From a virus: a stretch of DNA of 64,000 nucleotides. Below the pieces are notes generated by a model. That model was not told the DNA's origin. It made no database searches and saw only the letters and a list, made by a program, of their open reading frames with translations. This document shows positions 1 through 64,000 of the stretch, piece after piece. Both the position numbers and the translations under genes were made by a program. How positions within the stretch are numbered: position 1 is the first letter of the stretch; each line of letters opens with the position of its first letter. Location of the stretch: positions 64,001-128,000 of the IMG/VR virus record IMGVR_UViG_3300033146_004399, one strand, 5' to 3'.

Positions 1-143
1 GATATCAATGCAATAAATTATGTTGGTAATTTTAATGAATGGGGAGATTATTATTTAGAAGATAACGTTAAATGTAATACTTTTTATGATGCTCAAATTA
101 TGTTAATACAATGGGTTATTAAGTGAATTACCTTAATAGAGTT

Positions 144-290
144 ATGAAACAAGTTAAACTTTCTTCAGAAGAATGGGATCAAATGATTGAAGATTATCAG
201 AACGGTGAAACTAAAAATATTATGATACTAAAATATAAACTCAATACCATTCAATATAAAACTTTACGTAAACATTTTATAGGACGGTAA
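144..290 (+). CDS. Small hypothetical protein (48 aa)
   Basis: Hand-translated ATG144..TAA290, MKQVKLSSEEWDQMIEDYQNG...; not in the ORF track. Confidence 0.45.
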   Translation: MKQVKLSSEEWDQMIEDYQNGETKNIMILKYKLNTIQYKTLRKHFIGR

Positions 291-291
291 A

Positions 292-768
292 TTAATAAAG
301 TATATTTTCTGGATGCCACTCAGATACAAAATATGGATAATAATCATCTATATTATCAGTTCCAGCTTGCAATAAAAGTTTATTACTCTTCTTACAATAC
401 AATTTCAATATATCACAATTCTCATCATTATTTGTCCCAAAATACTTAGCTACAACTTCTATAGGTTGGAAGGTATTTTTAACTTGATAAGTTTCTACAA
501 TGAGATGACGCATAGAACTTCTATATCCATCACCAGGATCTTCAACAACACTATAAGTAACTCCATCTAATATAAATGAGAACACTTGTGAGTTTTCAAA
601 ATCATTACTATAATTACTTTTTATTTGTGTTGTATCTCTATCAACGCCTGTGAGAGTAAATTCGCCTACTAAATCATTAAGTTCCATTTTAAGAGTACCA
701 TTAGATAGAAGACGTTTTGCTATTTCTGAGTGGTTAAACATATTATAAACTATGCTAAAATTGCACAT
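292..768 (-). CDS. Hypothetical phage protein (likely start ATG at 687, MELNDLVGEF...)
   Basis: ORF track; no recognisable motif. Confidence 0.6.
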   Translation of the reverse strand: MCNFSIVYNMFNHSEIAKRLLSNGTLKMELNDLVGEFTLTGVDRDTTQIKSNYSNDFENSQVFSFILDGVTYSVVEDPGDGYRSSMRHLIVETYQVKNTFQPIEVVAKYFGTNNDENCDILKLYCKKSNKLLLQAGTDNIDDYYPYFVSEWHPENILY

Positions 769-824
769 TTAAGTAAATTTAAGTAAGATAATTTTATGAA
801 TGATTTTATAAAGAGCGAGCAACT

Positions 825-1931
825 ATGATTAAAGCAATTAAGCTTTATAATTTAAACAAATCAATAATTGTTAATGACATTAAAATAATTGAAACAGAAT
901 ACAGATTAAAAAAATTTAAAACGTTATTAATCAATAAAGAATATAAACTAATACAAAGAGATAAAATAACATTTATATGTGACGAGTGTAAAAGAGAATT
1001 TGAAGAAAAATTTGCTTTTAATAAAAAGTTTTTTGGATTAAAACAAAATTGTAGGACTTGCGATATATCAAAAACAAAGTTGATAAAATATGGTTCTAAA
1101 AATGGTTTTTCTCAAATAGAAAAAAGTGTTATGAATAAATATGGGGTTAAGAGTGTTTTTCAGTTAGATTTTGTTAAAAAGAAAATTGAAAAAACATTTA
1201 TAAAAAGATATAACGCTAAGAATAATTTTGGACGGTTTGAAGTTAGAAAAAAATTATATAATAAAGATGGCAGTTATAAAAATAATAGAAATAGAGCTAA
1301 AATGACTAATATTAAAAAATATGGCGTCGAAAATGTATCCCAGCTTAAAGAAATAAAAGAAAAAAAGAAAAAAACATGTTTAAAAAATTATGGAGTCGAG
1401 AATATATTTCAAGATAGAATTTTAATGGAAAAACTAATGTTTGCTAAATATGGCGTAAAACACCCGCTTGAATCAAAAATGATAAAAAACAAAATGAAAC
1501 AAAATTTTTTAAAACATTGGGGTGTGGAATATCCTGGTCAACATCCAGAAATTCACAAAAAGCAAATGCATTCTTTTAAAAATAAAACATCTGTTAAAAT
1601 TATAAATAATAATTTATATTACCAAACTAAGCCTGAATTAGAATACATTGTATATTGTCAAAATAATAACATTGATATATATAATGGGCCTTCTGTACCA
1701 TATATGTTTGAAGGTAAAAAACATATTTATCATATAGATTTTGAAACTGATAAATATGTAGTGGAAATTAAAGCATCTCATATATGGTATAAACAAAATC
1801 TAGTTTCGGGTAAGATAGAGGCTAAAAATAAAGCAGCTAAAAAATATGCAACATCTATAAATAAAGAATTTCTCTTTTTATTAGATGTTAAAGATTATAA
1901 AAAATATATGGAGAATTATAATGTCAGATAA
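825..1931 (+). CDS. Putative homing-type endonuclease with KYGVxN repeats and C-terminal PD-(D/E)XK-like domain
   Basis: CxxC pairs; repeated KYGV(E)N(V/I)xQ units; C-terminal YHIDFETDKYVVEIK (D..ExK). Confidence 0.65.
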   Translation: MIKAIKLYNLNKSIIVNDIKIIETEYRLKKFKTLLINKEYKLIQRDKITFICDECKREFEEKFAFNKKFFGLKQNCRTCDISKTKLIKYGSKNGFSQIEKSVMNKYGVKSVFQLDFVKKKIEKTFIKRYNAKNNFGRFEVRKKLYNKDGSYKNNRNRAKMTNIKKYGVENVSQLKEIKEKKKKTCLKNYGVENIFQDRILMEKLMFAKYGVKHPLESKMIKNKMKQNFLKHWGVEYPGQHPEIHKKQMHSFKNKTSVKIINNNLYYQTKPELEYIVYCQNNNIDIYNGPSVPYMFEGKKHIYHIDFETDKYVVEIKASHIWYKQNLVSGKIEAKNKAAKKYATSINKEFLFLLDVKDYKKYMENYNVR

Positions 1932-2322
1932 AGAACTAGAGGTTGTAGATGAAGCTTCACCAATGGATTTAGCTATTACACAAATGAATGAAATTGCTGC
2001 GGTTGTCGTTGAAAATATAGTTGACGATAGGGATAAAGCTGATGAATTATACGATTTCATGTGTTCAGAAATTGATATTAACGGAGATAAAAATCCTGCA
2101 ACCAGAGAAGCTATGTCTAAAGCCATGGAACTTAAAATGAAAGGGTCCGATCAAATGATTGAACTTCTTAAAGTTAAGGCTAAACTTATTAATCCTAATA
2201 AAGGTTTAAACGTTAACATTTCTTTGGGTAAATTTTCTGATAATAAAGGTGGAAATACAAGTGCTATGATTGATGTAGTTGAAAATATACAATATGAAAT
2301 CGACAATGAAGACAATGATTAA
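1921..2322 (+). CDS. Hypothetical helical protein
   Basis: ORF 1885..2322; GGAG RBS before ATG1921. Confidence 0.6.
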   Translation: MSDKELEVVDEASPMDLAITQMNEIAAVVVENIVDDRDKADELYDFMCSEIDINGDKNPATREAMSKAMELKMKGSDQMIELLKVKAKLINPNKGLNVNISLGKFSDNKGGNTSAMIDVVENIQYEIDNEDND

Positions 2323-3231
2323 GTGGGCAAAAAACTAACAACAGAACAATTTATAGAGAAAGCTAAAACTATACATGGCAATAAATATGATTATTCTCTC
2401 ACTGATTACAAAGGTGCTTTTAAAAAAGTTAAAATAATATGTCCAGAACATGGAATATTTGAACAAATAGCAAATTTACATATTCATAAAACAAAAAAAC
2501 AAATTTGTCCTATATGTACTAAAATTATAAAAAATAAAAAAATGTCTAAAACAACTGAAGAATTTATAAAAGAAGCAAAAGCTATACATGGTAATAAATA
2601 TTATTATTCATTAGTTGATTACAAAAATTCATACACTAAAGTTAAAATAATCTGCCCTGAGCACGGGATATTTAAAATACAACCTAGAGCCTTCATATTT
2701 AATAAACAAAGTTGCTCAAAATGTACAAACTATATTAGGAAAACAACTGAAGAATTTATAAAAGAAGCAGAGGCTATACATGGTAATAAATATAATTACT
2801 CGTTAGTTAAATATAAAGGTGCTAAAATTAAAATTGAAATAATATGTTCAAAACATGGAATCTTTAAACAATTACCAACTGTTCATATTAATGCAAAAAG
2901 TGGATGTCCTATATGTAATGAATCAAAAGGTGAAAAGGCAATAGCTCGGTACTTAGACAATAAAAATATACAATATATAAGAGAATATAAATTTAATGAT
3001 TGTAAAAACATAAAGCCTCTTCCGTTTGATTTTTATCTTCCTAATAAAAATATATTAATAGAATATGATGGAAAACAGCATTATAAACCGATTGAACATT
3101 TTGGTGGAAAAGAAACATTTAAACAACGTAAAATAAATGATGTTATTAAAACTAAATATTGTATAGATAATAATATTAAATTGATAAGAATTAGATATGA
3201 TGATAATATTATAAAGATGATTAACCTTTAA
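2323..3231 (+). CDS. Zn-ribbon repeat (x3) endonuclease with C-terminal PD-(D/E)XK/Vsr-like domain
   Basis: 3x TxEEFIxxAxxIHGNKYxYS..CPxHG..CxxC, then LPFDFYLP..LIEYDGxQH; GTG start. Confidence 0.8.
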   Translation: MGKKLTTEQFIEKAKTIHGNKYDYSLTDYKGAFKKVKIICPEHGIFEQIANLHIHKTKKQICPICTKIIKNKKMSKTTEEFIKEAKAIHGNKYYYSLVDYKNSYTKVKIICPEHGIFKIQPRAFIFNKQSCSKCTNYIRKTTEEFIKEAEAIHGNKYNYSLVKYKGAKIKIEIICSKHGIFKQLPTVHINAKSGCPICNESKGEKAIARYLDNKNIQYIREYKFNDCKNIKPLPFDFYLPNKNILIEYDGKQHYKPIEHFGGKETFKQRKINDVIKTKYCIDNNIKLIRIRYDDNIIKMINL

Positions 3232-3604
3232 TTTGATTTATTACAGCTTCTAATATATTTAAATCAATTGGTTTTTTTATGAAGCCTTTTATCTTATTTT
3301 CATATTCTTTAGACTTCTCTTCATAATCATAAGCGCTTTCAATAACAACAGGTATATTAATTCCCCTCTCTATAAGTATGTCTATAAGTTCAAAACCGTC
3401 AATACCTGGCATCTTAATATCAGTAAGAATGAGATCAAAGTTTTGATCTTTCTCTAGTAAAGATAGGGCTTCAGCAGCAAAATTAGTTGCTATAACCTCC
3501 CCGTTTATTTGTGACAATTGTGTCTGGAGATAAAACTGTACAATTGGTTCATCTTCAATCAACAAAATTCTCACAATATTTTCTCCAGATATTTTTCTAT
3601 ACAA
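3221..3604 (-). CDS. Stand-alone response regulator receiver (CheY-like); likely GTG start at 3574
   Basis: ILLIEDE, phosphoacceptor TDIKMPGIDG, conserved SA and KP. Confidence 0.9.
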   Translation of the reverse strand: MYRKISGENIVRILLIEDEPIVQFYLQTQLSQINGEVIATNFAAEALSLLEKDQNFDLILTDIKMPGIDGFELIDILIERGINIPVVIESAYDYEEKSKEYENKIKGFIKKPIDLNILEAVINQIKG

Positions 3605-3667
3605 TATTTAGTTTTATATTTTGTTTGTTTACGCATATAGTATCTTACGTTATTTATTTATTAAATT

Positions 3668-3697
3668 AAAAAAACCCACACTTAAGTGTGGGTTTTT
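3668..3697. terminator. Intrinsic terminator (bidirectional shape)
   Basis: A7-CCCACAC-ttaa-GTGTGGG-T5. Confidence 0.85.
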
Positions 3698-3700
3698 ATA

Positions 3701-4573
3701 TTATTGATCTGCTGGTATTTGCCAACTTTTAAATGCATAAAAATATTTCAATGTTTCTGCTAAATTACCTTCTTTATAGAATTTATCAGGGATAGCTCCT
3801 TCACCATCGTTCCAATATTTAGCTATAACATCATATTCGTTAGTGAAAAGAGCGAGTATCACCCAGTCTTCTCTACTCCTAAAAGTAGTCATAAGATTAT
3901 CGATACGTGCAACTAAAACTTTCATCATTTCAGTGGGATTGTTTGCCGTCTCACTTCCTCTATATACGGTTCTAAATACAGGATCATTTCTCATAAGAGG
4001 AAGATTAATGGTATCTTCTATAGATTTAAGATAGAAAGCTGCAATACCTCTTTGCGAGTTAACGTTATGAATAGGATTAAAATTTGTAGCAACTTTCATA
4101 TAAGCCATGGGAAGAAAGAAATTAATTGATGGTATTTTTTTAGTTGTTCTCCACAGTTGGTCAAAAGTTTCAAGTATTTGCTCATCATTCATTTTTTTAT
4201 CATCAGGAAGTTCATTAGTATAGTAACGAATAATAGTATAATATTGTTCTCTAAGCCTAGACTTTTGTTGTTCTTCAGGAAGACGTTCCCAATCGTTTGT
4301 AGTTTGAATATTAGCACGGGAGGTTATAACCTCTTCAACATTATTGATATAAGTTGTGTGCATTTTATTTAAAGTATTAGAAACTAATATACCTGTCATT
4401 ATCATAATACCCATAAAAGCAACAACTATAATTATAAATGTAATCATCCAACCTTTAGATATACCATAATTAGGTCTTGCATCCATTTGAAGAATTTTTT
4501 GCATTACCTGTGTACTCATATCTGCATTATCCTCTTTAACTCGTTGCCTAGGCTTCTGTTGTAATTCTGCCAT
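3701..4573 (-). CDS. Membrane-anchored lytic transglycosylase (SLT)-fold protein lacking the catalytic Glu
   Basis: N-terminal TM helix; AYMKVATNFNP where SLTs have VESNFNP; RGIAAF and ETLKYF match later SLT motifs. Confidence 0.6.
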   Translation of the reverse strand: MAELQQKPRQRVKEDNADMSTQVMQKILQMDARPNYGISKGWMITFIIIVVAFMGIMIMTGILVSNTLNKMHTTYINNVEEVITSRANIQTTNDWERLPEEQQKSRLREQYYTIIRYYTNELPDDKKMNDEQILETFDQLWRTTKKIPSINFFLPMAYMKVATNFNPIHNVNSQRGIAAFYLKSIEDTINLPLMRNDPVFRTVYRGSETANNPTEMMKVLVARIDNLMTTFRSREDWVILALFTNEYDVIAKYWNDGEGAIPDKFYKEGNLAETLKYFYAFKSWQIPADQ

Positions 4574-4584
4574 TTTATCTCCTA

Positions 4585-5184
4585 TTAAACTTCATCCCAT
4601 TTTTTAATTACTCTATCAACTAAACCAAAATCTACAGCTTCCGCAGAAGACATAAAAAAGTCTCTATCCATAGCCGTTTTTGTATCATCAAACGATTTAC
4701 CAACGTTATCAGCCATATACTGAGTAAGCATATTATTAAGACATTCCATTTCCTTTGCTTGGATTTGAACATCTAAAATTTGACCCTGAGCACCACCAGA
4801 AACTTGATGAATCATAATACGTGAGGATGGAAGAGAAAAACGTTTTCCTTTCTCACCATTAGAGAGGAGCATCGCTCCCATAGAGGCAGCTTGACCGATA
4901 CAGATAGTTCTTACATCTGGCTTAATATAATTCATTGTATCATAGATTGCCATCCCTGCTGTTACACTTCCACCAGGGGAGTTGATATACATATTAATAT
5001 CTTTTTCATCATCTGCACTTTCAAGGAAAAGAAGCTGAGCTACGATTAAATCAGCCATAGCATCTTCTACTACACCATCTACAAAAATTACTCTATCTTT
5101 TAGAAGTCTAGAAAATATATCATAAGACCGCTCACCACCACCTTCACTCTCAATTACTATTGGAACTAAATTACTCATATACAC
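4585..5184 (-). CDS. clpP: ATP-dependent Clp protease proteolytic subunit
   Basis: [20 protein letters not shown], catalytic Ser in AASMGA, His in IMIHQ. Confidence 0.97.
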
Positions 5185-5223
5185 CTCTTATATTTATTTA
5201 TAATTAACTATGCATAAAGAAAT

Positions 5224-5248
5224 AAAAAACCTCCTAAAAGGAGGTTTT
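5224..5248. terminator. Intrinsic terminator
   Basis: A6-CCTCCT-aaa-AGGAGG-T4. Confidence 0.8.
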
Positions 5249-5264
5249 ATTATGTAACAAACTT

Positions 5265-6128
5265 TCAATACGGCATCGCGAGAAGAGATAAGGGATCTAT
5301 AGAAACGCGATTGTTTCTTATTTCATAGTGAAGATGCGGTCCAGTAGAAGGTCCTGAACTGCCTATATAGCCGAGAATATCGCCTCTTTTAACATGTTGC
5401 CCCCATTTAACTATAAAATGATCTGCATGCCCATAATATGTTTCAAAACCATAATCATGTTTAACAATTAGAAATTTACCATAATCAGGATGTTCTCCTG
5501 TGCTATAGTTATTTGTATAGATTGGACCTACGATACCGTCGGCTGTCGCAAGAATAGGTGTAGAAGAATCACCTGGTATATCTATTCCGGCATGGAAACG
5601 TATTTCACCTGGTTTGAATGGATTTTCAATAAAGCCGTAACCTGCAGTAATACGAGGTATTCCCCCACTAACAGGCCAAGAAAATGGGAATGAATTTATA
5701 AATCCCTGTCTTGCTGTTAAATAATCTTTAACTCCAGACATAAGAAGGAGATCATCATTCATACTTGATATAGTCGTTTGCATTTGGAGCAAAACACTTT
5801 CATCACTTGTAGGTATTTTGAACTCTGTAGTACCACCTACAGCGGTATCTTTATTATATAGAAGTTTAACTATTTCTTTAACATTAAATCTATATTGATC
5901 TCGTATTTTAATAACATTTTTAAGTTGTTCTTTGTATTTGGTTATTTCGTCATCTCTCTGAAGAATTTGATATTCTAATACAGTAATTTGACTTTCAGTA
6001 TTATATTTTGATACGATGCTAGCTATGAATAAAGCAGAAGAGACCGTTATGACAAATGCTACAGCTAATATTATTATCACAACCTTTCGATGAACTAATA
6101 TAATAAATCTTTTAAAAAATTTATTCAT
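5265..6128 (-). CDS. M23 family peptidoglycan metallopeptidase with TM anchor and coiled coil
   Basis: HAGID (HxxxD) and GPHLHYE (HxH) motifs; hydrophobic N-terminus. Confidence 0.92.
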   Translation of the reverse strand: MNKFFKRFIILVHRKVVIIILAVAFVITVSSALFIASIVSKYNTESQITVLEYQILQRDDEITKYKEQLKNVIKIRDQYRFNVKEIVKLLYNKDTAVGGTTEFKIPTSDESVLLQMQTTISSMNDDLLLMSGVKDYLTARQGFINSFPFSWPVSGGIPRITAGYGFIENPFKPGEIRFHAGIDIPGDSSTPILATADGIVGPIYTNNYSTGEHPDYGKFLIVKHDYGFETYYGHADHFIVKWGQHVKRGDILGYIGSSGPSTGPHLHYEIRNNRVSIDPLSLLAMPY

Positions 6129-6227
6129 TTATCCTCCAATATTTATATCTTATCTTAATACAACAATTTGAAATAATGTTAAAGATAAATATATATAACT
6201 AATATAAATATGCTAAGAGAGGTTTAT

Positions 6228-6649
6228 GTGATTGACGATATTTAGATACTGCCATCTATTATAATAGAATGGTTGCTGGCCTTTATTTCTCTTATATTTA
6301 TTATCAAGGCGGTGATAATATTTCTAATATGTATGAACCTAAAGAAATTAGATGGGCTTGGAGAGAATTTAAAAATTGGGCTAATAAAAAAATGAATGAT
6401 ATAGACACTTATATTGATGAAGTTGAAGATGACGAAAGTGTCGAGATAGCAATAGAAGCTATTTTAAACTGGCCTGATTGTGAAGAGCTTGCCTCTCAGT
6501 TAAAAGAAGATAAATATTTCTATGAAGCTGAAAGTTTCGAAGAATTAAGAAAAAATATGAGAGAGAACAAAGATTACTCGGAGTGGGACAACGCAATAGA
6601 AACATATTGGGAAGAAATACGATATCAAATAATTGAGAGGTTGATGTGA
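6228..6649 (+). CDS. Hypothetical protein; 5' end apparently frameshifted (track start 6269)
   Basis: GAGAGG RBS + GTG6228; one extra T at 6241-6243 would join it to the 6269 frame (MIDDILDTAIYYNRMV...). Confidence 0.5.
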
Positions 6650-7668
6650 TAAACGAAGCAATTAGTATGAATACAGTTGGTAATATGACCATTCAATATG
6701 CCGCTGAATACAGATATATAAAGAAATATATTATCAAAAGATTTAATAGTAAAGGCATTAAAGTTAAATTGAATAATTCATATGGTAAGAAGCAATATAG
6801 TAAAAATATATTAAAAACTTCTTTGTTTGAGGGATTTACCATCTATTTACATGATGAAGGATTAGCTTCCTCTAGCGATAAAATGAGTATGTCTAACTTC
6901 TCTGTTGAGTTTAGTACCCAAGGCAATAAAGTAGTAGTAAAGTTTGTTTTATATAATGATAAGGTTGAGAAAACAATACCTATAAATAACACAAAAATGG
7001 CTTCATTCATGGACGAAGTTTTATCCCTTTATCCAAGTGCCAAAGAGGAATTATTGCAAATTCATCAAACTAAATATGCAAACAGAGGCGGATTTACGTA
7101 TAATAATCAAGCCAATAGAGCAAAATTAGAAGAAATTGCAAAAGGCTTCAATTACAAAGGTTGTACTATAAGATATAGAGACAACAGTTATAATAACGAC
7201 AATCCTACATTAGCATTAGAAATAAAATATGAACATACTTCAAATAGTTCAAAATATAAATTAGCTACTGTTGTAAAGAAATTATTTCAGGACCCAACAA
7301 TTAAAAGATATATGGAAAAGGATGATAAGTTGGATAAAAATTTCAGGTGGGGTTTTAGTTTTAACGCTTCCCGATACGAAGCAAATTATGATTTTATAAA
7401 GGAAGCAATAAACGCTTTTGTAAATTATATAGATGGGAGAACAGATATATCTATTAAGTATGTTAGTTATAATAAATTGGAAGTTGGTATTCTCAAAAGT
7501 GGTGCTGGAGGTATGAAATCATATCATGCAAAGAAGGAAATGATTGAGGGTGTAAATTCACAAATTAAGAGTATGAATAGAGGTTTTGATAGAATGATTG
7601 AAAAGACACCGAAATATGGACAACTTCTTATAAAGAGATTTTGGGCTAAACCAGAGAAATATATATAA
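6646..7668 (+). CDS. Hypothetical protein
   Basis: 340-aa ORF coupled to upstream gene. Confidence 0.7.
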   Translation: MINEAISMNTVGNMTIQYAAEYRYIKKYIIKRFNSKGIKVKLNNSYGKKQYSKNILKTSLFEGFTIYLHDEGLASSSDKMSMSNFSVEFSTQGNKVVVKFVLYNDKVEKTIPINNTKMASFMDEVLSLYPSAKEELLQIHQTKYANRGGFTYNNQANRAKLEEIAKGFNYKGCTIRYRDNSYNNDNPTLALEIKYEHTSNSSKYKLATVVKKLFQDPTIKRYMEKDDKLDKNFRWGFSFNASRYEANYDFIKEAINAFVNYIDGRTDISIKYVSYNKLEVGILKSGAGGMKSYHAKKEMIEGVNSQIKSMNRGFDRMIEKTPKYGQLLIKRFWAKPEKYI

Positions 7669-7694
7669 TGTATTTTAAATTAGGAATAATATAA

Positions 7695-8051
7695 ATGGCT
7701 ATTAGACATAAAACGCTATATAATGTAACTAAAAAATATAATTGGGACTGGTTTATAGGAACAACTATTAATAAAGGCCATAGACACCAACTATACTATG
7801 ATGGCTTCCTATATAAAACACGTGTAGATAGGAATATTATGCCTTGGGCTTATGGTTCAGACTTAAATGCTGCCGCCTTCTCAATCTCAATAAAGGGGTT
7901 TAAATTCCTGTGTAAGGAATATCCTGGTACAACAGTAGACGAAATGAAATATGATATATTTGCTGAAACACTTAATAGTGGTATTAAAATATTTGCTCAT
8001 CTTAAAAATAGTGAAGGCTTCTATAAGAGAAGTGGAGAGAGATTGTTATGA
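7695..8051 (+). CDS. Hypothetical protein
   Basis: 118-aa ORF with AGGA RBS. Confidence 0.65.
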   Translation: MAIRHKTLYNVTKKYNWDWFIGTTINKGHRHQLYYDGFLYKTRVDRNIMPWAYGSDLNAAAFSISIKGFKFLCKEYPGTTVDEMKYDIFAETLNSGIKIFAHLKNSEGFYKRSGERLL

Positions 8052-8332
8052 AAAGAATAAGTATATTAAAACCAATCATATTTCAAGAATGGGAATTTAC
8101 TATGCGTATTATACAACCTAAATGCATTTACGGATTTGTAAATATAGAAGGAGACCGGATATACGGGTGACAATTAAAAGCTTATGGACAATTTGAAATG
8201 GGTTATTATTCTAAAAAAGAATGGATTCGAGCAATTAAAACATCAGATCCTGATAAGTTTAGAAAGTTTGATATTGATTCTTTAGGGAAAGTAAGAAAAA
8301 GAAACTTACTTAAAAATATTATGAAAAAATAA
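8048..8332 (+). pseudogene. ORF interrupted by in-frame TGA (8168-8170)
   Basis: Hand translation MKRISILKP...IYG*QLKAYGQF...IMKK* fills the gap exactly. Confidence 0.6.
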
Positions 8333-8343
8333 AGGAGTAAGAT

Positions 8344-8889
8344 ATGGCATTTCCAACAAGTCCAACTGATGAACAAATTTTTGAAGATTATAAATATGAT
8401 ACAAATATAGGAGCTTGGCTAACTGTAGAAGATTTAACTGTTTATGCAAAATATAAAAACAATAGTTCATCATTAACAGGTAATTCTGGTACAATTATAA
8501 ATTTTAATGTTAAAATAAGTGATTCGCTTAATACAGTAACTACTGGAAGTGATTGGAGATTTGTTGCACCATATGATGGAGTATACATTATCAATGGTTA
8601 TGCAGAAACTACTATAGAAAATACTACCCCTGCAGGGTTTTCAGAAATATATTTTAAATATTTAAAAAATGGAACTTTAGCAACTGATCATATAGGTGGC
8701 AAATATAATTATCCACAAACAACATATTCATCGTGTGGAGTTGGCGGAGCGTTTGGTACTACTATAAAATTATTAAAAAATGAGTATATATCTTTTATTA
8801 TAATATATACTTCAACTTATGGTATTATATCGTCTACTAATCCATGGTCTAGTATTTCATATATATCTATAGTAAGAGCAAGTTCATAA
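8344..8889 (+). CDS. MAFPTSP-module protein with C1q-like C-terminal domain (putative virion tip protein)
   Basis: N-term MAFPTSPTDEQIFEDYKYDTNIGAW; FVAPYDGVY C1q-like signature. Confidence 0.7.
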   Translation: MAFPTSPTDEQIFEDYKYDTNIGAWLTVEDLTVYAKYKNNSSSLTGNSGTIINFNVKISDSLNTVTTGSDWRFVAPYDGVYIINGYAETTIENTTPAGFSEIYFKYLKNGTLATDHIGGKYNYPQTTYSSCGVGGAFGTTIKLLKNEYISFIIIYTSTYGIISSTNPWSSISYISIVRASS

Positions 8890-8927
8890 AAATGAAATGT
8901 ATATTTAAGAAAAAAGGAGAAAATAAA

Positions 8928-9665
8928 ATGAAAGACGCTAATTATTACAACAAGAAGTGGAAAAGGTCCCCTATAATATATGGTGGACGAGCACTAAGAG
9001 GTAGAAAAGATAGGATCAACGTAGATGTTAAAAATTTTATAACAACAAACGATGCTATATTAGATAATATAGTAAAGAAATACAGGCTTAAAAAATCATC
9101 AACAGATGCTACGGTATTAGCTGTTCAAAAGTGGGTTGTTAAATTTCTCACGTATAAAAGTGATGATAAAGAAAATCAAACACCTGAATTTTGGCAATTT
9201 CCATTTGAAACCCTGCAATCACAGATCGGTGATTGCGAAGACGGTGCCATTCTTATTACATCACTTTGTATAGCAGCAGGAGTACCTCCATTCAGGGTTA
9301 AAGTATCTGCAGGTTATGTCCAATCAGCACCTCATGCAGAAACCGGTGGGCATGCATACGCAATATATTTAGCGTCAGATTCTGAATGGAGAATAATTGA
9401 CTGGTGCTACTTTCAAGATTCTAACATTAAAGTTTTGAAAAAACCATTGGCCAAAAATGGTGGGCAAAGAAACGCTTATAAAGAGACATGGTTTACTTTT
9501 AATAATGAATATTCATGGAATCAGACTTCACTTAAATTAGGTGGAAGAATTAGTAATGATGTAGCCGATTTATCATCTAATACTAAGGAAGAAACTTTAA
9601 CAGAGAGTAAAACTCAGATGAAAGATATACTAGCTGATATTGATAAGAAATATAAAGCTAAATAA
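8928..9665 (+). CDS. Transglutaminase-like cysteine protease
   Basis: GDCEDGAILI (Cys), GGHAY (His), IIDW (Asp); GGAG RBS before ATG8928. Confidence 0.8.
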   Translation: MKDANYYNKKWKRSPIIYGGRALRGRKDRINVDVKNFITTNDAILDNIVKKYRLKKSSTDATVLAVQKWVVKFLTYKSDDKENQTPEFWQFPFETLQSQIGDCEDGAILITSLCIAAGVPPFRVKVSAGYVQSAPHAETGGHAYAIYLASDSEWRIIDWCYFQDSNIKVLKKPLAKNGGQRNAYKETWFTFNNEYSWNQTSLKLGGRISNDVADLSSNTKEETLTESKTQMKDILADIDKKYKAK

Positions 9666-9742
9666 ATTTAGAATAATTCAATCTTTATACCAGGTGGAAT
9701 GAAGATAATATAGAATAAAACCTTATTTGGAGGAATGTATAT

Positions 9743-11659
9743 ATGAGTGGTAGAACGAAAATTAAACTACCTTGGCAGACTAGATTCTCTAAAGATGTAT
9801 CTTTAGAAAATGTAAGTTTAACTGATTTAGTAATGCCGGAAGATAAAGCAATACCTGAAGCAACATCACCCAATGATGTTATTAATAGACAATATGTAGA
9901 AGGCGTAATAGGCGGTGGTGGTGCTGCAGTTATTGGACCATCTGAAGATGGAACGTATGATGATGGATTATTTCAAGATTTTGAAGAAACTACAGAAGTT
10001 GGTACTGCAGTTGATAGATTTAATGAGCTTTTTAAAGCTCTTGCACCTGCTCCTGCACCGAGTCTTTCTAATATTGGAATAGCCGATTCTGGTGTGTCTG
10101 GGAAACTATCTTTCGGAACATCGAATGTAATAGCAGGATATACACCCGTTCCAGCTAAAGATGTAGGTGGAAGTTTTACATCCTCAGGAGAAGAAGCTGG
10201 TATCTTTGCGGCTGGAAGAGTAATTAACGGATCCATTGCTGATAATGTTCCAGTAGGTGGAGCAAATAATAGACCTTATCCAGCAAAAGCTTTTGGAGAT
10301 GCCGATCAAGGTTTATTACATCTTGAAGTAAACGGTACAATTATTCATACTGTGGATTTAACAACTTTTAATTCTGGTAATTCATTAAATGGAAACGGTT
10401 CAGGATTTAGTTTATCTACTGCTGCTCCTATTCAATTTGATTCAGGAGAAACATTAGACTTATTTAATTATAGAACAGGAACTTGGACAGTAAGTGCTGC
10501 AGATCAAGTCAACGGATATAATGTCGTAAAAGTGAGACACGAATACACGGCCGGATCATTTAGAGATACTAATATATATGGTTGGGTTATCGACAATGAT
10601 ACAACAGCAACAACATTTACAAGCGAAAACGTAGCAAATCCATCAATGTCTGGTATAAATCAGATTTCTGGTGTTACATATCATACAGCTGGTACAATTG
10701 ATTATTCAGTAACTATATCTAATCCGTATAGAAACACATACTCATCTTCTGGAAGTGCTGTTAATTATACTGGTACCAATATATCCCCAGTAGATGAACC
10801 GTTGGCGACGCCATCAACTGAAACGCAAGATGTAGCCATAGTTGCAAAAACTATAGCAATAAGTAGTGTTAGTAGAATGTTAAACGGGAGTGTTGAAGTT
10901 GGTGTTACTTTAGACAGAACAGTACAAGGTGATTTATCTTCATCCGGCGACTCTTTAGCAGGTTTCCTTGTAGACGCAACTACTGATTCTTCCACTGATA
11001 CTTCTGAACCATTCAATGGTGAAGGTTATAGACTCCATACAGGGTTAGTTTTAACTGATACAAATTATGGAAGTGGAAAAAATGCTTCAGCATACGATTG
11101 GGATTCTTCACAGAATTTAATGTCAGGTGGGGCAGATTATACTACTGGACTTTTAATTGCTAACGGACAATTGTCTTACCCTTCACAAACTAATCATATA
11201 CCAAATATTGCTGGTGGCGATTTCAGTTCTGTAACTTATGGTCCTGGTGGAAATCCAAATTATGCAACAGCTTCTGGTAATAGAACATATCTTAGATATT
11301 TTTATTCTTCAATGTCCTATTCAAATTTTAAATTAGCTCTTGCAGTGACAAATACATCTTTTGTGACTACTGCTACTGGTCCTTCCGCTAACAATGTAAC
11401 GCTTGAAATACTTGCACCTAACACAACAAAAAATACTGGCGGTACGGTTGAGTTTAAAGATGCTGTAGAACCGCATAACGCAAACGATAAAGACATCGGT
11501 TGTTTCGCATCAACATTCGGTGATACAATTCCTACAAATTGGGGATTAACTCTTGGCGCAGAAAACACATCAACTTCTGGTCAAGTAATAGTAGTTCGAA
11601 TCACTGCATCTTCAGCATGGACTGGAAGTATTGATTCAATGAACATAACTTGGCTATAA
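9743..11659 (+). CDS. Probable virion structural protein (Gly/Ser/Thr-rich, beta-rich)
   Basis: 638 aa; composition like the neighbouring fibre genes. Confidence 0.6.
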   Translation: MSGRTKIKLPWQTRFSKDVSLENVSLTDLVMPEDKAIPEATSPNDVINRQYVEGVIGGGGAAVIGPSEDGTYDDGLFQDFEETTEVGTAVDRFNELFKALAPAPAPSLSNIGIADSGVSGKLSFGTSNVIAGYTPVPAKDVGGSFTSSGEEAGIFAAGRVINGSIADNVPVGGANNRPYPAKAFGDADQGLLHLEVNGTIIHTVDLTTFNSGNSLNGNGSGFSLSTAAPIQFDSGETLDLFNYRTGTWTVSAADQVNGYNVVKVRHEYTAGSFRDTNIYGWVIDNDTTATTFTSENVANPSMSGINQISGVTYHTAGTIDYSVTISNPYRNTYSSSGSAVNYTGTNISPVDEPLATPSTETQDVAIVAKTIAISSVSRMLNGSVEVGVTLDRTVQGDLSSSGDSLAGFLVDATTDSSTDTSEPFNGEGYRLHTGLVLTDTNYGSGKNASAYDWDSSQNLMSGGADYTTGLLIANGQLSYPSQTNHIPNIAGGDFSSVTYGPGGNPNYATASGNRTYLRYFYSSMSYSNFKLALAVTNTSFVTTATGPSANNVTLEILAPNTTKNTGGTVEFKDAVEPHNANDKDIGCFASTFGDTIPTNWGLTLGAENTSTSGQVIVVRITASSAWTGSIDSMNITWL

Positions 11660-11663
11660 AAAT

Positions 11664-11695
11664 AAAAAGGAGTTTATATTATAAGCTCCTTTTTT
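11664..11695. terminator. Bidirectional terminator between convergent genes
   Basis: AAAAAGGAGTTTAT-att-ATAAGCTCCTTTTTT. Confidence 0.75.
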
Positions 11696-12783
11696 AATAC
11701 GTCTTTAATATTTTCATTATATTTTATTCTAATTAATTTTATATTATTATCTAAACAATATTGATTTTTAATTTTATCATTTTGTTGTATATATTTAAAA
11801 CCTTCTTCTCCGCCAAAAAAATCTATAGGTTCATAATGTTGTTTTCCATCGTATTCTATTAAAAGCTTATCATGTATATAAAAATCAAATGGAAGAGGAA
11901 GAATATTTTTACAGTCATTAAATCTTTTTTGTCTTATATATTGTATATTTTTATTATCTAAATAATGAGCTATTGCTTTTTCACCTTTTGATTCATTGCA
12001 TACCGGGCAACCTGTGTCACCATAAATATGATTTCTTGCTATTTGTTCAAATACTCCATGAATAGGACATATTATTTTAATTTTTTCTCTACCTATTGTA
12101 TATTTAGAAAGAGAGTAGTTATATTTATTACTATGTATTAATTTTGCTTTTTTTATAAATTTTTTTGTATCAATTCTGCTTTTCAATCTATAACATTTAT
12201 CACAACCTGCTCCATTTAAATGCGCAGGCGGGATTTGTTCAAATATTCCATGTTCTGGACATATTATTTTAACCTTGGTATTTGCATTAATATAACTAAC
12301 TAAAGAATAGTTATATTTACTACCATGTATTTGTTTAGCTGTAGTAATAAATTTTTCTTTAGTAAATGATTTTATACTTTTTATATAATTATGTTGACAT
12401 TTAATGCATCCTTTGCCACTTAAATGCGCATCTGGTCTTTGCTCAAATGTTCCGTGGATAGGACATATTATTTTAATTTTAGTTTTATTGTTTATATATT
12501 CAACCAAAGAATAATCATATTTATTGTCATGTTTTTTAGAAGCTTGTTTTATAAAAGTTTCAAGTGTTTTAGTTTTAAATTCTGTTCGTTTTCTTATACC
12601 ACATTTTTTACATCCTCTATTGTGTAAATGATTTTTGGGTGTTTGTGCAAATATACCGTGTTCAGGACATATTATTTTAACTTTAGTTTTATTATTTATA
12701 TATTCTACTAAAGAATAATCATATTTATTATTATGCACAATATTAGCTTCTTCTATAAATTCATTTAGCGACTTTCTCCCCAT
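11674..12783 (-). CDS. Zn-ribbon repeat (x4) endonuclease, paralog of 2323..3231
   Basis: 4 KYDYS/CPxHG/CxxC repeats, then ESKGEKAIA..LPFDF..LIEYDGKQH; likely start 12783. Confidence 0.8.
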   Translation of the reverse strand: MGRKSLNEFIEEANIVHNNKYDYSLVEYINNKTKVKIICPEHGIFAQTPKNHLHNRGCKKCGIRKRTEFKTKTLETFIKQASKKHDNKYDYSLVEYINNKTKIKIICPIHGTFEQRPDAHLSGKGCIKCQHNYIKSIKSFTKEKFITTAKQIHGSKYNYSLVSYINANTKVKIICPEHGIFEQIPPAHLNGAGCDKCYRLKSRIDTKKFIKKAKLIHSNKYNYSLSKYTIGREKIKIICPIHGVFEQIARNHIYGDTGCPVCNESKGEKAIAHYLDNKNIQYIRQKRFNDCKNILPLPFDFYIHDKLLIEYDGKQHYEPIDFFGGEEGFKYIQQNDKIKNQYCLDNNIKLIRIKYNENIKDVLKKELII

Positions 12784-12878
12784 ACATTTAATTATGCTTT
12801 TATACAATAAAAGCAAGACTATTGGTAATAAATAACTTAAGATAATTAAATATAACGAAATATAAGGAGAAATTAATT

Positions 12879-13775
12879 ATGGCATTTATTGATAAAACTA
12901 AGGCGAATATAGCATATAAAAGAGTATTAGGCAAGATTCATACATCTAACGACAGAGAAGCTTTTAATGAACCTCTCTCTTCAAAATTTTTAATAGCAGC
13001 GCAGGATATATGGGCAGAAGATGTTCCACCTGTACCTGTTAGCGGAGGCACTTCAGTGGTAAGTGATCTTTTAGATTTGAATTTAGTACCGGTTTCGGGT
13101 ACAGATAATACTGGTATTTTCTCTGCTTACATGCTTAAACTAGGTGCTACTGTTCCTGCTTCACTTGTTGGTAAAAAAAACCGGTTGACTGGTGCAGTTT
13201 ATGCTGCATATGATAGAGTTGGGCAAATCATACCTATGGACATGGGGCCTGGTTATCAGCCTAAACCTTATGAAGGCACAACAGCAGTTTTCCCAATGGA
13301 TGCAAGTGATTGGTATATCGATAACTTCTCTGGTATTTTAACTCAAGAAACAGATAATCCCTCTTTCATGAGAGATTATACTCAAGCAAATTCTAAATTT
13401 CAATGTTATGTTTATATTGGTAAAATGATTACCGAAGCTTTTGGCGGTTTGGGTGGTGGTGCAACATATAATTTCTTTGATAAACAAAGTCCACAAGTTT
13501 TAGACGGACCTGGTGGGAATATAATTACAGCAGCTAATGGTATATCTGGGGACCAAGACGGAGTTAATAGAGTTTTTACTCTTAATGCTGCATGCGATTA
13601 CAATTCAGAGCATGTTTATATGAATGGTTCCCTTATGCAAGCTGGTAAAGATTATACTATAGCTGGAAGTGTAATAACTTTTTCAAATTCAGTAGAAATA
13701 TCTACTGGTGTATTCGCAGATAGAACACCCGAACCTACAGACTTAGTACAAGTTTCATACAGAGAAGAAGCTTAA
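12879..13775 (+). CDS. Probable virion structural protein with C-terminal Ig-like module
   Basis: GVNRVFTL..VYMNGSLMQAGKDYT..DLVQVSY; similar module at the N-terminus of the 2157-aa fibre. Confidence 0.6.
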   Translation: MAFIDKTKANIAYKRVLGKIHTSNDREAFNEPLSSKFLIAAQDIWAEDVPPVPVSGGTSVVSDLLDLNLVPVSGTDNTGIFSAYMLKLGATVPASLVGKKNRLTGAVYAAYDRVGQIIPMDMGPGYQPKPYEGTTAVFPMDASDWYIDNFSGILTQETDNPSFMRDYTQANSKFQCYVYIGKMITEAFGGLGGGATYNFFDKQSPQVLDGPGGNIITAANGISGDQDGVNRVFTLNAACDYNSEHVYMNGSLMQAGKDYTIAGSVITFSNSVEISTGVFADRTPEPTDLVQVSYREEA

Positions 13776-13799
13776 TAAAGAGAAATTTAATATATAGAG

Positions 13800-13824
13800 G
13801 CTGGATTTAAATCCAGCTTTTTTT
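13800..13824 (+). terminator. Intrinsic terminator
   Basis: Palindrome GCTGGATTTAAATCCAGC followed by T7. Confidence 0.85.
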
Positions 13825-13845
13825 ATTAAAAGCATAATTAAATAT

Positions 13846-14571
13846 ATGGGCAAAATTTTAACAACTGAAGAATTTATAAAAAGAGCTAAAGAGGTGCACA
13901 GTAATAAGTATGATTATTCAAAAACAAAGTATAAATTAGCCAGAGAAAAAATTGATATAATATGCCCAATTCATGGTTCTTTTAAACAACAGCCAAATCA
14001 TCATCTGAAGGGACACGGATGTGAAAAATGTGGTCATGTTAAGACTTCAAGTCATCATACGAAAACTGTTCAATATTTCATAAAAAAAGCTAAAAGAATA
14101 CATAATAATAAATATGATTATTCTTTGGTTGAATACATAAACAATAAAACTAAAGTTAAAATAATATGTCTAAAACATGGTATATTTGTTCAAACACCAG
14201 ATAATCATTATAAAGGTAAGGGTTGCCCAGTTTGTAAAGAGAGTAAAGGTGAAAAGGCTATAGCCCATTATTTAGACAATAAAAACATACAATATATAAG
14301 GGAACACAGATTCGATAATTGTAAAAATATTCAAGCGCTACCATTTGATTTTTATCTTCCTGAATATAATATATTAATAGAGTTTGATGGAATACAGCAT
14401 TTCTCCTCAAATTTTTTTGGTGGAGAAAACGGTTTAAAATATCGAAAACAAAATGATAAAATTAAAAATCAATATTGCATAAATAATAATATTAAGCTAA
14501 TACGGATAAAATATAATGAAGATATAAATTTAATATTAAACACGTTGGTCAGTACGAATACCTGTTTATAA
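13846..14571 (+). CDS. Zn-ribbon repeat (x2) endonuclease, paralog
   Basis: 2 repeats, then ESKGEKAIA..LPFDFYLP..LIEFDGIQH. Confidence 0.8.
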   Translation: MGKILTTEEFIKRAKEVHSNKYDYSKTKYKLAREKIDIICPIHGSFKQQPNHHLKGHGCEKCGHVKTSSHHTKTVQYFIKKAKRIHNNKYDYSLVEYINNKTKVKIICLKHGIFVQTPDNHYKGKGCPVCKESKGEKAIAHYLDNKNIQYIREHRFDNCKNIQALPFDFYLPEYNILIEFDGIQHFSSNFFGGENGLKYRKQNDKIKNQYCINNNIKLIRIKYNEDINLILNTLVSTNTCL

Positions 14572-14678
14572 CACTTCCTTGTTTTTAAAATATTTAAAAT
14601 TCTTTTTAAATAATACCATACTATCTCCGTCTTAATGTATAAGATAATATAAGAAATTAAAATGACAGGAGGCACAAA

Positions 14679-17600
14679 ATGCCGAGATTAAGATCGGAGC
14701 AGATTCAAAATTTAACATTAACTAACGCCCAAATAGGTGATGGTTATACATATGATGCTAATGGCGTCCAAATTGCTGGGTTTGATCCTACAAGATTAAT
14801 AGATCAGCAAAAAATTAAAGATTTAGAATTTCAACCTAATGGTTGGATTTCTCGTGGTATTGTAAATAAAGTAGATGTTTTGCCGGAATGGACAGCAGAC
14901 CTAGAAGGTCGTCTTTTTTATATTGATAGTACTGACCAATTATACTTAGGTATAGGAACAGAACCATGGTTTATATTAATAAGTGGTGATCAGGCTTCAG
15001 GATGGGATGCTGAACTTACAACCCGTATGGGATCAGATGGTACAAATTGGAATGGTACAATGGCTACACAGTTTCAGACTCTCTCTTATACATTTGCAGC
15101 TGATGGTTCAGATTTGTTTGTATATGTCAATGGTTCATTACAAAGATTAGATCATGATTTTGAAATTGTAGATGAAAGAACTATTAGAACTTTACGAAAT
15201 CTAAATGCTAATGACGTAGTAACTATGTTGGTTATTTTATCCAACTCAATGTTAAATTACGCAACTAAAGCTTGGGTATTTGAAAAAATACAGGCTGGTG
15301 GTATTAATCATTCTCTCGATGCTGCTTATGATGACGGAGCAGTGGTAAGCGTTGATTCTCGAGATGTAGATTGGAGATTAGCTCAAGATACTAAATTTAT
15401 AGTAAGTGAAGCTATATCTGGTATAGCTCTTCCTGCTACACATTTAGGTACTAAAGATATAACATCAGGTCACAATTGGCAAACAAGATGGCAAACATTT
15501 GATGTCGTATTAACTAATGCTGGTACAGTTACTGGACCCAAAACGGTAACCTTAAACAATCCAACAGTAACACTTGCAGAAGTAGCAACAGAAATTAGTG
15601 AAGCTTTAGTTACAGCTGGTATTTCAAATTTATATGGTTTTGGTGATACTGGCTTTGCAGGTCTTCAATCAACTGTAGTAGGTAATGACATATCTTTTAC
15701 TCTTGCATCTGGGTCGAATGCACTTCCAATTTTTGGTCTTGCACCACAAGTAGTATTGGGTGATGATGCTTATTCATCTTACCATGAGTTTGGTTTAGAT
15801 GTAGACGCATCTAGTGATGCAGGCCTTGAAGCTGGAGAAAAATTTTGGTTTTCAGTAAATGGAACAGAATATTTTATTACAACTGGTGCCAACGCAACAT
15901 ATGACCAAGTACGTTCTTCAATTGATACAGTATTAGATATTTCGGGGTTTGCAGCCTCAACTGAAGGCGTTTCACCTAATCAAGATATTCGCGTGACAAC
16001 TGATTTAGTTGGATTAGCTAATCCAACAGTGTTAGCTGATATCAATTATGCTGGACAAATTGAAATTACTCAAGTAACTACAGTAGCTGACGTTAATAGA
16101 TCTTTAGATGGTAAATATTTTGCTATTAATTCTATTGATGCTAATCTTTTTGGACATGAAAAACCTTACTATGTTTGGTATCATATTGATGCTGAGCAAG
16201 AAGTAAGTACCATAACTACTACAGCTGAAGATTCAAATGTTACTCTTGCAGGTTCATATTTTGATCTTCATTCACCTACAACAGATTATTTTGTATGGTT
16301 TGAGGTAGAAACACCAGTGTCTGCTGGTTATCAAGAACTTGGTTTGTCAGCACTTAATGCTGGAACAACTACTGGTTTAACAGAGAATACAACTTATTAT
16401 TTTAAGGTTGCAGTGGATGGGCAAGCTCAGCAAGAGTTTAACATCACAACAGCTCCAGATATTCAACCGGTTGCGGAAATTACAGATGTAACTTTCCCTG
16501 CTGATGTTGCTCAAACATATTCTGGTAGGTATTGGGAATTAAATTCACAAACAGGTTCTGGTTATTATGTATGGTATAATATAGATACAGCTGCTGGATC
16601 AGAAGTTACTGATGTAACAACTGTTGCAGACACAGCGCAATCTCTTTCGGGGTTACAGTTTGATATACATACTCCTAGTCAACAATATTATGCATGGCTT
16701 TCTATGATGACCGATCCAGGTCTTCCAGAATTAGCAGAAACTACAGATATAACTACTGTCGCTGATGTTGCACAATCTCTTTCTGGTTCAACATTTTATA
16801 TAAATTCTGCGGATGGTTCACCATACTATGTGTGGTATGAAATGATTACAGATCCTGGTGCTGCTGCAGTTGGTGAAATATCTGAAATAGTAACTGTTGC
16901 AGATAGTGGTCAATCTCTTTCTGGTAAATATTTTGAAGTAAGTACAATAAGTACAGATTATTATGGTTGGTACAGAATGTTGGTTGCCGGTCCTGTCGTT
17001 GGCCAAGAAGAAATTACAGAAATAACAACCGTTAGTGATGCTGCTAAATCTCTTTCCGGAACTTATTGGACATTTAATACTCCTTATAACGAATATTATG
17101 TTTGGAACAGAATGGAATTGACTGCCGCAGAACCTGCTACTGCTGAAGAAAGTACAGCTACTTTTAATTCAAATGTTGTCGGCGATTACGCTGGTCAATA
17201 TATTACAATCCATAATTTTACAACAGCTTATGATATTTGGTTTGATACAACTGGTAGTGATACAGCGCCGGCTGGAGCGATTTCAAATCCAATTGTTGCT
17301 GATATTTCTGGGGCTGCGGATGCAACTGCTATAGCTCTTATTGTAGTTAACGCGGTTAAAGCTGCCACAACAATGTTTTCAACTTCATCGTCTACAGGTG
17401 CTACTATAACATTTGTTGAAGATAACGCTGGTGCTCAGAACAATTCTGCAGACGGTTCAAATGCTGCAGACGTTGACGTTGCAACTTCAGTAACTGGTGC
17501 AGACTATGTTGTTGCTACTTATTCTACAGACCCTGCTCCTGCTTCAAAAACTGGTGTTCAGATTAATGTTGCTGAGAATGATGCTAATACAGTGATTGCT

Positions 17601-20600
17601 TCTGCTATAAATACTCAAATTAATCTTCTTGGTGATGTATCATCTTCAGTACTTGGTGCTGTTATAACAATAACAAATGATGATATTGGTGCTGTTGCAG
17701 ATGCTGTTGATGTTGATTCTGGTTTCTCTACAAATGTAACACAACAAGGTATTTCATCTGCTCCTGCTACTTATTCCACAGACCCTGCAGTCGTTGGTAA
17801 AACGGGAATACAAATTAATATTGCTGAAGATGATAGCGCTGATGCTGTTGCATCTGCAACACAAACGGTATTAGACGGCATGGCTCAGTTTGATGCTGGT
17901 GTTGTTAATAATACTGTAACAATTACTGCTACTACTTCTGGTGCTACGGCTGATGCTACTGCAGGTAATTCTGGTTTTGCGGTTTCAACTACGCAACAAG
18001 GTTCAGATTATATTGCCCCTACTTATTCTACGGATCCTGCACCTGCTTCAAAAACTGGTATTAAAGTTGTAATAGCTGAAGATGATATTGCTGCCGATGT
18101 TGCAGAAGCAACACGAACTGCTATTGATTTACTTGGAAGTTTTAGTGCTACAAGATCAAACAGCACTATTACTATTATTGATGCTACAACTGGTCCTGTT
18201 ACTGATGCTGTTGATATTGATACAGGTTTTGCGATTTCTGTAACTCAACAGGGTCAAGATTATATTGCTCCTACTTATACAACTGAACCCGCTGGTACAG
18301 GCATTGGTATTAAAGTTGATATAGTGGAAAATGATACAAATATAGCAGTTGCTCAAGCTGTCGAGGCTGCATTTAATGGAACAGTTGGTTTTTCAGCTAC
18401 TCGTACAAATGAAACAGTAACTATAACAAATGATGTTGGTGGAGTTGCAACTAACGCAGCAGCTTCAAACTCTGGTTTTACAATTAATATCGTTGAACAA
18501 GGTTATGAAGCTTATAGTTCTACAGACCCTGCTATTATTGGCCGTACTAGTTTACAAGTTAACATAATTGAAAACGATACAGCAGACGCAATTGCTGCAA
18601 AAACTTCTACTGTTATTAACGCTTCAGCACATTTTTCATCTAGTGCTTCTAATGATACGGTAACAATTATTGATGCTAATGGCGGTGCTGTTACAGATGC
18701 TGTTAATGTTGACATTCCTGCTGGTTTTTCGGTTAATGTTTCTACTCCTGGTGTAGATTTTATATCTGCCGATGTTTCTTGGGGACAAATTCTTACATTA
18801 TTAAATGTTTCTACAACATCAGCTGCAACCTGGGCGTTTAATAATGGTGATATTAGACTTACTTCTGATACTATTGGTTCTTGGACTGCTATATCGTTAG
18901 CTGCTGGCACTACTGGAAATGATTTTTTCAGTTCTGTGAATGATTTTGTATCTTTTGATGCTGAAATTCCTGGTGTCTCTTCTTATTCTGCTCAACCTGC
19001 TGGCGTAGGTACTCCTATTAAAGTGCCTGTACTCGTTGGTGCAAACGCTGTTAATGTTGCTTCTTCGATACAAACTGCTGTTGATACTGAAGGTGATTTC
19101 AATGCTGCTGTTGGTGTAAATGTGGGTGTTGATGATCACATTATAACAGTTACAAATGTTGCTACTGGTTTTGTTACAGATATTGCAGATCATGGTACTG
19201 CTTTTGGGCTTACTGTTTTTAATCAAGGTGCTAACGAGTCTACAGACCCAGTTGGTATAGGTACTGGTATTCAGGTTGATATCAATAAAGATGATAGTGC
19301 AACTGATGTTGCAACAAAAACACAAGCGGCTGTTGACTCTGATGGTGAATTTTACGTTACCAGATTAGATGCTGTTCTTTCAGTACAAAATGATTTCTCT
19401 GGTGCTGTTACACTTGCTGCTGATGTTGATTCTGGTTTTGCTTTTACACGGACTGGTCTTGGTGAAGATGTTAAATATGGTATTTTTAGTGCTAATGGTT
19501 TAAACATAACACTTCCTGCAGCTGTTGATGGTATTGATGCTGTTCCAGCGTCTATCGCTGTTGGTACTGCTGATTTATCTGGTGGTTATAATTTTTACAC
19601 ATTTCCTAAAGACTTCGCAGTTGTTATTAGCGGTGAACCTTTAGTTGAAGTTTTCCTAGATGAAGCAGCTTATAATGCAAGTGAAGTAGTTAGTAAAGCA
19701 AATACAAAAATAGCTGATGCTGGTATTACAAATCTTGAAGCTTATCAAGAAGCTGGACATATAGGTTTTAGAACACTTCTTACTGGTTTAGCTCAAAGTC
19801 TTGATCTTAGAGATTCATTATCTGATGCTCTTGTGACTCTTGGTTGGACAGCAGGTATTTATTCCGGTACGTTAGGTCCTGCAGATTCTATCTTTCAAGT
19901 TGACGCTCTTGCATCTGGTAATGAAATTAGATTTGATGCTGATGTTTTACCTCTTGCAACCGGTACAAATAACATTGGTTCTGAAGATTATAAAGTTAAA
20001 GAAATTTGGGCTCAAGATGCTCACTTTGATGCCGGTACAATTTATATTGGTAATGCAAAAATATCAGAAGAAACTAATGAATTTGCCTTTACTGTTGATG
20101 ATGGTGTTAATGAATGGGATCATTTTGGTAATACAAACTCCGCTATTGCTCCTGTTGGTGCTGACAGAATTGGTGTTGCTGGTGTTGTCGGTGTTATTCC
20201 TGAAATCAGTGGTGGCAGTGCTGCTCCTGGTGATCCTGGTACTCTTCAAGAAATGCTTACTGGTTTTGCTAAAAGCGCTGGTGGTGTAAAAGTATTTCCT
20301 GATATGGGAACAACAACTGGTACATACGGCGATCCAACTAATCTTAAAGGTTTTTTACTTGAAAAAGCTGCTGGTCTCTATTTAAAAGTTGGTGAAATTG
20401 TATATATTAAAGACATTAACCGTTCAGTTATGGTACTCTTGCAAGGAACCGGTGTGGTTGAAGATTTCGACTGGACATACTTAGAAGGTGCTGTTCATGC
20501 TGTTGGTGGAGAGAGCATTAAATATGACTTAACTGCACTTGATGCTAATGGTGCTCCTACTACTGGTACTCTTCCAGTTGATTCCTTTTATGTTAAAACT

Positions 20601-21152
20601 ACTGGTGGTATTAAATTAGAAGTAGGGGAAAATGGAGAAGCTGTATCGATAACAGATAATAATGTAAGTGGTATAGCATTATTAGGTCCAGGAACCTCAG
20701 GCTCTAAAATTGATAATTTTGAAAAAGTATATAATGCTGTATGGAATGATATTGCCGACTTTATAGAAGTTGAAGCTGGAATCGAATTAGAGTTTGGTAA
20801 AGTATACACTCGTAAAGCAGATGGTACTCATGGTATCTCTTCTACATATATGGAGAAAGGTATATTAGGTCTTGCCTCTGATACGTACGGTTTTGGTGTT
20901 GGTAAGAAAGATAATGCTGTTGGAACTCAAATTCCTGTAGCTATCGGCGGTATTGTACTTGCTCATGTTAAAGAAGAATACGAACCCGGTACTGCATTAA
21001 CATGTGGTCCTAACGGTATTCTCATGGAATTTAAACTTGAAGATAAGAGAAACTTCCCTGAAAGAATAATCGCTACATATTATAAGCCCGAAGTCAGTGA
21101 AGAATGGAATGGTATTACTGTTGATGGAAGACATTGGGTAAAGATTAAATAA
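14679..21152 (+). CDS. Giant tail fibre/adhesin (2157 aa) with nested split repeats and a probable C-terminal intramolecular chaperone domain
   Basis: A/T/D/G/S/V-rich; 7+1+7 internal repeats; C-terminal WNDIADFIE..GILGLASDTYGF..VAIGG resembles autocleaving chaperone domains of trimeric fibres. Confidence 0.8.
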   Translation: MPRLRSEQIQNLTLTNAQIGDGYTYDANGVQIAGFDPTRLIDQQKIKDLEFQPNGWISRGIVNKVDVLPEWTADLEGRLFYIDSTDQLYLGIGTEPWFILISGDQASGWDAELTTRMGSDGTNWNGTMATQFQTLSYTFAADGSDLFVYVNGSLQRLDHDFEIVDERTIRTLRNLNANDVVTMLVILSNSMLNYATKAWVFEKIQAGGINHSLDAAYDDGAVVSVDSRDVDWRLAQDTKFIVSEAISGIALPATHLGTKDITSGHNWQTRWQTFDVVLTNAGTVTGPKTVTLNNPTVTLAEVATEISEALVTAGISNLYGFGDTGFAGLQSTVVGNDISFTLASGSNALPIFGLAPQVVLGDDAYSSYHEFGLDVDASSDAGLEAGEKFWFSVNGTEYFITTGANATYDQVRSSIDTVLDISGFAASTEGVSPNQDIRVTTDLVGLANPTVLADINYAGQIEITQVTTVADVNRSLDGKYFAINSIDANLFGHEKPYYVWYHIDAEQEVSTITTTAEDSNVTLAGSYFDLHSPTTDYFVWFEVETPVSAGYQELGLSALNAGTTTGLTENTTYYFKVAVDGQAQQEFNITTAPDIQPVAEITDVTFPADVAQTYSGRYWELNSQTGSGYYVWYNIDTAAGSEVTDVTTVADTAQSLSGLQFDIHTPSQQYYAWLSMMTDPGLPELAETTDITTVADVAQSLSGSTFYINSADGSPYYVWYEMITDPGAAAVGEISEIVTVADSGQSLSGKYFEVSTISTDYYGWYRMLVAGPVVGQEEITEITTVSDAAKSLSGTYWTFNTPYNEYYVWNRMELTAAEPATAEESTATFNSNVVGDYAGQYITIHNFTTAYDIWFDTTGSDTAPAGAISNPIVADISGAADATAIALIVVNAVKAATTMFSTSSSTGATITFVEDNAGAQNNSADGSNAADVDVATSVTGADYVVATYSTDPAPASKTGVQINVAENDANTVIASAINTQINLLGDVSSSVLGAVITITNDDIGAVADAVDVDSGFSTNVTQQGISSAPATYSTDPAVVGKTGIQINIAEDDSADAVASATQTVLDGMAQFDAGVVNNTVTITATTSGATADATAGNSGFAVSTTQQGSDYIAPTYSTDPAPASKTGIKVVIAEDDIAADVAEATRTAIDLLGSFSATRSNSTITIIDATTGPVTDAVDIDTGFAISVTQQGQDYIAPTYTTEPAGTGIGIKVDIVENDTNIAVAQAVEAAFNGTVGFSATRTNETVTITNDVGGVATNAAASNSGFTINIVEQGYEAYSSTDPAIIGRTSLQVNIIENDTADAIAAKTSTVINASAHFSSSASNDTVTIIDANGGAVTDAVNVDIPAGFSVNVSTPGVDFISADVSWGQILTLLNVSTTSAATWAFNNGDIRLTSDTIGSWTAISLAAGTTGNDFFSSVNDFVSFDAEIPGVSSYSAQPAGVGTPIKVPVLVGANAVNVASSIQTAVDTEGDFNAAVGVNVGVDDHIITVTNVATGFVTDIADHGTAFGLTVFNQGANESTDPVGIGTGIQVDINKDDSATDVATKTQAAVDSDGEFYVTRLDAVLSVQNDFSGAVTLAADVDSGFAFTRTGLGEDVKYGIFSANGLNITLPAAVDGIDAVPASIAVGTADLSGGYNFYTFPKDFAVVISGEPLVEVFLDEAAYNASEVVSKANTKIADAGITNLEAYQEAGHIGFRTLLTGLAQSLDLRDSLSDALVTLGWTAGIYSGTLGPADSIFQVDALASGNEIRFDADVLPLATGTNNIGSEDYKVKEIWAQDAHFDAGTIYIGNAKISEETNEFAFTVDDGVNEWDHFGNTNSAIAPVGADRIGVAGVVGVIPEISGGSAAPGDPGTLQEMLTGFAKSAGGVKVFPDMGTTTGTYGDPTNLKGFLLEKAAGLYLKVGEIVYIKDINRSVMVLLQGTGVVEDFDWTYLEGAVHAVGGESIKYDLTALDANGAPTTGTLPVDSFYVKTTGGIKLEVGENGEAVSITDNNVSGIALLGPGTSGSKIDNFEKVYNAVWNDIADFIEVEAGIELEFGKVYTRKADGTHGISSTYMEKGILGLASDTYGFGVGKKDNAVGTQIPVAIGGIVLAHVKEEYEPGTALTCGPNGILMEFKLEDKRNFPERIIATYYKPEVSEEWNGITVDGRHWVKIK

Positions 21153-21158
21153 TTACAT

Positions 21159-21185
21159 AAAAACCTCCTCCGGGAGGTTTTTTTT
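21159..21185 (+). terminator. Intrinsic terminator
   Basis: AAAAACCTCC-tccg-GGAGGTTTTTTTT. Confidence 0.85.
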
Positions 21186-21208
21186 ATACTCTTTCAGCAT
21201 ACTTAATT

Positions 21209-21236
21209 TTGGACAATTTTAATAATATGGTATAAT
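21209..21236 (+). promoter_or_regulatory. Sigma70-like promoter TTGGAC-N16-TATAAT with extended -10
   Basis: TTGGAC 21209-14, TG-n-TATAAT 21231-36; one of 9 copies. Confidence 0.7.
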
Positions 21237-21286
21237 TAAACATAACAAAGTACAGATGGTGCTTAATAAGAATAAGAGGTGATAAG

Positions 21287-22681
21287 ATGAAAAAAATTAT
21301 AAGTTTAGTTATTTTGGTTCTTTTGGTATTTATGAGTTGTGATATAAACAACTTGGTTGATAACGCTACAGATAATAGTGCTACAGATAATAGTGCTACA
21401 GATAATAGTGCTACAGATAATAGTGCTACAGATGATAGTTATATGATTGAAGGTAGGATTATAAATCTTATTGCAAATTATAGTTCTGCTACATTAGTAT
21501 ATAATTATGAAATAACTTCAAAAAGTTCTTTTAGAGGTATTATTGCTATTGACAATGAAGTAGTTATAGCAGTAAGTGAAATTCCTGGTATTGGTACAGT
21601 GGTTAAAACTGAGAATGGTAAGTATTATTTAGAAGATGTAAATACTTTTAATGAAATTATGCTGCCAGCTGGTACAACTACTTTACATATTTATCAGTTT
21701 AGTAAATATGGTACAGATATTTATTATGGTGTTGATAATAAACTTTATAAAGAACCTTTTAGTGGATTTGATAATAATTTTAATGGTACGGTTATAGTTG
21801 ATGGCCAGATATTTTCTGATACTGGAAACCTTATAACTGAACTTCAATATGTTGTAAGTGATACAGGAGAAGTACGATATAATACAAGAGGAGTTAGTGA
21901 TGGCGTCCACATGGATAGTGTTCAATTGGAATGGGATAGTAATGGAACTGCTACTGTAGACGATGATACTTCTCATTTTAATGATAATAAAACTTCTGTA
22001 AATTTTTCTTATGCATATTGTAATGCTGATGGTAATTTAGTTGCAATGTCAGATAATACAATTTTAAGTTATGATGTTTTGGTAAATGGATCATCTTATA
22101 TTGCTCCATTAGGGTTCAACATTATGTTTTTTGGCCAAAATCAGGAATTAAATAATGTTGCAGTATATAATAGAATTGATTCATCTAACCCATGTGCATG
22201 GACTGGAGATTTTTCTTTTCCACGAGATACTATGTTTCATTCTTATAGAGATCATCAAGTATATTTTGTAAATGATAATGAAAGAAAATATATTGAATTA
22301 AATTCTGACGGTGATGATGTGGTTGTCAAAGTTCATACAACATCTTCAACTGGTATAACGGAAGTGGGAACATTTAACGTTAATTTTGAGACTGTTGATA
22401 CTTATGACAAATTGATTCCTAATATGTGGGTTGATACTAACAATGATGTATACATAATAGTAGGAAATAAACTTTATAAAAATACTATTACAGATGGATA
22501 TGAAAATATAACTGATATGACTGCGTTTTATACTCACGGTTCAAGGCTTGATGCTGTAACTGTACTTCCTCGAGCAAACGTTAATGATCCTGCAACAATT
22601 ATAGTTATGGACGAAGGTGTTAATTGGTATAATACTGACGGTTCTCCTTATACTGGTGCTAATATAGTAGCAGAATATTAA
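21287..22681 (+). CDS. Lipoprotein with tandem-repeat linker
   Basis: Signal peptide MKKIISLVILVLLVFMS-C; (ATDNS)n immediately after the Cys region. Confidence 0.75.
   Translation: MKKIISLVILVLLVFMSCDINNLVDNATDNSATDNSATDNSATDNSATDDSYMIEGRIINLIANYSSATLVYNYEITSKSSFRGIIAIDNEVVIAVSEIPGIGTVVKTENGKYYLEDVNTFNEIMLPAGTTTLHIYQFSKYGTDIYYGVDNKLYKEPFSGFDNNFNGTVIVDGQIFSDTGNLITELQYVVSDTGEVRYNTRGVSDGVHMDSVQLEWDSNGTATVDDDTSHFNDNKTSVNFSYAYCNADGNLVAMSDNTILSYDVLVNGSSYIAPLGFNIMFFGQNQELNNVAVYNRIDSSNPCAWTGDFSFPRDTMFHSYRDHQVYFVNDNERKYIELNSDGDDVVVKVHTTSSTGITEVGTFNVNFETVDTYDKLIPNMWVDTNNDVYIIVGNKLYKNTITDGYENITDMTAFYTHGSRLDAVTVLPRANVNDPATIIVMDEGVNWYNTDGSPYTGANIVAEY
21365..21439 (+). repeat. In-frame 15-bp tandem repeat x5 (GCTACAGATAATAGT)
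   Basis: Four identical units plus a fifth with one mismatch. Confidence 0.97.
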
Positions 22682-22701
22682 ACCTAATAAGATTAAATTT
22701 C

Positions 22702-22724
22702 AGGCTCCCGAAAGGGAGTCTTTA
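22702..22724 (+). terminator. Hairpin with GAAA tetraloop, probable terminator
   Basis: AGGCTCCC-gaaa-GGGAGTCT-TTT. Confidence 0.65.
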
Positions 22725-22741
22725 CTAGGTAGGGGGGATAT

Positions 22742-23338
22742 GTGAAGAGTGTAATAAAAGTGTTAAAAGATAAAAATCTTAATTTTAAAGTTAAAGAACG
22801 TAAAAATAAAATTATTTTTAAATTTGAGAATAAAAAAGATTTAGATGCTGCAATTATGATTGTTAGAACTCCTCTGAATAGTGGTAATGACGTGCTTGAC
22901 ACACATTGGGAAGAGCATAAACAATTATTTGTTCAGAAATCTAATGCTAAGAAATTAACAATGACATTAATTGACATAGATGTTATAAAGCAAGAACCAA
23001 ATCCAATAGTTAAAAATGACGACGGATCATATACACTTACAGCTACTAAGAATGGAATGGAGAATTTTCTTAAATTAACATTTCAAAATGAATTTGGTAT
23101 TACTTTGAAAAAAGGCGTAGGTAAATTTAAGACTGAAAGAGAAGCAAGTGAAGCATACGATTCTTTAATTAAAGATGATTTTATTCCATCTTGGGGTTAT
23201 ACTTTCAATCTTAAGGGTAGAAAAATTATTTGTGGTATCGCTTTTTTACACGAAATGACATTTTTTGATTCATTAGATGATTCTAGTTATATGGATGAAG
23301 CTGTAAAGAAATATAAAGCTATTGAAATAAATCCTTAA
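22742..23338 (+). CDS. Hypothetical protein
   Basis: 198-aa ORF, GTG start with GGGGGA RBS. Confidence 0.65.
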   Translation: MKSVIKVLKDKNLNFKVKERKNKIIFKFENKKDLDAAIMIVRTPLNSGNDVLDTHWEEHKQLFVQKSNAKKLTMTLIDIDVIKQEPNPIVKNDDGSYTLTATKNGMENFLKLTFQNEFGITLKKGVGKFKTEREASEAYDSLIKDDFIPSWGYTFNLKGRKIICGIAFLHEMTFFDSLDDSSYMDEAVKKYKAIEINP

Positions 23339-23960
23339 GGCTATCGTCCTCTTGCTCTATTTCATCGGCACCTATTATTCTACCATATGTTTTAGCCCCA
23401 TATTCAATTTGGGGCTTTATTAAATTAGTTTTATGGCCTCGTCGAAATATAATATGCATATCCCATGATGTATGTTGTTCTCCTGGTAATGATTTTATTT
23501 TAGAGTCATATGATAGAGATTTATTTTTATTTGTAGCATTTAATGCATACTCTCTTATACTACGAATCATTTGAAGATATACATTATCGTCCATAACAAA
23601 TTTATTTATTTTACTAGGAACGCTTTTCTCGAAACCGTAATTTTTAGCAAAATTTCGTCGTAAACTATCTTCAAATTCTGATAATGATTTAAATTGTTTT
23701 ATACCATTACCAAATATAGAATCTAGTCCTTCGGTTTTAATTATTACGGGTATGTGTACTTTACCCTCTACGTCAATATGGGCAAATTCTATAGTCATTT
23801 CACCTACTTCTCTTCCAGAGTTTATTGTGCGATCTCGTCTTATTTTTTTCTTTCTGTTAATTTCTATTGTTTTTGTATTATTCTTAATACGTTCTTTTCG
23901 TCTAAGATGAAGTTGTTTATCAAATTTATTATTTTCATTCATTACTTGTTTTAATTTCAT
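23319..23960 (-). CDS. Hypothetical protein (MKLKQVMNE N-terminus)
   Basis: 213-aa ORF. Confidence 0.65.
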   Translation of the reverse strand: MKLKQVMNENNKFDKQLHLRRKERIKNNTKTIEINRKKKIRRDRTINSGREVGEMTIEFAHIDVEGKVHIPVIIKTEGLDSIFGNGIKQFKSLSEFEDSLRRNFAKNYGFEKSVPSKINKFVMDDNVYLQMIRSIREYALNATNKNKSLSYDSKIKSLPGEQHTSWDMHIIFRRGHKTNLIKPQIEYGAKTYGRIIGADEIEQEDDSLKDLFQ

Positions 23961-24027
23961 ACAATTATCTTATACAAAAAGCATATTTATTTATACTTGT
24001 TGTAAGATAAAATCAAAGGAGATATTA

Positions 24028-24684
24028 ATGCCGATAGAAATTGGTCTACTAAATGTAGATATGAATTTTATAAATAAACCTGAAGTTGTAGGAAATCAAT
24101 TGATAAATAATGATTTTATAAGTACAACCGATATAAAAACTATGCTTCATAGAAATTTGAAACCTGAAGCAATAGTAAAAAAAATGAAATTAAAACATAA
24201 ACATAGAGGGGTTATAACCTCATCAACAGAACAAATTCTCCCTTATTATAAAAAACTTATAGATAAGAAAGTACTTATACCAAAGAGATTTTCATTTGTT
24301 AACGTTAGTTCCCATTGTAACATATATTCATATGGTGGTAGTGCAGAATATATGGGTAAAGATGAGATACATGATTACAACCACCATAATGCATTTGTTT
24401 ATCTTTTTAAGAAAGGATATATAGATAAAATAACTTGGGTTGTTCCAGATCACTATACCGAGAATCAAATAGACGGACATTTTAAAGCTATGGATTTTTA
24501 TAAAAAAAATGCTTATCATATTATAAGTATAAATCAAGGATTAAGAATTATAGTACAAGTAATTAAATGGAGTCAATTTTTAACATCTAAATATGAATGG
24601 AAAGCAATAACACTTATTGCAAATCCACACACAGCTAAATATACATCGGAAGATTTACAAGAATTAAAAAAGTTAATTAGTTAG
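24028..24684 (+). CDS. Hypothetical protein, possibly degenerate arginase-like/UPF0489 fold
   Basis: FVNVSSHCNI loosely resembles xHxDxHxD; KITWVVP. Confidence 0.45.
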   Translation: MPIEIGLLNVDMNFINKPEVVGNQLINNDFISTTDIKTMLHRNLKPEAIVKKMKLKHKHRGVITSSTEQILPYYKKLIDKKVLIPKRFSFVNVSSHCNIYSYGGSAEYMGKDEIHDYNHHNAFVYLFKKGYIDKITWVVPDHYTENQIDGHFKAMDFYKKNAYHIISINQGLRIIVQVIKWSQFLTSKYEWKAITLIANPHTAKYTSEDLQELKKLIS

Positions 24685-24692
24685 GAGAAAAA

Positions 24693-24956
24693 ATGAACAA
24701 TATTAGAATGGTAAAAGATGAAAAAGGCGATATATATTTAAGTCAAGACGATTTATTATCGATTTTTGCGGATAGGTTAAAACTCTTCCCCGGGGAAATA
24801 GAAGCCCTTAAAACAGAAAAAGAAAGTTCGATAGTTAATTTAGATGGTTCAAGAAATATAATTCCACCAACAGAGAAAGATGTATTAGATTCTATAAGAT
24901 ATGAAGGTATGCAAAAAATGCTCGAGGGTATTATAGCCATGATTGATATTGAATGA
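24693..24956 (+). CDS. Hypothetical protein
   Basis: 87-aa ORF with GGAG RBS. Confidence 0.6.
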   Translation: MNNIRMVKDEKGDIYLSQDDLLSIFADRLKLFPGEIEALKTEKESSIVNLDGSRNIIPPTEKDVLDSIRYEGMQKMLEGIIAMIDIE

Positions 24957-25297
24957 TTAGCGACCCGGCTAGTATAACTGCAGATGTAAGTAATATAGAA
25001 GGCGTAAAGCTTAAAGCTATGTTATACACACACACTAACACTACTGTTTCGGTAGGTATTGCAATTGGTTCTGGTCCTGTTGCCTTGAAAAAAGATTTTA
25101 GAATAAATGAAATAAAAAAAGAAATTCATTCTGTGTCTATAGTTGGATTTAATATAAACGAAGGTATAATTATACAAATAATAGCCGGTAGCTTTGCAGA
25201 TGATACTATGGAAATTATAGAAGAAAGTCTTATTTTAACTAATAAAGAAATAGGATTATTAACATCTGATATAGCTTTAAAATTATTAGTTGAATAG
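24953..25297 (+). CDS. Hypothetical protein (ends in TAG in frame with the next gene)
   Basis: 114-aa ORF. Confidence 0.6.
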   Translation: MISDPASITADVSNIEGVKLKAMLYTHTNTTVSVGIAIGSGPVALKKDFRINEIKKEIHSVSIVGFNINEGIIIQIIAGSFADDTMEIIEESLILTNKEIGLLTSDIALKLLVE

Positions 25298-25330
25298 CAT
25301 ATTTTTACACTTTTTTACAAGATAAACTAT

Positions 25331-26227
25331 ATGGGAAAAAAACTAACAACGCAAGAATTTATAGAAAAAGTTAAAGCTATTCATGGTAATAGATATGATT
25401 ATTCTTTAGTTAATTATAGAGGTGCACATAAGAAAATAAATATAATATGTCTAAAGCATGGAGTATTTGTACAAACCGCAAATAATCATTACCGCGGAAA
25501 TAATTGTCCTAAATGTTATGCAGATATATTAAAAAATTCACGTAAAGACGACTATAATAGTTTTATATCAAAAGTTAAAAAGCTTAATAATAAATATGAT
25601 TATTCTTTGGTAGAATATGTAGATAGTCAAACTAAAGTTAAAATAATATGCTCTGAACATGGTGTGTTTGAACAAACACCAAATAACCATATAACTAAAA
25701 AACAAGGTTGCCCTATATGCGGTGGAAGTAAAAAGCTAACTACTGATATTTTTATTCAGAGAGCAAAAAAAATACACAATAATAAATATGATTATTCTAA
25801 ATCTTTATATATGGGTATGGAGGTAAAAATTGATATAATATGTTCAAAACATGGAATATTTAAACAAGTTCCAAAACATCATTTAAATAATCATGGGTGC
25901 CCGATATGCAATGAATCTAAAGGCGAAAAAGCTGTGGCAAAATATCTAGATGATAATAATATTAAATATATAAGACAAAAAAGATTTAATGATTGTAGGA
26001 ATAAACACCCGCTATCTTTTGATTTTTATGTTCCAAAAAATAATATTTTAATAGAATATGACGGAATACAACATTTTGAAATAAATGAACATTTTGGCGG
26101 TAAGAAAGGTCTAGAACATATACAAAAAAATGATGGAATAAAAAATAAATATTGCAAAAATAATAATATAAAACTTATCAGAATAAAATATAATGAAAAT
26201 ATCAAAAATAAATTGGAGCTGATATAA
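25331..26227 (+). CDS. Zn-ribbon repeat (x3) endonuclease, paralog, directly upstream of terL
   Basis: 3 repeats, then ESKGEKAVA..LSFDFYVP..LIEYDGIQH. Confidence 0.8.
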   Translation: MGKKLTTQEFIEKVKAIHGNRYDYSLVNYRGAHKKINIICLKHGVFVQTANNHYRGNNCPKCYADILKNSRKDDYNSFISKVKKLNNKYDYSLVEYVDSQTKVKIICSEHGVFEQTPNNHITKKQGCPICGGSKKLTTDIFIQRAKKIHNNKYDYSKSLYMGMEVKIDIICSKHGIFKQVPKHHLNNHGCPICNESKGEKAVAKYLDDNNIKYIRQKRFNDCRNKHPLSFDFYVPKNNILIEYDGIQHFEINEHFGGKKGLEHIQKNDGIKNKYCKNNNIKLIRIKYNENIKNKLELI

Positions 26228-28188
26228 TGGCGCAGTCGGCAATAACTCGAAAACAATATGTACAAAATCTTGTAAAAGAAAAGTATGAGCAGTACGCTTT
26301 AAAAATACCATATAATAAATTAAGATGGTCTGATGATTACATTGATGTTACCTTAAATGATGGTACTGTCGAAGTAGTTGATCGCCTTGTTGAGTTCACG
26401 TTATGCAAGACATCATCGTACTATTTCATTGATAGATATTGTTTTACTAATCATCCTAAACTGGGATTCGTTCCATTTAAATTGCACGACTTTCAAAAGC
26501 AAGCTTTAAAAGACTTCCAGGAACATAATAAAGTTATTTTCAGAAAATCTAGGCAAATTGGTATAAGTGTAATATCTGGTGCTTACGCCCTTTGGCGGGG
26601 CAATTTCTATAAAAATCAAATGATTAAAGTAATCTCCCTCACCAAGGCAGACGCCATAGAATTTAAAGATAAAACTATCGATCTCAACTATGAGAAAATG
26701 CCTGGTTTTCTTAAAACAGCTGCTAAAGCTGGAAGGCTTGGTAGAACTAAATTTGAATTAATAAATGGTTCTCAAATACAGGTACTTCCAAAAAGTAAAA
26801 ATGCTGGTCGTGGTTCTACACCATCACTGGTAATAATCGATGAAGCAGCTTTTAATGAGTGGATGGATGATATATGGAAAGCAATCGAACCGGCATTAGA
26901 TAAAGGTGGAGATATAATTGTAATTTCAACGACAAATGGTGTTGGTAATTGGTATCACTTAACATATACAAGGGCTGAAGAAGAATTGAATGAATTCTAT
27001 CCCATTTTTATCCCTTGGTGGAGATATCCAGACCGTTCTAATCCTTGGCTTCCTATGGTTATGGAAAAAATTAAGAATAAAGAATGGGATGATAATAAAG
27101 TACAAGAATATGTTAAAAAAATGGAAACTGAACAACTATCATACAAGGGTAGTCCTAAAACTGCTCCTTGGTTATGGATAAGAAGAGCTAACGCAAAGTC
27201 AGAGCAAGAATTTAACCAAGAAATCATGGCTCAATTTTTAGGTTCTGGTTCTACCGTTATACCTTACAGAGAAATTGAAAGAATTGATGAGGAATGGGTT
27301 TGTGAACCTAAGTGGAAGGATGTTCTTCCACAAGACGAAAATAATGAAATTATAAAAGGTTTGTGGATTTGGAAGGATAGAAATATAAATTCTATGTATA
27401 TGTTAACATCAGATACTGCGACAGGTCACGGAAAAGATTATTCAACTATGCATGTTATAGATGTCTATCAAAGGGAACAAGTTGCTGAATATAAATGGCA
27501 AGTACCAACAGATGAGATGGGCAGACTAATAAAAAAAGTTGCTACATATTATAATGGTGCGTATGTTCTTATAGAATGTAATCATCCAGGACCTGCAACA
27601 TTTAATGAAGTTTATAAGCATAAAACTGATCCTTATTACAATTGTTACGTTAAAATGAAAAGTGGTAACCCATGGGGTTGGGATACAACTGCCAAAAGTC
27701 GCGTTCTTCTAGTTGAGGACTTTTACAAAGATATTCTTAATCAAACAACAAAAATATATTCATCACGTCTTTCTAACGAAATTAAAACTTTTATCTGGAC
27801 TGAAGGTGGTAAGCCGGAAGCAGCCCGTGGTAATAACGACGACCTTCTTATAGCTTATACATTTTATACTCATTTAGTTGATAATGTTTTTTCAGCTCAA
27901 CCAGCTGCAATACACAGTAGTAAAAAAATTGTAGATTATAATAACATGAACAAATTTGAAGAAGATTGGGAAGAGAGAGAAGACATGTTTATTAACTCCC
28001 ATGGTATGAGTATGAAAGACTGGTATTGGATACAAGGTAAACCTTTACCGAAAGAATATGTTGAATGGAAAAGAGCAGAAGAGGCTGAAGATGGTATTGT
28101 AGATAGAGAAAGTGATATTTCACTTTTAGAAGATATAAATAACAGAAAAAATTTAGGCTTAACTCCGCCACCTTCTTGGATTAAATAA
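26227..28188 (+). CDS. terL: Terminase large subunit (T4 gp17-like)
   Basis: KLHDFQK; Walker A RKSRQIGIS; Walker B VIIDEAAF; ISTTNG coupling motif; nuclease SDTATGHGKDYS and DDLLIA. Confidence 0.93.
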   Translation: MAQSAITRKQYVQNLVKEKYEQYALKIPYNKLRWSDDYIDVTLNDGTVEVVDRLVEFTLCKTSSYYFIDRYCFTNHPKLGFVPFKLHDFQKQALKDFQEHNKVIFRKSRQIGISVISGAYALWRGNFYKNQMIKVISLTKADAIEFKDKTIDLNYEKMPGFLKTAAKAGRLGRTKFELINGSQIQVLPKSKNAGRGSTPSLVIIDEAAFNEWMDDIWKAIEPALDKGGDIIVISTTNGVGNWYHLTYTRAEEELNEFYPIFIPWWRYPDRSNPWLPMVMEKIKNKEWDDNKVQEYVKKMETEQLSYKGSPKTAPWLWIRRANAKSEQEFNQEIMAQFLGSGSTVIPYREIERIDEEWVCEPKWKDVLPQDENNEIIKGLWIWKDRNINSMYMLTSDTATGHGKDYSTMHVIDVYQREQVAEYKWQVPTDEMGRLIKKVATYYNGAYVLIECNHPGPATFNEVYKHKTDPYYNCYVKMKSGNPWGWDTTAKSRVLLVEDFYKDILNQTTKIYSSRLSNEIKTFIWTEGGKPEAARGNNDDLLIAYTFYTHLVDNVFSAQPAAIHSSKKIVDYNNMNKFEEDWEEREDMFINSHGMSMKDWYWIQGKPLPKEYVEWKRAEEAEDGIVDRESDISLLEDINNRKNLGLTPPPSWIK

Positions 28189-28657
28189 TATTAAAAAATA
28201 TTAATTCGTTTTCTTCTTCTTTGTTTAAATCTATTACATTGTACTCTTCTTGCAATTTTAAATGTTTTGTTATAAACACATGGTTAAATAATATTACATT
28301 TTTAATTTTTATATTTGGATATTTTTGTTTAATAGTATTTAAAAACAATATATCTTTGTCGACATTTATTATTGCAATACTCCATTCTATATCTGTTACG
28401 AAGTTTTCATTCATGTATTTTTTTTCTAAAATATAATTTAAATTGTCATGATATGGAATTTCATTTATATTTGGAAAAATAGAAACAAATTCTTTAATAT
28501 CGAATATACATGCGCTGCCTTGCTGGTGGTTTACATTAAAAATTTCAAATAAAGATGTATACATGTCAAAATCATAATTTTTACTGTCAAAATTTCTTAC
28601 TAATTCATCACTTATATTGTTTAGATTAAATTTTTTTGTTTTTAATAATATTAGCAT
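28181..28657 (-). CDS. Hypothetical protein
   Basis: 158-aa ORF. Confidence 0.55.
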   Translation of the reverse strand: MLILLKTKKFNLNNISDELVRNFDSKNYDFDMYTSLFEIFNVNHQQGSACIFDIKEFVSIFPNINEIPYHDNLNYILEKKYMNENFVTDIEWSIAIINVDKDILFLNTIKQKYPNIKIKNVILFNHVFITKHLKLQEEYNVIDLNKEEENELIFFNII

Positions 28658-28658
28658 T

Positions 28659-30155
28659 TTAAGTCCTTACTTGTAAATTTTTTATACCATTATGTCCGTG
28701 TACGCCACCCGTACCTTTATTTACATGGGATTTAGAGAGTGGGTTAACATTGTAATTATGACATTTAATAATTATTAAACCACCATTACCGTTAGTACTA
28801 GCACCACTATAACCTCCGTCTCCACCTTTTCCTCCATTTCCACCATCACCACCACCACCACCATAACCATCATCATCATCACCACCATTACCACCATTAC
28901 CACCATCACCACCATCACCACCATCACCACCATCACCACCAGATTTTCTAGTAACACCATTTCCACCGTTGGAATTTATTGATGCTGAAGTATTTAGATT
29001 TAAATGTTTCGCTTCTATATAAATAATTTTACCGTGTTCTCCACTTGTACCGTGCGTAGCTCCAGTTCCTTTGGTTCCTAGTAATCCTGCTGAGCCTCCT
29101 TGTCCACCACCACCACCACCACGGCCACCTTTTCCCCACTTCCAAACATTATGCCAGTAGGCGCTTCCGTCCCCGCCATTACCGCCAGAACCTCCTTTAC
29201 CATCCGTTCCATCCTCACCGTCCGTTCCATCAGTCCCGCTAGTCCCATCCATTGTTGATGTTTTATTTAAAGAATTTATACTCAAAACATCATTAAAATT
29301 TAGTATGCTAGTAAAACCTAAAGAAACGTTTGAACCATCTGTTCCGTCCGTTCCGTCCGTTCCGTCCGCACCATCCGTTCCGTCATTACCCGCTCCTGTT
29401 TGAGTTCCTCCACTCCCACCAACTCCAGCATTATTACCACCTCCACCGCCAGAACCTCCACCGCCACCTTGTCTTCCTGTAGCTGCGGTACCAGGTTTTC
29501 CATTAGTATCATAATTTACCCGTGCACCTCCAGCTCTGTTATAATAACCTGTACCTCCTTTACCTCCATACGGATTACAAGGCCAGTGACAATCATATCC
29601 TGAAGAGCCGTGAGTTCCTGAACCACCATCCGAACCATCCGCACCCTTTGTACCTGATGTACCAGCTACACCATTTGTCCCGTTTTCACCACTGAAATTT
29701 ATAGAGGAATTCGCACCCATTAATAATGTATCTTTAACCAATATTACTAATCTATTGCCTGTTCCTGTTGGTTTAATTTTAGAATTAGTTTTCATAGTTA
29801 TATTTTGATATTGATGTATAGTATTAACGCTTAAAAATATAGTTGTATTTGCGGGAACTACTAAATTTCCACCAGAGCCATTCCCGCCTGGATAATTAGT
29901 AGCCCATTCTTCAGCAGTTATGGTTGAAGCAAGTGCAGTATTAACATCTATATCATCTATATATTCATCAACTCCAGGTAAAAGATTAGCATTTCCTCCA
30001 TGTGAGGTTATGTATGCTTTTAATTCGTTAACAGTTATTTCTTCGTTATCTGCAAAATCACTTGAAATCCAATATTCAGATAATGCTTCTTCAATACCTG
30101 AACCAGCAGCTCCAGTGTCTTGTATAAATTTATTTTCTATTACTTCCCAAGCCAT
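28659..30155 (-). CDS. Glycine-rich protein with collagen-like G-X-Y and GGxGGxGG tracts (probable virion appendage)
   Basis: GENGTNGVAGTSGTKGADG, GTDGADGTDGTDG, GGDGGDGGDGGNG; GGAG RBS. Confidence 0.75.
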   Translation of the reverse strand: MAWEVIENKFIQDTGAAGSGIEEALSEYWISSDFADNEEITVNELKAYITSHGGNANLLPGVDEYIDDIDVNTALASTITAEEWATNYPGGNGSGGNLVVPANTTIFLSVNTIHQYQNITMKTNSKIKPTGTGNRLVILVKDTLLMGANSSINFSGENGTNGVAGTSGTKGADGSDGGSGTHGSSGYDCHWPCNPYGGKGGTGYYNRAGGARVNYDTNGKPGTAATGRQGGGGGSGGGGGNNAGVGGSGGTQTGAGNDGTDGADGTDGTDGTDGSNVSLGFTSILNFNDVLSINSLNKTSTMDGTSGTDGTDGEDGTDGKGGSGGNGGDGSAYWHNVWKWGKGGRGGGGGGQGGSAGLLGTKGTGATHGTSGEHGKIIYIEAKHLNLNTSASINSNGGNGVTRKSGGDGGDGGDGGDGGNGGNGGDDDDGYGGGGGDGGNGGKGGDGGYSGASTNGNGGLIIIKCHNYNVNPLSKSHVNKGTGGVHGHNGIKNLQVRT

Positions 30156-30241
30156 TTAATACTCCTTATTTATTTATCTTTTAATATAAAATAAAATTAT
30201 TGTAAAGATAATATATAAACCTTATAATATGGAGAAAAATT

Positions 30242-30541
30242 ATGACTTTGAAAAAAATGATAAATGAAATAGTAAATAAACCTAAAAGATATACTTCAGC
30301 TACAGGTATACAAGCAACACAAAAATCAAAAACTCAAAGAATTACTCGTGCTTCAAGAATGGATTTAGTTAAATCTAAAGATCTTGATACCTTAAAAGGT
30401 CAAATGGATGCATCTTTTAAAATGATATTGGCTGCAGCTGATAATACAACAATTGAAGCATATGTTATTGGACGACTTAACATGGTTGCGAAACAAATAA
30501 ATGCTCGTATCGATGCTGAGAAGAAAAAACAAACAAAATAA
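30242..30541 (+). CDS. Hypothetical basic protein (MTLKKMINE N-terminus)
   Basis: 99-aa ORF with GGAG RBS. Confidence 0.65.
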   Translation: MTLKKMINEIVNKPKRYTSATGIQATQKSKTQRITRASRMDLVKSKDLDTLKGQMDASFKMILAAADNTTIEAYVIGRLNMVAKQINARIDAEKKKQTK

Positions 30542-30813
30542 TGACTATATTTGATTATAAAGCTACGCTTATTGAGGATGAACATGATTCACTTTTATAT
30601 GTATATGACGCTGTAGTTAAGAATGATGCTTTCTATGTTCTTGTATATACTCTTGACGATGAAACTTTATATAAAAAAAAAGTTCCTTTTGATTTTGATA
30701 CAGATAAGAAGTGGAAAATTGTAAGGTCTATGGTGTCATATGATTATCGTTATGTTTTCCATGAAGTATTTAAATATAAAGATATATTTGGTATAGAACG
30801 TTTTTATCAATAA
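30541..30813 (+). CDS. Hypothetical protein
   Basis: 90-aa ORF. Confidence 0.6.
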   Translation: MTIFDYKATLIEDEHDSLLYVYDAVVKNDAFYVLVYTLDDETLYKKKVPFDFDTDKKWKIVRSMVSYDYRYVFHEVFKYKDIFGIERFYQ

Positions 30814-30840
30814 AAAAACTTTCCTATTAGGAGAGTTTTT
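30812..30840. terminator. Probable terminator
   Basis: AAAAAAACTTTCCT-att-AGGAGAGTTTTT. Confidence 0.6.
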
Positions 30841-30881
30841 AATCCCCTTGTGCATATTTAATTATAAATAGGAGATAATAT

Positions 30882-31091
30882 ATGATTGAAATAGGTAAAG
30901 ATATTCACGTAGAACATTCTGAGTATAAAGGTAAGGATTATGTTGCAATTCGTAGATATTATGAAGCTGATGGTGAAATGAAACCTGGTCGTCAAGGTAT
31001 CAATATGAAGGCCGAGGAATGGCTTGAATTCTGTGATAAATTTGAGGATATTAAAGCTGAAGTGAATGCTAATTTATTAGCTGAGGAATAA
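30882..31091 (+). CDS. PC4/YdbC-like ssDNA-binding protein
   Basis: YVAIRRYY..GEMKPGRQGINM PC4 signature. Confidence 0.85.
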   Translation: MIEIGKDIHVEHSEYKGKDYVAIRRYYEADGEMKPGRQGINMKAEEWLEFCDKFEDIKAEVNANLLAEE

Positions 31092-31093
31092 GT

Positions 31094-31612
31094 ATGGGTA
31101 ATTATACAACTATATTTTTAGATATGTGGAAGAGAATGAAGGTGTTGATGATTGTTGTGGGTATACTTTTAGGTATTTCTACATATCTTGGTATGATTAA
31201 TTCAACTCCAATAACGAGTAATTTTTCTATAGGTCTCATTCTTGTTATATTCGCAATATATACTTTTGATATACGGAAAGTGTTGAAAAATGCTGCTATA
31301 GTAAATAAATATTTCTTATATACACCTGCTAAAAATGCAGATGAAACTATAAAAAATGCAACTTTAGGTAATATAAGTACTAATACATATTTTATACTTG
31401 GAACATTATACCTTTTTAATGTAGTTATAAATAGATTAGAATTTGCCAACTTAACACGTTTTACATATGTTATTGGAGATTTTTTATATCTTGGAGCGAT
31501 ACTTTACTTTGTTCAAGCGAAACGATATTTAAATAAATATATAAATCTTGCTATCGAAGACAGCACTGAGGATATTAAAAATAAATTGTTTAAGGGCGGG
31601 AAGGATGACTAA
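31094..31612 (+). CDS. Multi-pass membrane protein
   Basis: About 4 hydrophobic segments. Confidence 0.65.
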   Translation: MGNYTTIFLDMWKRMKVLMIVVGILLGISTYLGMINSTPITSNFSIGLILVIFAIYTFDIRKVLKNAAIVNKYFLYTPAKNADETIKNATLGNISTNTYFILGTLYLFNVVINRLEFANLTRFTYVIGDFLYLGAILYFVQAKRYLNKYINLAIEDSTEDIKNKLFKGGKDD

Positions 31613-31953
31613 AAATTGGGGTAATTTTATTAGTTGGTATTATTTGTATATCATTAGTAGTTATGATAATAGTAAGACCTATTGTTAACGATAAACAACC
31701 TGAAATCATAACCGAAACAGTAGAAGTAGAGAATGTTATCATTCAAGATAACATGTTGAATAGACTAATTGATGAACCTGGAATAAATTTTTGGAATATA
31801 TCATCTTATGAGGATGATACTAGTTTCTATTTAACAGTAGAATTTGACTTTGTTAAAGATACTAAAGTTAAACTTCAAAGAAAGTTTAAATCACCAATGG
31901 AATTGAATGAAAATATAAACTTAATATTAGAAGAAGCAAGGAGTTTAAAATGA
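31605..31953 (+). pseudogene. Membrane-anchored protein frameshifted in an A5 tract (31611-31615); track start 31663
   Basis: Removing one A gives MTKIGVILLVGIICISLVVMIIVRP..., restoring a TM anchor. Confidence 0.55.
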
Positions 31954-32150
31954 GGAATAAAACTATAGGTTGGATATTAGCTTTTCTACCAGTTACATTT
32001 ATTGGTCTTATAGGTATAACAGTAATTCCTGCATTAGAAGCTTATTCCATCCTTATAACAGGTATTATGGTTATACTAGCTTTTTTAAGCACTCTTGTAT
32101 GGGATATGTTTCACATTACTATTTTGGCTAAAGAAGCTTCTGTGGTATAA
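31950..32150 (+). CDS. Small two-TM membrane protein
   Basis: 66-aa hydrophobic ORF. Confidence 0.55.
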   Translation: MRNKTIGWILAFLPVTFIGLIGITVIPALEAYSILITGIMVILAFLSTLVWDMFHITILAKEASVV

Positions 32151-32151
32151 T
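32124..32151 (+). promoter_or_regulatory. Promoter TTGGCT-N16-TATAAT
   Basis: Same motif and spacing as the other copies; TG extended -10. Confidence 0.6.
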
Positions 32152-32170
32152 TAAGTAAGAGGGTGGAGAT

Positions 32171-32716
32171 ATGTTGAAAGCAGTTGTAATAAAAGCTTAT
32201 AATTTCTCAGAGAAGGCGCATGAAGGCGTAGAGAGAAAATTTTCTGGTCTTCCATATTTCACTCATCCTAAATTTGTTGCCAGAACTATTGAGCACCTTA
32301 CCAAAGATGCAACACTTATAGCTGTTGGTTTTCTTCATGATGTTATAGAAGATACTGATACGATGTATGATGAATTGGTTATTGAATTTGGTATGGAAAT
32401 TGCTAACTTAGTACAGGAAGTAACATCAGATGATAATGAAATGAAGTTGATGGGTGGGAAGAGAATATATATGGCCAACAAAGTATTAAATATGTCTGAA
32501 AGGGCATTAATTATTAAGCTGGCCGATAGATATCATAATGTTCTTTTCCTTGAAAGCGATACGACTCCCTTATCTTTTATAACTAAATATTATAAAGAAA
32601 CAAGATTTGTTTTGGATGAATTAACAGCAGGAAGAGAATTAAATAATATACATGAAGCTTTAATTAAGAGAATTGAAGCTATATTAGCTTTTCTTAAGAT
32701 TAGATATGACTTTTGA
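32171..32716 (+). CDS. HD-domain hydrolase (RelA/SpoT-hydrolase/Mesh1-like)
   Basis: AHEG..RK..G.PYFTHP, LHDVIED, KLADRYHN. Confidence 0.88.
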   Translation: MLKAVVIKAYNFSEKAHEGVERKFSGLPYFTHPKFVARTIEHLTKDATLIAVGFLHDVIEDTDTMYDELVIEFGMEIANLVQEVTSDDNEMKLMGGKRIYMANKVLNMSERALIIKLADRYHNVLFLESDTTPLSFITKYYKETRFVLDELTAGRELNNIHEALIKRIEAILAFLKIRYDF

Positions 32717-33008
32717 TGATTTTATGGAGGATCAGATACCTCAACTAAAAAGCTCATACTATCCTGTCGCTTATACAGATCTTGCCTTTATTAATAATAC
32801 ATTAGCACAAGAGTTATATGATAGAGAACAGTATAATATAAGGAAGGAACATATTTTTATGGAAGATTCTTTTGAAATGTTTGAAATGATAATGGAAGAG
32901 GAGAATGCTATAGCCGCGGCTCTCTTTCTCCATGAACAATATAAAGTTTTACATGCCGAAAGAGCTAAACTCCATTTGCTAGATAAAGACAAAAGATTTG
33001 GTGTATAA
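32706..33008 (+). CDS. Hypothetical protein
   Basis: 100-aa ORF. Confidence 0.55.
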   Translation: MTFDDFMEDQIPQLKSSYYPVAYTDLAFINNTLAQELYDREQYNIRKEHIFMEDSFEMFEMIMEEENAIAAALFLHEQYKVLHAERAKLHLLDKDKRFGV

Positions 33009-33018
33009 AGAATAAAAA

Positions 33019-33504
33019 ATGGATAAAAAAGAAATTGTACCCGGTATAACATTAAGTGATATTTTAAACGACAACGTAAAAGTACCTGCTACAGACACTA
33101 CTACAATAAATTATGCTTTAGTTGAATTGGCTGCTACAAACATTAAATTAACCAAGGATCAGACCGCTAATTTTTGGTTGTATATTGATACTCTAGATTT
33201 ACTCGATTGGCTTTTTTTAATGAGTGCTATAGCTTCTGCTAGTGTAACGTCCTGTTCTATGAAGAATCCATCTTTTATTGATAATTTACTTGATGCGTCA
33301 ATACCACATTGCGATATTATTATTAGTCTTTCAAATAAAAATCCAGAGCGTTTTAAGAAAAAAATAAAAGAAGTATATAATAAAGATCTTACACTTGATG
33401 AGGTTGATATGTTGATACATATTTATAAATATGAAAAAGATGGCAAGTTATATCCTGACTTAAAGAAAAATCCATATTATAAGCAACTTGGACAACCCAC
33501 CTAA
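33019..33504 (+). CDS. Hypothetical protein
   Basis: 161-aa ORF. Confidence 0.6.
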   Translation: MDKKEIVPGITLSDILNDNVKVPATDTTTINYALVELAATNIKLTKDQTANFWLYIDTLDLLDWLFLMSAIASASVTSCSMKNPSFIDNLLDASIPHCDIIISLSNKNPERFKKKIKEVYNKDLTLDEVDMLIHIYKYEKDGKLYPDLKKNPYYKQLGQPT

Positions 33505-33515
33505 TATGGTATAAT
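33488..33515 (+). promoter_or_regulatory. Promoter TTGGAC-N16-TATAAT
   Basis: TTGGAC 33488-93, TATAAT 33510-15. Confidence 0.7.
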
Positions 33516-33532
33516 TGTTGTAAGAGGTAAAT

Positions 33533-33787
33533 ATGTATTTGAAACAGAAAATGAGTTATTTTGAGAAGAGGATTAAAAGTCTTAAATTTGTTATAGTTGT
33601 TAACATTATAGGTGTTTTATTTTGTTTAACAGCATTTGTTACAAATTTAATATCAGGCCATTCTTTTTGGTGTTTAATCCAATTAGCTTTTGTATTATTA
33701 AACAGTTGGTTATTATTTAATAATGTTAAGTCATTGAATAAGACAAAACTAGACTTCACTAAAAACTTACTTAGATACGGGGAGTAA
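33533..33787 (+). CDS. Small membrane protein
   Basis: 84 aa, two hydrophobic segments, GAGG RBS. Confidence 0.6.
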   Translation: MYLKQKMSYFEKRIKSLKFVIVVNIIGVLFCLTAFVTNLISGHSFWCLIQLAFVLLNSWLLFNNVKSLNKTKLDFTKNLLRYGE

Positions 33788-33943
33788 AATAATTATAAAT
33801 ATTGTTGCTGTTATTTCTTGCAGTGTGGCATTAGTTTTTCATATTATGGTTAATAATATGATATGGAGTATTATACTTAGTATATTACTTATTGCTATAG
33901 TCGCATGGGTTAATATGAGACTCCAAAAAAATAAAAAATAATT

Positions 33944-33983
33944 TTGGATATAGAAGCAAATATGTTATAATTATTATAGTAAT
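33944..33983 (+). promoter_or_regulatory. Promoter TTGGAT-N16-TATAAT with overlapping near-palindrome ATTATTATAGTAAT
   Basis: -10 at 33966-71; palindrome at 33970-83. Confidence 0.65.
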
Positions 33984-34005
33984 TGAGGTTTTAATATATC
34001 AAGGA

Positions 34006-34971
34006 GTGAATATGGAGAGGAAAATATTATTTAAGGTAAAAAGTGGATCTCATATGTATGGTCTTAATACTCCCGAAAGTGATGAAGACTATATGGGTAT
34101 ATTCATGCCTACATCCGAAGATTTATTAGGTCTTAATAAATTAGAAGAAATAGATAATTCTACTAAATCATCTAAAGAAGATCGACGTAATACTAAAGAA
34201 GATGTAGATGAAAAACTTTATTCACTTAAGAAATATCTTCATCTCGCATTACAGAATAACCCTAATATAGTAGAAGTTTTATTTTCCTCTCCTGAATCAA
34301 TTATAGAAATGACTCCTGTGTTTCAGGAGTTGATAGATAATAGAGATAAAATAGTCTCACAGAAAATATATTATTCATTTACGGGATATGCATTTGCTCA
34401 AAGAAAGAAACTCATAGTTAAGAAGGAAAGATATACTTCACTTGTAGAAGGCGTTAAATTTCTAGAAACCGTGTATAAAGATAAACTTGGTAGTAAGTAT
34501 CCCATTAAAGATGAAGACGCAGATGCTTTAAACACAAGTTTAAAATATTATAAAGGAAAAAAGAATAATACTGAATCTTTCCATAGAGGTATGGATCTAG
34601 ATATGATTATAGAAAAACTCAGAGCTGAAAGAGATAGATATGGCTGGAGAGTTAATACCTCAACTTTTGAAAAATTATTTTATGATGTAAAATTTGCCTA
34701 TCATTTGATCAGATTATTAGGGCAGGGAGAACAGTTATTAGAAACTGGTAAAATTGATTTTCCAATAACTGGAAAATTAAAAGATGATATAATGCGAATA
34801 AGAAATGGTGAAGTTGAGTACGACGAATTAATGAAGATGTATGAGACTTATAATAAAAGGTGTGATGTAGCATTTGAAAATACTAAGTTGAGGAAAACTC
34901 CTGATTTCAAATGGGCTAATAAATGGTTGATTAAAATTCTTAAGGAGAGTATTATAAATGAAGAAGAGTAA
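34006..34971 (+). CDS. Predicted nucleotidyltransferase (Pol-beta superfamily)
   Basis: SGSHMYGLNTPESDEDYMGIF (GS..DxD); NPNIVEVLF; YHLIRLL. Confidence 0.88.
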   Translation: MNMERKILFKVKSGSHMYGLNTPESDEDYMGIFMPTSEDLLGLNKLEEIDNSTKSSKEDRRNTKEDVDEKLYSLKKYLHLALQNNPNIVEVLFSSPESIIEMTPVFQELIDNRDKIVSQKIYYSFTGYAFAQRKKLIVKKERYTSLVEGVKFLETVYKDKLGSKYPIKDEDADALNTSLKYYKGKKNNTESFHRGMDLDMIIEKLRAERDRYGWRVNTSTFEKLFYDVKFAYHLIRLLGQGEQLLETGKIDFPITGKLKDDIMRIRNGEVEYDELMKMYETYNKRCDVAFENTKLRKTPDFKWANKWLIKILKESIINEEE

Positions 34972-35269
34972 AAATCTTGGCAATGTTTTCTATGATATAG
35001 ATGGAATGCTTTTGGATGATTTGATTAAATGGGCGGAAAAACAAAAAGAATTTCATCCTGAGTATGATTCTTTTAAATTAGAATTCGAAAAAGAATATCA
35101 CTACGATGGGGAATATACTGCTTTAAATCTTTATGGTCTTAGAGAAGAAACCAAAGAAGAGGAAAAATCTCGAGAAGCTATTAGGATTAAGAAATTGGAT
35201 GATGCTAAAGCAAAAAGAAAAAAGGAATGGGATAGATTGAATAAGGAGTTTGGGAATGAAGAGACATAG
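34958..35269 (+). CDS. Hypothetical protein
   Basis: 103-aa ORF. Confidence 0.6.
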   Translation: MKKSKNLGNVFYDIDGMLLDDLIKWAEKQKEFHPEYDSFKLEFEKEYHYDGEYTALNLYGLREETKEEEKSREAIRIKKLDDAKAKRKKEWDRLNKEFGNEET

Positions 35270-35450
35270 ATTATTCACAAGAAGAGAAGTTATAGAAATA
35301 TGGTTAAAGCAGAAAGATGAAGATTTAGATACTTATGTTTGTCCTCACTGTAGAGATCTTCTGTTTAAGAAAGGTGAAACTTATTTTTGTAATAATTTTG
35401 ATTGTAGTTATTATGGAGAGACTATTGAACTAATTGGAGAAGAAGAATGA
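35250..35450 (+). CDS. Small Zn-finger protein (CPxC..FCNNxDC)
   Basis: Paralog of 35447..35629. Confidence 0.65.
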   Translation: MGMKRHRLFTRREVIEIWLKQKDEDLDTYVCPHCRDLLFKKGETYFCNNFDCSYYGETIELIGEEE

Positions 35451-35629
35451 TAAAAGCTAAATTGCTCACATTAAGAGAATTAGGCATAGTTGATAATGAT
35501 AAGGATTTAGATAGTAAAGTCTGTCCTATGTGTAAGAATATACTTCGTAAGAAGAATGGTGTTTACTTCTGTAACAATTTAGAATGTGATGGGTATAGAG
35601 AAGGATTCGAGGAGATTAAAAATGAATAA
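35447..35629 (+). CDS. Small Zn-finger protein (CPxC..FCNNxEC)
   Basis: Paralog of 35250..35450. Confidence 0.65.
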   Translation: MIKAKLLTLRELGIVDNDKDLDSKVCPMCKNILRKKNGVYFCNNLECDGYREGFEEIKNE

Positions 35630-35975
35630 GGGTGCAATTGCATTCATTATTATTTTAGTATTTATTCTTGGACTGGTGTTAGGTGCTTTATTTATTAGTG
35701 TGTCGCTTAGTTCTAATAGCCATAGAGTTCATACTGTCAGAATAAATGATTTCGTAAATATTAAAGTTTATACAAACTCATATTATGATTTATATAAACT
35801 TAAACGATATATATCAAATATGGAGAATTTCGTTTATACAAATGATAATATGATTATACTAACTAAAACAATACATGACAGATTTATATCTGTTGCAAAT
35901 ATTAGATTTTATAAATTTGATGGTACTTATTATGATACTTGGGGGCGATATACAAAAAACGTATCTGAAGAGTAG
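35622..35975 (+). CDS. Membrane-anchored hypothetical protein; TAG stop followed by 38 open codons
   Basis: GGAG RBS before ATG35622; readthrough frame open to TGA 36090-92. Confidence 0.6.
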   Translation: MNKGAIAFIIILVFILGLVLGALFISVSLSSNSHRVHTVRINDFVNIKVYTNSYYDLYKLKRYISNMENFVYTNDNMIILTKTIHDRFISVANIRFYKFDGTYYDTWGRYTKNVSEE

Positions 35976-36148
35976 AGAAGGTTAACCTCACCATCCCTAA
36001 CTCAATGGTTTATTCAAACATGGAAATGTATAAGAGGGAAGCATATTTGGATTGTGAGTGATATAGTTGAAAACGATGAAAATAATAAGTGAGTTTAAAA
36101 AATGCGAATATTGCGGAGAGTATAAACTCTTATAATATAGGTGGTAAA

Positions 36149-36622
36149 ATGAATAATGTAGATAAATTAGTAAAAGAAGTTGAGGCTAATGAAAAAGCGT
36201 TGAAACATACTAAAGAAGAAGTTGCTGATGCTATTATGAAAATATATACTTCTTATATATATTCTATTAATAAACAGTTACGTACCTTCTTTGGAAGAAG
36301 AAGAAAAATAGGTAAATTTACTATTAAAAGCAAATGGATAGGCGTAAATGAATATAATGATGGGTATCCTTTAATTAAGGTGTATTACAGAAAAAGACTT
36401 ATATTAAAAGTAAGTGGTAGAGAAAATGGTAATGCTAATACTTGGAAAGATGCTAAATTTAGATTACGTCACGTTTATAAACTTGATATGTCTAAAATTG
36501 TTGAACTTCAAACATTTCACAATATTTTAATTACGTTAACCCAGGAACAATTACATATAAAAAATGAAAAAATAAATAAGTTGAATAATTTTCAATTAGC
36601 GTTAAAGGAGTTGGAAGTATGA
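36149..36622 (+). CDS. Hypothetical protein
   Basis: Track 36089..36622; AGGTGG RBS before ATG36149. Confidence 0.6.
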   Translation: MNNVDKLVKEVEANEKALKHTKEEVADAIMKIYTSYIYSINKQLRTFFGRRRKIGKFTIKSKWIGVNEYNDGYPLIKVYYRKRLILKVSGRENGNANTWKDAKFRLRHVYKLDMSKIVELQTFHNILITLTQEQLHIKNEKINKLNNFQLALKELEV

Positions 36623-36752
36623 TATTTGCAGTTAAATATAGAAGAGCGCAAACAGCTGAATTAATTACAGCAGATAACTATAGAGGAAAATGGACCTTTC
36701 TTAGAGAATGGTTTCAATCTAACAAAGTAGCTAAAGATATACTGGAGGAAAA

Positions 36753-37178
36753 ATGAGTTGGACGGATAGATGGTACAATGCTGAATATGCTAATTTAACT
36801 CCTATAGGACGAGTGGTTTTAACTCTTATAATTATAGGTTTATTTTTACTCCCTTTACTAATTTTTGGACCAATAGAAATAATTGATATGGAATCAGGAC
36901 CAGTATCAATATTCCTTGGTAATTTTATGACTGTTTTAGTAGCTACAGTAGTTGTAATAATAAGTATTGTAATTATATTTTTAATTTGGATGTTTGTGTC
37001 ATGGATTTTAACTGGTCGTTCTGGTATTAATAGTTTAAACTTTTTTTTGGTAGAGAAGCCGTGGGATTTTACAGCTACTTTATTTAGAGTATTCTTTGGC
37101 TCCTATAGAAATAAGTGGCTTTTCCTTCATGAAATATTATACCCAAATAAAATAGCAAAGGAGATGCTAGATGAATAA
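36753..37178 (+). CDS. Membrane protein
   Basis: Two hydrophobic segments; GGAGG RBS. Confidence 0.65.
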   Translation: MSWTDRWYNAEYANLTPIGRVVLTLIIIGLFLLPLLIFGPIEIIDMESGPVSIFLGNFMTVLVATVVVIISIVIIFLIWMFVSWILTGRSGINSLNFFLVEKPWDFTATLFRVFFGSYRNKWLFLHEILYPNKIAKEMLDE

Positions 37179-37356
37179 CTTAAGAGTTAAAAGTTTTATA
37201 GCTTCCTATTATCAAGACGGTTGGAAAGAAGGTGTTGAGATTCTTGATACGGAAATTAATGCATAGATGATAGAATACTCAAATATAATAGTAGATAGAA
37301 TAGAACATATTAAGTTTGAAACACATGAAATAGTTCATATTTGGTATACTATATGA
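37171..37356 (+). pseudogene. 61-codon ORF with in-frame TAG (37264-66)
   Basis: MNNLRVKSF...LDTEINA*MIEYSNIIVDRIEH...WYTI; coupled to both neighbours. Confidence 0.65.
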
Positions 37357-37637
37357 TTGAAAATGAAGAAGCTAAAAATAATTTATTAGGATATACTGTA
37401 ATAAATATGAATGATAGGGTCGAGGTTCGTTTAACAGATAGGGGAAGATATATATTTTCACATAGGAATGATGACTTAAATCAATTAGGCATAGCACATT
37501 TTCCACAGGATAAACCTAAAGAGGTAGACGGCTGGTTTAAATGTCAGCTATGGGAATTGATGCAAACATTCGGCCCTTATATAGGTATGGGTTTTGATAC
37601 CTTATTTGAAACAACAATAAGAATAAAGCATAATTAA
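37341..37637 (+). CDS. Hypothetical protein
   Basis: 98-aa ORF. Confidence 0.6.
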   Translation: MVYYMIENEEAKNNLLGYTVINMNDRVEVRLTDRGRYIFSHRNDDLNQLGIAHFPQDKPKEVDGWFKCQLWELMQTFGPYIGMGFDTLFETTIRIKHN

Positions 37638-37685
37638 TATAAAGAAGTATAATATGTTACATGATATATGGGTCTTTTTACTGAG

Positions 37686-37877
37686 ATGTATGGGTTTATA
37701 TGGTTTATAGTTTTTATAATTATAATAGAGATTTTGTCCCTTCCATTTCGAGCTATATTATCCTAGATTAAAATAAATAATAAAAGACTTTTGATAGAAA
37801 GTTTAGTCAATAAAGGTTATACCCTTGAAGATATAAATAAGATAATATTAATAATGGACGGTAACGATGACGAATGA
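37686..37877 (+). pseudogene. Membrane ORF with in-frame TAG (37764-66)
   Basis: MYGFIWFIVFIIIIEILSLPFRAILS*IKINNKRLL...DDE. Confidence 0.55.
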
Positions 37878-38184
37878 GAAGAAAGAGAAAATAACAAATT
37901 GTGAGTTAGACCAAACAGGTAGATTAAAAATGCTTGTATCTATCCTACTCTTCGTTTTTATTGATGTAGGGATATTCGTAGCCCTCTTCTATACTGGTAA
38001 TTCAGATTTTCCATTTATGTGGATATTATCACAATTTGTTATTGTATTTATTCTTCCCTTCTTTGTAAATTTATTTCTACTTACTAAGGTATGGGTAAAG
38101 ACTGGAAAATTTATTCCTTATCTTGACATTTTTGATAAAATTGAATTTATAAAAAAATATCTTTTCGGAGACTGGAGAAAATAA
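37867..38184 (+). CDS. Membrane protein
   Basis: Two hydrophobic segments. Confidence 0.6.
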   Translation: MTNEKKEKITNCELDQTGRLKMLVSILLFVFIDVGIFVALFYTGNSDFPFMWILSQFVIVFILPFFVNLFLLTKVWVKTGKFIPYLDIFDKIEFIKKYLFGDWRK

Positions 38185-39102
38185 TTGAATCCTCATAAAA
38201 TTTTAGGTGTTGAACCCGGTGCTAACGCAAACGACATAAAGAAAGCTTATAAGTCTTTAGCTAAAAAATATCATCCGGACGCTAACGGTGGTGATGACAC
38301 TAAATTCAAAGAAATAAGTCATGCATATGAAATATTAACCGATCCTAAAGCTAAAGCTCAATATGAGTCAGAACAATTTAAAAAAACTGCTAATTCTTTT
38401 GGCGGAATGGGTGGTATGGATTTTGGGGATATATTTAGAAGTTTTTCTCAAGGTTCTAACGGTTTTTCTCAAGGGCCTGGCGGGTTTAGATTTACTTATG
38501 GTGATACTAAAAGGAAAATACACGGAAAAGATATCCAAGTTAGAATTTTTATCACTCTTGAAGAGGTTTTTAACGGTAAAACCATTGAAATGGAAATACA
38601 GCGTAACGAGAGAATAAATTCTGAGAAGAGAGAAGTAAGAAGCAGGAAGATAAAACTTAATATACCAAAAGGTGTTGAAAACGGAAAAGTTTTACATCTC
38701 CGTGGTGAAGGACATCAAGGATTAAATGGTGGACGAGATGGTAACGTAAATATAATAATTCAAACTAAACCACATGATTATTTCTGGAAGAAAAAAGATG
38801 GTCTTTATACTCAAGTTGAGATTTTCTTTACTCAAGCTATTCTCGGGGCAACTGTTGAATTTCTTAATTTAAATAGTGAAATAGTAGAATTGGTAATACC
38901 TCCAGGAACGCAGCCAGGAGATATAATAGAATTGAGAGGTGAAGGCGTGCCTTTTACGGGAAGTGATACTCGAGGATATCTTAAAGTTATTATAAAAGTT
39001 AAACTTCCAACTCAATTAGAATCTTACCAAAAAGAAAATTTAAGAATATTCCAGGAGCAATTCAATATAAAACCTATTGCTTCCTCAGTTAAAATAAAAT
39101 GA
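38185..39102 (+). CDS. dnaJ: DnaJ-family co-chaperone (class B, no Zn finger)
   Basis: J domain with HPD; G/F region; C-terminal IPKGV..G..L.L.GEG and IPPGTQPG. Confidence 0.92.
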   Translation: MNPHKILGVEPGANANDIKKAYKSLAKKYHPDANGGDDTKFKEISHAYEILTDPKAKAQYESEQFKKTANSFGGMGGMDFGDIFRSFSQGSNGFSQGPGGFRFTYGDTKRKIHGKDIQVRIFITLEEVFNGKTIEMEIQRNERINSEKREVRSRKIKLNIPKGVENGKVLHLRGEGHQGLNGGRDGNVNIIIQTKPHDYFWKKKDGLYTQVEIFFTQAILGATVEFLNLNSEIVELVIPPGTQPGDIIELRGEGVPFTGSDTRGYLKVIIKVKLPTQLESYQKENLRIFQEQFNIKPIASSVKIK

Positions 39103-39391
39103 GAAAATTAGTTGATAATTATATTGTTTTAAATAAATCTTTCAAAGAAGAATTTTATAAACTTATTCAAGACTTCATAAATAGAAATATACTACTCAAC
39201 AATATATTTATATATTTCATCTTTTAAAAATTGTGCAGCAAACTGATAAAAAGGTAGTTAAATATTTATAATGCAAGGCGTGGAAAAGTATACTCATGAA
39301 ACTAAAAATTTAACTATACAAGATTTTATAAAAGCGGGTGAAATAATTGATAGGAAAGTATTAAAAGAATTAAGTGCTGAACTTGCTAAAT

Positions 39392-39631
39392 TTATGCTTC
39401 AAAGATAAATCTAATCCAGTCTACATTAGGTTCAACTTCAACTTTTAGTTCGCTAAAGTAGAAAGGTATTGGTGATTCAGATTCATCATACCATACAGCA
39501 GTAACATCATCTTGGAAGTAAACATCGTCTAATTTATGTTTTCCAATAACAACACGTTTCGCCCACTTCCATGTCCTAACATAATCTAAACCAGCGTCCT
39601 GTAAGAGATCAAAAAATTCGTTATAGTCCAT
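39392..39631 (-). CDS. Hypothetical protein
   Basis: 79-aa ORF in a coupled minus-strand trio. Confidence 0.55.
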   Translation of the reverse strand: MDYNEFFDLLQDAGLDYVRTWKWAKRVVIGKHKLDDVYFQDDVTAVWYDESESPIPFYFSELKVEVEPNVDWIRFIFEA

Positions 39632-40007
39632 TTGTTGTTATCCACATATTAAAGTCTTCATATTCATAAGCATCAAACTTTCTCATCTCTTCATACTTAA
39701 ATCCTATTAAATCTAAAATCCATATAAGAACTGAGGCATAAGTATCATCAACTGCAATCACACTAAAGTCACTGTCACTTTTTTGTGTTACATTTAATGA
39801 ATATGCATTTTTTAAATTAGTTAATCTTTTCATTCCCTTTGCTCCGTCCATATCCATACTATATTTAAAAAAAGATGCTCCCCAAGAGGCTGGAAGCCAA
39901 TGGTCATAATCATAAGGATCAAAATCTCCAGAGAAATAATTTTTTAAAAGGGTGGAAAATTCATCATTTATGAATAATTCTTTTATTGCTCTTTTACTTA
40001 CTTTCAT
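39621..40007 (-). CDS. Hypothetical protein
   Basis: 128-aa ORF. Confidence 0.6.
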   Translation of the reverse strand: MKVSKRAIKELFINDEFSTLLKNYFSGDFDPYDYDHWLPASWGASFFKYSMDMDGAKGMKRLTNLKNAYSLNVTQKSDSDFSVIAVDDTYASVLIWILDLIGFKYEEMRKFDAYEYEDFNMWITTNGL

Positions 40008-40267
40008 CTAAATATTGCTCCTATAGCCAACTTCAAAAGTTTTTTACTAATTTCTTCCATATTAATCTTCTTTACATTATGTATATCAGGTATAAAATTT
40101 ACAGGAAAAACATCTGTTCCAGCTCCAGCTTGTGAGTGGGAAATAAGGATAATATCGTTTTCACTATATTTAAAATAATATAAATCCCAAGTATCAACAT
40201 GTTCTAATTCACCCCATTGGTGTTGTTCTGTCTGGTCATCTTTTCCATAAAATATTTCTACTTTCAT
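40004..40267 (-). CDS. Hypothetical protein
   Basis: 87-aa ORF. Confidence 0.55.
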   Translation of the reverse strand: MKVEIFYGKDDQTEQHQWGELEHVDTWDLYYFKYSENDIILISHSQAGAGTDVFPVNFIPDIHNVKKINMEEISKKLLKLAIGAIFR

Positions 40268-40299
40268 AATATTATCTTACTTACTATACAAGATAAATT

Positions 40300-40548
40300 A
40301 TGTTATTTAAACTATATAAATATACTACTAAGGGCGGACATATATACTATGATATCCCCATATATCAAGAAGGGGATAAGTATATATATTATGAATATGA
40401 TGTTAATGGGAAGGTGTGGCTTGGGCCGCATAGTGTTTTTATTCGCAGATGGTTTGGTCCAGAGACAGATAAAGAGCCTTATACTTTTAATATCATTCCT
40501 GCAGAGGTATTAAAAGATTTAATTATGAAATTATTTAAGGAAACCTAG
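40300..40548 (+). CDS. Hypothetical protein (TAG stop abutting next ATG in frame)
   Basis: 82-aa ORF. Confidence 0.6.
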   Translation: MLFKLYKYTTKGGHIYYDIPIYQEGDKYIYYEYDVNGKVWLGPHSVFIRRWFGPETDKEPYTFNIIPAEVLKDLIMKLFKET

Positions 40549-40824
40549 ATGAACAAGTTATATTATGAAACAGGAAAAAATATTTATGGTGCTTGGGAAC
40601 AATATTCTTACCCTGTTTTAAAAGCTCCTAAAAGAGGTCCAAATTATGTGGTATATGTTGCGTATGATGTAGAAAAAGCTATTTGGGGCATATATGCAGG
40701 TGATGATTTAGATTACTCAGATGAAGTAGAATTTGATGATATTAAAGATGCGTTTGCAAAATCTAATTTAATTGAAAAAATATTTAGTGATGAATTTATT
40801 GAGATAATAAATAAATGGCAATAA
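40549..40824 (+). CDS. Hypothetical protein
   Basis: 91-aa ORF. Confidence 0.6.
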   Translation: MNKLYYETGKNIYGAWEQYSYPVLKAPKRGPNYVVYVAYDVEKAIWGIYAGDDLDYSDEVEFDDIKDAFAKSNLIEKIFSDEFIEIINKWQ

Positions 40825-41216
40825 AAAAGAAAGGACTTATGGCTAAAGCAAAAAAGAAAAGGAAGAAAATAACTTTAAGACAGTATTATAAAACTAAACA
40901 CTGGTCGCAATTGAGAAATAAATATTCATACGGAGACGAGGCTGAATGTCAAGTGTGTCACAGTAGACGTTGGGAAAATTATAAGATCGGTAAGAAAAAA
41001 GGACAAAGAAAACCTAAAAGTGTAAACCATTTACATCTCCACCATAAACATTATGATACAATGATGAATGAATCGAGGGATGACTTAATGCTTCTCTGTG
41101 ACTCATGTCATAAATTTTTCCATCAATTAGAAAAAATGAGGAAAAGATCTCCAATATATGAAGAAGCTTATATAAAATTAAAAAATCAGTCAGGGTGGGA
41201 ATTCAAAAAGAGATGA
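40815..41216 (+). CDS. HNH endonuclease
   Basis: CQVC..LHLHHKHY..DLMLLCDSCHKFFH. Confidence 0.85.
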   Translation: MAIKKKGLMAKAKKKRKKITLRQYYKTKHWSQLRNKYSYGDEAECQVCHSRRWENYKIGKKKGQRKPKSVNHLHLHHKHYDTMMNESRDDLMLLCDSCHKFFHQLEKMRKRSPIYEEAYIKLKNQSGWEFKKR

Positions 41217-41272
41217 AGAAGCTTATATAAAATTAAAAAATCAGTCAGGGTGGGAATTCAAAAAGAGATGAA
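41158..41272 (+). repeat. Exact 55-bp tandem duplication
   Basis: 41161-41215 equals 41216-41270, with ATGAA flanking microhomology. Confidence 0.97.
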
Positions 41273-41292
41273 TAATTTAATAAAAGAGGTAT

Positions 41293-41934
41293 TTGAACTC
41301 GAAAAATTCATTAAATGGAGTTTATCATATGGTAAATAGAGAAGATTTAAAACAGACAACTGGATATAAACGATTGTTAAGTATGGGTGCTAAAGATGAC
41401 TCTGGTCCTAGACAACAAAAGACTGGAGCTTTCCTATTCCATAGATATAACTTGAAAACTGGTGTTAAGAATGATTACGGTGATTATAAAATTACTAGCA
41501 AAGGTGATGTTAAGAGACAATCAGCAGGTCCTGCATTTGATTTAGGGTATGTTAACATGGATAGCTTATCTTCTTATGATAAAGCATTTAATAATATAGC
41601 AAACAAAATGGATCAAATTTTAGCTAAAGAAAATCGGGCAAAAGAAATTGAAAAAGAAAAACAAGTGTTTAATAAAGAGTTGCTATATAATATTATTAAT
41701 GGGAAACCGGTGATGACTAGTATCAAATATAAAAATTTTATTAAACGCATTTTTAGTGGTAAAATGAAACCAGTAGAAAAAAGAGTAATGGGAGTTGAAT
41801 ATGAATGGAATGGCGAAATTGATTGGGGTGTTAAGCGATTTTTAGGCAACGTTAGCGTTGTGGATATTGACGCAGTGAAAAGAATGTATCAAATACCTGG
41901 AGCAGTGGGCCTTTTCCACTTATTAAAAAAATGA
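41293..41934 (+). CDS. Hypothetical protein
   Basis: 213-aa ORF. Confidence 0.65.
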   Translation: MNSKNSLNGVYHMVNREDLKQTTGYKRLLSMGAKDDSGPRQQKTGAFLFHRYNLKTGVKNDYGDYKITSKGDVKRQSAGPAFDLGYVNMDSLSSYDKAFNNIANKMDQILAKENRAKEIEKEKQVFNKELLYNIINGKPVMTSIKYKNFIKRIFSGKMKPVEKRVMGVEYEWNGEIDWGVKRFLGNVSVVDIDAVKRMYQIPGAVGLFHLLKK

Positions 41935-42203
41935 TTAATGACAATTTAAAATTAGAAACTCTGTATATAAATAGACGCTCTGGCCAACAAACATATTTTT
42001 TTATTAAAGAAAATAATAAATTATTTGGTGTAAGAAAAGACAGAAGAACAAATTGGAAATGGAATTTTGGTATATGGTCTGATTACAGTAATCCAAATAA
42101 TACTGATGATATCGGAGAATTGGAACATAGTGAATTAATAAAATTACGAAGATTAGCTGTTGATGATTTATTTTTAAAAAGTGCACATAATTTAGGAGTT
42201 TAA
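41931..42203 (+). CDS. Hypothetical protein
   Basis: 90-aa ORF. Confidence 0.55.
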   Translation: MINDNLKLETLYINRRSGQQTYFFIKENNKLFGVRKDRRTNWKWNFGIWSDYSNPNNTDDIGELEHSELIKLRRLAVDDLFLKSAHNLGV

Positions 42204-42205
42204 AC

Positions 42206-42466
42206 TTGATTGAATTATATAGAGCTAAATCAAATGATAAAACAGTTAAATATCATTTTTATTATTATACTATTTATATAGATAACGAGCCAGCATTTGA
42301 AATAGAATTGGCTGAACATAAAGAGGTGCATGTCATCTCTGATAGTTCAATATTTAATTTAGGTGTAGATAATTATAGAAAGGTGAGTTTCGAGAAGAGT
42401 GATTTGGTTAAATATGGAAATGAAAGAGATATTATATGGCAATATTTTGGGAGAATTGGCGAATGA
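42206..42466 (+). CDS. Hypothetical protein
   Basis: 86-aa ORF. Confidence 0.55.
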   Translation: MIELYRAKSNDKTVKYHFYYYTIYIDNEPAFEIELAEHKEVHVISDSSIFNLGVDNYRKVSFEKSDLVKYGNERDIIWQYFGRIGE

Positions 42467-42702
42467 AATTGTGGTACTTATATTACTCACCTGATACTAT
42501 AAATAAATACTTTTTCATTCCTATAAAACTTGAAAATGAAGAAGTAACAATGTATAGGTCTGATGGCGGGCAAGGCTTCTTGTGGATGGAAGGTGTTAAA
42601 TACTTCCCAAACCAATGGCCAGATGATGAAATCGTTGATAGCGGAGAAACGGCTTATATAGCAATTAAAGCATTATTCACACATGGGTTGGGGGTGTTAT
42701 GA
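42436..42702 (+). CDS. Hypothetical protein (MKLWYLY.. paralog)
   Basis: Intact paralog of the pseudogene at 42699. Confidence 0.6.
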   Translation: MAIFWENWRMKLWYLYYSPDTINKYFFIPIKLENEEVTMYRSDGGQGFLWMEGVKYFPNQWPDDEIVDSGETAYIAIKALFTHGLGVL

Positions 42703-42939
42703 AACTTTGGCATTTATATCGTATTGTTGACCATGATGAGAAATATTTTTTCATCCCTATAGATACGACTGAGACTAATACAGTTATGTATAAGATCTTA
42801 CAATTATGGAAAGTTTGAATTGGTGGAAGCCGGTTTTCCTAGCACTGATAACGATTGGCCTGAGAATGAAATTGTATATAGTGGTTTTTATGCTCACTTT
42901 GCAATAGAAACATTATTTGAGCAGGGAGTGGATAAATGA
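42699..42939 (+). pseudogene. Frameshifted paralog of 42436..42702
   Basis: MKLWHLY..KYFFIPI..VMY then +1 shift near 42792; other frame continues ..WPENEIVYSG..AIETLF. Confidence 0.7.
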
Positions 42940-43207
42940 CTGAAGTAAAAAAATCTGGTGTAATATCATCTTTATTTGAAAATAAAATATTTCTGTATAT
43001 GCTCATGCAATAACCGGTGAAAAATTCCCATATGATAATAGATGGAATAAACTAAGTTATAATAATATGTGGAGTAGAAAAAGCGCAGTAGATAAGGCTG
43101 ATACCGGCAATGAATTAACAAGTGAAGAAAAAGAACTTTTATTAATAACAGGACTTTTCGATATTAAAAGTAATCAATTTTTTGAAGATAATTTTAAAGT
43201 AATATAG
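42936..43207 (+). pseudogene. ORF frameshifted in an A4 tract (42984-87)
   Basis: Adding one A gives a continuous ~90-codon ORF. Confidence 0.5.
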
Positions 43208-43208
43208 T

Positions 43209-43248
43209 TTGGACGTAAGCATATTTATGATATAATTACTGTAGTAAT
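43209..43248 (+). promoter_or_regulatory. Promoter TTGGAC-N16-TATAAT with near-palindrome ATTACTGTAGTAAT
   Basis: -10 at 43231-36; palindrome at 43235-48. Confidence 0.65.
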
Positions 43249-43266
43249 TGGAGTTATAATATAAGT

Positions 43267-43716
43267 ATGAAGAAGATTGAACTTGTTAGGTGGGGAGGGC
43301 TCTCCTCTGTAAACCACAAAAAAATATTTAGAAACGACTCTTTTCATGCTCCTCCTGTAAAAAGAGGTATATATGTTTTTCATCCTCAATGGATTGAACT
43401 TTTCCTTGTTGCGTGGAAATGGTATGATGATGATACAGGAGAGAAGAAGAAACATATAGATAAACAAAGACGTTTCAAATATGAAGGAAAGATATGGACT
43501 CATATCTTTCACTCCCATCCAGAAATAACCTACTACAGACACAAAGGGGAATGGTATGAAACCGACACTTCTTATATCCCTAAAATTTTCTCCCTTGAAA
43601 GTAAAAAAATGGCTAAACAAATAAACTCAGATCCCAATTGGGGTGGTAAATGGCATAGACATGCAAACAAGTGGGTGAGTAAGGATCATATGGAATTGTT
43701 CATTGAAAAAGTATAA
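43267..43716 (+). CDS. Hypothetical protein (possible ADP-ribosyltransferase-like fold, speculative)
   Basis: 149-aa ORF; VRWGG, H.PP..RGIYVF, terminal MELFI. Confidence 0.55.
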   Translation: MKKIELVRWGGLSSVNHKKIFRNDSFHAPPVKRGIYVFHPQWIELFLVAWKWYDDDTGEKKKHIDKQRRFKYEGKIWTHIFHSHPEITYYRHKGEWYETDTSYIPKIFSLESKKMAKQINSDPNWGGKWHRHANKWVSKDHMELFIEKV

Positions 43717-43888
43717 AGTAATAATTGAACAATACGAAGGAATTGCTAAAAACATACTCTTAAACAAAGTATGTGATAATTGTTTCTTTAATAGTGGCGA
43801 AAATAATTGTTCATTTACAGTCCCATGGAATCATATATTAAAAAAACAATCAAAAAATAAAACATGTTCTTTTTGGGGCGCTAAATGA
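43703..43888 (+). CDS. Cys-rich small protein (AKNxLLxxxCxNC family, 1 unit)
   Basis: Paralogous to the next two genes. Confidence 0.65.
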   Translation: MKKYKVIIEQYEGIAKNILLNKVCDNCFFNSGENNCSFTVPWNHILKKQSKNKTCSFWGAK

Positions 43889-44076
43889 ACGAACATAATG
43901 ATTTAGACACTAAAATAGCAAGAAATTTACTTTTAAATCATGTATGCTATAATTGTAATTTTAATTTTAATTTTGGGAATATATGCGGAAGAGAAAGGTT
44001 ACTATATGGTTCTTTAAAGCCAATGACTCAATATCCTGAAGAAAAAACATGCATCAATTGGCAGAAAATAACATGA
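43885..44076 (+). CDS. Cys-rich small protein (1 unit)
   Basis: ARNLLLNHVCYNC..C..YPEEKTCINW. Confidence 0.65.
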   Translation: MNEHNDLDTKIARNLLLNHVCYNCNFNFNFGNICGRERLLYGSLKPMTQYPEEKTCINWQKIT

Positions 44077-44438
44077 ATGGTATTATTGCTAAAAATCTTC
44101 TATCAAATAGAACGTGTCGTAATTGTTGTCATAATTATAACAATAAATGTAGAAAAGATAGATTGATATATGGCCCTCATGAGCCATATGCAGCTTATCC
44201 GGAAGAAGAAACTTGTATCGATTGGGAACAGATTAACATTTTGAATCACGAAATCTCTTTAGAGAACGAAGATGAAAAGATGGCTAAAAATATGCTTTTG
44301 GATAGAAGTTGTATGAATTGCGATTGGCTTCGAGGTCATGATATGAAATGTCAAAAAAGAGTTATACTTCCTTCATATGAATATGGAGAACTCCCAGAAG
44401 AGAGAATATGTAATTACTGGAAAGAGAGATATAGTTGA
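44049..44438 (+). CDS. Cys-rich protein (2 units)
   Basis: Two AKNxLxxRxCxNC..PEExxCxxW units. Confidence 0.65.
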   Translation: MHQLAENNMNGIIAKNLLSNRTCRNCCHNYNNKCRKDRLIYGPHEPYAAYPEEETCIDWEQINILNHEISLENEDEKMAKNMLLDRSCMNCDWLRGHDMKCQKRVILPSYEYGELPEERICNYWKERYS

Positions 44439-44440
44439 CT

Positions 44441-44468
44441 TTGGACAATTGCTCAAATATGGTATAAT
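44441..44468 (+). promoter_or_regulatory. Promoter TTGGAC-N16-TATAAT
   Basis: TTGGAC 44441-46, TG-n-TATAAT 44463-68. Confidence 0.7.
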
Positions 44469-44497
44469 TAAACATATTTAATTAAAGGAGTTTACAC

Positions 44498-44761
44498 ATG
44501 GCAGGAAAGAATATAAGCAAGTTTAAGAATACTATGGCTCATATATTGAATGAAGACTTCATGCAGAAAATCGGTAGTATGGAGAGTGAAGATATTAAGG
44601 CAGAGTTCCTTGACATTATCCGCAATCCTAATATTGTTATGGCTCCAGCAACTCGTAGGAAGTATGAAAGAGATATGGGTAGACAACATGGTGAATATGC
44701 TGTGAAGAATTATATATATCAACTTGGTATGAAGAGTGCTGGGATGGGAGTATTTAAGTAA
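44498..44761 (+). CDS. Hypothetical protein
   Basis: 87-aa ORF, AAGGAG RBS, own promoter. Confidence 0.7.
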   Translation: MAGKNISKFKNTMAHILNEDFMQKIGSMESEDIKAEFLDIIRNPNIVMAPATRRKYERDMGRQHGEYAVKNYIYQLGMKSAGMGVFK

Positions 44762-44825
44762 TGGAAATTGATGTCAGGGAAGCTGAAATTAAGAAAAAGA
44801 TTGAAGTGAGTATGGTAGATATAAT

Positions 44826-45098
44826 ATGACACTTAAAGATGACTTGGAAAGATACATAGACAAGTGGTACAAACGTTGTGACGAAGAAAACACATATATT
44901 AAACCAATTAAAATAGTTCCAGATGGTATTAAGTGTTGGGAATATGAAGTAAATGGGCCTCACTTCTCTTTATTTGATAGACGTATTATTGAATGGCGGA
45001 ATTTAAATATTATTTTAAATATAGACGAAAGTGATAGAAAAATTATTGATTTAGCTACAATAAGAGTGGCAAAAAGGTTGTTACTGAATAAAGCTTAA
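44826..45098 (+). CDS. Hypothetical protein
   Basis: 90-aa ORF. Confidence 0.55.
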   Translation: MTLKDDLERYIDKWYKRCDEENTYIKPIKIVPDGIKCWEYEVNGPHFSLFDRRIIEWRNLNIILNIDESDRKIIDLATIRVAKRLLLNKA

Positions 45099-45166
45099 TT
45101 ATATAAAAAGGTAGTTATGGAAGTAGAAATAAAGAAAAAGTTTGAAGTAAGTATGGTAGATATAAC

Positions 45167-45373
45167 GTGACGAAAGAGAAGCTGGAAAAGTTAACAACTA
45201 AGAGATTGTTAGCCTATTTAAGAAGTCAGTAGAAGACGCTTTTCCACTTCCGTTATGGCTGGGATGATTGGGCAAGAGATATGCCTATAGGTTTTGATCC
45301 CGAGGAGAAAGTCCTTCAAGATCAATATGATTTAACAAAAGAAGTTTTGGCTACACGTGAAAATGTGGTATAA
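45167..45373 (+). pseudogene. 68-codon ORF with in-frame TAG (45230-32)
   Basis: MTKEKLEKLTTKRLLAYLRSQ*KTLFHFRYGW...KEVLATRENVV. Confidence 0.65.
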
Positions 45374-45386
45374 TTACTATAGTAAT
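45347..45386 (+). promoter_or_regulatory. Promoter TTGGCT-N16-TATAAT with perfect palindrome ATTACTATAGTAAT
   Basis: -10 at 45369-74; palindrome at 45373-86. Confidence 0.65.
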
Positions 45387-45398
45387 AAGAGGTAAAAA

Positions 45399-46676
45399 AT
45401 GGATGTTATAGGAAAATACGGAACAGCAATTATATATAACGATGATGTAGAACAGGAAGCTATATCGCAAGTTTATGCTCTTATGAATGATTCTATGATT
45501 GAGGGATCTACAGTTCGTATAATGCCGGATATTCATGCAGGAGCTGGTTGTGTTATTGGATACACTGCTATGCTTACAGATAAAGTTGTTCCTCAGCTCG
45601 TAGGAGTTGACATTTCGTGTGGGCTCTTGGGATTTAACTTGGGTCATAAAAAAGATATAAAGTTGAAATTTGATAAACTTGATAAATTTATTAGAAAAAA
45701 TATTCCTGCTGGTCAAACAGTAAATGATGAATTTGATGAAAATTTAATAAATAATATTTTTTCTTATATGAATGTTAAGTTTAAAACTTGGGATAAATAT
45801 AAAAAAGAATTAGAAAAAGCTTGTAATAGAACACATCAAGATTTTGATTATGTGTTACGATCATTAGGTTCCATGGGTGGAGGAAACCATTATTTAGAAC
45901 TTGGTGAAAGTAATGAAGGTGAATTGTGGATGATAGTCCATTCAGGGAGCAGAAACTTTGGTTTGAAAACAGCCCTCCACCACCAGAAGATAGCTGAAGA
46001 TCAAACTCTCACTATGTCTAAAGATGATTATGACGCTAAAGTTGAAGAGATTAGAAAGACTAAGAAAGGGAAAGGCATTGAAGTTGCTATACAGAAGTTG
46101 AGAAAACAATCTAAAGTTCGGAAGCATAAAAGAACTGGTCTTGAATACCTTGAAGGTGAAAAAGCAGAAGATTATTATAAAGATATGTATATTGCTCAAA
46201 TTTATGCAAGTTTAAGCCGTCATATTATGATTTATAAAATTGTTAAATTTTATGGGTTGAAATTTGATAAAGATAAATTGCTAGAAACAGTTCATAACTA
46301 TATAAATTTTAAGGATAGAGTATTAAGGAAAGGAGCTGTATCTGCTCATAAAGACGAGATGTTATTTATTCCTATGAATATGAAAACAGGAACGCTTTTG
46401 TGCCGAGGCAAAGGAAATGAAGCGTGGAATTGTTCCGCACCGCACGGTGCGGGTCGCAAAATATCTCGTACTAAAGCTAAAGCTTCCATAAGATTAGAAG
46501 ATTATCAAAAGGTTATGAGAGATGCTAAAGTATGGACAACATGTGTAAATAAATCAACTTTGGATGAAGCACCTGCTGCATATAAAAAACCAGAGGATAT
46601 TATTAAATACATAGAACCAACTGTTGACATTATTACTATGATAAAACCTTTGTACAATTATAAAGCAAATTCATAA
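45399..46676 (+). CDS. rtcB: RtcB RNA ligase (3'-phosphate/5'-OH)
   Basis: MPDIHAGAGCVIG, VGVDISCG, GGGNHYLE, VHSGSRNFG, HNY, RKGA, SAPHGAGR, DEAPAAYK. Confidence 0.96.
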   Translation: MDVIGKYGTAIIYNDDVEQEAISQVYALMNDSMIEGSTVRIMPDIHAGAGCVIGYTAMLTDKVVPQLVGVDISCGLLGFNLGHKKDIKLKFDKLDKFIRKNIPAGQTVNDEFDENLINNIFSYMNVKFKTWDKYKKELEKACNRTHQDFDYVLRSLGSMGGGNHYLELGESNEGELWMIVHSGSRNFGLKTALHHQKIAEDQTLTMSKDDYDAKVEEIRKTKKGKGIEVAIQKLRKQSKVRKHKRTGLEYLEGEKAEDYYKDMYIAQIYASLSRHIMIYKIVKFYGLKFDKDKLLETVHNYINFKDRVLRKGAVSAHKDEMLFIPMNMKTGTLLCRGKGNEAWNCSAPHGAGRKISRTKAKASIRLEDYQKVMRDAKVWTTCVNKSTLDEAPAAYKKPEDIIKYIEPTVDIITMIKPLYNYKANS

Positions 46677-46742
46677 TTTCCTTAGCCAAATTTATGAATA
46701 ACTCCAACAGGTTATAAAGATAACTTCACAAAGGAGTTATTT

Positions 46743-47609
46743 ATGAATTATTATGTTTATTGTTATATTGATGGAAAAAAGGGAAATACGATTTATAAAA
46801 ATTATGAATTTAACGGAGAACCTTTTTATATTGGAATGGGATCTAATGACAGATATTTAAACCACTTAGTAAATGCTAAAAAAGAAAATTATAATTTTTT
46901 GCCAAAACATTATAAAATAAGAAAAATGTTTAAAGAAAGTAATGAGCCTATAATAATAAAATTATTAGAAAATATTTCAAAAGAAGAAGCTATTAAAGCT
47001 GAAATATTTTTTATAAATTTAATAGGAAGACGAGATCTTCAACAAGGTCCTCTATTTAATCTTACAAAAGGTGGAGAAGGAGGTAATACAGGAATTCCAT
47101 GGAACAAAGGAATGAAATATAAAAATAAAAAAAATTCTGTAATGTTTAGTGGCCCTGGCAACCCGTTTTATGGTAAACATCATACGAACGAAACAAAGAA
47201 AAAAATAAGTGATTTCCATAAAGGTAATCAATACGCAAAAGGGGCAGTAAGGTCTGAAGAAACAAGAAAGAAAATAAGTGAAGCTCGTAAAGGTAAATAT
47301 TTAGGAGAAGATAGTTTTTGGTATGGTAAACACCACACCGAAGAAACAAGAAAGAAAATAGGTGAAGCTAATAAAGGTAAATTAAAGGGTGATAAAAATC
47401 CTTCTAAACGCTTAGACGTGAGAGAAAAGATTAGCCTGGCAATATCAAAAACATATAAAATAATAAATCCAGATGGGGTTGAAATTATATATAAAGGTAA
47501 TTTACGAACATTTTGCGAAAAAAGAAATTTAGTTCCTCATTTATTACGTAGTGTTGCAAAAGGAAGAAGAAAAGAATATAAAGGATGGAAATGTGAGTAT
47601 GTTGAGTAG
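46743..47609 (+). CDS. GIY-YIG homing endonuclease with NUMOD3 repeats
   Basis: YYVYCY..PFYIGMG..RY; repeated N/HPFYGKHHTEETRKKIS. Confidence 0.88.
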   Translation: MNYYVYCYIDGKKGNTIYKNYEFNGEPFYIGMGSNDRYLNHLVNAKKENYNFLPKHYKIRKMFKESNEPIIIKLLENISKEEAIKAEIFFINLIGRRDLQQGPLFNLTKGGEGGNTGIPWNKGMKYKNKKNSVMFSGPGNPFYGKHHTNETKKKISDFHKGNQYAKGAVRSEETRKKISEARKGKYLGEDSFWYGKHHTEETRKKIGEANKGKLKGDKNPSKRLDVREKISLAISKTYKIINPDGVEIIYKGNLRTFCEKRNLVPHLLRSVAKGRRKEYKGWKCEYVE

Positions 47610-47677
47610 AATAAAAAAAGTATTTCTATGAGATTATGGCGTTTAAATAATGCATAGTTTATTGAGGGAAGGGTGAG

Positions 47678-47887
47678 ATGACTAGAAGCGATATTCTATT
47701 AGATACAAAAGACACTTTAAAAGAAATGGATGAAGCAATTTGTTCTCCTAAAGCTAAAAATCATGTGGAAGAAATGGCTGATATATTGGAAGATTTTTGG
47801 ACTCTGACGCTAACAATCGAGAAGGATGAAGACTTCAAACCCCTAGGACAGCACATGAGAAAAATATTTTATAGAGAGAACAAATGA
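47678..47887 (+). CDS. Hypothetical protein
   Basis: 69-aa ORF. Confidence 0.5.
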   Translation: MTRSDILLDTKDTLKEMDEAICSPKAKNHVEEMADILEDFWTLTLTIEKDEDFKPLGQHMRKIFYRENK

Positions 47888-48210
47888 CTGGACTAGACAT
47901 CTTCTATAATGCCTTTGAAGAGTCCTGGTTCGAGTTTAAACATCCAGCAAGAGTGAGCATTTCCTGGGTTAAAGTTATTGATTTCAGTCCGAAATATAGC
48001 GGTGATGTTGGTTCAAACATTAGAGTCATCTCTGTTTATAAAGATGGTAAGATTGGTCCTCGTAAAAATTCAATTGATAAAATAAAAAATATCATCAATG
48101 CTACAGAAAACCTTTCATACTATAAATTACTTAAAAATTGCACTGTCATAGAAGATGAAGAGAAAATTAATGAATTAACACTCATAGAAGTTAAGCTGAG
48201 ACTTCTATGA
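47884..48210 (+). CDS. Hypothetical protein
   Basis: 108-aa ORF. Confidence 0.55.
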   Translation: MTGLDIFYNAFEESWFEFKHPARVSISWVKVIDFSPKYSGDVGSNIRVISVYKDGKIGPRKNSIDKIKNIINATENLSYYKLLKNCTVIEDEEKINELTLIEVKLRLL

Positions 48211-48518
48211 CTATAATTGAACACACCATCCAAGAGATGATGGGGGAATGGTATTACTATATAATATGGGAAGACACACAATACGAGTATACTAATTATA
48301 TATTGGTTGATAGTGATGCATACTCATTAAGTAGTGTAAAAGTTTATATTGTTAGTATCGCCTCCTCCAAAGGCATCCTAAGTAATATTAGGTGGAGTGG
48401 AGTTTATGCTGATGTAAAGTTGGCAAAACTTTTAGAGTATGAACGGCTCGAAGATGGAGATACAAAAGATAAATTGATTGCATCATATACTAAAAAACTA
48501 TTACAGCAAAGGATATAA
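48207..48518 (+). CDS. Hypothetical protein
   Basis: 103-aa ORF. Confidence 0.55.
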   Translation: MTIIEHTIQEMMGEWYYYIIWEDTQYEYTNYILVDSDAYSLSSVKVYIVSIASSKGILSNIRWSGVYADVKLAKLLEYERLEDGDTKDKLIASYTKKLLQQRI

Positions 48519-48814
48519 TGGATATTGAAAAATTAGCATAAGATATTGGACTTGATGCCACTACTTATAAAGCCCTACTTGAGATGTTTATTGAAGATAC
48601 TTTTAGAAGTTTAGTAACGATAAAAAAAGCCTTAAAGACAAATAACCATGAGTTGATATCATTTGAAATACACTTAATTAAGGGTGCAGCGTTAAATTTA
48701 TCGTTGGATAATATAGTTTAAATTATAGAGCTTGATGAAATTGAAACGTTAATTAAGAAATGTGAAATTGAGTTACATGATATGGAGGTAGAATGTGAGA
48801 AAAACACTATGTGA
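48518..48814 (+). pseudogene. Histidine phosphotransfer (Hpt) domain gene with two in-frame TAA
   Basis: MDIEKLA*DIGLD..LLEMFIED..IHLIKGAALNL..NIV*IIE; stops at 48539-41 and 48719-21; HxxKGAAxNL is the Hpt motif. Confidence 0.75.
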
Positions 48815-49007
48815 AGGATGTAAATTTTATTCTTTAGAAAAGAAGAAAATTAGATTAAATGCAAAATTTATAGAAGAAGAATTGACTGAATATACTTTTA
48901 AGGTATGTAGTGCTTTTTATCCTCCCATATATATTAATGGAAATTCATCAGAATGTAATTTCTATAAAGAAAAAAAGACGAGGAAAAATATTAATAGTAA
49001 AAGCTAG
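48795..49007 (+). CDS. Small Cys-containing protein (TAG stop in frame with next gene)
   Basis: 70-aa ORF, GTG start with GGAGG RBS. Confidence 0.55.
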   Translation: MRKTLCEGCKFYSLEKKKIRLNAKFIEEELTEYTFKVCSAFYPPIYINGNSSECNFYKEKKTRKNINSKS

Positions 49008-49019
49008 GATGTTATTATT

Positions 49020-49313
49020 ATGAATATAATTGAATGTATTATAGATATGATGTTAAACAATTGGTATATAAAAATTGATAAATACAATAGAATTAATGCT
49101 ATTAAATTATTAGATAAAACTATATATTATGAAGACAGTTTAGAGTTTTATACTATTATTTTTTATGAAAGTGATAATTTTAAAGATTTTAAAGACGGCT
49201 ATTATAGTATGAAAAAAATAAAAGATATATTAAAATATATCCCAATAAGTGAAGCTAATTTGAATGAAAAAGTGTTAATAACATTTGCTAAAGAATTATT
49301 AAGTGAAACCTAA
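49020..49313 (+). CDS. Hypothetical protein
   Basis: 97-aa ORF. Confidence 0.55.
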   Translation: MNIIECIIDMMLNNWYIKIDKYNRINAIKLLDKTIYYEDSLEFYTIIFYESDNFKDFKDGYYSMKKIKDILKYIPISEANLNEKVLITFAKELLSET

Positions 49314-49342
49314 AATATTATTGTGAAAGTGAGAAAAAAGAA

Positions 49343-49564
49343 ATGAATGAAGGAAATTATCAAGGTGTAAAGCTACCACCAACTACGCCAAAACCACCTA
49401 TTATAGTTAGAGGCAGAAAAACGGATACATATAAACAAGCTTTTATTGATGGTCTTATTTGTTATGCGTGGTGGAAGGACGGCGTTCAATATGTAGGAAT
49501 GGCAGGAACTACTTTAAAGGAAGCTATAAAAGAAGTAGAAGCATCATGGAATTATCATGGGTAA
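49343..49564 (+). CDS. Hypothetical protein
   Basis: 73-aa ORF. Confidence 0.55.
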   Translation: MNEGNYQGVKLPPTTPKPPIIVRGRKTDTYKQAFIDGLICYAWWKDGVQYVGMAGTTLKEAIKEVEASWNYHG

Positions 49565-49615
49565 ACAAAGATTTTACAGAAGTTTTATGATTAAGAAGCA
49601 TAGTTATGTTTATAT

Positions 49616-49687
49616 GTTGTTATGGTCTAATGGTATGATGCGGGATTCTAAATCCTTGCGGTTTGGGTTCGATTCCCAATAACGACA
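49616..49687 (+). tRNA. tRNA with CTA anticodon (amber suppressor type), CCA not encoded
   Basis: Acceptor GTTGTTA/TAACGAC; D loop with GG; anticodon arm CGGGA-TTCTAAA-TCCTT (CTA at 49648-50, outer pair mismatched); T arm TTGGG-TTCGATT-CCCAA; discriminator A. Confidence 0.85.
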
Positions 49688-49689
49688 AT

Positions 49690-49953
49690 ATGATTACTAG
49701 AGAAATTATAGAATTAACAAGGGAGTGGCTTGGGGATGAAGGTATAACTGCATTTACTAAGATAGTGTTAGGAAGTGATTTAATTTACTTCCATTTTACA
49801 GCAGGTATGGACGTGAGAAATTTCCTTAGAGATACTACTTTATGTAAAAATTGGAACCCTCATGACTTTGATAATAACTGGCAAAAAATAATAATGAAAG
49901 CGATAGCAGAAGATTATACAGAAGAGGAGCTTATTAATGATAGAGATAGCTAG
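49690..49953 (+). CDS. Hypothetical protein (start moved to ATG49690, just after the tRNA)
   Basis: Track start 49663 lies inside the tRNA. Confidence 0.55.
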   Translation: MITREIIELTREWLGDEGITAFTKIVLGSDLIYFHFTAGMDVRNFLRDTTLCKNWNPHDFDNNWQKIIMKAIAEDYTEEELINDRDS

Positions 49954-50134
49954 AGAATGGTATAAGAAACACACACGTCATATTGATGACTTGATGACTT
50001 CAAGAATGGAAGCATTGTATCTTAGACAAATCGATAAGGTTGGGTTTGAACCTCCTGAAGAGGATATGAAAAACCCTGAACGTTGGAAAGGTGATCATTG
50101 GCTGTGGTTTTCTAAAGAATACGGAATGGAGTAA
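49937..50134 (+). CDS. Hypothetical protein
   Basis: 65-aa ORF. Confidence 0.55.
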   Translation: MIEIAREWYKKHTRHIDDLMTSRMEALYLRQIDKVGFEPPEEDMKNPERWKGDHWLWFSKEYGME

Positions 50135-50499
50135 TGGAAATTATAAGACGGCAAAATTTTAATCTTGAATTTTATGAAATTCAAGATGGAATTAATACTC
50201 TCCGTATAGGACTTGCTGGTTTTAGAAAAGGCGAACCAGGCGCTTCAATGTTCTATCCTGAAAGTGGCGATGATTATATATTGGTCATTTATGATAATGG
50301 TTGGTATAAATTTCATATTAATGAGTTTACACATGAAGCAGGTTTAGAATATATCTCTGAAAAATTACATTGCTCCCTAGGTGATGCTAAAATTATTCGT
50401 GCTTTCATCAATGATTTATTTGAGCAAGATTCTCTTCTCCCACTTCTAACTGATGGAGCCACAGATTTCCATCTTAAAAATCCATATTTAATGAGGTAA
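50134..50499 (+). CDS. Hypothetical protein
   Basis: 121-aa ORF. Confidence 0.6.
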   Translation: MEIIRRQNFNLEFYEIQDGINTLRIGLAGFRKGEPGASMFYPESGDDYILVIYDNGWYKFHINEFTHEAGLEYISEKLHCSLGDAKIIRAFINDLFEQDSLLPLLTDGATDFHLKNPYLMR

Positions 50500-50501
50500 T
50501 A

Positions 50502-51083
50502 ATGTCTACACCAAATTTTCCTAAATTATGTATTGATGAGGATATTTCTATATTATCAAATCAAAAAAAAGACAAAATTGTTGATATTAGAGAACAACTT
50601 TGGCTGGAAGAACAACGGCAAAAGCCTGAAATAAGTAAAGAACAGATTCTTAGAAATAGAGAATACGAGCTAGATAGGAGAATTGAAAAAATACAAAAAG
50701 ATAAAGAAAGTTTTATAGAAAAATTTATTATATTATATTATTATTATTTGAAATTGAAAAATATAGATAAATATAAAGGCTTTTATAAAATTAAACTGGG
50801 TTCTTACATTATGAAAAAATATATAGTTTTCGGAAATGCGGAAAACTCAAACCATAGATTGGTAATATATAATAATAATAAGAAAATACTATTTAAAATA
50901 AAAGATAAATGGTATAATTTGTTTGATAATTTTGAAATAATAAAATTTGAATCTGAAGCAATATTTGAATTAGAGGAATTTTACAATTTACTTATTGATG
51001 TGATAAACGAAGAATTAAGAAAGAAGGAAGAAATACTAGATAATATAGATTTAACTAATATATCTTTAAAGGAGTTAATATGA
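50502..51083 (+). CDS. Hypothetical protein
   Basis: 193-aa ORF. Confidence 0.55.
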   Translation: MSTPNFPKLCIDEDISILSNQKKDKIVDIREQLWLEEQRQKPEISKEQILRNREYELDRRIEKIQKDKESFIEKFIILYYYYLKLKNIDKYKGFYKIKLGSYIMKKYIVFGNAENSNHRLVIYNNNKKILFKIKDKWYNLFDNFEIIKFESEAIFELEEFYNLLIDVINEELRKKEEILDNIDLTNISLKELI

Positions 51084-51997
51084 TAATAAAAATTATAGGG
51101 GCTGGCAATGCCTTTTCATACAAAAATTATAATCAATCATTCTTATTAGAGGAAGGCGGAAAGAAAATGCTCATTGATATAGGAGCAAGAGTACCTTTAG
51201 CTCTCCATGATGCAAATATCCCGCTTTCAGATATTGATGCAGTTTATATTTCACATGCACACGCAGATCATATTGGTGGTCTTGAAGAAATGGCATTTAT
51301 GAGATATGATTGGATGAATAAACCTCGTAAGTGGGACGATTATAAATATTTGAAGAATCCTAGAGATTATATGTCAGGGAATGAAAAAAAATATGCACCT
51401 AAATTAATAGCAAATGAACTTTTGCTTAAAGAGCTGTGGGATCATTCTTTGAAGGGCGGTTTAGATTCTATGGAAGGATTTGATTCTTCTTTAGAAACAT
51501 TTTTTGAACCAATCCCAGTTAAAGCCAATGTCCCGTTCACTTGGCAGGGATGGAAGTTTGATCTTATTCAACAAATTCATATAATGACAGGAAGTATAAT
51601 TAAATATACATTCGGCCTCCTCATGTCTAAGAAGGGACATAAAACAATATATTTCACAACTGATAGTCAGCATTGCTCTCCAAGACAGATTGAGACATTC
51701 TACAAAAAGGCTGATATTATATTTCAGGATTGTGAATGCGTCGGAGTTGATACATCTACAAAAGAATATAAATTCGGTTCTGGAGTACATGCAAATTATG
51801 CTCAGCTTGCTGGTTACTCATCTGCTAATTCTGTACGTCTAGACGATGATATTAAGGCCAAGATGTGGTTATCTCATTATCAAGATTTTGTATCAGAAGG
51901 AAAAGATGGTTTTGGCAATAATTGTGATTGGAGTAATCTTGCGCATAGTGATGGGTTTAATGGATTTGTCGCAGTTGGGCAGGAATTTGAAATTTAA
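51080..51997 (+). CDS. Metallo-beta-lactamase-fold hydrolase, Apyc1-like cyclic-nucleotide phosphodiesterase candidate
   Basis: GAGNAFS, MLIDIG..P.AL, SHAHADHIGGLEEMAF, LWDHSLKGGL, FTTD, LSHY; MBL fold is clear, Apyc1 likeness is from recalled motifs. Confidence 0.8.
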   Translation: MIIKIIGAGNAFSYKNYNQSFLLEEGGKKMLIDIGARVPLALHDANIPLSDIDAVYISHAHADHIGGLEEMAFMRYDWMNKPRKWDDYKYLKNPRDYMSGNEKKYAPKLIANELLLKELWDHSLKGGLDSMEGFDSSLETFFEPIPVKANVPFTWQGWKFDLIQQIHIMTGSIIKYTFGLLMSKKGHKTIYFTTDSQHCSPRQIETFYKKADIIFQDCECVGVDTSTKEYKFGSGVHANYAQLAGYSSANSVRLDDDIKAKMWLSHYQDFVSEGKDGFGNNCDWSNLAHSDGFNGFVAVGQEFEI

Positions 51998-52023
51998 TTA
52001 AACCTTGGGAGAGGAGAGGAGAT

Positions 52024-52275
52024 ATGATTAAGAAGACTGCACTATGGATTTTATGGACATTTATTAAAGGATTCAAAATAATTGGTATATCTATACTTAT
52101 GCTGGGATTTATGGCAGGTTTAATTGGTATAATTATTATATTAGTATGGTGGGGGATTAAAAATAAAGAATATTTAATTCTTTCAAGTATTATTGTTAAT
52201 TGCATATTTATATATGGATTAATATATAGAGTTGTATGGAATTTAAAGTTACCGGAACCATTAAGGAGACTATGA
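52024..52275 (+). CDS. Small membrane protein
   Basis: 83 aa, hydrophobic. Confidence 0.55.
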   Translation: MIKKTALWILWTFIKGFKIIGISILMLGFMAGLIGIIIILVWWGIKNKEYLILSSIIVNCIFIYGLIYRVVWNLKLPEPLRRL

Positions 52276-52402
52276 ATAAGGAAGAATTAATAAGATTCAT
52301 CCTTAAAGAAAAAGAAACTTTAGTCAAGATTGAAAAAAAAAAATGGATTAATCGAAGAGAAAAAAGAAGTTGCTAAAAAGAGATTGTATTTAAAATTGAA
52401 GG

Positions 52403-52753
52403 ATGAATATGAGGAAAGATAAAAAATTAATATCTCTTCGAAGGGAGAAAAATTATTTAGATATTATAGATGATGTTACAAACAATTATGTTAGATTAAT
52501 ACCAGATAAAGTAGATTTAAATATGGGTGTTGAATTTTATAAAACTAAATCTGTAATAGAGAACGGGCAATTTCTTTTAGAAGTTAAAGATGATTATCTT
52601 GAAATAATTAATGGTAAAAGTAATTATTCTATTAGGCTTATTGTTGAAGGGCCTGGAAGAAGTGTAACTGTTAAATTTTGTAAACCTGGTAAAAGAGGTG
52701 GATTTTCTACAGTATACATTTCACAAAAAAATGCAAAAATAAAGGAGAAATAA
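52403..52753 (+). CDS. Hypothetical protein
   Basis: 116-aa ORF. Confidence 0.55.
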   Translation: MNMRKDKKLISLRREKNYLDIIDDVTNNYVRLIPDKVDLNMGVEFYKTKSVIENGQFLLEVKDDYLEIINGKSNYSIRLIVEGPGRSVTVKFCKPGKRGGFSTVYISQKNAKIKEK

Positions 52754-52877
52754 AATGGAAACTATAGAAATTGACCTCTCATTAGAAGATTATTTTACTC
52801 TTAATGAGATGGCTCGAGAGAAAGAACAATTGTTAGGTGGTTTTATAAACGATATAATCAAAGATTATATTAAGACT

Positions 52878-52917
52878 TTGGAAAAGGATAAACCTGTAGT
52901 ATAATTATTATAGTAAT
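52878..52917 (+). promoter_or_regulatory. Promoter TTGGAA-N16-TATAAT with near-palindrome ATTATTATAGTAAT
   Basis: -10 at 52900-05; palindrome at 52904-17. Confidence 0.6.
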
Positions 52918-52935
52918 TGGGAGTTGTAATTACTT

Positions 52936-53565
52936 ATGAACAGATATAAATATCCACGAACATTTCATCTCACATTTTCTCCAGGTAAAACATCAGATGA
53001 TAAAACCATCTCTGATATGTCTGCCTTTGAAGGTGAAAGGGTGGTAATAACAGAGAAAATGGATGGCGAATCATGTACTATTTATTCTGATGGTTTTACA
53101 CATGCTCGTTCCATAGATAGTAAATTTCATCCTTCAAGATCATGGGTTAAAAGTTTAGCATCTTCTTTGGATTTTACTGGTATAGGCGAAGACATTAGAC
53201 TTTGTGGCGAAAATATGTATGCTAAACATTCCATCCATTATAAAAATTTAAAGTCTTATTTCTACCTCTTTGGTGTCTGGACTGATAATGTATGTCAGCC
53301 ATGGGAAATTACTAAACAAATAGCTGATGTATTAAGTGTTGAGTTGGTGCCAGTTCTGTATGAAGGAATATATGACCCGTTATTTCTTGCAGCTCTTCCG
53401 TCATCTCTAAGAGATGACCAGGAAGGTTTTGTAATAAGAAGAACCGGAATAATAACTCTTAAAGATTGGCCTACTCATGTAGCTAAATGGGTTAGACCAA
53501 ACCACGTACAAACAGATAAACATTGGATGTATCAGGAAATGATAAAAAACATACTAAGAAGTTAA
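52936..53565 (+). CDS. ATP-dependent RNA ligase family protein (Rnl2-like nucleotidyltransferase domain)
   Basis: KYPRTFHL; motif I TEKMDGES; motif IV EGFVIR; motif V KWVR. Confidence 0.88.
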   Translation: MNRYKYPRTFHLTFSPGKTSDDKTISDMSAFEGERVVITEKMDGESCTIYSDGFTHARSIDSKFHPSRSWVKSLASSLDFTGIGEDIRLCGENMYAKHSIHYKNLKSYFYLFGVWTDNVCQPWEITKQIADVLSVELVPVLYEGIYDPLFLAALPSSLRDDQEGFVIRRTGIITLKDWPTHVAKWVRPNHVQTDKHWMYQEMIKNILRS

Positions 53566-53567
53566 TT

Positions 53568-53861
53568 ATGGAAGTTGAAACTCACTGGATTGAAAATGAA
53601 TTTGGATATTGTTGTTATGTATTTGATCATGATAATACTAAAGAAAACAAATTATATGCTGAAGTATTTCATTTGCGTGTTTATCCAGAATTTAGAAAAC
53701 AAGGTAAATCAAGAAAAATTCTGCAAGAAGCGATTGATTCTATAAGAAAAACAGGTTATAGTGATGAAATAAGAATTGAAGCTTTACCAGAGGAAAATAG
53801 TATTAGTTTGGAAGAACTTACTTTATTTTATAAACGTATGGGGTTTAAAATTTATAAATAA
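53568..53861 (+). CDS. GNAT-family acetyltransferase
   Basis: LRVYPEFRKQGKSRKIL acetyl-CoA motif; FYKRMGF. Confidence 0.75.
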   Translation: MEVETHWIENEFGYCCYVFDHDNTKENKLYAEVFHLRVYPEFRKQGKSRKILQEAIDSIRKTGYSDEIRIEALPEENSISLEELTLFYKRMGFKIYK

Positions 53862-53863
53862 TT

Positions 53864-53891
53864 TTGGAGATTTATTAATATATGTTATAAT
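53864..53891 (+). promoter_or_regulatory. Promoter TTGGAG-N16-TATAAT
   Basis: Same spacing; TG extended -10. Confidence 0.6.
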
Positions 53892-53920
53892 GTAAATATA
53901 AAGAAACAAAGAGGTGAACG

Positions 53921-54166
53921 GTGAAAATTAAATTTATTAAAGAGTATGAAGGTTGGCCAGGTCAATCAGTAGATTACATGGCAACTTATGATAATGGTTC
54001 TTCTCAAAGGCATACTTGCTCGAAAAATGAATGGATTGTTATAGAAACTCGTGAACTGTTGTTAAAAGCTGGTGCAGATAAAGACTTACTCGAGAGATTT
54101 GCGAGGGCAATTAAAGACGTTGCGCAAGAGGATGAGTGGATGTCTAATGTTGGAGAAGAATTATGA
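53921..54166 (+). CDS. Hypothetical protein
   Basis: 81-aa ORF, GAGGTG RBS. Confidence 0.6.
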   Translation: MKIKFIKEYEGWPGQSVDYMATYDNGSSQRHTCSKNEWIVIETRELLLKAGADKDLLERFARAIKDVAQEDEWMSNVGEEL

Positions 54167-54425
54167 CAACTAAAAAAATATTAGAAGAATATCAAGAAAA
54201 AGCTGAAATTATCTTAAAGGCTAAGAATTTAGAAATAAATCCTATAGGTCAGAGATTGAGAGTTCTTGCCCTCGCTGCTGTTTTAAAAGAAAATGACAAA
54301 TTAATATGGAAAAGTCAAAAGGCTATAAATAATGGATGAAAATAAATCTAAGAAATTACAGAGTAAAATAAATAAATATGTAAAGTACTCTCCACTTAAG
54401 TTAAATTTAGATTTAGGTACTTGGA

Positions 54426-54629
54426 ATGAGTTTATTTAGTTTATTTAGTTTGTATTTTATACCACCACTGATAACAGTAATTATTATTGCTACTTTCTTT
54501 CATCATATGAAGATGGAGTTTACTCGTGGATATTTAATAATGTATTATATAATGCTTATGTTTGGACCAGTTGGTTTTATATTTGGTCTACTTTTTATAA
54601 AAGACAATTTTACAAAGGATGAATGGTAA
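54426..54629 (+). CDS. Small membrane protein
   Basis: 67 aa, hydrophobic. Confidence 0.45.
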   Translation: MSLFSLFSLYFIPPLITVIIIATFFHHMKMEFTRGYLIMYYIMLMFGPVGFIFGLLFIKDNFTKDEW

Positions 54630-54663
54630 TCAGAAAGGAAAGTTAATGCTTTCCTTTCTGATT
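54628..54663. terminator. 15-bp inverted repeat at convergent gene junction
   Basis: AATCAGAAAGGAAAG-ttaatg-CTTTCCTTTCTGATT. Confidence 0.8.
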
Positions 54664-54680
54664 GTTATAAATCTTTTAAT

Positions 54681-55550
54681 TTATGAATTTAACTTAATAG
54701 CTGTAATAACCTCTTGCATTAGTCCAACGGTATCCCATGGGTTATCCATAATATCGTCGGTGACATAAACCCAACCATAATATTCTAAAACTTCTGCAAA
54801 TATAGTGGCATCGGCCCCAGCTAAAGCACCTACAGTTGAGGTATGTTTAAGAAGACCTCTTTTCCATAGCTTAGAGCCACCAGGCCAAGGACCGTCGGTC
54901 ATAGGTGAAGAAGGCCAAACTGAATTTTCCCATTCAATTACGATATCAAATATATCTTGGAATGCCATTTCATCCAAATTATAGCCAGGATTTGAAACTG
55001 TAATTCCTAAACCAACTTCTCTAGCATAATCAGCTACTTCTAAATAGTATGCTAGTTCTTCTGATAAATTTGTAGTACCATCAGATTGTTCATCAAAGAA
55101 AATACCTGAGATTTCAGGGTAAAGACTTTTCCAATTATCTATAGCAGCTTTAACTGTAGTAACTGAAGCTGCTCTGTATTGTGTAGGAACATACCCTATT
55201 ACTTTAATACCAGCAGCCTGCATTCTATTATGAACTTCTGTATATTGCGCGTCTACTGAAGCACCAGCTCCTTCATCTGGATTTGTAATAGCAATCATTG
55301 GAATTGTTCTATTTTTCCTTTTAAAATCAATTAATGAAAGATAATCTGCATTTGTATATGAATTTGTTGGATAAATATACATAGGAATTATTATTCCTGT
55401 TTGTTGTGATGAGGAGATTCCAGGACTCTCCATAAATCTTTTAAGTTTCGCGAGTGTTTCTACGCCGTCTGCAGCAGTCTGCCCAACAAGTATTTTGTCG
55501 GCAGTCGTTAACGTGCCGGCAGCAGCAATTGTACTAAAATCTTTAGCCAT
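54681..55550 (-). CDS. Spherulin-4/GH135-like polysaccharide hydrolase with N-terminal fibre-type anchor
   Basis: IPMYIYP, TNPDEGAG, GYVPTQY, GIFFDEQ, VSNPG; first ~40 aa resemble 57788..58780. Confidence 0.8.
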   Translation of the reverse strand: MAKDFSTIAAAGTLTTADKILVGQTAADGVETLAKLKRFMESPGISSSQQTGIIIPMYIYPTNSYTNADYLSLIDFKRKNRTIPMIAITNPDEGAGASVDAQYTEVHNRMQAAGIKVIGYVPTQYRAASVTTVKAAIDNWKSLYPEISGIFFDEQSDGTTNLSEELAYYLEVADYAREVGLGITVSNPGYNLDEMAFQDIFDIVIEWENSVWPSSPMTDGPWPGGSKLWKRGLLKHTSTVGALAGADATIFAEVLEYYGWVYVTDDIMDNPWDTVGLMQEVITAIKLNS

Positions 55551-55565
55551 TTTCTATCTCCTTAT

Positions 55566-55919
55566 TTATGCAATTCTAATTTCTAAATTATTACCATCTG
55601 ATAACATAAACGCTTCTCCATCAATTGTAAAAGCATTTTCTCCAAATGCTACATTAGGTTGTACATCATCAGTAAGATCGTCATCTTCTATAATGATTGC
55701 ATTCTTAGTAAATGATGCAATTTTACCAGTAACATTCCATTCCATTGCTACACCAAAAACCTCTGTTGGTAAAAGTTCTGGTTCCGTAATTATTGTATCA
55801 GCATTTATAGCAGCGTCGTATAAAGACCTTGCACTTTCTACCAATTCGGTATCAGTAAAACTGCCTTTGTCTCTACGTCTAATTTGATATTTTATTTTTT
55901 TTAATCTATCTTCAATCAT
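55566..55919 (-). CDS. ~120-aa RLKKxxYQ family protein (copy 1)
   Basis: Paralog of 58795..59157 and 60882..61241. Confidence 0.7.
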   Translation of the reverse strand: MIEDRLKKIKYQIRRRDKGSFTDTELVESARSLYDAAINADTIITEPELLPTEVFGVAMEWNVTGKIASFTKNAIIIEDDDLTDDVQPNVAFGENAFTIDGEAFMLSDGNNLEIRIA

Positions 55920-55920
55920 T

Positions 55921-56580
55921 TTACAACTCCTTTAAATATCCTTTATTAAAAAGATGATTTTTCACACTTGGGAAAAATCCTCTTTTACCTAATTTAATTA
56001 ATAAACCAACATGTTTAAATCCCCATCCGCCGAAAGGTACAAGAGGAACAATATCATGCCCATATACATATCTTGTAGTCGCAGGTACCCTCTTATCATA
56101 TGAAGCAGCTAAAGCCCCGTTACCAACCCTAGGGCTTCCGGTAGTCATACATTCAATTTCTAAGGAAGGAAAATTATATTGGAAGTCTAATGCCATTATA
56201 GTAGCAATAGCAGCTCCAAAACTTTGACCCATTATTATAATTTTCTTTCTATCTTTGATTATCTTATGCATATCTTCTCTAATAAGTAAATAACTTTTAT
56301 AAAAACCCCTATGCATTTTAATTTTTTTATTAGACCCTTTATACGGTGTTTTCATTAACGGGAAACTAAGATTATACATCCAATCCATAAATTCATTTGA
56401 ACCTAGAATAAATATAATTTCATCTCCGTTATATCTTCCGATAGCTATTTGAACATGTTTCTTTTGGAGAGTTGCAACTATGGTATTTATTTTTATCTCC
56501 CCTTTGAATACTTTTTTTCTATCTGCCGATCTTACATCCCAATATTTTTGAGCTATATAATGAATTAATTCTTTAGTCAT
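55921..56580 (-). CDS. Class 3 lipase (alpha/beta hydrolase)
   Basis: MHRGFY, nucleophile GQSFG, GSPRVGN, DIVPLVP; GGAG RBS before ATG56580. Confidence 0.88.
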   Translation of the reverse strand: MTKELIHYIAQKYWDVRSADRKKVFKGEIKINTIVATLQKKHVQIAIGRYNGDEIIFILGSNEFMDWMYNLSFPLMKTPYKGSNKKIKMHRGFYKSYLLIREDMHKIIKDRKKIIIMGQSFGAAIATIMALDFQYNFPSLEIECMTTGSPRVGNGALAASYDKRVPATTRYVYGHDIVPLVPFGGWGFKHVGLLIKLGKRGFFPSVKNHLFNKGYLKEL

Positions 56581-56628
56581 TTGTAATCTCCTTACATTAT
56601 CTTGCAACTATTGTGCATACTTATTATT

Positions 56629-57051
56629 ATGGGTACAAACTATTACATAAGATATAATATTTGCTCTTGTTGTAACAGAAGTGATGAAGTGCATATAGGG
56701 AAGTCGTCTATGGGTTGGCAATTCACCTTCCATTCTGTAGATGATTATGATATCAAGATGTCCTCTTTCGATGCTAAAAATATGTTGGCAGAAGATGATT
56801 CTCATCTCATTATTAAGAGTTTCCAGGATTGGCGAAAATTCATTGAGAAATATGTTATAGAACAAGGAACTGCTAAAATATATAACGAGTATGGGGAAGA
56901 AGAGTCTGCACAAGAGTTTTTTAATTTGGTAGAAAGTAAGAGAGATGGTAAGAATCATGCTGAATATATAAATAATGATTATACATCCATAGACCATGGA
57001 GATTATGTAGATGAGGAAGGATATTCCTTCTCACCAGGAGAGTTTAGCTAA
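56629..57051 (+). CDS. Hypothetical phage protein (MGTNYY..HIGKSSxGW)
   Basis: Opposite-strand insertion within the appendage cassette. Confidence 0.65.
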   Translation: MGTNYYIRYNICSCCNRSDEVHIGKSSMGWQFTFHSVDDYDIKMSSFDAKNMLAEDDSHLIIKSFQDWRKFIEKYVIEQGTAKIYNEYGEEESAQEFFNLVESKRDGKNHAEYINNDYTSIDHGDYVDEEGYSFSPGEFS

Positions 57052-57260
57052 TGGATTATTTTATTATGCATGCAAGTATTAAAGGGAAGAAAAGCACAGT
57101 AAGTTTTTATTTGGAGTCAGAATTGATGAATGCATTAGAAGATATGTCTTCTATGGCTGCATTTATGTTTGAAGGAGAGGGAATTCCTTTCGAAGATGGA
57201 AGTGTAGGATATTTCACTCCAGACGATGATTTCATCTATCTGGAGGAAAAGATTGTTTAA
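57051..57260 (+). CDS. Hypothetical acidic protein
   Basis: 69-aa ORF coupled to upstream gene. Confidence 0.55.
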   Translation: MDYFIMHASIKGKKSTVSFYLESELMNALEDMSSMAAFMFEGEGIPFEDGSVGYFTPDDDFIYLEEKIV

Positions 57261-57769
57261 ATATAGTATCCTATAACATTTGCACTAAAACTACCAAATG
57301 TTCCTGTAGCTGTCCATAAACAATTTATTTGATAATTTTCATCCAATGGTATTGTGATAACAGCATGCTGATAAACTCCTGAATTGGGCATTGCACTACC
57401 AATAGCAATAGTTCCGCCATCTGCCGGAAGTGCTTCGTTTCCTTTACCAAACCCAGCCCAATACCAATCATTTGCGCCTGTTTCTGATTTATAGACCCAC
57501 CATCTTAACACAACAGCTTTTGCTCCAACTGGAAGTCTTGACGCTAAAGAAGGTGATAGATATAATGTACCAGTTATTGGACTGGCTTGTGACCAAATAG
57601 ACGTAGCGTTTCTGTTAGAATAGTCAACCATATGTAAAGTACCAAGGTTATCGTCACCTAAAGATGATTGAGCTTTTTCTAATTCAATTTTTAGCCAAGC
57701 TCCTGCACTTGTATTATATCTATAATTTTCAAATATTTGTCCATTAGATGGACTTGTTGGGAATGCCAT
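57257..57769 (-). CDS. MAFPTSP-module tip protein with beta-sandwich domain
   Basis: MAFPTSPSNGQIFENYRYNTSAGAW; LPVGAKAVVL. Confidence 0.7.
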   Translation of the reverse strand: MAFPTSPSNGQIFENYRYNTSAGAWLKIELEKAQSSLGDDNLGTLHMVDYSNRNATSIWSQASPITGTLYLSPSLASRLPVGAKAVVLRWWVYKSETGANDWYWAGFGKGNEALPADGGTIAIGSAMPNSGVYQHAVITIPLDENYQINCLWTATGTFGSFSANVIGYYI

Positions 57770-57787
57770 TTTTATTACTCCTTATTT

Positions 57788-58780
57788 TTATAATTGTATC
57801 CATTCTGAGCCCGTATATTTAAAAAAGGCATTCAAATCTGTTCTGAAACAATCGTCTCCTGCAACAGGACTTCCTGGGAAGGATGTTCCAGATGTGAAAG
57901 TAACATAATTTCTAACAACAGTATCAAACCTCTTCTCAACATCATTCCATACTGCAATACCACCATCTATAGGTGAAGTTTCACGAGTTGCTACTGCTTG
58001 TTCTGAACCTTGTTCACCTATTACAAATGTATCAGTTAATTCCTCAAATACAAATCTATAATTTAATTCATCACCTCTCTCAACTTCCATACCACCAACT
58101 AATGAAGTCGCTGGAGTCCCTGTTTGACTTTTATTAACTGTAATCATATTGTCTTCAACAAGGAGGGTTGCCGTGTCAATAGTAGTCGTTGTGCCTGAAA
58201 CTATTAAATCACCTGCTACAGTTAAGTTATTATTAGCTATCGTATCTCCAGCAAATTGAATATTACCACCAGCGGAAGAGTTGGAGAAAACAATATTCTT
58301 ACTAGCAACACCAGTTACTGTAAATTCCATACCACCAGGAGCTATTGTATTTACTTCATTGCCTGCTTGAAGAGTAAGGTTACCGTTACCTGTACCAGGA
58401 GTTGATGAGGAGGTTTTAATCTCAATAGCTTGATCTGTATCTGTTTGAAAGGTCATAACGCTCGCTGCATCTTCAATTACCTTCTTACCATTTACATATA
58501 AAGAGGAAGCACCAACAAAAATTTCGTCAGCATATACAGAATTAAACTTCTGTGTTGCGGAACCAAGATTTCTTACAGAAACTTCACCAGTTGCACCAGT
58601 CATTTCTGGGAGGATATCTTCAGTTGTTATATCATTCGTGAGAGTGAGACCTTTAGCTTCTATGTATGTTACTAAAGATGATAGAGTTGTTGCTCTATCT
58701 AAATCAGTTTGTCCTACAACTAATTTATCTACATCGTTTAATGAACTCGTAAGTTCTATCGTACTAAAATTCTCTGCCAT
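57788..58780 (-). CDS. Short tail fibre-like protein
   Basis: Body highly similar to 59575..60882; ends in FPGSP..FRTD..KY..W module. Confidence 0.75.
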   Translation of the reverse strand: MAENFSTIELTSSLNDVDKLVVGQTDLDRATTLSSLVTYIEAKGLTLTNDITTEDILPEMTGATGEVSVRNLGSATQKFNSVYADEIFVGASSLYVNGKKVIEDAASVMTFQTDTDQAIEIKTSSSTPGTGNGNLTLQAGNEVNTIAPGGMEFTVTGVASKNIVFSNSSAGGNIQFAGDTIANNNLTVAGDLIVSGTTTTIDTATLLVEDNMITVNKSQTGTPATSLVGGMEVERGDELNYRFVFEELTDTFVIGEQGSEQAVATRETSPIDGGIAVWNDVEKRFDTVVRNYVTFTSGTSFPGSPVAGDDCFRTDLNAFFKYTGSEWIQL

Positions 58781-58794
58781 AATTTATACTCCTA

Positions 58795-59157
58795 TTACGC
58801 TGTTTGTAATTCAAAAATTTCGTTATTTATATAGAAAAACTCATTATTAGTTTGAAAAGCTCCTGTGATGAGTTGATCATTTATCGTTGGTGTTACTTCA
58901 TCTGTTAAATCATCATTATTGATTTCATATTCTCCACCATCAATTGAAAGTGAGAGATTATCCGCACTCCATAATAAAGTGAGTCCTAAAGCTTCAGTAG
59001 GGAAAGTGTCTCCTGAGAGATCAGGAGAATCTGCATTTATAGCAGAATCATATATAGATTGAACCATAGGTATTCTATCTGCAACAGACCAATCACCATC
59101 TTGTTCTTTAAGAATTTGATATTTTAATTTCTTTAGCCTCTCTTTAACTTCTTGCAT
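58795..59157 (-). CDS. ~120-aa RLKKxxYQ family protein (copy 2)
   Basis: RLKKLKYQ..SIYDSAINAD..FPTE. Confidence 0.7.
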   Translation of the reverse strand: MQEVKERLKKLKYQILKEQDGDWSVADRIPMVQSIYDSAINADSPDLSGDTFPTEALGLTLLWSADNLSLSIDGGEYEINNDDLTDEVTPTINDQLITGAFQTNNEFFYINNEIFELQTA

Positions 59158-59168
59158 TTCTTACTCCT

Positions 59169-59575
59169 TTATGCTATTCTTCCTATAGCTGTTGCTGTAT
59201 AATATGAAGTCCCGGTGCTTGTTGCATAACCAGAAAATGAAATTGATGTACCGGTCGTAAAATTACTTGCCGCACTATTATGATAACCAAGTTCACTTGT
59301 TCCTTCCATAAAATACCATGAAACACCGACAGATCCCGCAACAAAAGCTTTCGGAAAAGTCCAAGTACCAACTCGAGTTGAATTTGCAGCTGTACCGTTC
59401 ATAGCTGTTCTTGCTTTATAATATATTAATGTCCCATCTGAAAATTCTGTCTATCCTCCATTTAAATTGGAACCGGATGATATAATTCCCCAGCTTTTTT
59501 CCAAGCGCCCCGTGTTGAGTTATAATAGTATTCGTTATAAATGTCATCATCTGAAGGAGATGTTGGAAATACCAT
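59169..59575 (-). pseudogene. MAFPTSP-module tip gene with gp53-like tail-fibre domain; frameshift plus in-frame TAG
   Basis: MVFPTSPSDDDIYNEYYYNSTRGAWKKAG, shift at G4 (59488-91), then IISSGSNLNGG*TEFSDGTLI..WTFPKAF; TAG at 59451-53. Confidence 0.75.
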
Positions 59576-60882
59576 TACATCTGCATCCAAGTTGCACCAT
59601 TATATTTATACCACTCATCTAAATCTGTTCGATAACATTCATCCGCAAAACCCGGTGTTCCAGGAAAGGCAATACCTGCAGAAGCGGTAACAACTCTACG
59701 AGCTTGAATCAAAAGGTCAGTTCCGTTATAAGTCATATTTGAATGAGTATCAAATCTTTTAGTACTATCATTCCAAAAAGCAACACCAGCAGCAGCTGGA
59801 GCATCTTCACGAGTTGCAACTGCTTGGAGAGTACCAGACTCACCAACTTTAAAAGAATCAGTTAATTCTTCAAATATAAATCTATAATTAGGTGAATCAC
59901 CGCGATTAACTTCAATACCTGAAACAAGACTTTCAGCTGGTACGCCAACTTGTCCCTTATTAACTTCAATTATATTATCTTCAACAAGGAGAGTCTGTGT
60001 ATCAAGAGTAACTGTTGCACCTTCGACTGTTAAATCTCCAGATATAATAAGATTTGTTGCTTGAACAGTACCATTAAGATCGATAGTAGTTGCTGTTATG
60101 TCAACTTCCTCAGTGGAGGATATTAAAACTTGACCATTAGTTGCAGCGTTAGATATTGTTAAATTTTTATTTGTAATTCCAACTGGCACTGTTATTTCAA
60201 CACCACCTTTACCTAGAATATTAACTTCATTATCTGACTGGAAGGCAAGATTACCATTACCAGAACCAGGAGTTGAAGCAAGAGTTTTAATTGCAAGACC
60301 TTGATCTTCATCTGTTTTAAAAGTCATAGTGTCTGCAACATCTTCAATTACCTTCTTACCATTTACATATAAAGAAGAAGCCCCAACAAAAACTTCATCA
60401 GCATAGACTGCGTTAAATTTTTGAGTGGCTGAACCTATATTTCTTACAGAAACTTCACCAGTTGCACCAACCATATTAGGTAATATATCTCTTACAACTA
60501 TGTTTCCTTCTATTGGTCCACCAGCAAGCACATCTAATTTTGTATTTAATTGTGCTTGGAGGTCTGTAATATCTGTCGCATTTAAAGTATCACCAACTCC
60601 TACAAAATTAATTGTTAACATACCTGTTTGATATATTGGGTTTAAAATGTATAGTTGTTTGTATACATTTTTACCAAATAAATTGGTTAAGTTTGAATCT
60701 AAAGTTACTAATGAATAATCTTCAGATAATAAAGTTTCTCCATCAATATGTTCAATAGTTAAACCATCTTCATAAAATAATCGTACAGGTAAATTTACCT
60801 GTTCAACCCCTACATCACTAATTTGATAATCTACAAAATTGTGCCCTGATTCTATAATATCGTACATTTGTTTTAACGCCAT
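59575..60882 (-). CDS. Tail fibre-like protein
   Basis: Paralog of 57788..58780 with a different N-terminus; ends AFPGTP..YRTD..YKY..W. Confidence 0.75.
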   Translation of the reverse strand: MALKQMYDIIESGHNFVDYQISDVGVEQVNLPVRLFYEDGLTIEHIDGETLLSEDYSLVTLDSNLTNLFGKNVYKQLYILNPIYQTGMLTINFVGVGDTLNATDITDLQAQLNTKLDVLAGGPIEGNIVVRDILPNMVGATGEVSVRNIGSATQKFNAVYADEVFVGASSLYVNGKKVIEDVADTMTFKTDEDQGLAIKTLASTPGSGNGNLAFQSDNEVNILGKGGVEITVPVGITNKNLTISNAATNGQVLISSTEEVDITATTIDLNGTVQATNLIISGDLTVEGATVTLDTQTLLVEDNIIEVNKGQVGVPAESLVSGIEVNRGDSPNYRFIFEELTDSFKVGESGTLQAVATREDAPAAAGVAFWNDSTKRFDTHSNMTYNGTDLLIQARRVVTASAGIAFPGTPGFADECYRTDLDEWYKYNGATWMQM

Positions 60883-61241
60883 TATAATGCTCCTCCATAA
60901 TATGATTTACCGAAATACCCCATCCCAATATTTGGGGAATTTACATAATTTCTTTTTTCTATATTTTCTGCTGTTAAGTCTTGAATAACGTAAACGCCAG
61001 TTTTTTTAATTTTAACTATTGTATCATTGTCCTCTCCAGCACTCCAATCTAAATTACAATCCAGAAAAGTGGTTGGCATTTCGGAATCTTGTACTGTTGT
61101 AAGGTCATTTAGTACAAGACCATTAAGAGTAGATTCTGCAGCAGCTACATAATCTGCGTCTTCCCAGTTTACTAATATACCAGGTTTTTGTGGTTTTAAA
61201 TGTTGAAACTGTATTTTTTTTAAACGATCTAATCGTGTCAT
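60882..61241 (-). CDS. ~120-aa RLKKxxYQ family protein (copy 3, most divergent)
   Basis: RLKKIQFQ..MPTTFLDCNLDWS. Confidence 0.65.
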   Translation of the reverse strand: MTRLDRLKKIQFQHLKPQKPGILVNWEDADYVAAAESTLNGLVLNDLTTVQDSEMPTTFLDCNLDWSAGEDNDTIVKIKKTGVYVIQDLTAENIEKRNYVNSPNIGMGYFGKSYYGGAL

Positions 61242-61256
61242 TTATTACTCCTTTTA

Positions 61257-61754
61257 TTAATTTATCAAATACATGGACCAGGAGTAGTTGCCATAATAAT
61301 AGTCACTACTTAAAAGAACTTTTACTTGGTCATCTTTATTAAGTTGAACAATTCCGTTAATTGTGGCAGCACCATGAATATAAGCATTTGCAGCTATTCC
61401 AGTTGTATTAAGACCGGCTTTTACAATTAATTCTGCATTTCCGTTTATTACGAGATACGAAGCACGGTCTCTTAATATATTTGGTTCGTATGCATTAGTA
61501 GCTAATATTACATTAACTTGATATTGCCCTGATAAAGGACATGTCCAAATACTATTTACCATAGTATTATGAGAATCAATACTAGCCACAAATGGTACAT
61601 AAAATGGGTCAGTAATAGATAAAGGCGGTGATTGAGAACAACTACTTACCATAATAACTTTATTTTTATTAATATCATCCCATAATGATTGTAATTCATT
61701 ATAATAATAATTTTTATATCGTTGTCCATCTACTGGACTTGTTGGAAATGCCAT
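61257..61754 (-). CDS. MAFPTSP-module tip protein, C1q-like
   Basis: MAFPTSPVDGQRYKNYYY; WTCPLSGQYQVNV; LNKDDQV. Confidence 0.72.
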   Translation of the reverse strand: MAFPTSPVDGQRYKNYYYNELQSLWDDINKNKVIMVSSCSQSPPLSITDPFYVPFVASIDSHNTMVNSIWTCPLSGQYQVNVILATNAYEPNILRDRASYLVINGNAELIVKAGLNTTGIAANAYIHGAATINGIVQLNKDDQVKVLLSSDYYYGNYSWSMYLIN

Positions 61755-61765
61755 TTAATTACTCC

Positions 61766-62218
61766 TTAAACTGTTCTTTTCCGTATTCTTACTGTTTGGT
61801 TAACTGGCCTAGCTTCTATATCACCAGATGAATTAGTACTATTTCCATAGCTTGATCTATTTAATGCTACTTCAGTAAAACCATATTCAGTTTTGTTATT
61901 TACAATGCCTTGCAAAAATGACATATTTGATAGACTATAGCTGTAACTTTTATTATCGCCACTTTGTTGGCCATTTTCAAATGTTGATGCATCACCACCT
62001 TCTATTCTAATGAAATCTCCGGCATAGGTAGAAGAAACGTTAGTCCACCATCCATACCATTCAGCACCAGTTAGGCTTGATTTTCCTGGCAGTTGAGTAT
62101 AAATAAAGTCTATATTAAAATATTTATCTGGATCTAATTTAATCCAAGCTGTTTTAGCCGTTTCATATATATATTGTTTAAATAATTGTCCGTCTGCTGG
62201 ACTTGTTGAAAAAGTCAT
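61766..62218 (-). CDS. MAFPTSP-module tip protein, tail-collar-like (partly degenerate)
   Basis: MTFSTSPADGQLF; FIYTQLPG..FIRIEGG..EARPVN; start ATG62218. Confidence 0.65.
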   Translation of the reverse strand: MTFSTSPADGQLFKQYIYETAKTAWIKLDPDKYFNIDFIYTQLPGKSSLTGAEWYGWWTNVSSTYAGDFIRIEGGDASTFENGQQSGDNKSYSYSLSNMSFLQGIVNNKTEYGFTEVALNRSSYGNSTNSSGDIEARPVNQTVRIRKRTV

Positions 62219-62229
62219 TTCTACTTCCT

Positions 62230-62718
62230 TCAATTTACTAAAAATCCCGAAAATGCACCATATCCAGTTCCATATGTTGGCCCAGGTCCTTCATTAAAGA
62301 CACCGATAGTATCTGCTGCATTTAAATAAAATGTCATAGACATAGTTGAATAATCATAATCCCAACCGTCAAATGCAGTACTATCGCCACCAGCTAATGT
62401 ATCCCCGGTTATTGCATCTTTGCTTCCATTAATAATCCACCACAATCTATGATAAGTTTCTTCATTTGATAGACGCATTAATGCGTTAAAAGAAAATGTG
62501 TACAATCCACTTACTGGCGCTGTAAACAAACCGGTTGCTTCGCTAAAACAATTGTGTGAATCATGAACAACGGAACCCCATATAATAGTATTTTGTGTTG
62601 AGGTGATAGCTGGGTGTTTTACTTGAAATCCTAAACTTTTTAATTTGCGCCAAAGACCATTATTATATTCATAATCTTTATAAATTTGTCCATCTACTGG
62701 ATTTGTTGGAAAAGCCAT
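62230..62718 (-). CDS. MAFPTSP-module tip protein, C1q-like
   Basis: MAFPTNPVDGQIYKDYEY; TGLFTAPVSGLYTFSF; GAFSGFLV. Confidence 0.8.
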   Translation of the reverse strand: MAFPTNPVDGQIYKDYEYNNGLWRKLKSLGFQVKHPAITSTQNTIIWGSVVHDSHNCFSEATGLFTAPVSGLYTFSFNALMRLSNEETYHRLWWIINGSKDAITGDTLAGGDSTAFDGWDYDYSTMSMTFYLNAADTIGVFNEGPGPTYGTGYGAFSGFLVN

Positions 62719-62899
62719 TTCTACCCCCTAAACTATATTTATCTTTTATTTTATAACCGCTTGTGTTCATTTTACCTTCAACAAGTCTTTTAACAACTTC
62801 TTTCATTGTTATTTCTCTATCTAGAGCCATTTGTTTTAACTCTTTCCAAACAGCTGTGTCTATTCTTAGACTTTTATAATCATATTCATATTTTTTCAT
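62678..62899 (-). CDS. Ribbon-helix-helix-type DNA-binding protein
   Basis: KSLRIDTAVWKELKQMALDREITMKEVVKRLV. Confidence 0.7.
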   Translation of the reverse strand: MKKYEYDYKSLRIDTAVWKELKQMALDREITMKEVVKRLVEGKMNTSGYKIKDKYSLGGRNGFSNKSSRWTNL

Positions 62900-62974
62900 A
62901 CAATATCTTTTGTGTAAAAATATAAAAAAGCAATTTTTTTTTAATATTTTTTAATATTTTTTAAATTTATGATT

Positions 62975-63098
62975 TGTGTCATTAAGACACATAAATAGTA
63001 TTAAAATAATAAAAAAATAATCGTATGTATCGTTTTGACTATGTAAATTATAGTGCGTAGTATCCTTATGACACAGTGAGCGGTTCCACTATGACACA
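62975..63098. promoter_or_regulatory. Repeated (T)GACACA boxes in the divergent RHH/hsp20 intergenic region
   Basis: Inverted pair TGTGTC-attaa-GACACA 62975-91; direct ATGACACA at 63068-75 and 63091-98. Confidence 0.5.
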
Positions 63099-63159
63099 AA
63101 AATTTTTAAAAAGTTAGCATATTTAATGGCAAAGATAAAAATAAACAAAGGAGAACACT

Positions 63160-63552
63160 ATGGATATTTTTGAAACACTAGGCGAAGCAATTGATTACGC
63201 AACAGAATTAGAAAAAGGGATTCATAACACTGGAGTATTTAACACTGGAGTATTTAACACTGGTTTACACGTAGATGTAGACACAAACGAAGATACTTAT
63301 ACAGTACAAGTTGAATTGCCAGGTCTCGATGAGGAAAACATAGATATTAACTACGAAAAGGATACTTTAACTGTTAAAGCTTCTTACGGAGAAGGAGGCT
63401 TGAGACGTGGAAATTATGAACGTACTTTTCCGCTCAGAGATGTAGACGCAACTAAGATTAATGCTACACTTAATAAGGGTGTGTTGAAAATTGTACTTCA
63501 TAAACTTGAAGAAAAGAAAGCAAGAAAAATAAATATTAATATAGGAGAATAA
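63160..63552 (+). CDS. Small heat-shock protein (Hsp20/alpha-crystallin)
   Basis: [17 protein letters not shown]-like [22 protein letters not shown]. Confidence 0.9.
63226..63263 (+). repeat. In-frame 15-bp tandem repeat in hsp20 (NTGVF)
   Basis: AACACTGGAGTATTT x2 plus AACACTGG. Confidence 0.9.
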
Positions 63553-63554
63553 AA

Positions 63555-64000
63555 ATGAAAAACGTTTGCATTGGAATTGACCTTGGTACTACAAATTCAT
63601 GTGTTGCTGTAATGGATGGTAAAGAACCCATCGTGATACAGAATGCTGAAGGCCAAAGAACAACACCATCAATAGTTGCATTTACAGCTAAGGGCGAAAA
63701 ATTAACTGGACAACCAGCGAAGAATCAGATTATTACAAATCCAGAAAATACAATTTATTCTGCTAAAAGATTTATAGGCAGAAAATTTTCTGAAGTTAAA
63801 GAAGAAATTGATATGATTCCTTACAAAGTTGTAAGCGGAAGTGGCTCAAGTGCGCGTATGCTTGTACATGATAAAGAAGTATCTCCTCAAGAAATATCAG
63901 CAGCAGTCTTACAGAAAATGAAAAAAACAGCAGAAGACTATTTAGGAGAAAAAGTAACTGAAGCCGTTATTACTGTTCCAGCTTATTTTAATGACGAGCA
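63555..64000 (+). CDS. dnaK: Molecular chaperone DnaK/Hsp70 (3' truncated by window)
   Basis: [42 protein letters not shown]; missing from ORF track. Confidence 0.97.

Follow-up and report, generated by a model that had tools for sequence, protein, structure and literature searches.

Related short modules at the ends of headless fibre shafts and of separately encoded tips suggest a split receptor-binding fibre system in a large phage

Results

Shafts and tips of the window

The 64,000-nucleotide stretch of phage DNA analysed here (the window) encodes two fibre shafts that end in a short C-terminal module (C-module), and six genes, one of them broken, that begin with a similar N-terminal module (N-module) and then diverge (Table 1; tips and fibres are named by start coordinate). 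The proposal of an earlier note on this DNA, that headless shafts are served by separately encoded, exchangeable tips, is well supported by comparative genomics, namely by gene order, by a tip repertoire that varies among relatives and by fibre–C1q fusions elsewhere. Since the same gene pairing occurs in other aquatic phages, the heads probably clip onto the shafts and set the host range.

Table 1. Tip genes, fibre shafts, terminal modules and cassette genes of the window
Feature	Position	Strand	Description
Orphan tip, 181 aa	8344..8889	+	N-module and C1q-like core; not adjoining a fibre
Third cassette	54681..55919	-	117-aa RL paralog (55566-55919) and 289-aa protein (54681-55550)
Tip, 170 aa	57257..57769	-	N-module (residues 1-28) and beta-rich domain; own GGAG ribosome-binding site
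Fibre shaft, 330 aa	57788..58780	-	N-terminal anchor MAENFSTI..., conserved shaft, no head domain; PHROG virion structural matches
C-module of 330-aa fibre	about 57791-57889	-	C-terminal end of shaft
'RLKKLKYQ' paralog, 120 aa	58795..59157	-	Upstream of 330-aa fibre
Broken tip gene	59169..59575	-	N-module intact; ORF1 59462-59575
Fibre shaft, 435 aa	59575..60882	-	Different N-terminus (MALKQMYDIIESGH...); ends in C-module
C-module of 435-aa fibre	about 59578-59676	-	C-terminal end of shaft
'RLKKIxYQ' paralog, 119 aa	60882..61241	-	Translationally coupled to 435-aa fibre; cassette partner
Tip, 165 aa	61257..61754	-	N-module and C1q-like core
Tip, 150 aa (MTFSTSP...)	61766..62218	-	N-module and domain common to relatives
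Tip, 162 aa	62230..62718	-	N-module and C1q domain (Pfam PF00386, 33.9 bits)

The N-module spans 28 residues and follows the pattern M(A/V/T)F(P/S)T(S/N)P..(G/D/E)(Q/D).(F/Y)..Y.Y....W from residue 1; the 30-residue C-module reads FPG(S/T)P...(D/E)C(F/Y)RTDL...(F/Y)KY.G..W.Q(L/M)-stop, both fibres ending three residues past its Trp. An ORF listing combined with a six-frame motif scan returned the same six N-module genes and two module-ended fibres that the earlier note had described, and a module gene does directly follow each fibre, 18 nt separating fibre 58780 from tip 57769 and a TAATG overlap joining fibre 60882 to gene 59575. When all 179 kb of the record were scanned with a loose motif, terminal copies were confined to these eight, and the only other matches were two diverged, internal, hairpin-like motifs beyond the window. 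F, P and W are invariant in all eight aligned copies from the window. Compared by hhalign, the N- and C-module profiles match across 25 columns at 81% (E 1e-5), a reversed control giving 1.3%, and the two modules are probably homologous. Neither belongs to a Pfam or PHROG family or has a match in the literature searched.

Gene 59575, which had been read as a pseudogene, is broken as sequenced: the reading frame changes at an A6 run (59495-59500) or immediately past it, a stop at 59462-59464 closes ORF1 and an in-frame TAG follows at 59451-59453. Beyond that, as far as 59169, the sequence is similar to tips of the 'SGSNxNGxW..Y.DGT' kind in relatives. Every intact tip has its own Shine-Dalgarno sequence. 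Less in keeping with docking on the shafts, tips 62718, 62218 and 61754 sit upstream of the shaft cassette, and tip 8344 lies 50 kb away. In the third cassette, which contains no C-module and no tip, the 289-aa protein joins a Spherulin4 domain to the same N-terminal fibre anchor.

Head domains

Three tips had been called C1q-like, and this part of the earlier domain assignment stands: tip 62718 scores above the Pfam cut-off of 23.7 bits for C1q, and tips 8344 and 61754, which have no Pfam match, align to the 62718 family through an FTAPvsGxY C1q core (hhalign 97.6-97.8%). Against GenBank phages, tip 62718 gave only weak cyanophage C1q matches. The gp53-like and collar-like assignments could not be corroborated for the window, as tips 62218 and 57769 have no Pfam match, including to Gp53-like_C (PF21882) and phage tail Collar, and their AlphaFold2 (AF2) head models are poor. 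Tips of relatives do match Gp53-like_C in Pfam, and one (locus L139) bears a sequence motif that we take to be collar-like. Tip 62218 (AF2 from 7 sequences, mean pLDDT 51) has a head domain that recurs in proteins P0231, P0187, P0134, P0168 and P0207 and in the 158-aa tip of locus L132. For tip 57769 (AF2 from 72 sequences) the model is good for the module only; VIA-align gave nothing but generic rows (beta-sandwich or jelly-roll, Z<=6), to which we attach no interpretation, and the clusters from the ESM Atlas search were all viral and unnamed. Neither the module profile nor the tip alignment, the fibre alignment or the tandem-repeat protein P0129 had a relevant match among PDB sequences, and the module and tip queries found no foldon chain.

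Gene order and tip sets in relatives

Adjacency was counted wherever the context of a C-module-ended gene could be read, in 17 cases that come from varied large phages and include the window's two. The next gene starts with an N-module in 12 (the window twice, L110, L111, L127, L130, L132, L134, L135, L136, L138 and L139), at a spacing of -1 to about 80 nt. The five exceptions comprise RL-domain fusions (L007, L008, L112), an RL gene with a Spherulin4 fibre (L109) and lysis genes (L121). Two syntenic relatives, adjoining HSP70/HSP20, carry three (L110) or five (L111) tips behind the same shaft, and arrays of four stand behind C-module-ended genes in L130 and L136; the comparison of tip content across related phages that the earlier note had suggested thus shows differing sets of three, four or five tips with a recurring pairing. 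In two other phages a C1q-like head is covalently joined to a fibre: P0033 fuses the window's shaft family, without modules, to a C1q-like end, and in P0272, a fibre of 475 aa, the end shares 48% identity with tip 62718. Comparison by eye of C- and N-module variants gave no pattern of covariation, with too few independent pairs.

That fibre and tip form one polypeptide through readthrough or frameshifting, or that the tips are assembly chaperones absent from virions, is hardly credible. The shared frame of fibre 58780 and tip 57769 and the presence of a tRNA(CUA) in the phage speak for a fusion, but two TAA stops lie between the two genes and the other pairs vary in frame as well as gap. With stops in all frames and a ribosome-binding site for each tip, readthrough or frameshift fusion was rejected. 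Nor do the tips look like chaperones, C1q, gp53-like and collar-type domains being those of binding heads.

Distribution of the modules

A joint profile of both modules matched 355 protein clusters (E<=1e-3) in a database of 1.84 billion representatives. Most are proteins of 100-250 aa with the N-module first and divergent sequence after it, the majority without a family; of the best 149 among the 355 clusters, 103 open with the module at residue 1 and differ beyond it. When 72 of these were searched against Pfam, C1q was found in eight, Gp53-like_C in five, BclA_C and Gp10_C in one each and no family in 57. About 30 relatives of the fibres terminate exactly in ...GDECYRTDLDEWYKYNG..W.QI-stop, without a head, and the C-module also ends unrelated bodies, namely P0251 (Mtd_N, 124 aa), P0227 and P0145, the last of which has an N-module-like start as well. 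Units resembling the C-module also occur as tandem repeats of ~39 aa within large tail proteins that match DUF2793 (P0129, 44.7 bits in Pfam), and the unit is therefore a generic fibre building block, a point against the docking reading.

In IMG/VR, 83 genes of N-module type (48-2190 aa) stand mostly behind fibres that lack a C-module, so the N-module has no general need for one. An S74-chaperone-like motif ends 29 of 81 genes upstream of these; a module immediately before the S74 chaperone was looked for in the upstream fibres and none was found. Searches by tblastn with 34-36-aa modules gave no match in GenBank phages, for which the low-complexity filter is possibly responsible. A C-module DNA pattern had no matches in IMG/VR and two in JGI contigs, and an N-module pattern searched in 185,579 species genomes had none in its strict form and five, mostly in MAGs, in its loose form.

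It could be argued from such genes that the N-module is a general virion anchor whose binding site is not the C-module but, for instance, a baseplate protein, an adaptor or the previous fibre's processed end; tips and the long fibres headed by an N-module would then all be independent appendages. DUF2793 receptor-binding proteins, which are encoded downstream of the central fibre, work in this way (bioRxiv 10.1101/150227), and the N-module heads proteins of up to 2190 aa that stand in tandem behind S74-ended fibres. The IMG/VR set, however, represents a different N-module subfamily (GQ...VNG..Y.Y), and in the window's own subfamily a C-module mostly precedes the N-module; we regard a general anchor as quite improbable.

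Predicted module structure and likeness to foldon

AF2 modelling of tip 57769 as a monomer predicts residues 1-30 with pLDDT 95-97, residues 1-11 as an extended segment and residues 16-19 and 24-27 as strands. This predicted fold, an extended N-terminal segment and a single beta-hairpin in about 27 aa, has the layout of the T4 fibritin foldon. Residues 4-13 of the N-module (PtSPtdGQiY) align with the foldon at the same numbering, the profile's sole fibritin match in a comparison for which the foldon sequence was checked against T4-like fibritins; the similarity is not statistically significant (HMM 1.6 bits; hhalign 54% over 10 residues), and the C-module gives hhalign 1.8%. Like the T4 foldon and RB49-type fibritin, the modules combine a P-x-x-P-x-D-G-Q-x-Y ... 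W motif within ~27-30 aa with a predicted extended segment and hairpin, and they lie at a fibre end (C-module) or just ahead of a head (N-module). Unlike in the foldon, the hairpin of the window modules is 5-9 residues longer and the N-module is N-terminal on a separate polypeptide.

Because of this resemblance, simple trimerisation is the main rival to docking between the modules. The two caps would be independent foldon-like units, the C-module closing the shaft trimer and setting its register, which is the role of the foldon in T4 fibritin, and the N-module nucleating the head trimer as in RB49-type fibritin; tips would attach elsewhere (to RL proteins, the baseplate or the fibre side), adjacency reflecting only the clustering of receptor-binding genes. 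The shared numbering with the foldon agrees with this, as do Krischvirus fibritin, in which foldon-like VPDDGFHYLRKRGEWVQV precedes about 140 aa, the C-module fibres without tips (L121, L007, L112) and the N-module genes behind other fibres. Against it stand the insignificance of the foldon similarity, the recurrence of C-to-N adjacency across otherwise unrelated shaft bodies and the fact that C-module shafts have no head of their own; moreover, nothing but the N-module is conserved among the tips, which leaves it as the sole candidate attachment site. We judge trimerisation alone unlikely, if less so than a general anchor.

Conserved 5' DNA of the tips

The 5' DNA of the tip genes is conserved, as had been noticed: over their first 42 nt the five intact tips share 76-88% identity, and the longest stretch without a mismatch measures 21 nt (8344 versus 61754). 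The excess over what shared amino acids and codon usage predict amounts to only 3-5 nt in 42, and protein conservation explains most of the identity. Because the excess is so small, the further suggestion that this DNA seeds tip swapping by recombination is weak.

Discussion

We lean towards a split receptor-binding fibre system in which shafts bearing the C-module receive, non-covalently, heads bearing the N-module. The two shafts, presumably trimeric, would each provide a virion anchor and a shaft, without a binding head, capped by the C-module. Small, separately translated proteins would supply the N-module, as an extended FPxxPxDGQ segment plus hairpin, followed by unrelated heads (C1q/TNF-like, gp53-like and others). 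Most likely, an N-module trimer would stack on or interlock with a C-module trimer, and any of several heads could clip to a given shaft copy, so that virions may carry a mixed or switchable receptor repertoire. More tentatively, we suggest that the two modules may be a portable pair of dedicated connectors, foldon-like caps that join trimer to trimer end to end and present one to five alternative heads per shaft type within one virion population; proteins with both an N-module-like start and a C-module end (P0145) might then be extension links, and the pair a previously undescribed standard of fibre assembly widely shared by large aquatic phages.

If the caps dock, gene order alone would pair heads with shafts in uncultured large phages, and several receptor specificities could be explained with no DGR or invertase. 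Connectors of 30 residues may also offer a practical handle for head swaps on engineered phage fibres in the laboratory. Moreover, as modules present in hundreds of protein clusters yet assigned to no family, the two fill an annotation gap.

A separately encoded adhesin on a fibre end is a known theme, of which the window system would be a variant. The long tail fibre of the T2/T6/S16 type reportedly consists of a gp37 shaft and a separately encoded gp38 adhesin. The gp38 protein is encoded by the next gene, sits non-covalently at the headless distal tip of the fibre and determines host range. Common to both systems are a headless fibre end and an adhesin-type gene next to it, known here from gene order and the fusion cases. 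However, gp38 is a single unrelated protein, one per fibre, whereas window-type systems have arrays of one to five alternative heads, and the 28-aa N-terminal cap mirrored by a homologous shaft cap has no counterpart in, or sequence similarity to, gp37 or gp38. In the lactococcal phage TP901-1, small trimeric receptor-binding proteins (BppL, ~160 aa) are held N-terminally on the C-terminal domain of an upstream-encoded adaptor (BppU); these differ in having unrelated sequences, a helix-plug architecture and a place in a siphophage baseplate rather than at a fibre end.

Putative receptor-binding C1q genes adjoin tail-fibre genes in marine phages (Mizuno et al., 2014, PMC3909814) and cryoconite phages (Bellas et al., 2020, PMC7468147). 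They too are small genes beside a fibre gene, with a conserved N-terminal end and a hypervariable C1q domain across co-occurring variants, but they are single genes, not arrays, and those papers define neither a connector module nor a matching fibre cap. The DUF2793 (PF10983) receptor-binding proteins of DMS3/JBD26-like phages and the RcGTA tail fibre Rcc00171 have a fibre gene directly upstream, a conserved N-terminal module and highly divergent C-terminal parts, and are found in virions (10.1101/150227; PMC5026251). The window tips share this layout and genomic position as a functional analogy and not as membership, PF10983 having no match even at E<=1 in any window tip or fibre. DUF2793 is a domain of roughly 100 aa, whereas the window module is one hairpin of 28-30 aa that is also found at the C-terminus of its partner.

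Results

The 28-residue N-terminal module of the small tip proteins (nt) begins six ORFs of the window from residue 1 onward, with the consensus M(A/V/T)F(P/S)T(S/N)P..(G/D/E)(Q/D).(F/Y)..Y.Y....W, while the 30-residue module of the fibre shafts (ct), FPG(S/T)P...(D/E)C(F/Y)RTDL...(F/Y)KY.G..W.Q(L/M)-stop, closes two fibre genes (Table). Directly 3' of both fibres lies an nt gene, after a gap of 18 nt in one pair and with a stop/start overlap (TAATG) in the other; this arrangement, described in an earlier note, is confirmed in the window sequence. The intact tips each have a GGAG-type ribosome-binding site of their own (5/5), and tip gene 59575 is broken by a frame change at or beside an A6 run and by an in-frame TAG. 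This TAG occupies the Trp position of related tips (SGSNLNGG then TAG versus SGSNANGSW) and may reflect a TGG-to-TAG lesion or else be decoded by the phage's amber-reading tRNA(CUA), encoded 10 kb away from the fibre cassette. The phage, with an IMG/VR record of 179 kb (30% G+C) at an estimated completeness of 63%, is evidently large; the window, which spans positions 64001-128000 of that record, also encodes a T4-type large terminase, RtcB, Hsp20 and DnaK. Tip 8344 is an orphan with a 292-nt gap upstream and no adjoining fibre, followed by genes for a transglutaminase-like protein and a 638-aa Gly/Ser/Thr-rich protein.

Features of the window and of related loci (L, loci in other phages or contigs)
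Feature	Coordinates	Strand
nt start, tip 8344	8344	+
nt start, tip 57769	57769	-
nt start, tip 59575 (broken)	59575	-
nt start, tip 61754	61754	-
nt start, tip 62218	62218	-
nt start, tip 62718	62718	-
Orphan tip 8344 with the gap upstream	8052-8889	+
Transglutaminase-like protein	8892-9665	
Gly/Ser/Thr-rich protein	9743-11659	
tRNA(CUA)	49615-49688	+
Spherulin4 fibre	54681-55550	-
RL paralog	55566-55919	-
Class-3 lipase/esterase	55921-56607	-
ct-ended fibre, 330 aa	57788-58780	-
RL paralog	58795-59157	-
TAG of broken tip	59451-59453	-
A6 run	59495-59500	
ct-ended fibre, 435 aa	59575-60882	-
RL paralog	60882-61241	-
RL-domain relative	L008:8992-10074	
RL-domain relative	L112:10987-12069	
RL-domain relative	L136:6864-7463	
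RL-domain relative	L136:8995-9681	
P0145	L130:6001-6747	
nt-headed fibres (tandem)	L050:2833-8711	
Ab30 ORF57	L108:2141-3292	

Beyond the module the tips differ. Tip 62718 matched C1q in Pfam (33.9 bits) and the C1q core motif aligned tips 8344 and 61754 to its family (hhalign 97.6-97.8%), which bears out the proposed three C1q-like tips; the labels 'gp53-like' and 'collar-like' were not confirmed for the window's own tips, though both signals occur in the tips of relatives. Tip 57769 shares the module alone, the rest being a beta-rich domain, and tip 62218, with five homologs among the module matches, gave no Pfam match and a poor AF2 model.

A 34-position profile built from eight module copies matched 355 clusters at E<=1e-3 among 1.84 billion representatives, with the module at residue 1 in 103 of the best 149. 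Most nt-started proteins are of 100-250 aa and unrelated beyond about residue 30; Pfam over 72 of them found C1q (8), Gp53-like_C (5), BclA_C (1), Gp10_C (1) or no domain (57). Metagenomic relatives of the 330-aa fibre number about 30 (43-66% identity), and almost all of them stop exactly at SGTSFPGSPG.GDECYRTDLDEWYKYNG..W.QI-stop, without a head domain. The ct module also ends otherwise unrelated proteins, namely P0251 (124 aa, Mtd_N), P0227 (381 aa), P0192 and P0145, and ct-like units recur as ~39-aa tandem repeats within large tail proteins matching Pfam DUF2793 (P0129, E 1e-11), which makes the unit a general building block of fibres. The nt and ct profiles aligned over 25 columns (hhalign 81%, E 1e-5; reversed control 1.3%). 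No Pfam or PHROG family covers nt or ct, and a literature search did not find the motif quoted in any paper.

Discussion

The main evidence for reading these genes as a fibre split into shaft and tip is gene order. Taking every ct-ended gene with a readable downstream gene (n=17), an nt gene came next in 12: the two window pairs, L110, L111, L127, L130, L132, L134, L135, L136, L138 and L139. L138 and L139 were found by the ct DNA pattern alone, and four other cases were module-profile matches picked solely for a C-terminal ct. In the syntenic L110 and L111, genes for HSP70, HSP20, a 119-aa RL protein and a 435-aa-type shaft are followed by three and five tips, respectively; four tips follow P0145 in L130, and P0025 of L136 has four tips after it and three before it. 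Among the five exceptions, the next gene encodes an RL-type domain fused to others, e.g. DUF285, in L007, L008 and L112, an RL gene and a Spherulin4 fibre follow in L109, with two nt genes located 3 kb beyond, and lysis genes follow in L121. L008 and L130 lie on one 274-kb contig, so the genome of this 'exception' also contains a ct-to-nt array. P0145 itself (248 aa) starts with a degenerate nt-like segment (…GRYIYDSTIGAWKKF), ends in a perfect ct and could serve to extend a shaft towards the tips as a linking piece.

Covalent fusions point the same way. P0033 is a shaft-family member that runs on into a C1q-like end without nt or ct, and P0272 is a 475-aa fibre of another phage type whose last ~130 residues are 48% identical to tip 62718. 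In these fusions the heads sit distally on the fibre, and the comparison shows that the ct and nt pair takes the place of a peptide bond in other phages. The earlier idea of a shaft with exchangeable, docking tips is thus partly supported, by gene order, tip arrays and fusions, and on balance we lean towards tips docking on shaft ends through the nt and ct modules.

The main rival is that nt and ct are simple foldon-like trimerisation caps, a reading that follows from three likenesses. Residues 4-13 of nt match a 10-residue stretch of the T4 fibritin foldon at identical numbering, and the nt profile touches fibritin nowhere else (the foldon sequence was checked against T4-like fibritins), although this match lacks significance (1.6 bits; hhalign 54%); AF2 predicts for nt residues 1-30 an extended segment and hairpin of foldon-like topology (pLDDT 95-97); and Krischvirus (RB49-type) fibritin carries a foldon-like motif and then a ~140-aa head in a single chain. 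An IMG/VR pattern scan found 83 genes starting MAFPT(S/T)P..GQ...VNG..Y.Y......W, which encode 48 to 2190 aa and frequently form tandem sets. The genes upstream mostly lack ct; 29/81 end in an S74-chaperone-like motif, and only 9/56 unique upstream genes end in any hairpin-like motif, versus 2.6% of control ORFs. It follows that nt can head whole fibres and that ct is not generally needed, which speaks against a simple ct-nt socket. Docking and trimerisation caps are compatible if two caps stack.

Several further observations concern these caps. A second nt subfamily (MAFPTSPTNGQ..VNG..Y.Y......W) heads IMG/VR fibres of up to 2190 aa (L050, L070, L074, L060), which often start at a -1 overlap after a fibre with an S74 intramolecular-chaperone-like end; L050 has nt fibres of 937, 1646 and 313 aa in tandem. 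In L014, L017, L028, L040 and L079, proteins of 116-132 aa with an M(A/S)HFA(K/Q)... start and a very foldon-like end (…PVPYPLDGERYEWNDTTHQWNKAAQ-stop) have genes that precede an nt gene by 1-40 nt (188 nt in L028), and may form with its product another cap-to-cap pair. ORF57 of Pseudomonas phage Ab30 (DMS3 gp49-like), a known pilus-binding tail protein matched by tblastn of the T4 foldon, contains a sequence closely resembling the foldon (…ADAPSDGSNYARNNGAWGKL…) downstream of the DUF2793 region.

It had also been suggested that the conserved 5' DNA seeds tip swapping by recombination. The first 42 nt of intact tips are identical at 32-37/42 positions, against 29-33 expected from shared amino acids and phage codon usage, and exact runs reach 21 nt at most (usually 10-16 nt); such short runs offer little substrate for homologous recombination, and the suggestion is therefore weakly supported.

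Each of the three RL genes of the window, which encode 'RLKKIxYQ' paralogs of 117-120 aa, lies ahead of a fibre gene. Relatives combine this N-terminal domain with C-terminal domains that vary (DUF285, LRR-like), and RL proteins may form a second family of adaptors or heads instead of acting as chaperones. Two subtypes occur: RL proteins ending in ...YYGGAL accompany the 435-aa shafts, and those ending in ...E(I/L)(R/Q)(I/T)A accompany MAxxFSTI-anchored fibres. The fibre N-terminal anchor (MAKDFSTIAAAG..ILVGQT) and a Spherulin4 domain (Pfam E 2e-30) make up a fusion protein that is probably an enzymatic appendage, and the same cassette holds a class-3 lipase/esterase gene.

It is established that adhesins on fibre ends can be separately encoded, as in gp37/gp38 and BppU/BppL. 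The tips resemble DUF2793 proteins in their conserved N-terminal anchor, variable distal part and position downstream of a fibre gene (10.1101/150227; PMC5026251), and marine phages carry C1q genes with a conserved N-terminal end beside tail-fibre genes (PMC3909814; PMC7468147). What is new here is a specific, putative connector pair of 28-30 aa that sits in mirrored positions on shaft and tip, together with the arrays of several tips.

Follow-up and report, generated by a model that had tools for sequence, protein, structure and literature searches.

The window analysed here is a 64,000-nucleotide stretch of viral DNA (positions 64,001 to 128,000 of record IMGVR_UViG_3300033146_004399), and all coordinates below are positions within that stretch. 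It contains a large gene, P0001, which lies near a terminase gene and has no adjoining recognised baseplate genes. Chunked self-BLAST of the encoded protein detected two repeat families with E values down to 1e-16, one with a period of ~45 aa (aa 455-820) and the other with a period of ~84 aa (aa 930-1600). We call the units of these families A and B; their limits in P0001, and those of a central core in which one A and one B are contiguous, were set by alignment and HMMs. With the core counted, P0001 has eight A units and eight B units, arranged in mirror order and interrupted once on either side by a part of a second domain type, X (table). A previous sequence-only reading had described seven first halves, an intact core and seven second halves, and the alignments and HMMs confirmed this arrangement, with the earlier coordinates at most ~10 nt off.

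Features of the P0001 gene and of its repeat region (positions within the window; + is the strand presented)
Feature	Position	Strand	Basis
Whole gene P0001, 2157 aa	14679..21152	+	ORF list; no family in Pfam or PHROG
Intact X-type domain, aa 362-458, immediately 5' of the repeat region	15762..16052	+	Collinear alignment with joined X1+X2, z 8.9
A1 and A2, outermost AB first halves, aa 459-505 and 506-549	16053..16325	+	Self-BLAST, alignment, HMMs
X1, first part of split domain X, aa 550-597, between A2 and A3	16326..16469	+	Alignment
A3 to A7, aa 598-640, 641-686, 687-732, 733-776 and 777-822	16470..17144	+	Self-BLAST, alignment, HMMs
Core, sole contiguous A+B domain, aa 823-946	17145..17516	+	Alignment, HMMs
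B7 to B3, aa 947-1030, 1031-1114, 1115-1198, 1199-1278 and 1279-1364	17517..18770	+	Self-BLAST, alignment, HMMs, AlphaFold
X2, second part of split domain X, aa 1365-1434, between B3 and B2	18771..18980	+	Alignment
B2 and B1, outermost AB second halves, aa 1435-1519 and 1520-1598	18981..19472	+	Alignment, HMMs
C-terminal module, aa 1827-1968, also present in the same phage's 2300-aa paralogue	20157..20582	+	44% identity, E 1e-24

No tandem repeat was found at the DNA level, and the units must therefore be old and diverged. The layout is kept in P0001 and five orthologues (52-59% identity) without any insertion or deletion of at least 10 residues; since the orthologues come from separate metagenomes, an assembly artefact is ruled out. 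Conservation among the orthologues is lowest in the core of all units, and the length of the C-terminal region differs among them.

If A and B are the two parts of one split domain, they should be found side by side elsewhere. Indeed, A and B are contiguous as one domain in the distant relatives P0007 and P0008, in proteins with tandem ABAB.. arrays and in the 2300-aa paralogue that the phage itself encodes (aa 174-309). In the flagellin-like protein P0183, Flagellin_N and Flagellin_C flank an intact AB domain, and contiguous AB units are also present in Phage_tube_2 (tail tube) proteins. The same expectation was met for the second domain type, whose two parts are separated by 767 residues in P0001. 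When joined, X1 and X2 were collinear with the intact X copy of P0001, and they aligned end to end with the contiguous X domain of the relative P0137 with a score of 284 (z 36.5), which bears out the earlier proposal that a second domain is split at the mirror position. P0137 itself has the order A-X-B and P0122 the order X1-AB-X2, with an identical insertion point. The requirement that the flanking segments make up one domain that is contiguous elsewhere is thus fulfilled for AB as well as for X1+X2.

A search with the B profile identified 1638 representative proteins. We took the best 152 of these, with orthologues counted once, and wrote each as a word of opening (A) and closing (B) brackets. 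Exactly balanced words were found in 104 of the 152 proteins, with 30 expected by chance; their depths ranged from 1 to 8, and some were branched, such as AAABBAABBB. Among pure blocks of the type A^nB^m, n equalled m in 41 of 47, a value reached by 0 of 20000 shuffles. Nesting demands as many first as second halves in a non-crossing order, and this was found both in P0001 and family-wide. Nesting to depth 2-5 was seen in small proteins of 320-1000 aa, and the P0001 lineage is the deepest among the best ~150 of the 1638 family proteins. About one third of the words were unbalanced, mostly with one A missing or with a B at the start. Such words are what poor detection of A or truncation of contigs would yield, although genuine orphan halves are not excluded. 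As far as can be judged from sequence, the nested architecture is a pattern of the whole family, with depths of 1-8, and not special to P0001. Homologues of differing nesting depth, suggested beforehand as a check, are present among the 152 proteins.

If each B half belongs to its mirror partner, the matched halves should also carry a statistical trace of each other. Residue couplings were trained on 146 contiguous AB pairs of un-nested proteins. Scored with these, the mirror partner came out ahead of the remaining outer B halves in 17-23 of the 26 nested proteins, with Wilcoxon p values between 1.4e-4 and 0.014. For P0001 alone the coupling score was weak (reached by 558 of 5040 permutations). 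Per-unit conservation among the orthologues correlated in mirror order with an r of 0.85 (reached by 328 of 40320 permutations) and anti-correlated when the order was reversed. Unit-to-unit similarity, put to a Mantel test with the core left out, had an r of 0.40, which was not significant (reached by 655 of 5040 permutations); the Mantel signal is mostly due to the core as an outlier. Linker lengths had been claimed to co-vary in mirror register, and in this lineage they do: counted as residues beyond the profile, the pairs of outgoing and return linkers were (5,0) four times, (1,-3), (-1,-5) and, at the X step, (51,70). Across the whole family no correlation of linker lengths was found, so that the co-variation is restricted to the P0001 lineage.

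Pairing of the halves was also addressed by structure prediction with AlphaFold2, which was limited to levels 5-8 and had an input alignment of 12 rows. The segment from A5 to B5 (aa 687-1198; A5 A6 A7 core B7 B6 B5) was predicted with a mean pLDDT of 89.1 and a pTM of 0.51. In the presence of B7-B5, A5-A7 had pLDDT values of 86-95; when the same construct was ended after the core, A5-A7 fell to 28-38 and the core was at 80-93. Small single-domain PDB chains aligned to the model either from residues 83-90 to 337-342, that is, from the start of A7 to the end of B7, or from 43-45 to 422-431, from the start of A6 to the end of B6, with only 59-75 aligned residues in each match. From this we infer that the model pairs A6 with B6 and A7 with B7 as compact domains, but atomic contacts were not shown: the pairing was read from where the alignments begin and end and from the fall in pLDDT, without coordinates, contact map or PAE. 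Outgoing and return linkers look alike in the model, both with an E--E--E bridge pattern. With an alignment of 12 rows and a pTM of only 0.51, a rod-like shape is not established. The nested reading is nevertheless supported from five independent sides, by the contiguous relatives, the bracket words, the match of joined X1+X2 to a contiguous X domain, the couplings and the partner-dependent pLDDT.

The predicted AB domain is an alpha/beta domain of ~125 residues, with three to four strands from A and a strand, a helix and several strands from B; the model has one long helix per domain. The core matched the tail sheath chain 8kee_A with a Z score of 10.3 (rmsd 2.2, 90 residues aligned), and further sheath matches were 9cb9_A of PhiTE (Z 8.3) and 9khy_a of Mu (Z 7.6). 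Sheath, gp11 and FliD-type domains were the best structural matches of the AB domain. Its structural neighbours comprise outer domains of sheaths, the capsid auxiliary protein of crAss001, cement, baseplate J-like and nozzle proteins, together with FliD D2/D3 and P. aeruginosa FliC (Z 5.6-6.6). Similar structures are also present in Rhodobacter phage RcTitan. Foldseek of the four-domain model against the PDB gave only weak matches (best E 0.012). Judged from the model, the AB domain has the fold of the protruding outer domain of phage tail sheaths, with the strand-helix-strand arrangement that was required for this assignment. At the sequence level the likeness is borderline (8fop_T, E 0.012; phrog_165, E 9e-5 for P0009). 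The parallel to tail sheath proteins drawn in the sequence-only reading is therefore more than an analogy, with the sequence support just given.

Pfam and PHROG scans of the whole of P0001 and of five pieces of it assigned no family. The only hint was a weak match of the N-terminal module (aa 124-184) to phrog_2710, "tail fiber protein" (E 0.004). Neither P0001 nor the AB domain of the paralogue had a tblastn match among deposited phages, a scan of viral contigs with that AB domain found no relative, a protein made of eight AB units in tandem had no match in a sequence search of the PDB, and the cluster names and gene context of a small AABB relative gave nothing on function. The Phage_sheath_1 profile (PF04984) had no match in the 63% of the genome that was scanned; since P0001 has no Pfam family either, it is not a sheath protein. 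Some annotations of relatives fall outside the AB units and do not bear on them: the E1_FCCH domain of P0007 and P0008, and the two matches of P0009, one to a "tail fiber protein" from Prochlorococcus phage P-HM2 and the other to a protein from a Dolichospermum phage. Neither of these two phage proteins contains A or B according to the HMMs.

The mirror order could be a coincidence of two independent tandem arrays, in which A (~45 aa) and B (~84 aa) are autonomous beads. In self-comparison A and B do look like ordinary tandem repeats, the unit-similarity tests within P0001 were not significant, and in some proteins of the family the counts of A and B differ. However, equal counts and balanced order occur family-wide far beyond chance, X is split at the mirror position yet contiguous in P0137, and in un-nested relatives every A has a B behind it. 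Moreover, the A units are modelled with a pLDDT of only 28-38 without their B partners, and a unit of three short strands is inferred to be too small to fold alone. We regard independent arrays as barely credible. The sequence tests cannot, on the other hand, tell whether the halves pair within one chain or between chains, and phage fibres are mostly oligomers, often intertwined. If dimers or trimers formed by three-dimensional domain swapping, the product would be an extended fibre and not a single-chain hairpin. Against such swapping speaks the contiguous core, whose short loop between A and B brings A7 next to B7 within one chain, as do the confident monomer model and the matching of linker lengths in mirror register. 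The domain is, in addition, nested at depth 2-5 in proteins as small as 320-1000 aa and is found inserted just once in flagellin-like and tube proteins. Swapping between chains is, in our judgement, very unlikely.

A different question is what the nest is for, if it is real. Rather than a host-binding fibre, P0001 might be a capsid or tail decoration, a cement or a strut, to which the nest adds bulk or rigidity. The structural neighbours listed above would suit such a role, receptor-binding families were not detected, and the gene lies by the terminase gene and away from recognised baseplate genes. The size of P0001 and its N-terminal tail-fibre match, weak as it is, point the other way, and so do the modules in common with a second protein of 2300 aa that is rich in fibre-like repeats. 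The fast divergence of the presumed tip and the variable C-terminal lengths of the orthologues would fit a host-range protein. We consider a non-fibre role possible but not the likelier outcome. A fibre role of P0001 is not shown: it rests on the weak PHROG match, the size and the shared modules, and virion proteomics are not available.

With considerable confidence we interpret aa 459-1598 of P0001 as a single recursive nest of domain insertions, with the order A1(A2(X1(A3(A4(A5(A6(A7(core)B7)B6)B5)B4)B3)X2)B2)B1. In this model the AB domain can be inserted into loops and its own loop between A and B, right behind the YYVW strand, accepts an insert. The P0001 lineage would have taken up seven successive copies of the domain in this loop, and one extra level would be X, itself split. 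Repeated insertion at this site sends the chain out through eight first halves to the core and back through eight second halves, where each return half would complete the domain of its mirror partner, begun up to 1014 residues earlier. We infer that the nine domains form an elongated projection of a virion surface protein in which every joint consists of two strands, one outgoing and one returning, with the fast-evolving core at the distal tip and the N- and C-terminal modules both located at the base. Since an out-and-back chain lets both terminal modules exit at the same end, the nest would be a projection with the core at its tip and not a spacer between the two ends of the protein. Folding would proceed from the inside out, as the ribosome releases the B halves. 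The eight-level telescoped stalk proposed at the outset thus stands as far as nesting by repeated insertion is concerned, but there are nine levels when X is included, and neither "telescoped" nor "fibre" has been shown.

Nesting as such is known. The domain-in-domain organisation of contractile tail sheaths has been compared to a Russian doll (PMC6088184), and up to "five and more" nested domains have been described in sheaths (PMC9230969). Sheath proteins such as those of T4 (gp18), phage 812, diffocin (CD1363) and jumbo phages share with P0001 nested insertion and a chain that goes out and returns. They differ in that a few unlike domains are built on a conserved assembly core, whereas in P0001 one domain is inserted in its own copies, plus one foreign level; moreover, the P0001 nest lies midway in a 2157-aa fibre-like protein that lacks a sheath assembly core (no Pfam family). 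Flagellin and FliD, with their D0-D1-D2-D3 hairpin, also have an out-and-back chain with outer domains inserted in inner ones, but have three or four levels of unlike domains on a helical polymerisation core at the base. We know of no repeated self-insertion in flagellin or FliD, and none was found in literature searches. Bead arrays of the Ig-like or BIG domains found in Hoc and numerous phage fibres resemble P0001 in repeating one small domain along a virion surface protein; their domains are contiguous and joined by single linkers, whereas all but one of the P0001 domains would consist of two distant segments with two-stranded joints. P0001 had no Ig or BIG matches in Pfam, and its units are alpha/beta, so they do not qualify as Hoc-type beta sandwiches. 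In the needle and tip of the T4 long tail fibre protein gp37, the chain reverses at the distal tip and returns towards the collar. Unlike P0001, gp37 is an intertwined trimeric beta structure without globular split domains and without nesting.

What appears to be new is the insertion of one domain into itself to depth 8 (9 with X), along with a bracket pattern that runs through a whole family. The sequence-only reading knew of no such architecture in a phage fibre; our literature searches found no description of recursive or nested insertion in phage fibres either, but the pattern belongs to the family and not to P0001 only. We think it somewhat more probable than its opposite that phages have here an undescribed way to build long projections, by recursive self-insertion of a single domain that is both insertable and insert accepting, to depths of 1-8, sometimes branched and mixed with X.

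Domain insertion is usually regarded as rare and shallow, with one to four levels of mostly unlike domains. Here, one domain would repeatedly tolerate its own copy in one loop, and a mostly viral family would build its proteins by this rule. Standard tools for finding repeats and domains see two unrelated tandem arrays in such proteins and overlook the domain. The outermost first half would have to wait until ~1000 residues have been made for its partner to emerge, rods with two-stranded joints should differ mechanically from strings of beads with single linkers, and the AB domain may be a natural scaffold for the design of proteins that accept inserted domains. The family ties sheath outer domains, flagellin-type inserts, tube decorations and giant fibre-like proteins to one portable module. 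If the nest model is true, P0001, with nine levels, is among the most deeply nested polypeptides known, its rod would fold from the tip inwards during translation, and the rod could lengthen or shorten only if an A half and a B half were gained or lost together.

P0001, the 2157-residue protein encoded by ORF 14679..21152 (+) of the window, contains two repeat families that were revealed by chunked self-comparison, one with a period of ~45 residues (aa 455-820) and one with a period of ~84 residues (aa 930-1600). The sequence-only reading had described seven first halves (A) of a repeated AB domain, one contiguous AB unit (the core), seven second halves (B) and a second domain type (X) split in two (X1 and X2). 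Indeed, its unit coordinates and counts were correct by self-comparison, alignment and HMMs. The resulting nest (aa 459-1598) has the same layout in five orthologues from separate metagenome sources (52-59% identity), and no indels of at least 10 residues were found inside it among P0001 and these orthologues. Length differences were confined to near aa 1796, 1930 and 1987-2003. At these sites (aa ~1987-2003 is window 20600-20720), the orthologues differ by up to ~230 residues, and a segment present in other orthologues is missing at window 20600-20720 from P0001 and the orthologue P0004. The C-terminal region thus looks variable and the nest fixed. A DNA-level tandem repeat was looked for in the P0001 gene, but none was found. 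The domains flanking the nest (aa ~262-362 and ~1599-1710; window 15465-15761 and 19473-19800) have weak mutual similarity (aa 301-335 versus 1669-1703, E 2.6e-4) and may be copies of a third domain type.

Units of the P0001 nest, with boundaries set by alignment and HMMs, and neighboring endonuclease genes
Feature	Position	Strand	Match
HNH/homing endonuclease gene	window 11674..12816	(-)	phrog_559, E 6e-97
HNH/homing endonuclease gene	window 13846..14571	(+)	phrog_559, E 6e-67
A1	aa 459-505		
A2	aa 506-549		
X1	aa 550-597		
A3	aa 598-640		
A4	aa 641-686		
A5	aa 687-732		
A6	aa 733-776		
A7	aa 777-822		
Core, A and B contiguous	aa 823-946		
B7	aa 947-1030		
B6	aa 1031-1114		
B5	aa 1115-1198		
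B4	aa 1199-1278		
B3	aa 1279-1364		
X2	aa 1365-1434		
B2	aa 1435-1519		
B1	aa 1520-1598		

The source is an uncultured phage record (179,366 bases, ~63% complete, G+C ~30%) with a T4-type large terminase of at most 30% identity to cultured phages. Homing endonuclease genes adjoin the P0001 gene; both lie just upstream, on opposite strands, and flank a 298-aa ORF without known family. Two antisense ORFs within the P0001 gene (18512..18910 and 18897..19325, both (-); 132 and 142 aa) are most likely spurious.

A and B make up a single domain: in the distant relatives P0007 and P0008, A is followed directly by B, in tandem. A profile built on eight B units matched 1638 representative proteins among 1.84 billion (E ≤0.001), and the best 150 of these were scanned with A and B HMMs. 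With A read as an opening and B as a closing bracket and orthologues counted once, 104 of 152 proteins gave exactly balanced words; 30 would be expected by chance order, as computed on the 106 proteins with equal A and B counts. Homologues of other nesting depth, proposed in the sequence-only reading as a check on repeated insertion, were indeed found among the balanced proteins: 55 had depth 1, 24 depth 2, 16 depth 3, 5 depth 4, 2 depth 5 and one depth 7, with depth 8 reached only by the P0001 lineage. Branching was seen too, in words such as AAABBAABBB and AAABABABABBB. In pure A^nB^m blocks (n and m at least 2), n equaled m in 41 of 47, which was reached by none of 20000 shuffles. Unbalanced words were mostly one A short or began with B; the missing A is a short, weakly detected half, and B-first words are as expected of truncated contigs. 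In the giant relatives P0013 (2893 aa), P0014 (5471 aa), P0023 (4518 aa) and P0026 (3500 aa), either A halves are ~400 residues apart or several separate nests are present; these proteins may contain nests of even greater complexity, with other domains as guests.

Given the short linkers and a non-crossing order, mirror pairing is the sole option left for the halves. Per-unit mean identity in the six orthologues correlated between A and B in mirror order with an r of 0.85 (reached by 328 of 40320 permutations) and in reversed order with an r of -0.68; mean identity was lowest in the core, for its A as well as its B half (0.44). Residue couplings trained solely on contiguous AB domains, with junction columns and gaps left out, ranked the mirror partner above other outer B halves within the same protein. 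When training was limited to 146 pairs from 55 nesting-free proteins, the preference for the mirror partner persisted, in 17 to 23 of 26 proteins (p 1.4e-4 to 0.014, Wilcoxon). The proposed covariation of linker lengths held within P0001, where they match in mirror register; across the family, out and return linker lengths were not correlated, and pairing tests restricted to P0001 alone were weak. Orthologue conservation, residue couplings and P0001 linker lengths agree on mirror pairing.

A construct comprising A5 A6 A7 core B7 B6 B5 (aa 687-1198, 512 residues, 12-row alignment) was folded with a mean pLDDT of 89.1 and a pTM of 0.51, the A halves reaching 86-95. When the construct was cut after the core (aa 687-946, same sequence set), A5-A7 fell to 28-38 and residues 1-133 were all below 50, with the core at 80-93; so the A halves were modeled confidently only if B halves were present. 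In exhaustive structural alignments, with the model numbered as aa - 686, some small single-domain chains aligned over model residues 83-90 to 337-342 (A7 starts at 91, B7 ends at 344) and others over 43-45 to 422-431 (A6 starts at 47, B6 ends at 428), each with only 59-75 aligned residues. As inferred from these ranges, without coordinates, each mirror pair is one compact domain in the model. Mirror pairing, for which AlphaFold of residues ~455-1600 had been proposed as a check, is supported in part by this model: for A5-A7 and B7-B5 with the core (aa 687-1198), the pairs A6-B6 and A7-B7 resting on aligned ranges. An E--E--E bridge pattern common to out and return linkers suggests a two-stranded connector at each predicted joint.

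The claim that X is split likewise was confirmed. Joined X1 and X2 could be aligned collinearly to an intact X copy immediately before the nest (aa 362-458, z 8.9) and, from end to end, to the uninterrupted X of the relative P0137 (score 284, z 36.5); the join lies between ITTAPDIQP and DVSW, where P0137 has ITTA-GDVTW. In alignments of single-AB proteins, P0137 has the order A, whole X, B and P0122 the order X1, whole AB, X2; thus, AB and X can each act as host or as insert. Within P0001, X is placed in the A2|B2 loop and in turn hosts levels 3 to 8, giving a total of nine levels.

The core matched the protruding domain of the cyanophage A-1(L) sheath (8kee_A; Z 10.3, rmsd 2.2, 90 residues), the PhiTE sheath (Z 8.3), T4 gp11 (Z 8.1), T7-type nozzle proteins (Z 7.0-7.7), the Mu sheath (Z 7.6), a crAss001 capsid auxiliary protein (Z 6.8), and FliD D2/D3 and one flagellin (Z 5.6-6.6). 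Predicted viral structures of the same build included an uncharacterised Caudovirales protein (E 1.5e-21), Rhodobacter phage RcTitan proteins, baseplate J-like proteins and sheath proteins. Tail sheath matches by sequence profile were borderline, yet repeated. P0001 as a sheath protein was rejected, since its Pfam scan was without any family; Pfam and PHROG scans assigned no family, and a weak tail-fibre PHROG match (E 0.004) is the only functional hint. Flagellin and FliD follow the same hairpin logic as the P0001 nest. Nested "Russian doll" domains are established in tail sheaths (PMC6088184), and a returning chain has been described for up to "five and more" domains (PMC9230969). Nesting is already known, and our literature search turned up no account of a domain nested many times in itself or of the bracket pattern.

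We infer that the nest would be a projection of ~nine globular domains, in which the contiguous core lies farthest out and the two flanking parts of P0001 lie at the near end. The core is the fastest-evolving unit, which fits the expectation for an exposed tip meeting a variable ligand. The tip position remains an inference, and a tail or head site and a trimer state are likewise without data. The core would be the first complete domain off the ribosome and each later B half would close the next shell, so A1 would wait ~1000 residues until B1 appears. The TDPG motif is kept in the A4 and A5 out-linkers and STDPA in the return linkers, matching the one loop that contiguous domains have (YYVW..TDPA). 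Such a match is consistent with growth in which segments of "A plus loop" and of "loop plus B" were duplicated, or with insertions that also duplicated the loop.

A second giant protein of the phage, outside the window (2300 aa; L009 481..7383 (-), G000:C1 ~33480-40382), contains a single intact AB domain (aa 174-309) together with long fibre-like repeats and has two further modules in common with P0001, an AYDDG module and a GADxVG..KVFP module. P0166 and P0173, which are Phage_tube_2 tail tube proteins from metagenomes, have one or two AB domains, either before the tube fold or within it. In the metagenomic flagellin-like protein P0183 (423 aa), a single intact AB domain (160-284) lies between Flagellin_N (6-140) and Flagellin_C (340-422) as the central variable insert. 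The AB module thus serves in phage virion proteins as well as in a bacterial flagellar protein. Judged by its intact occurrence in these four sequences, AB is a portable domain, insertable into other proteins.
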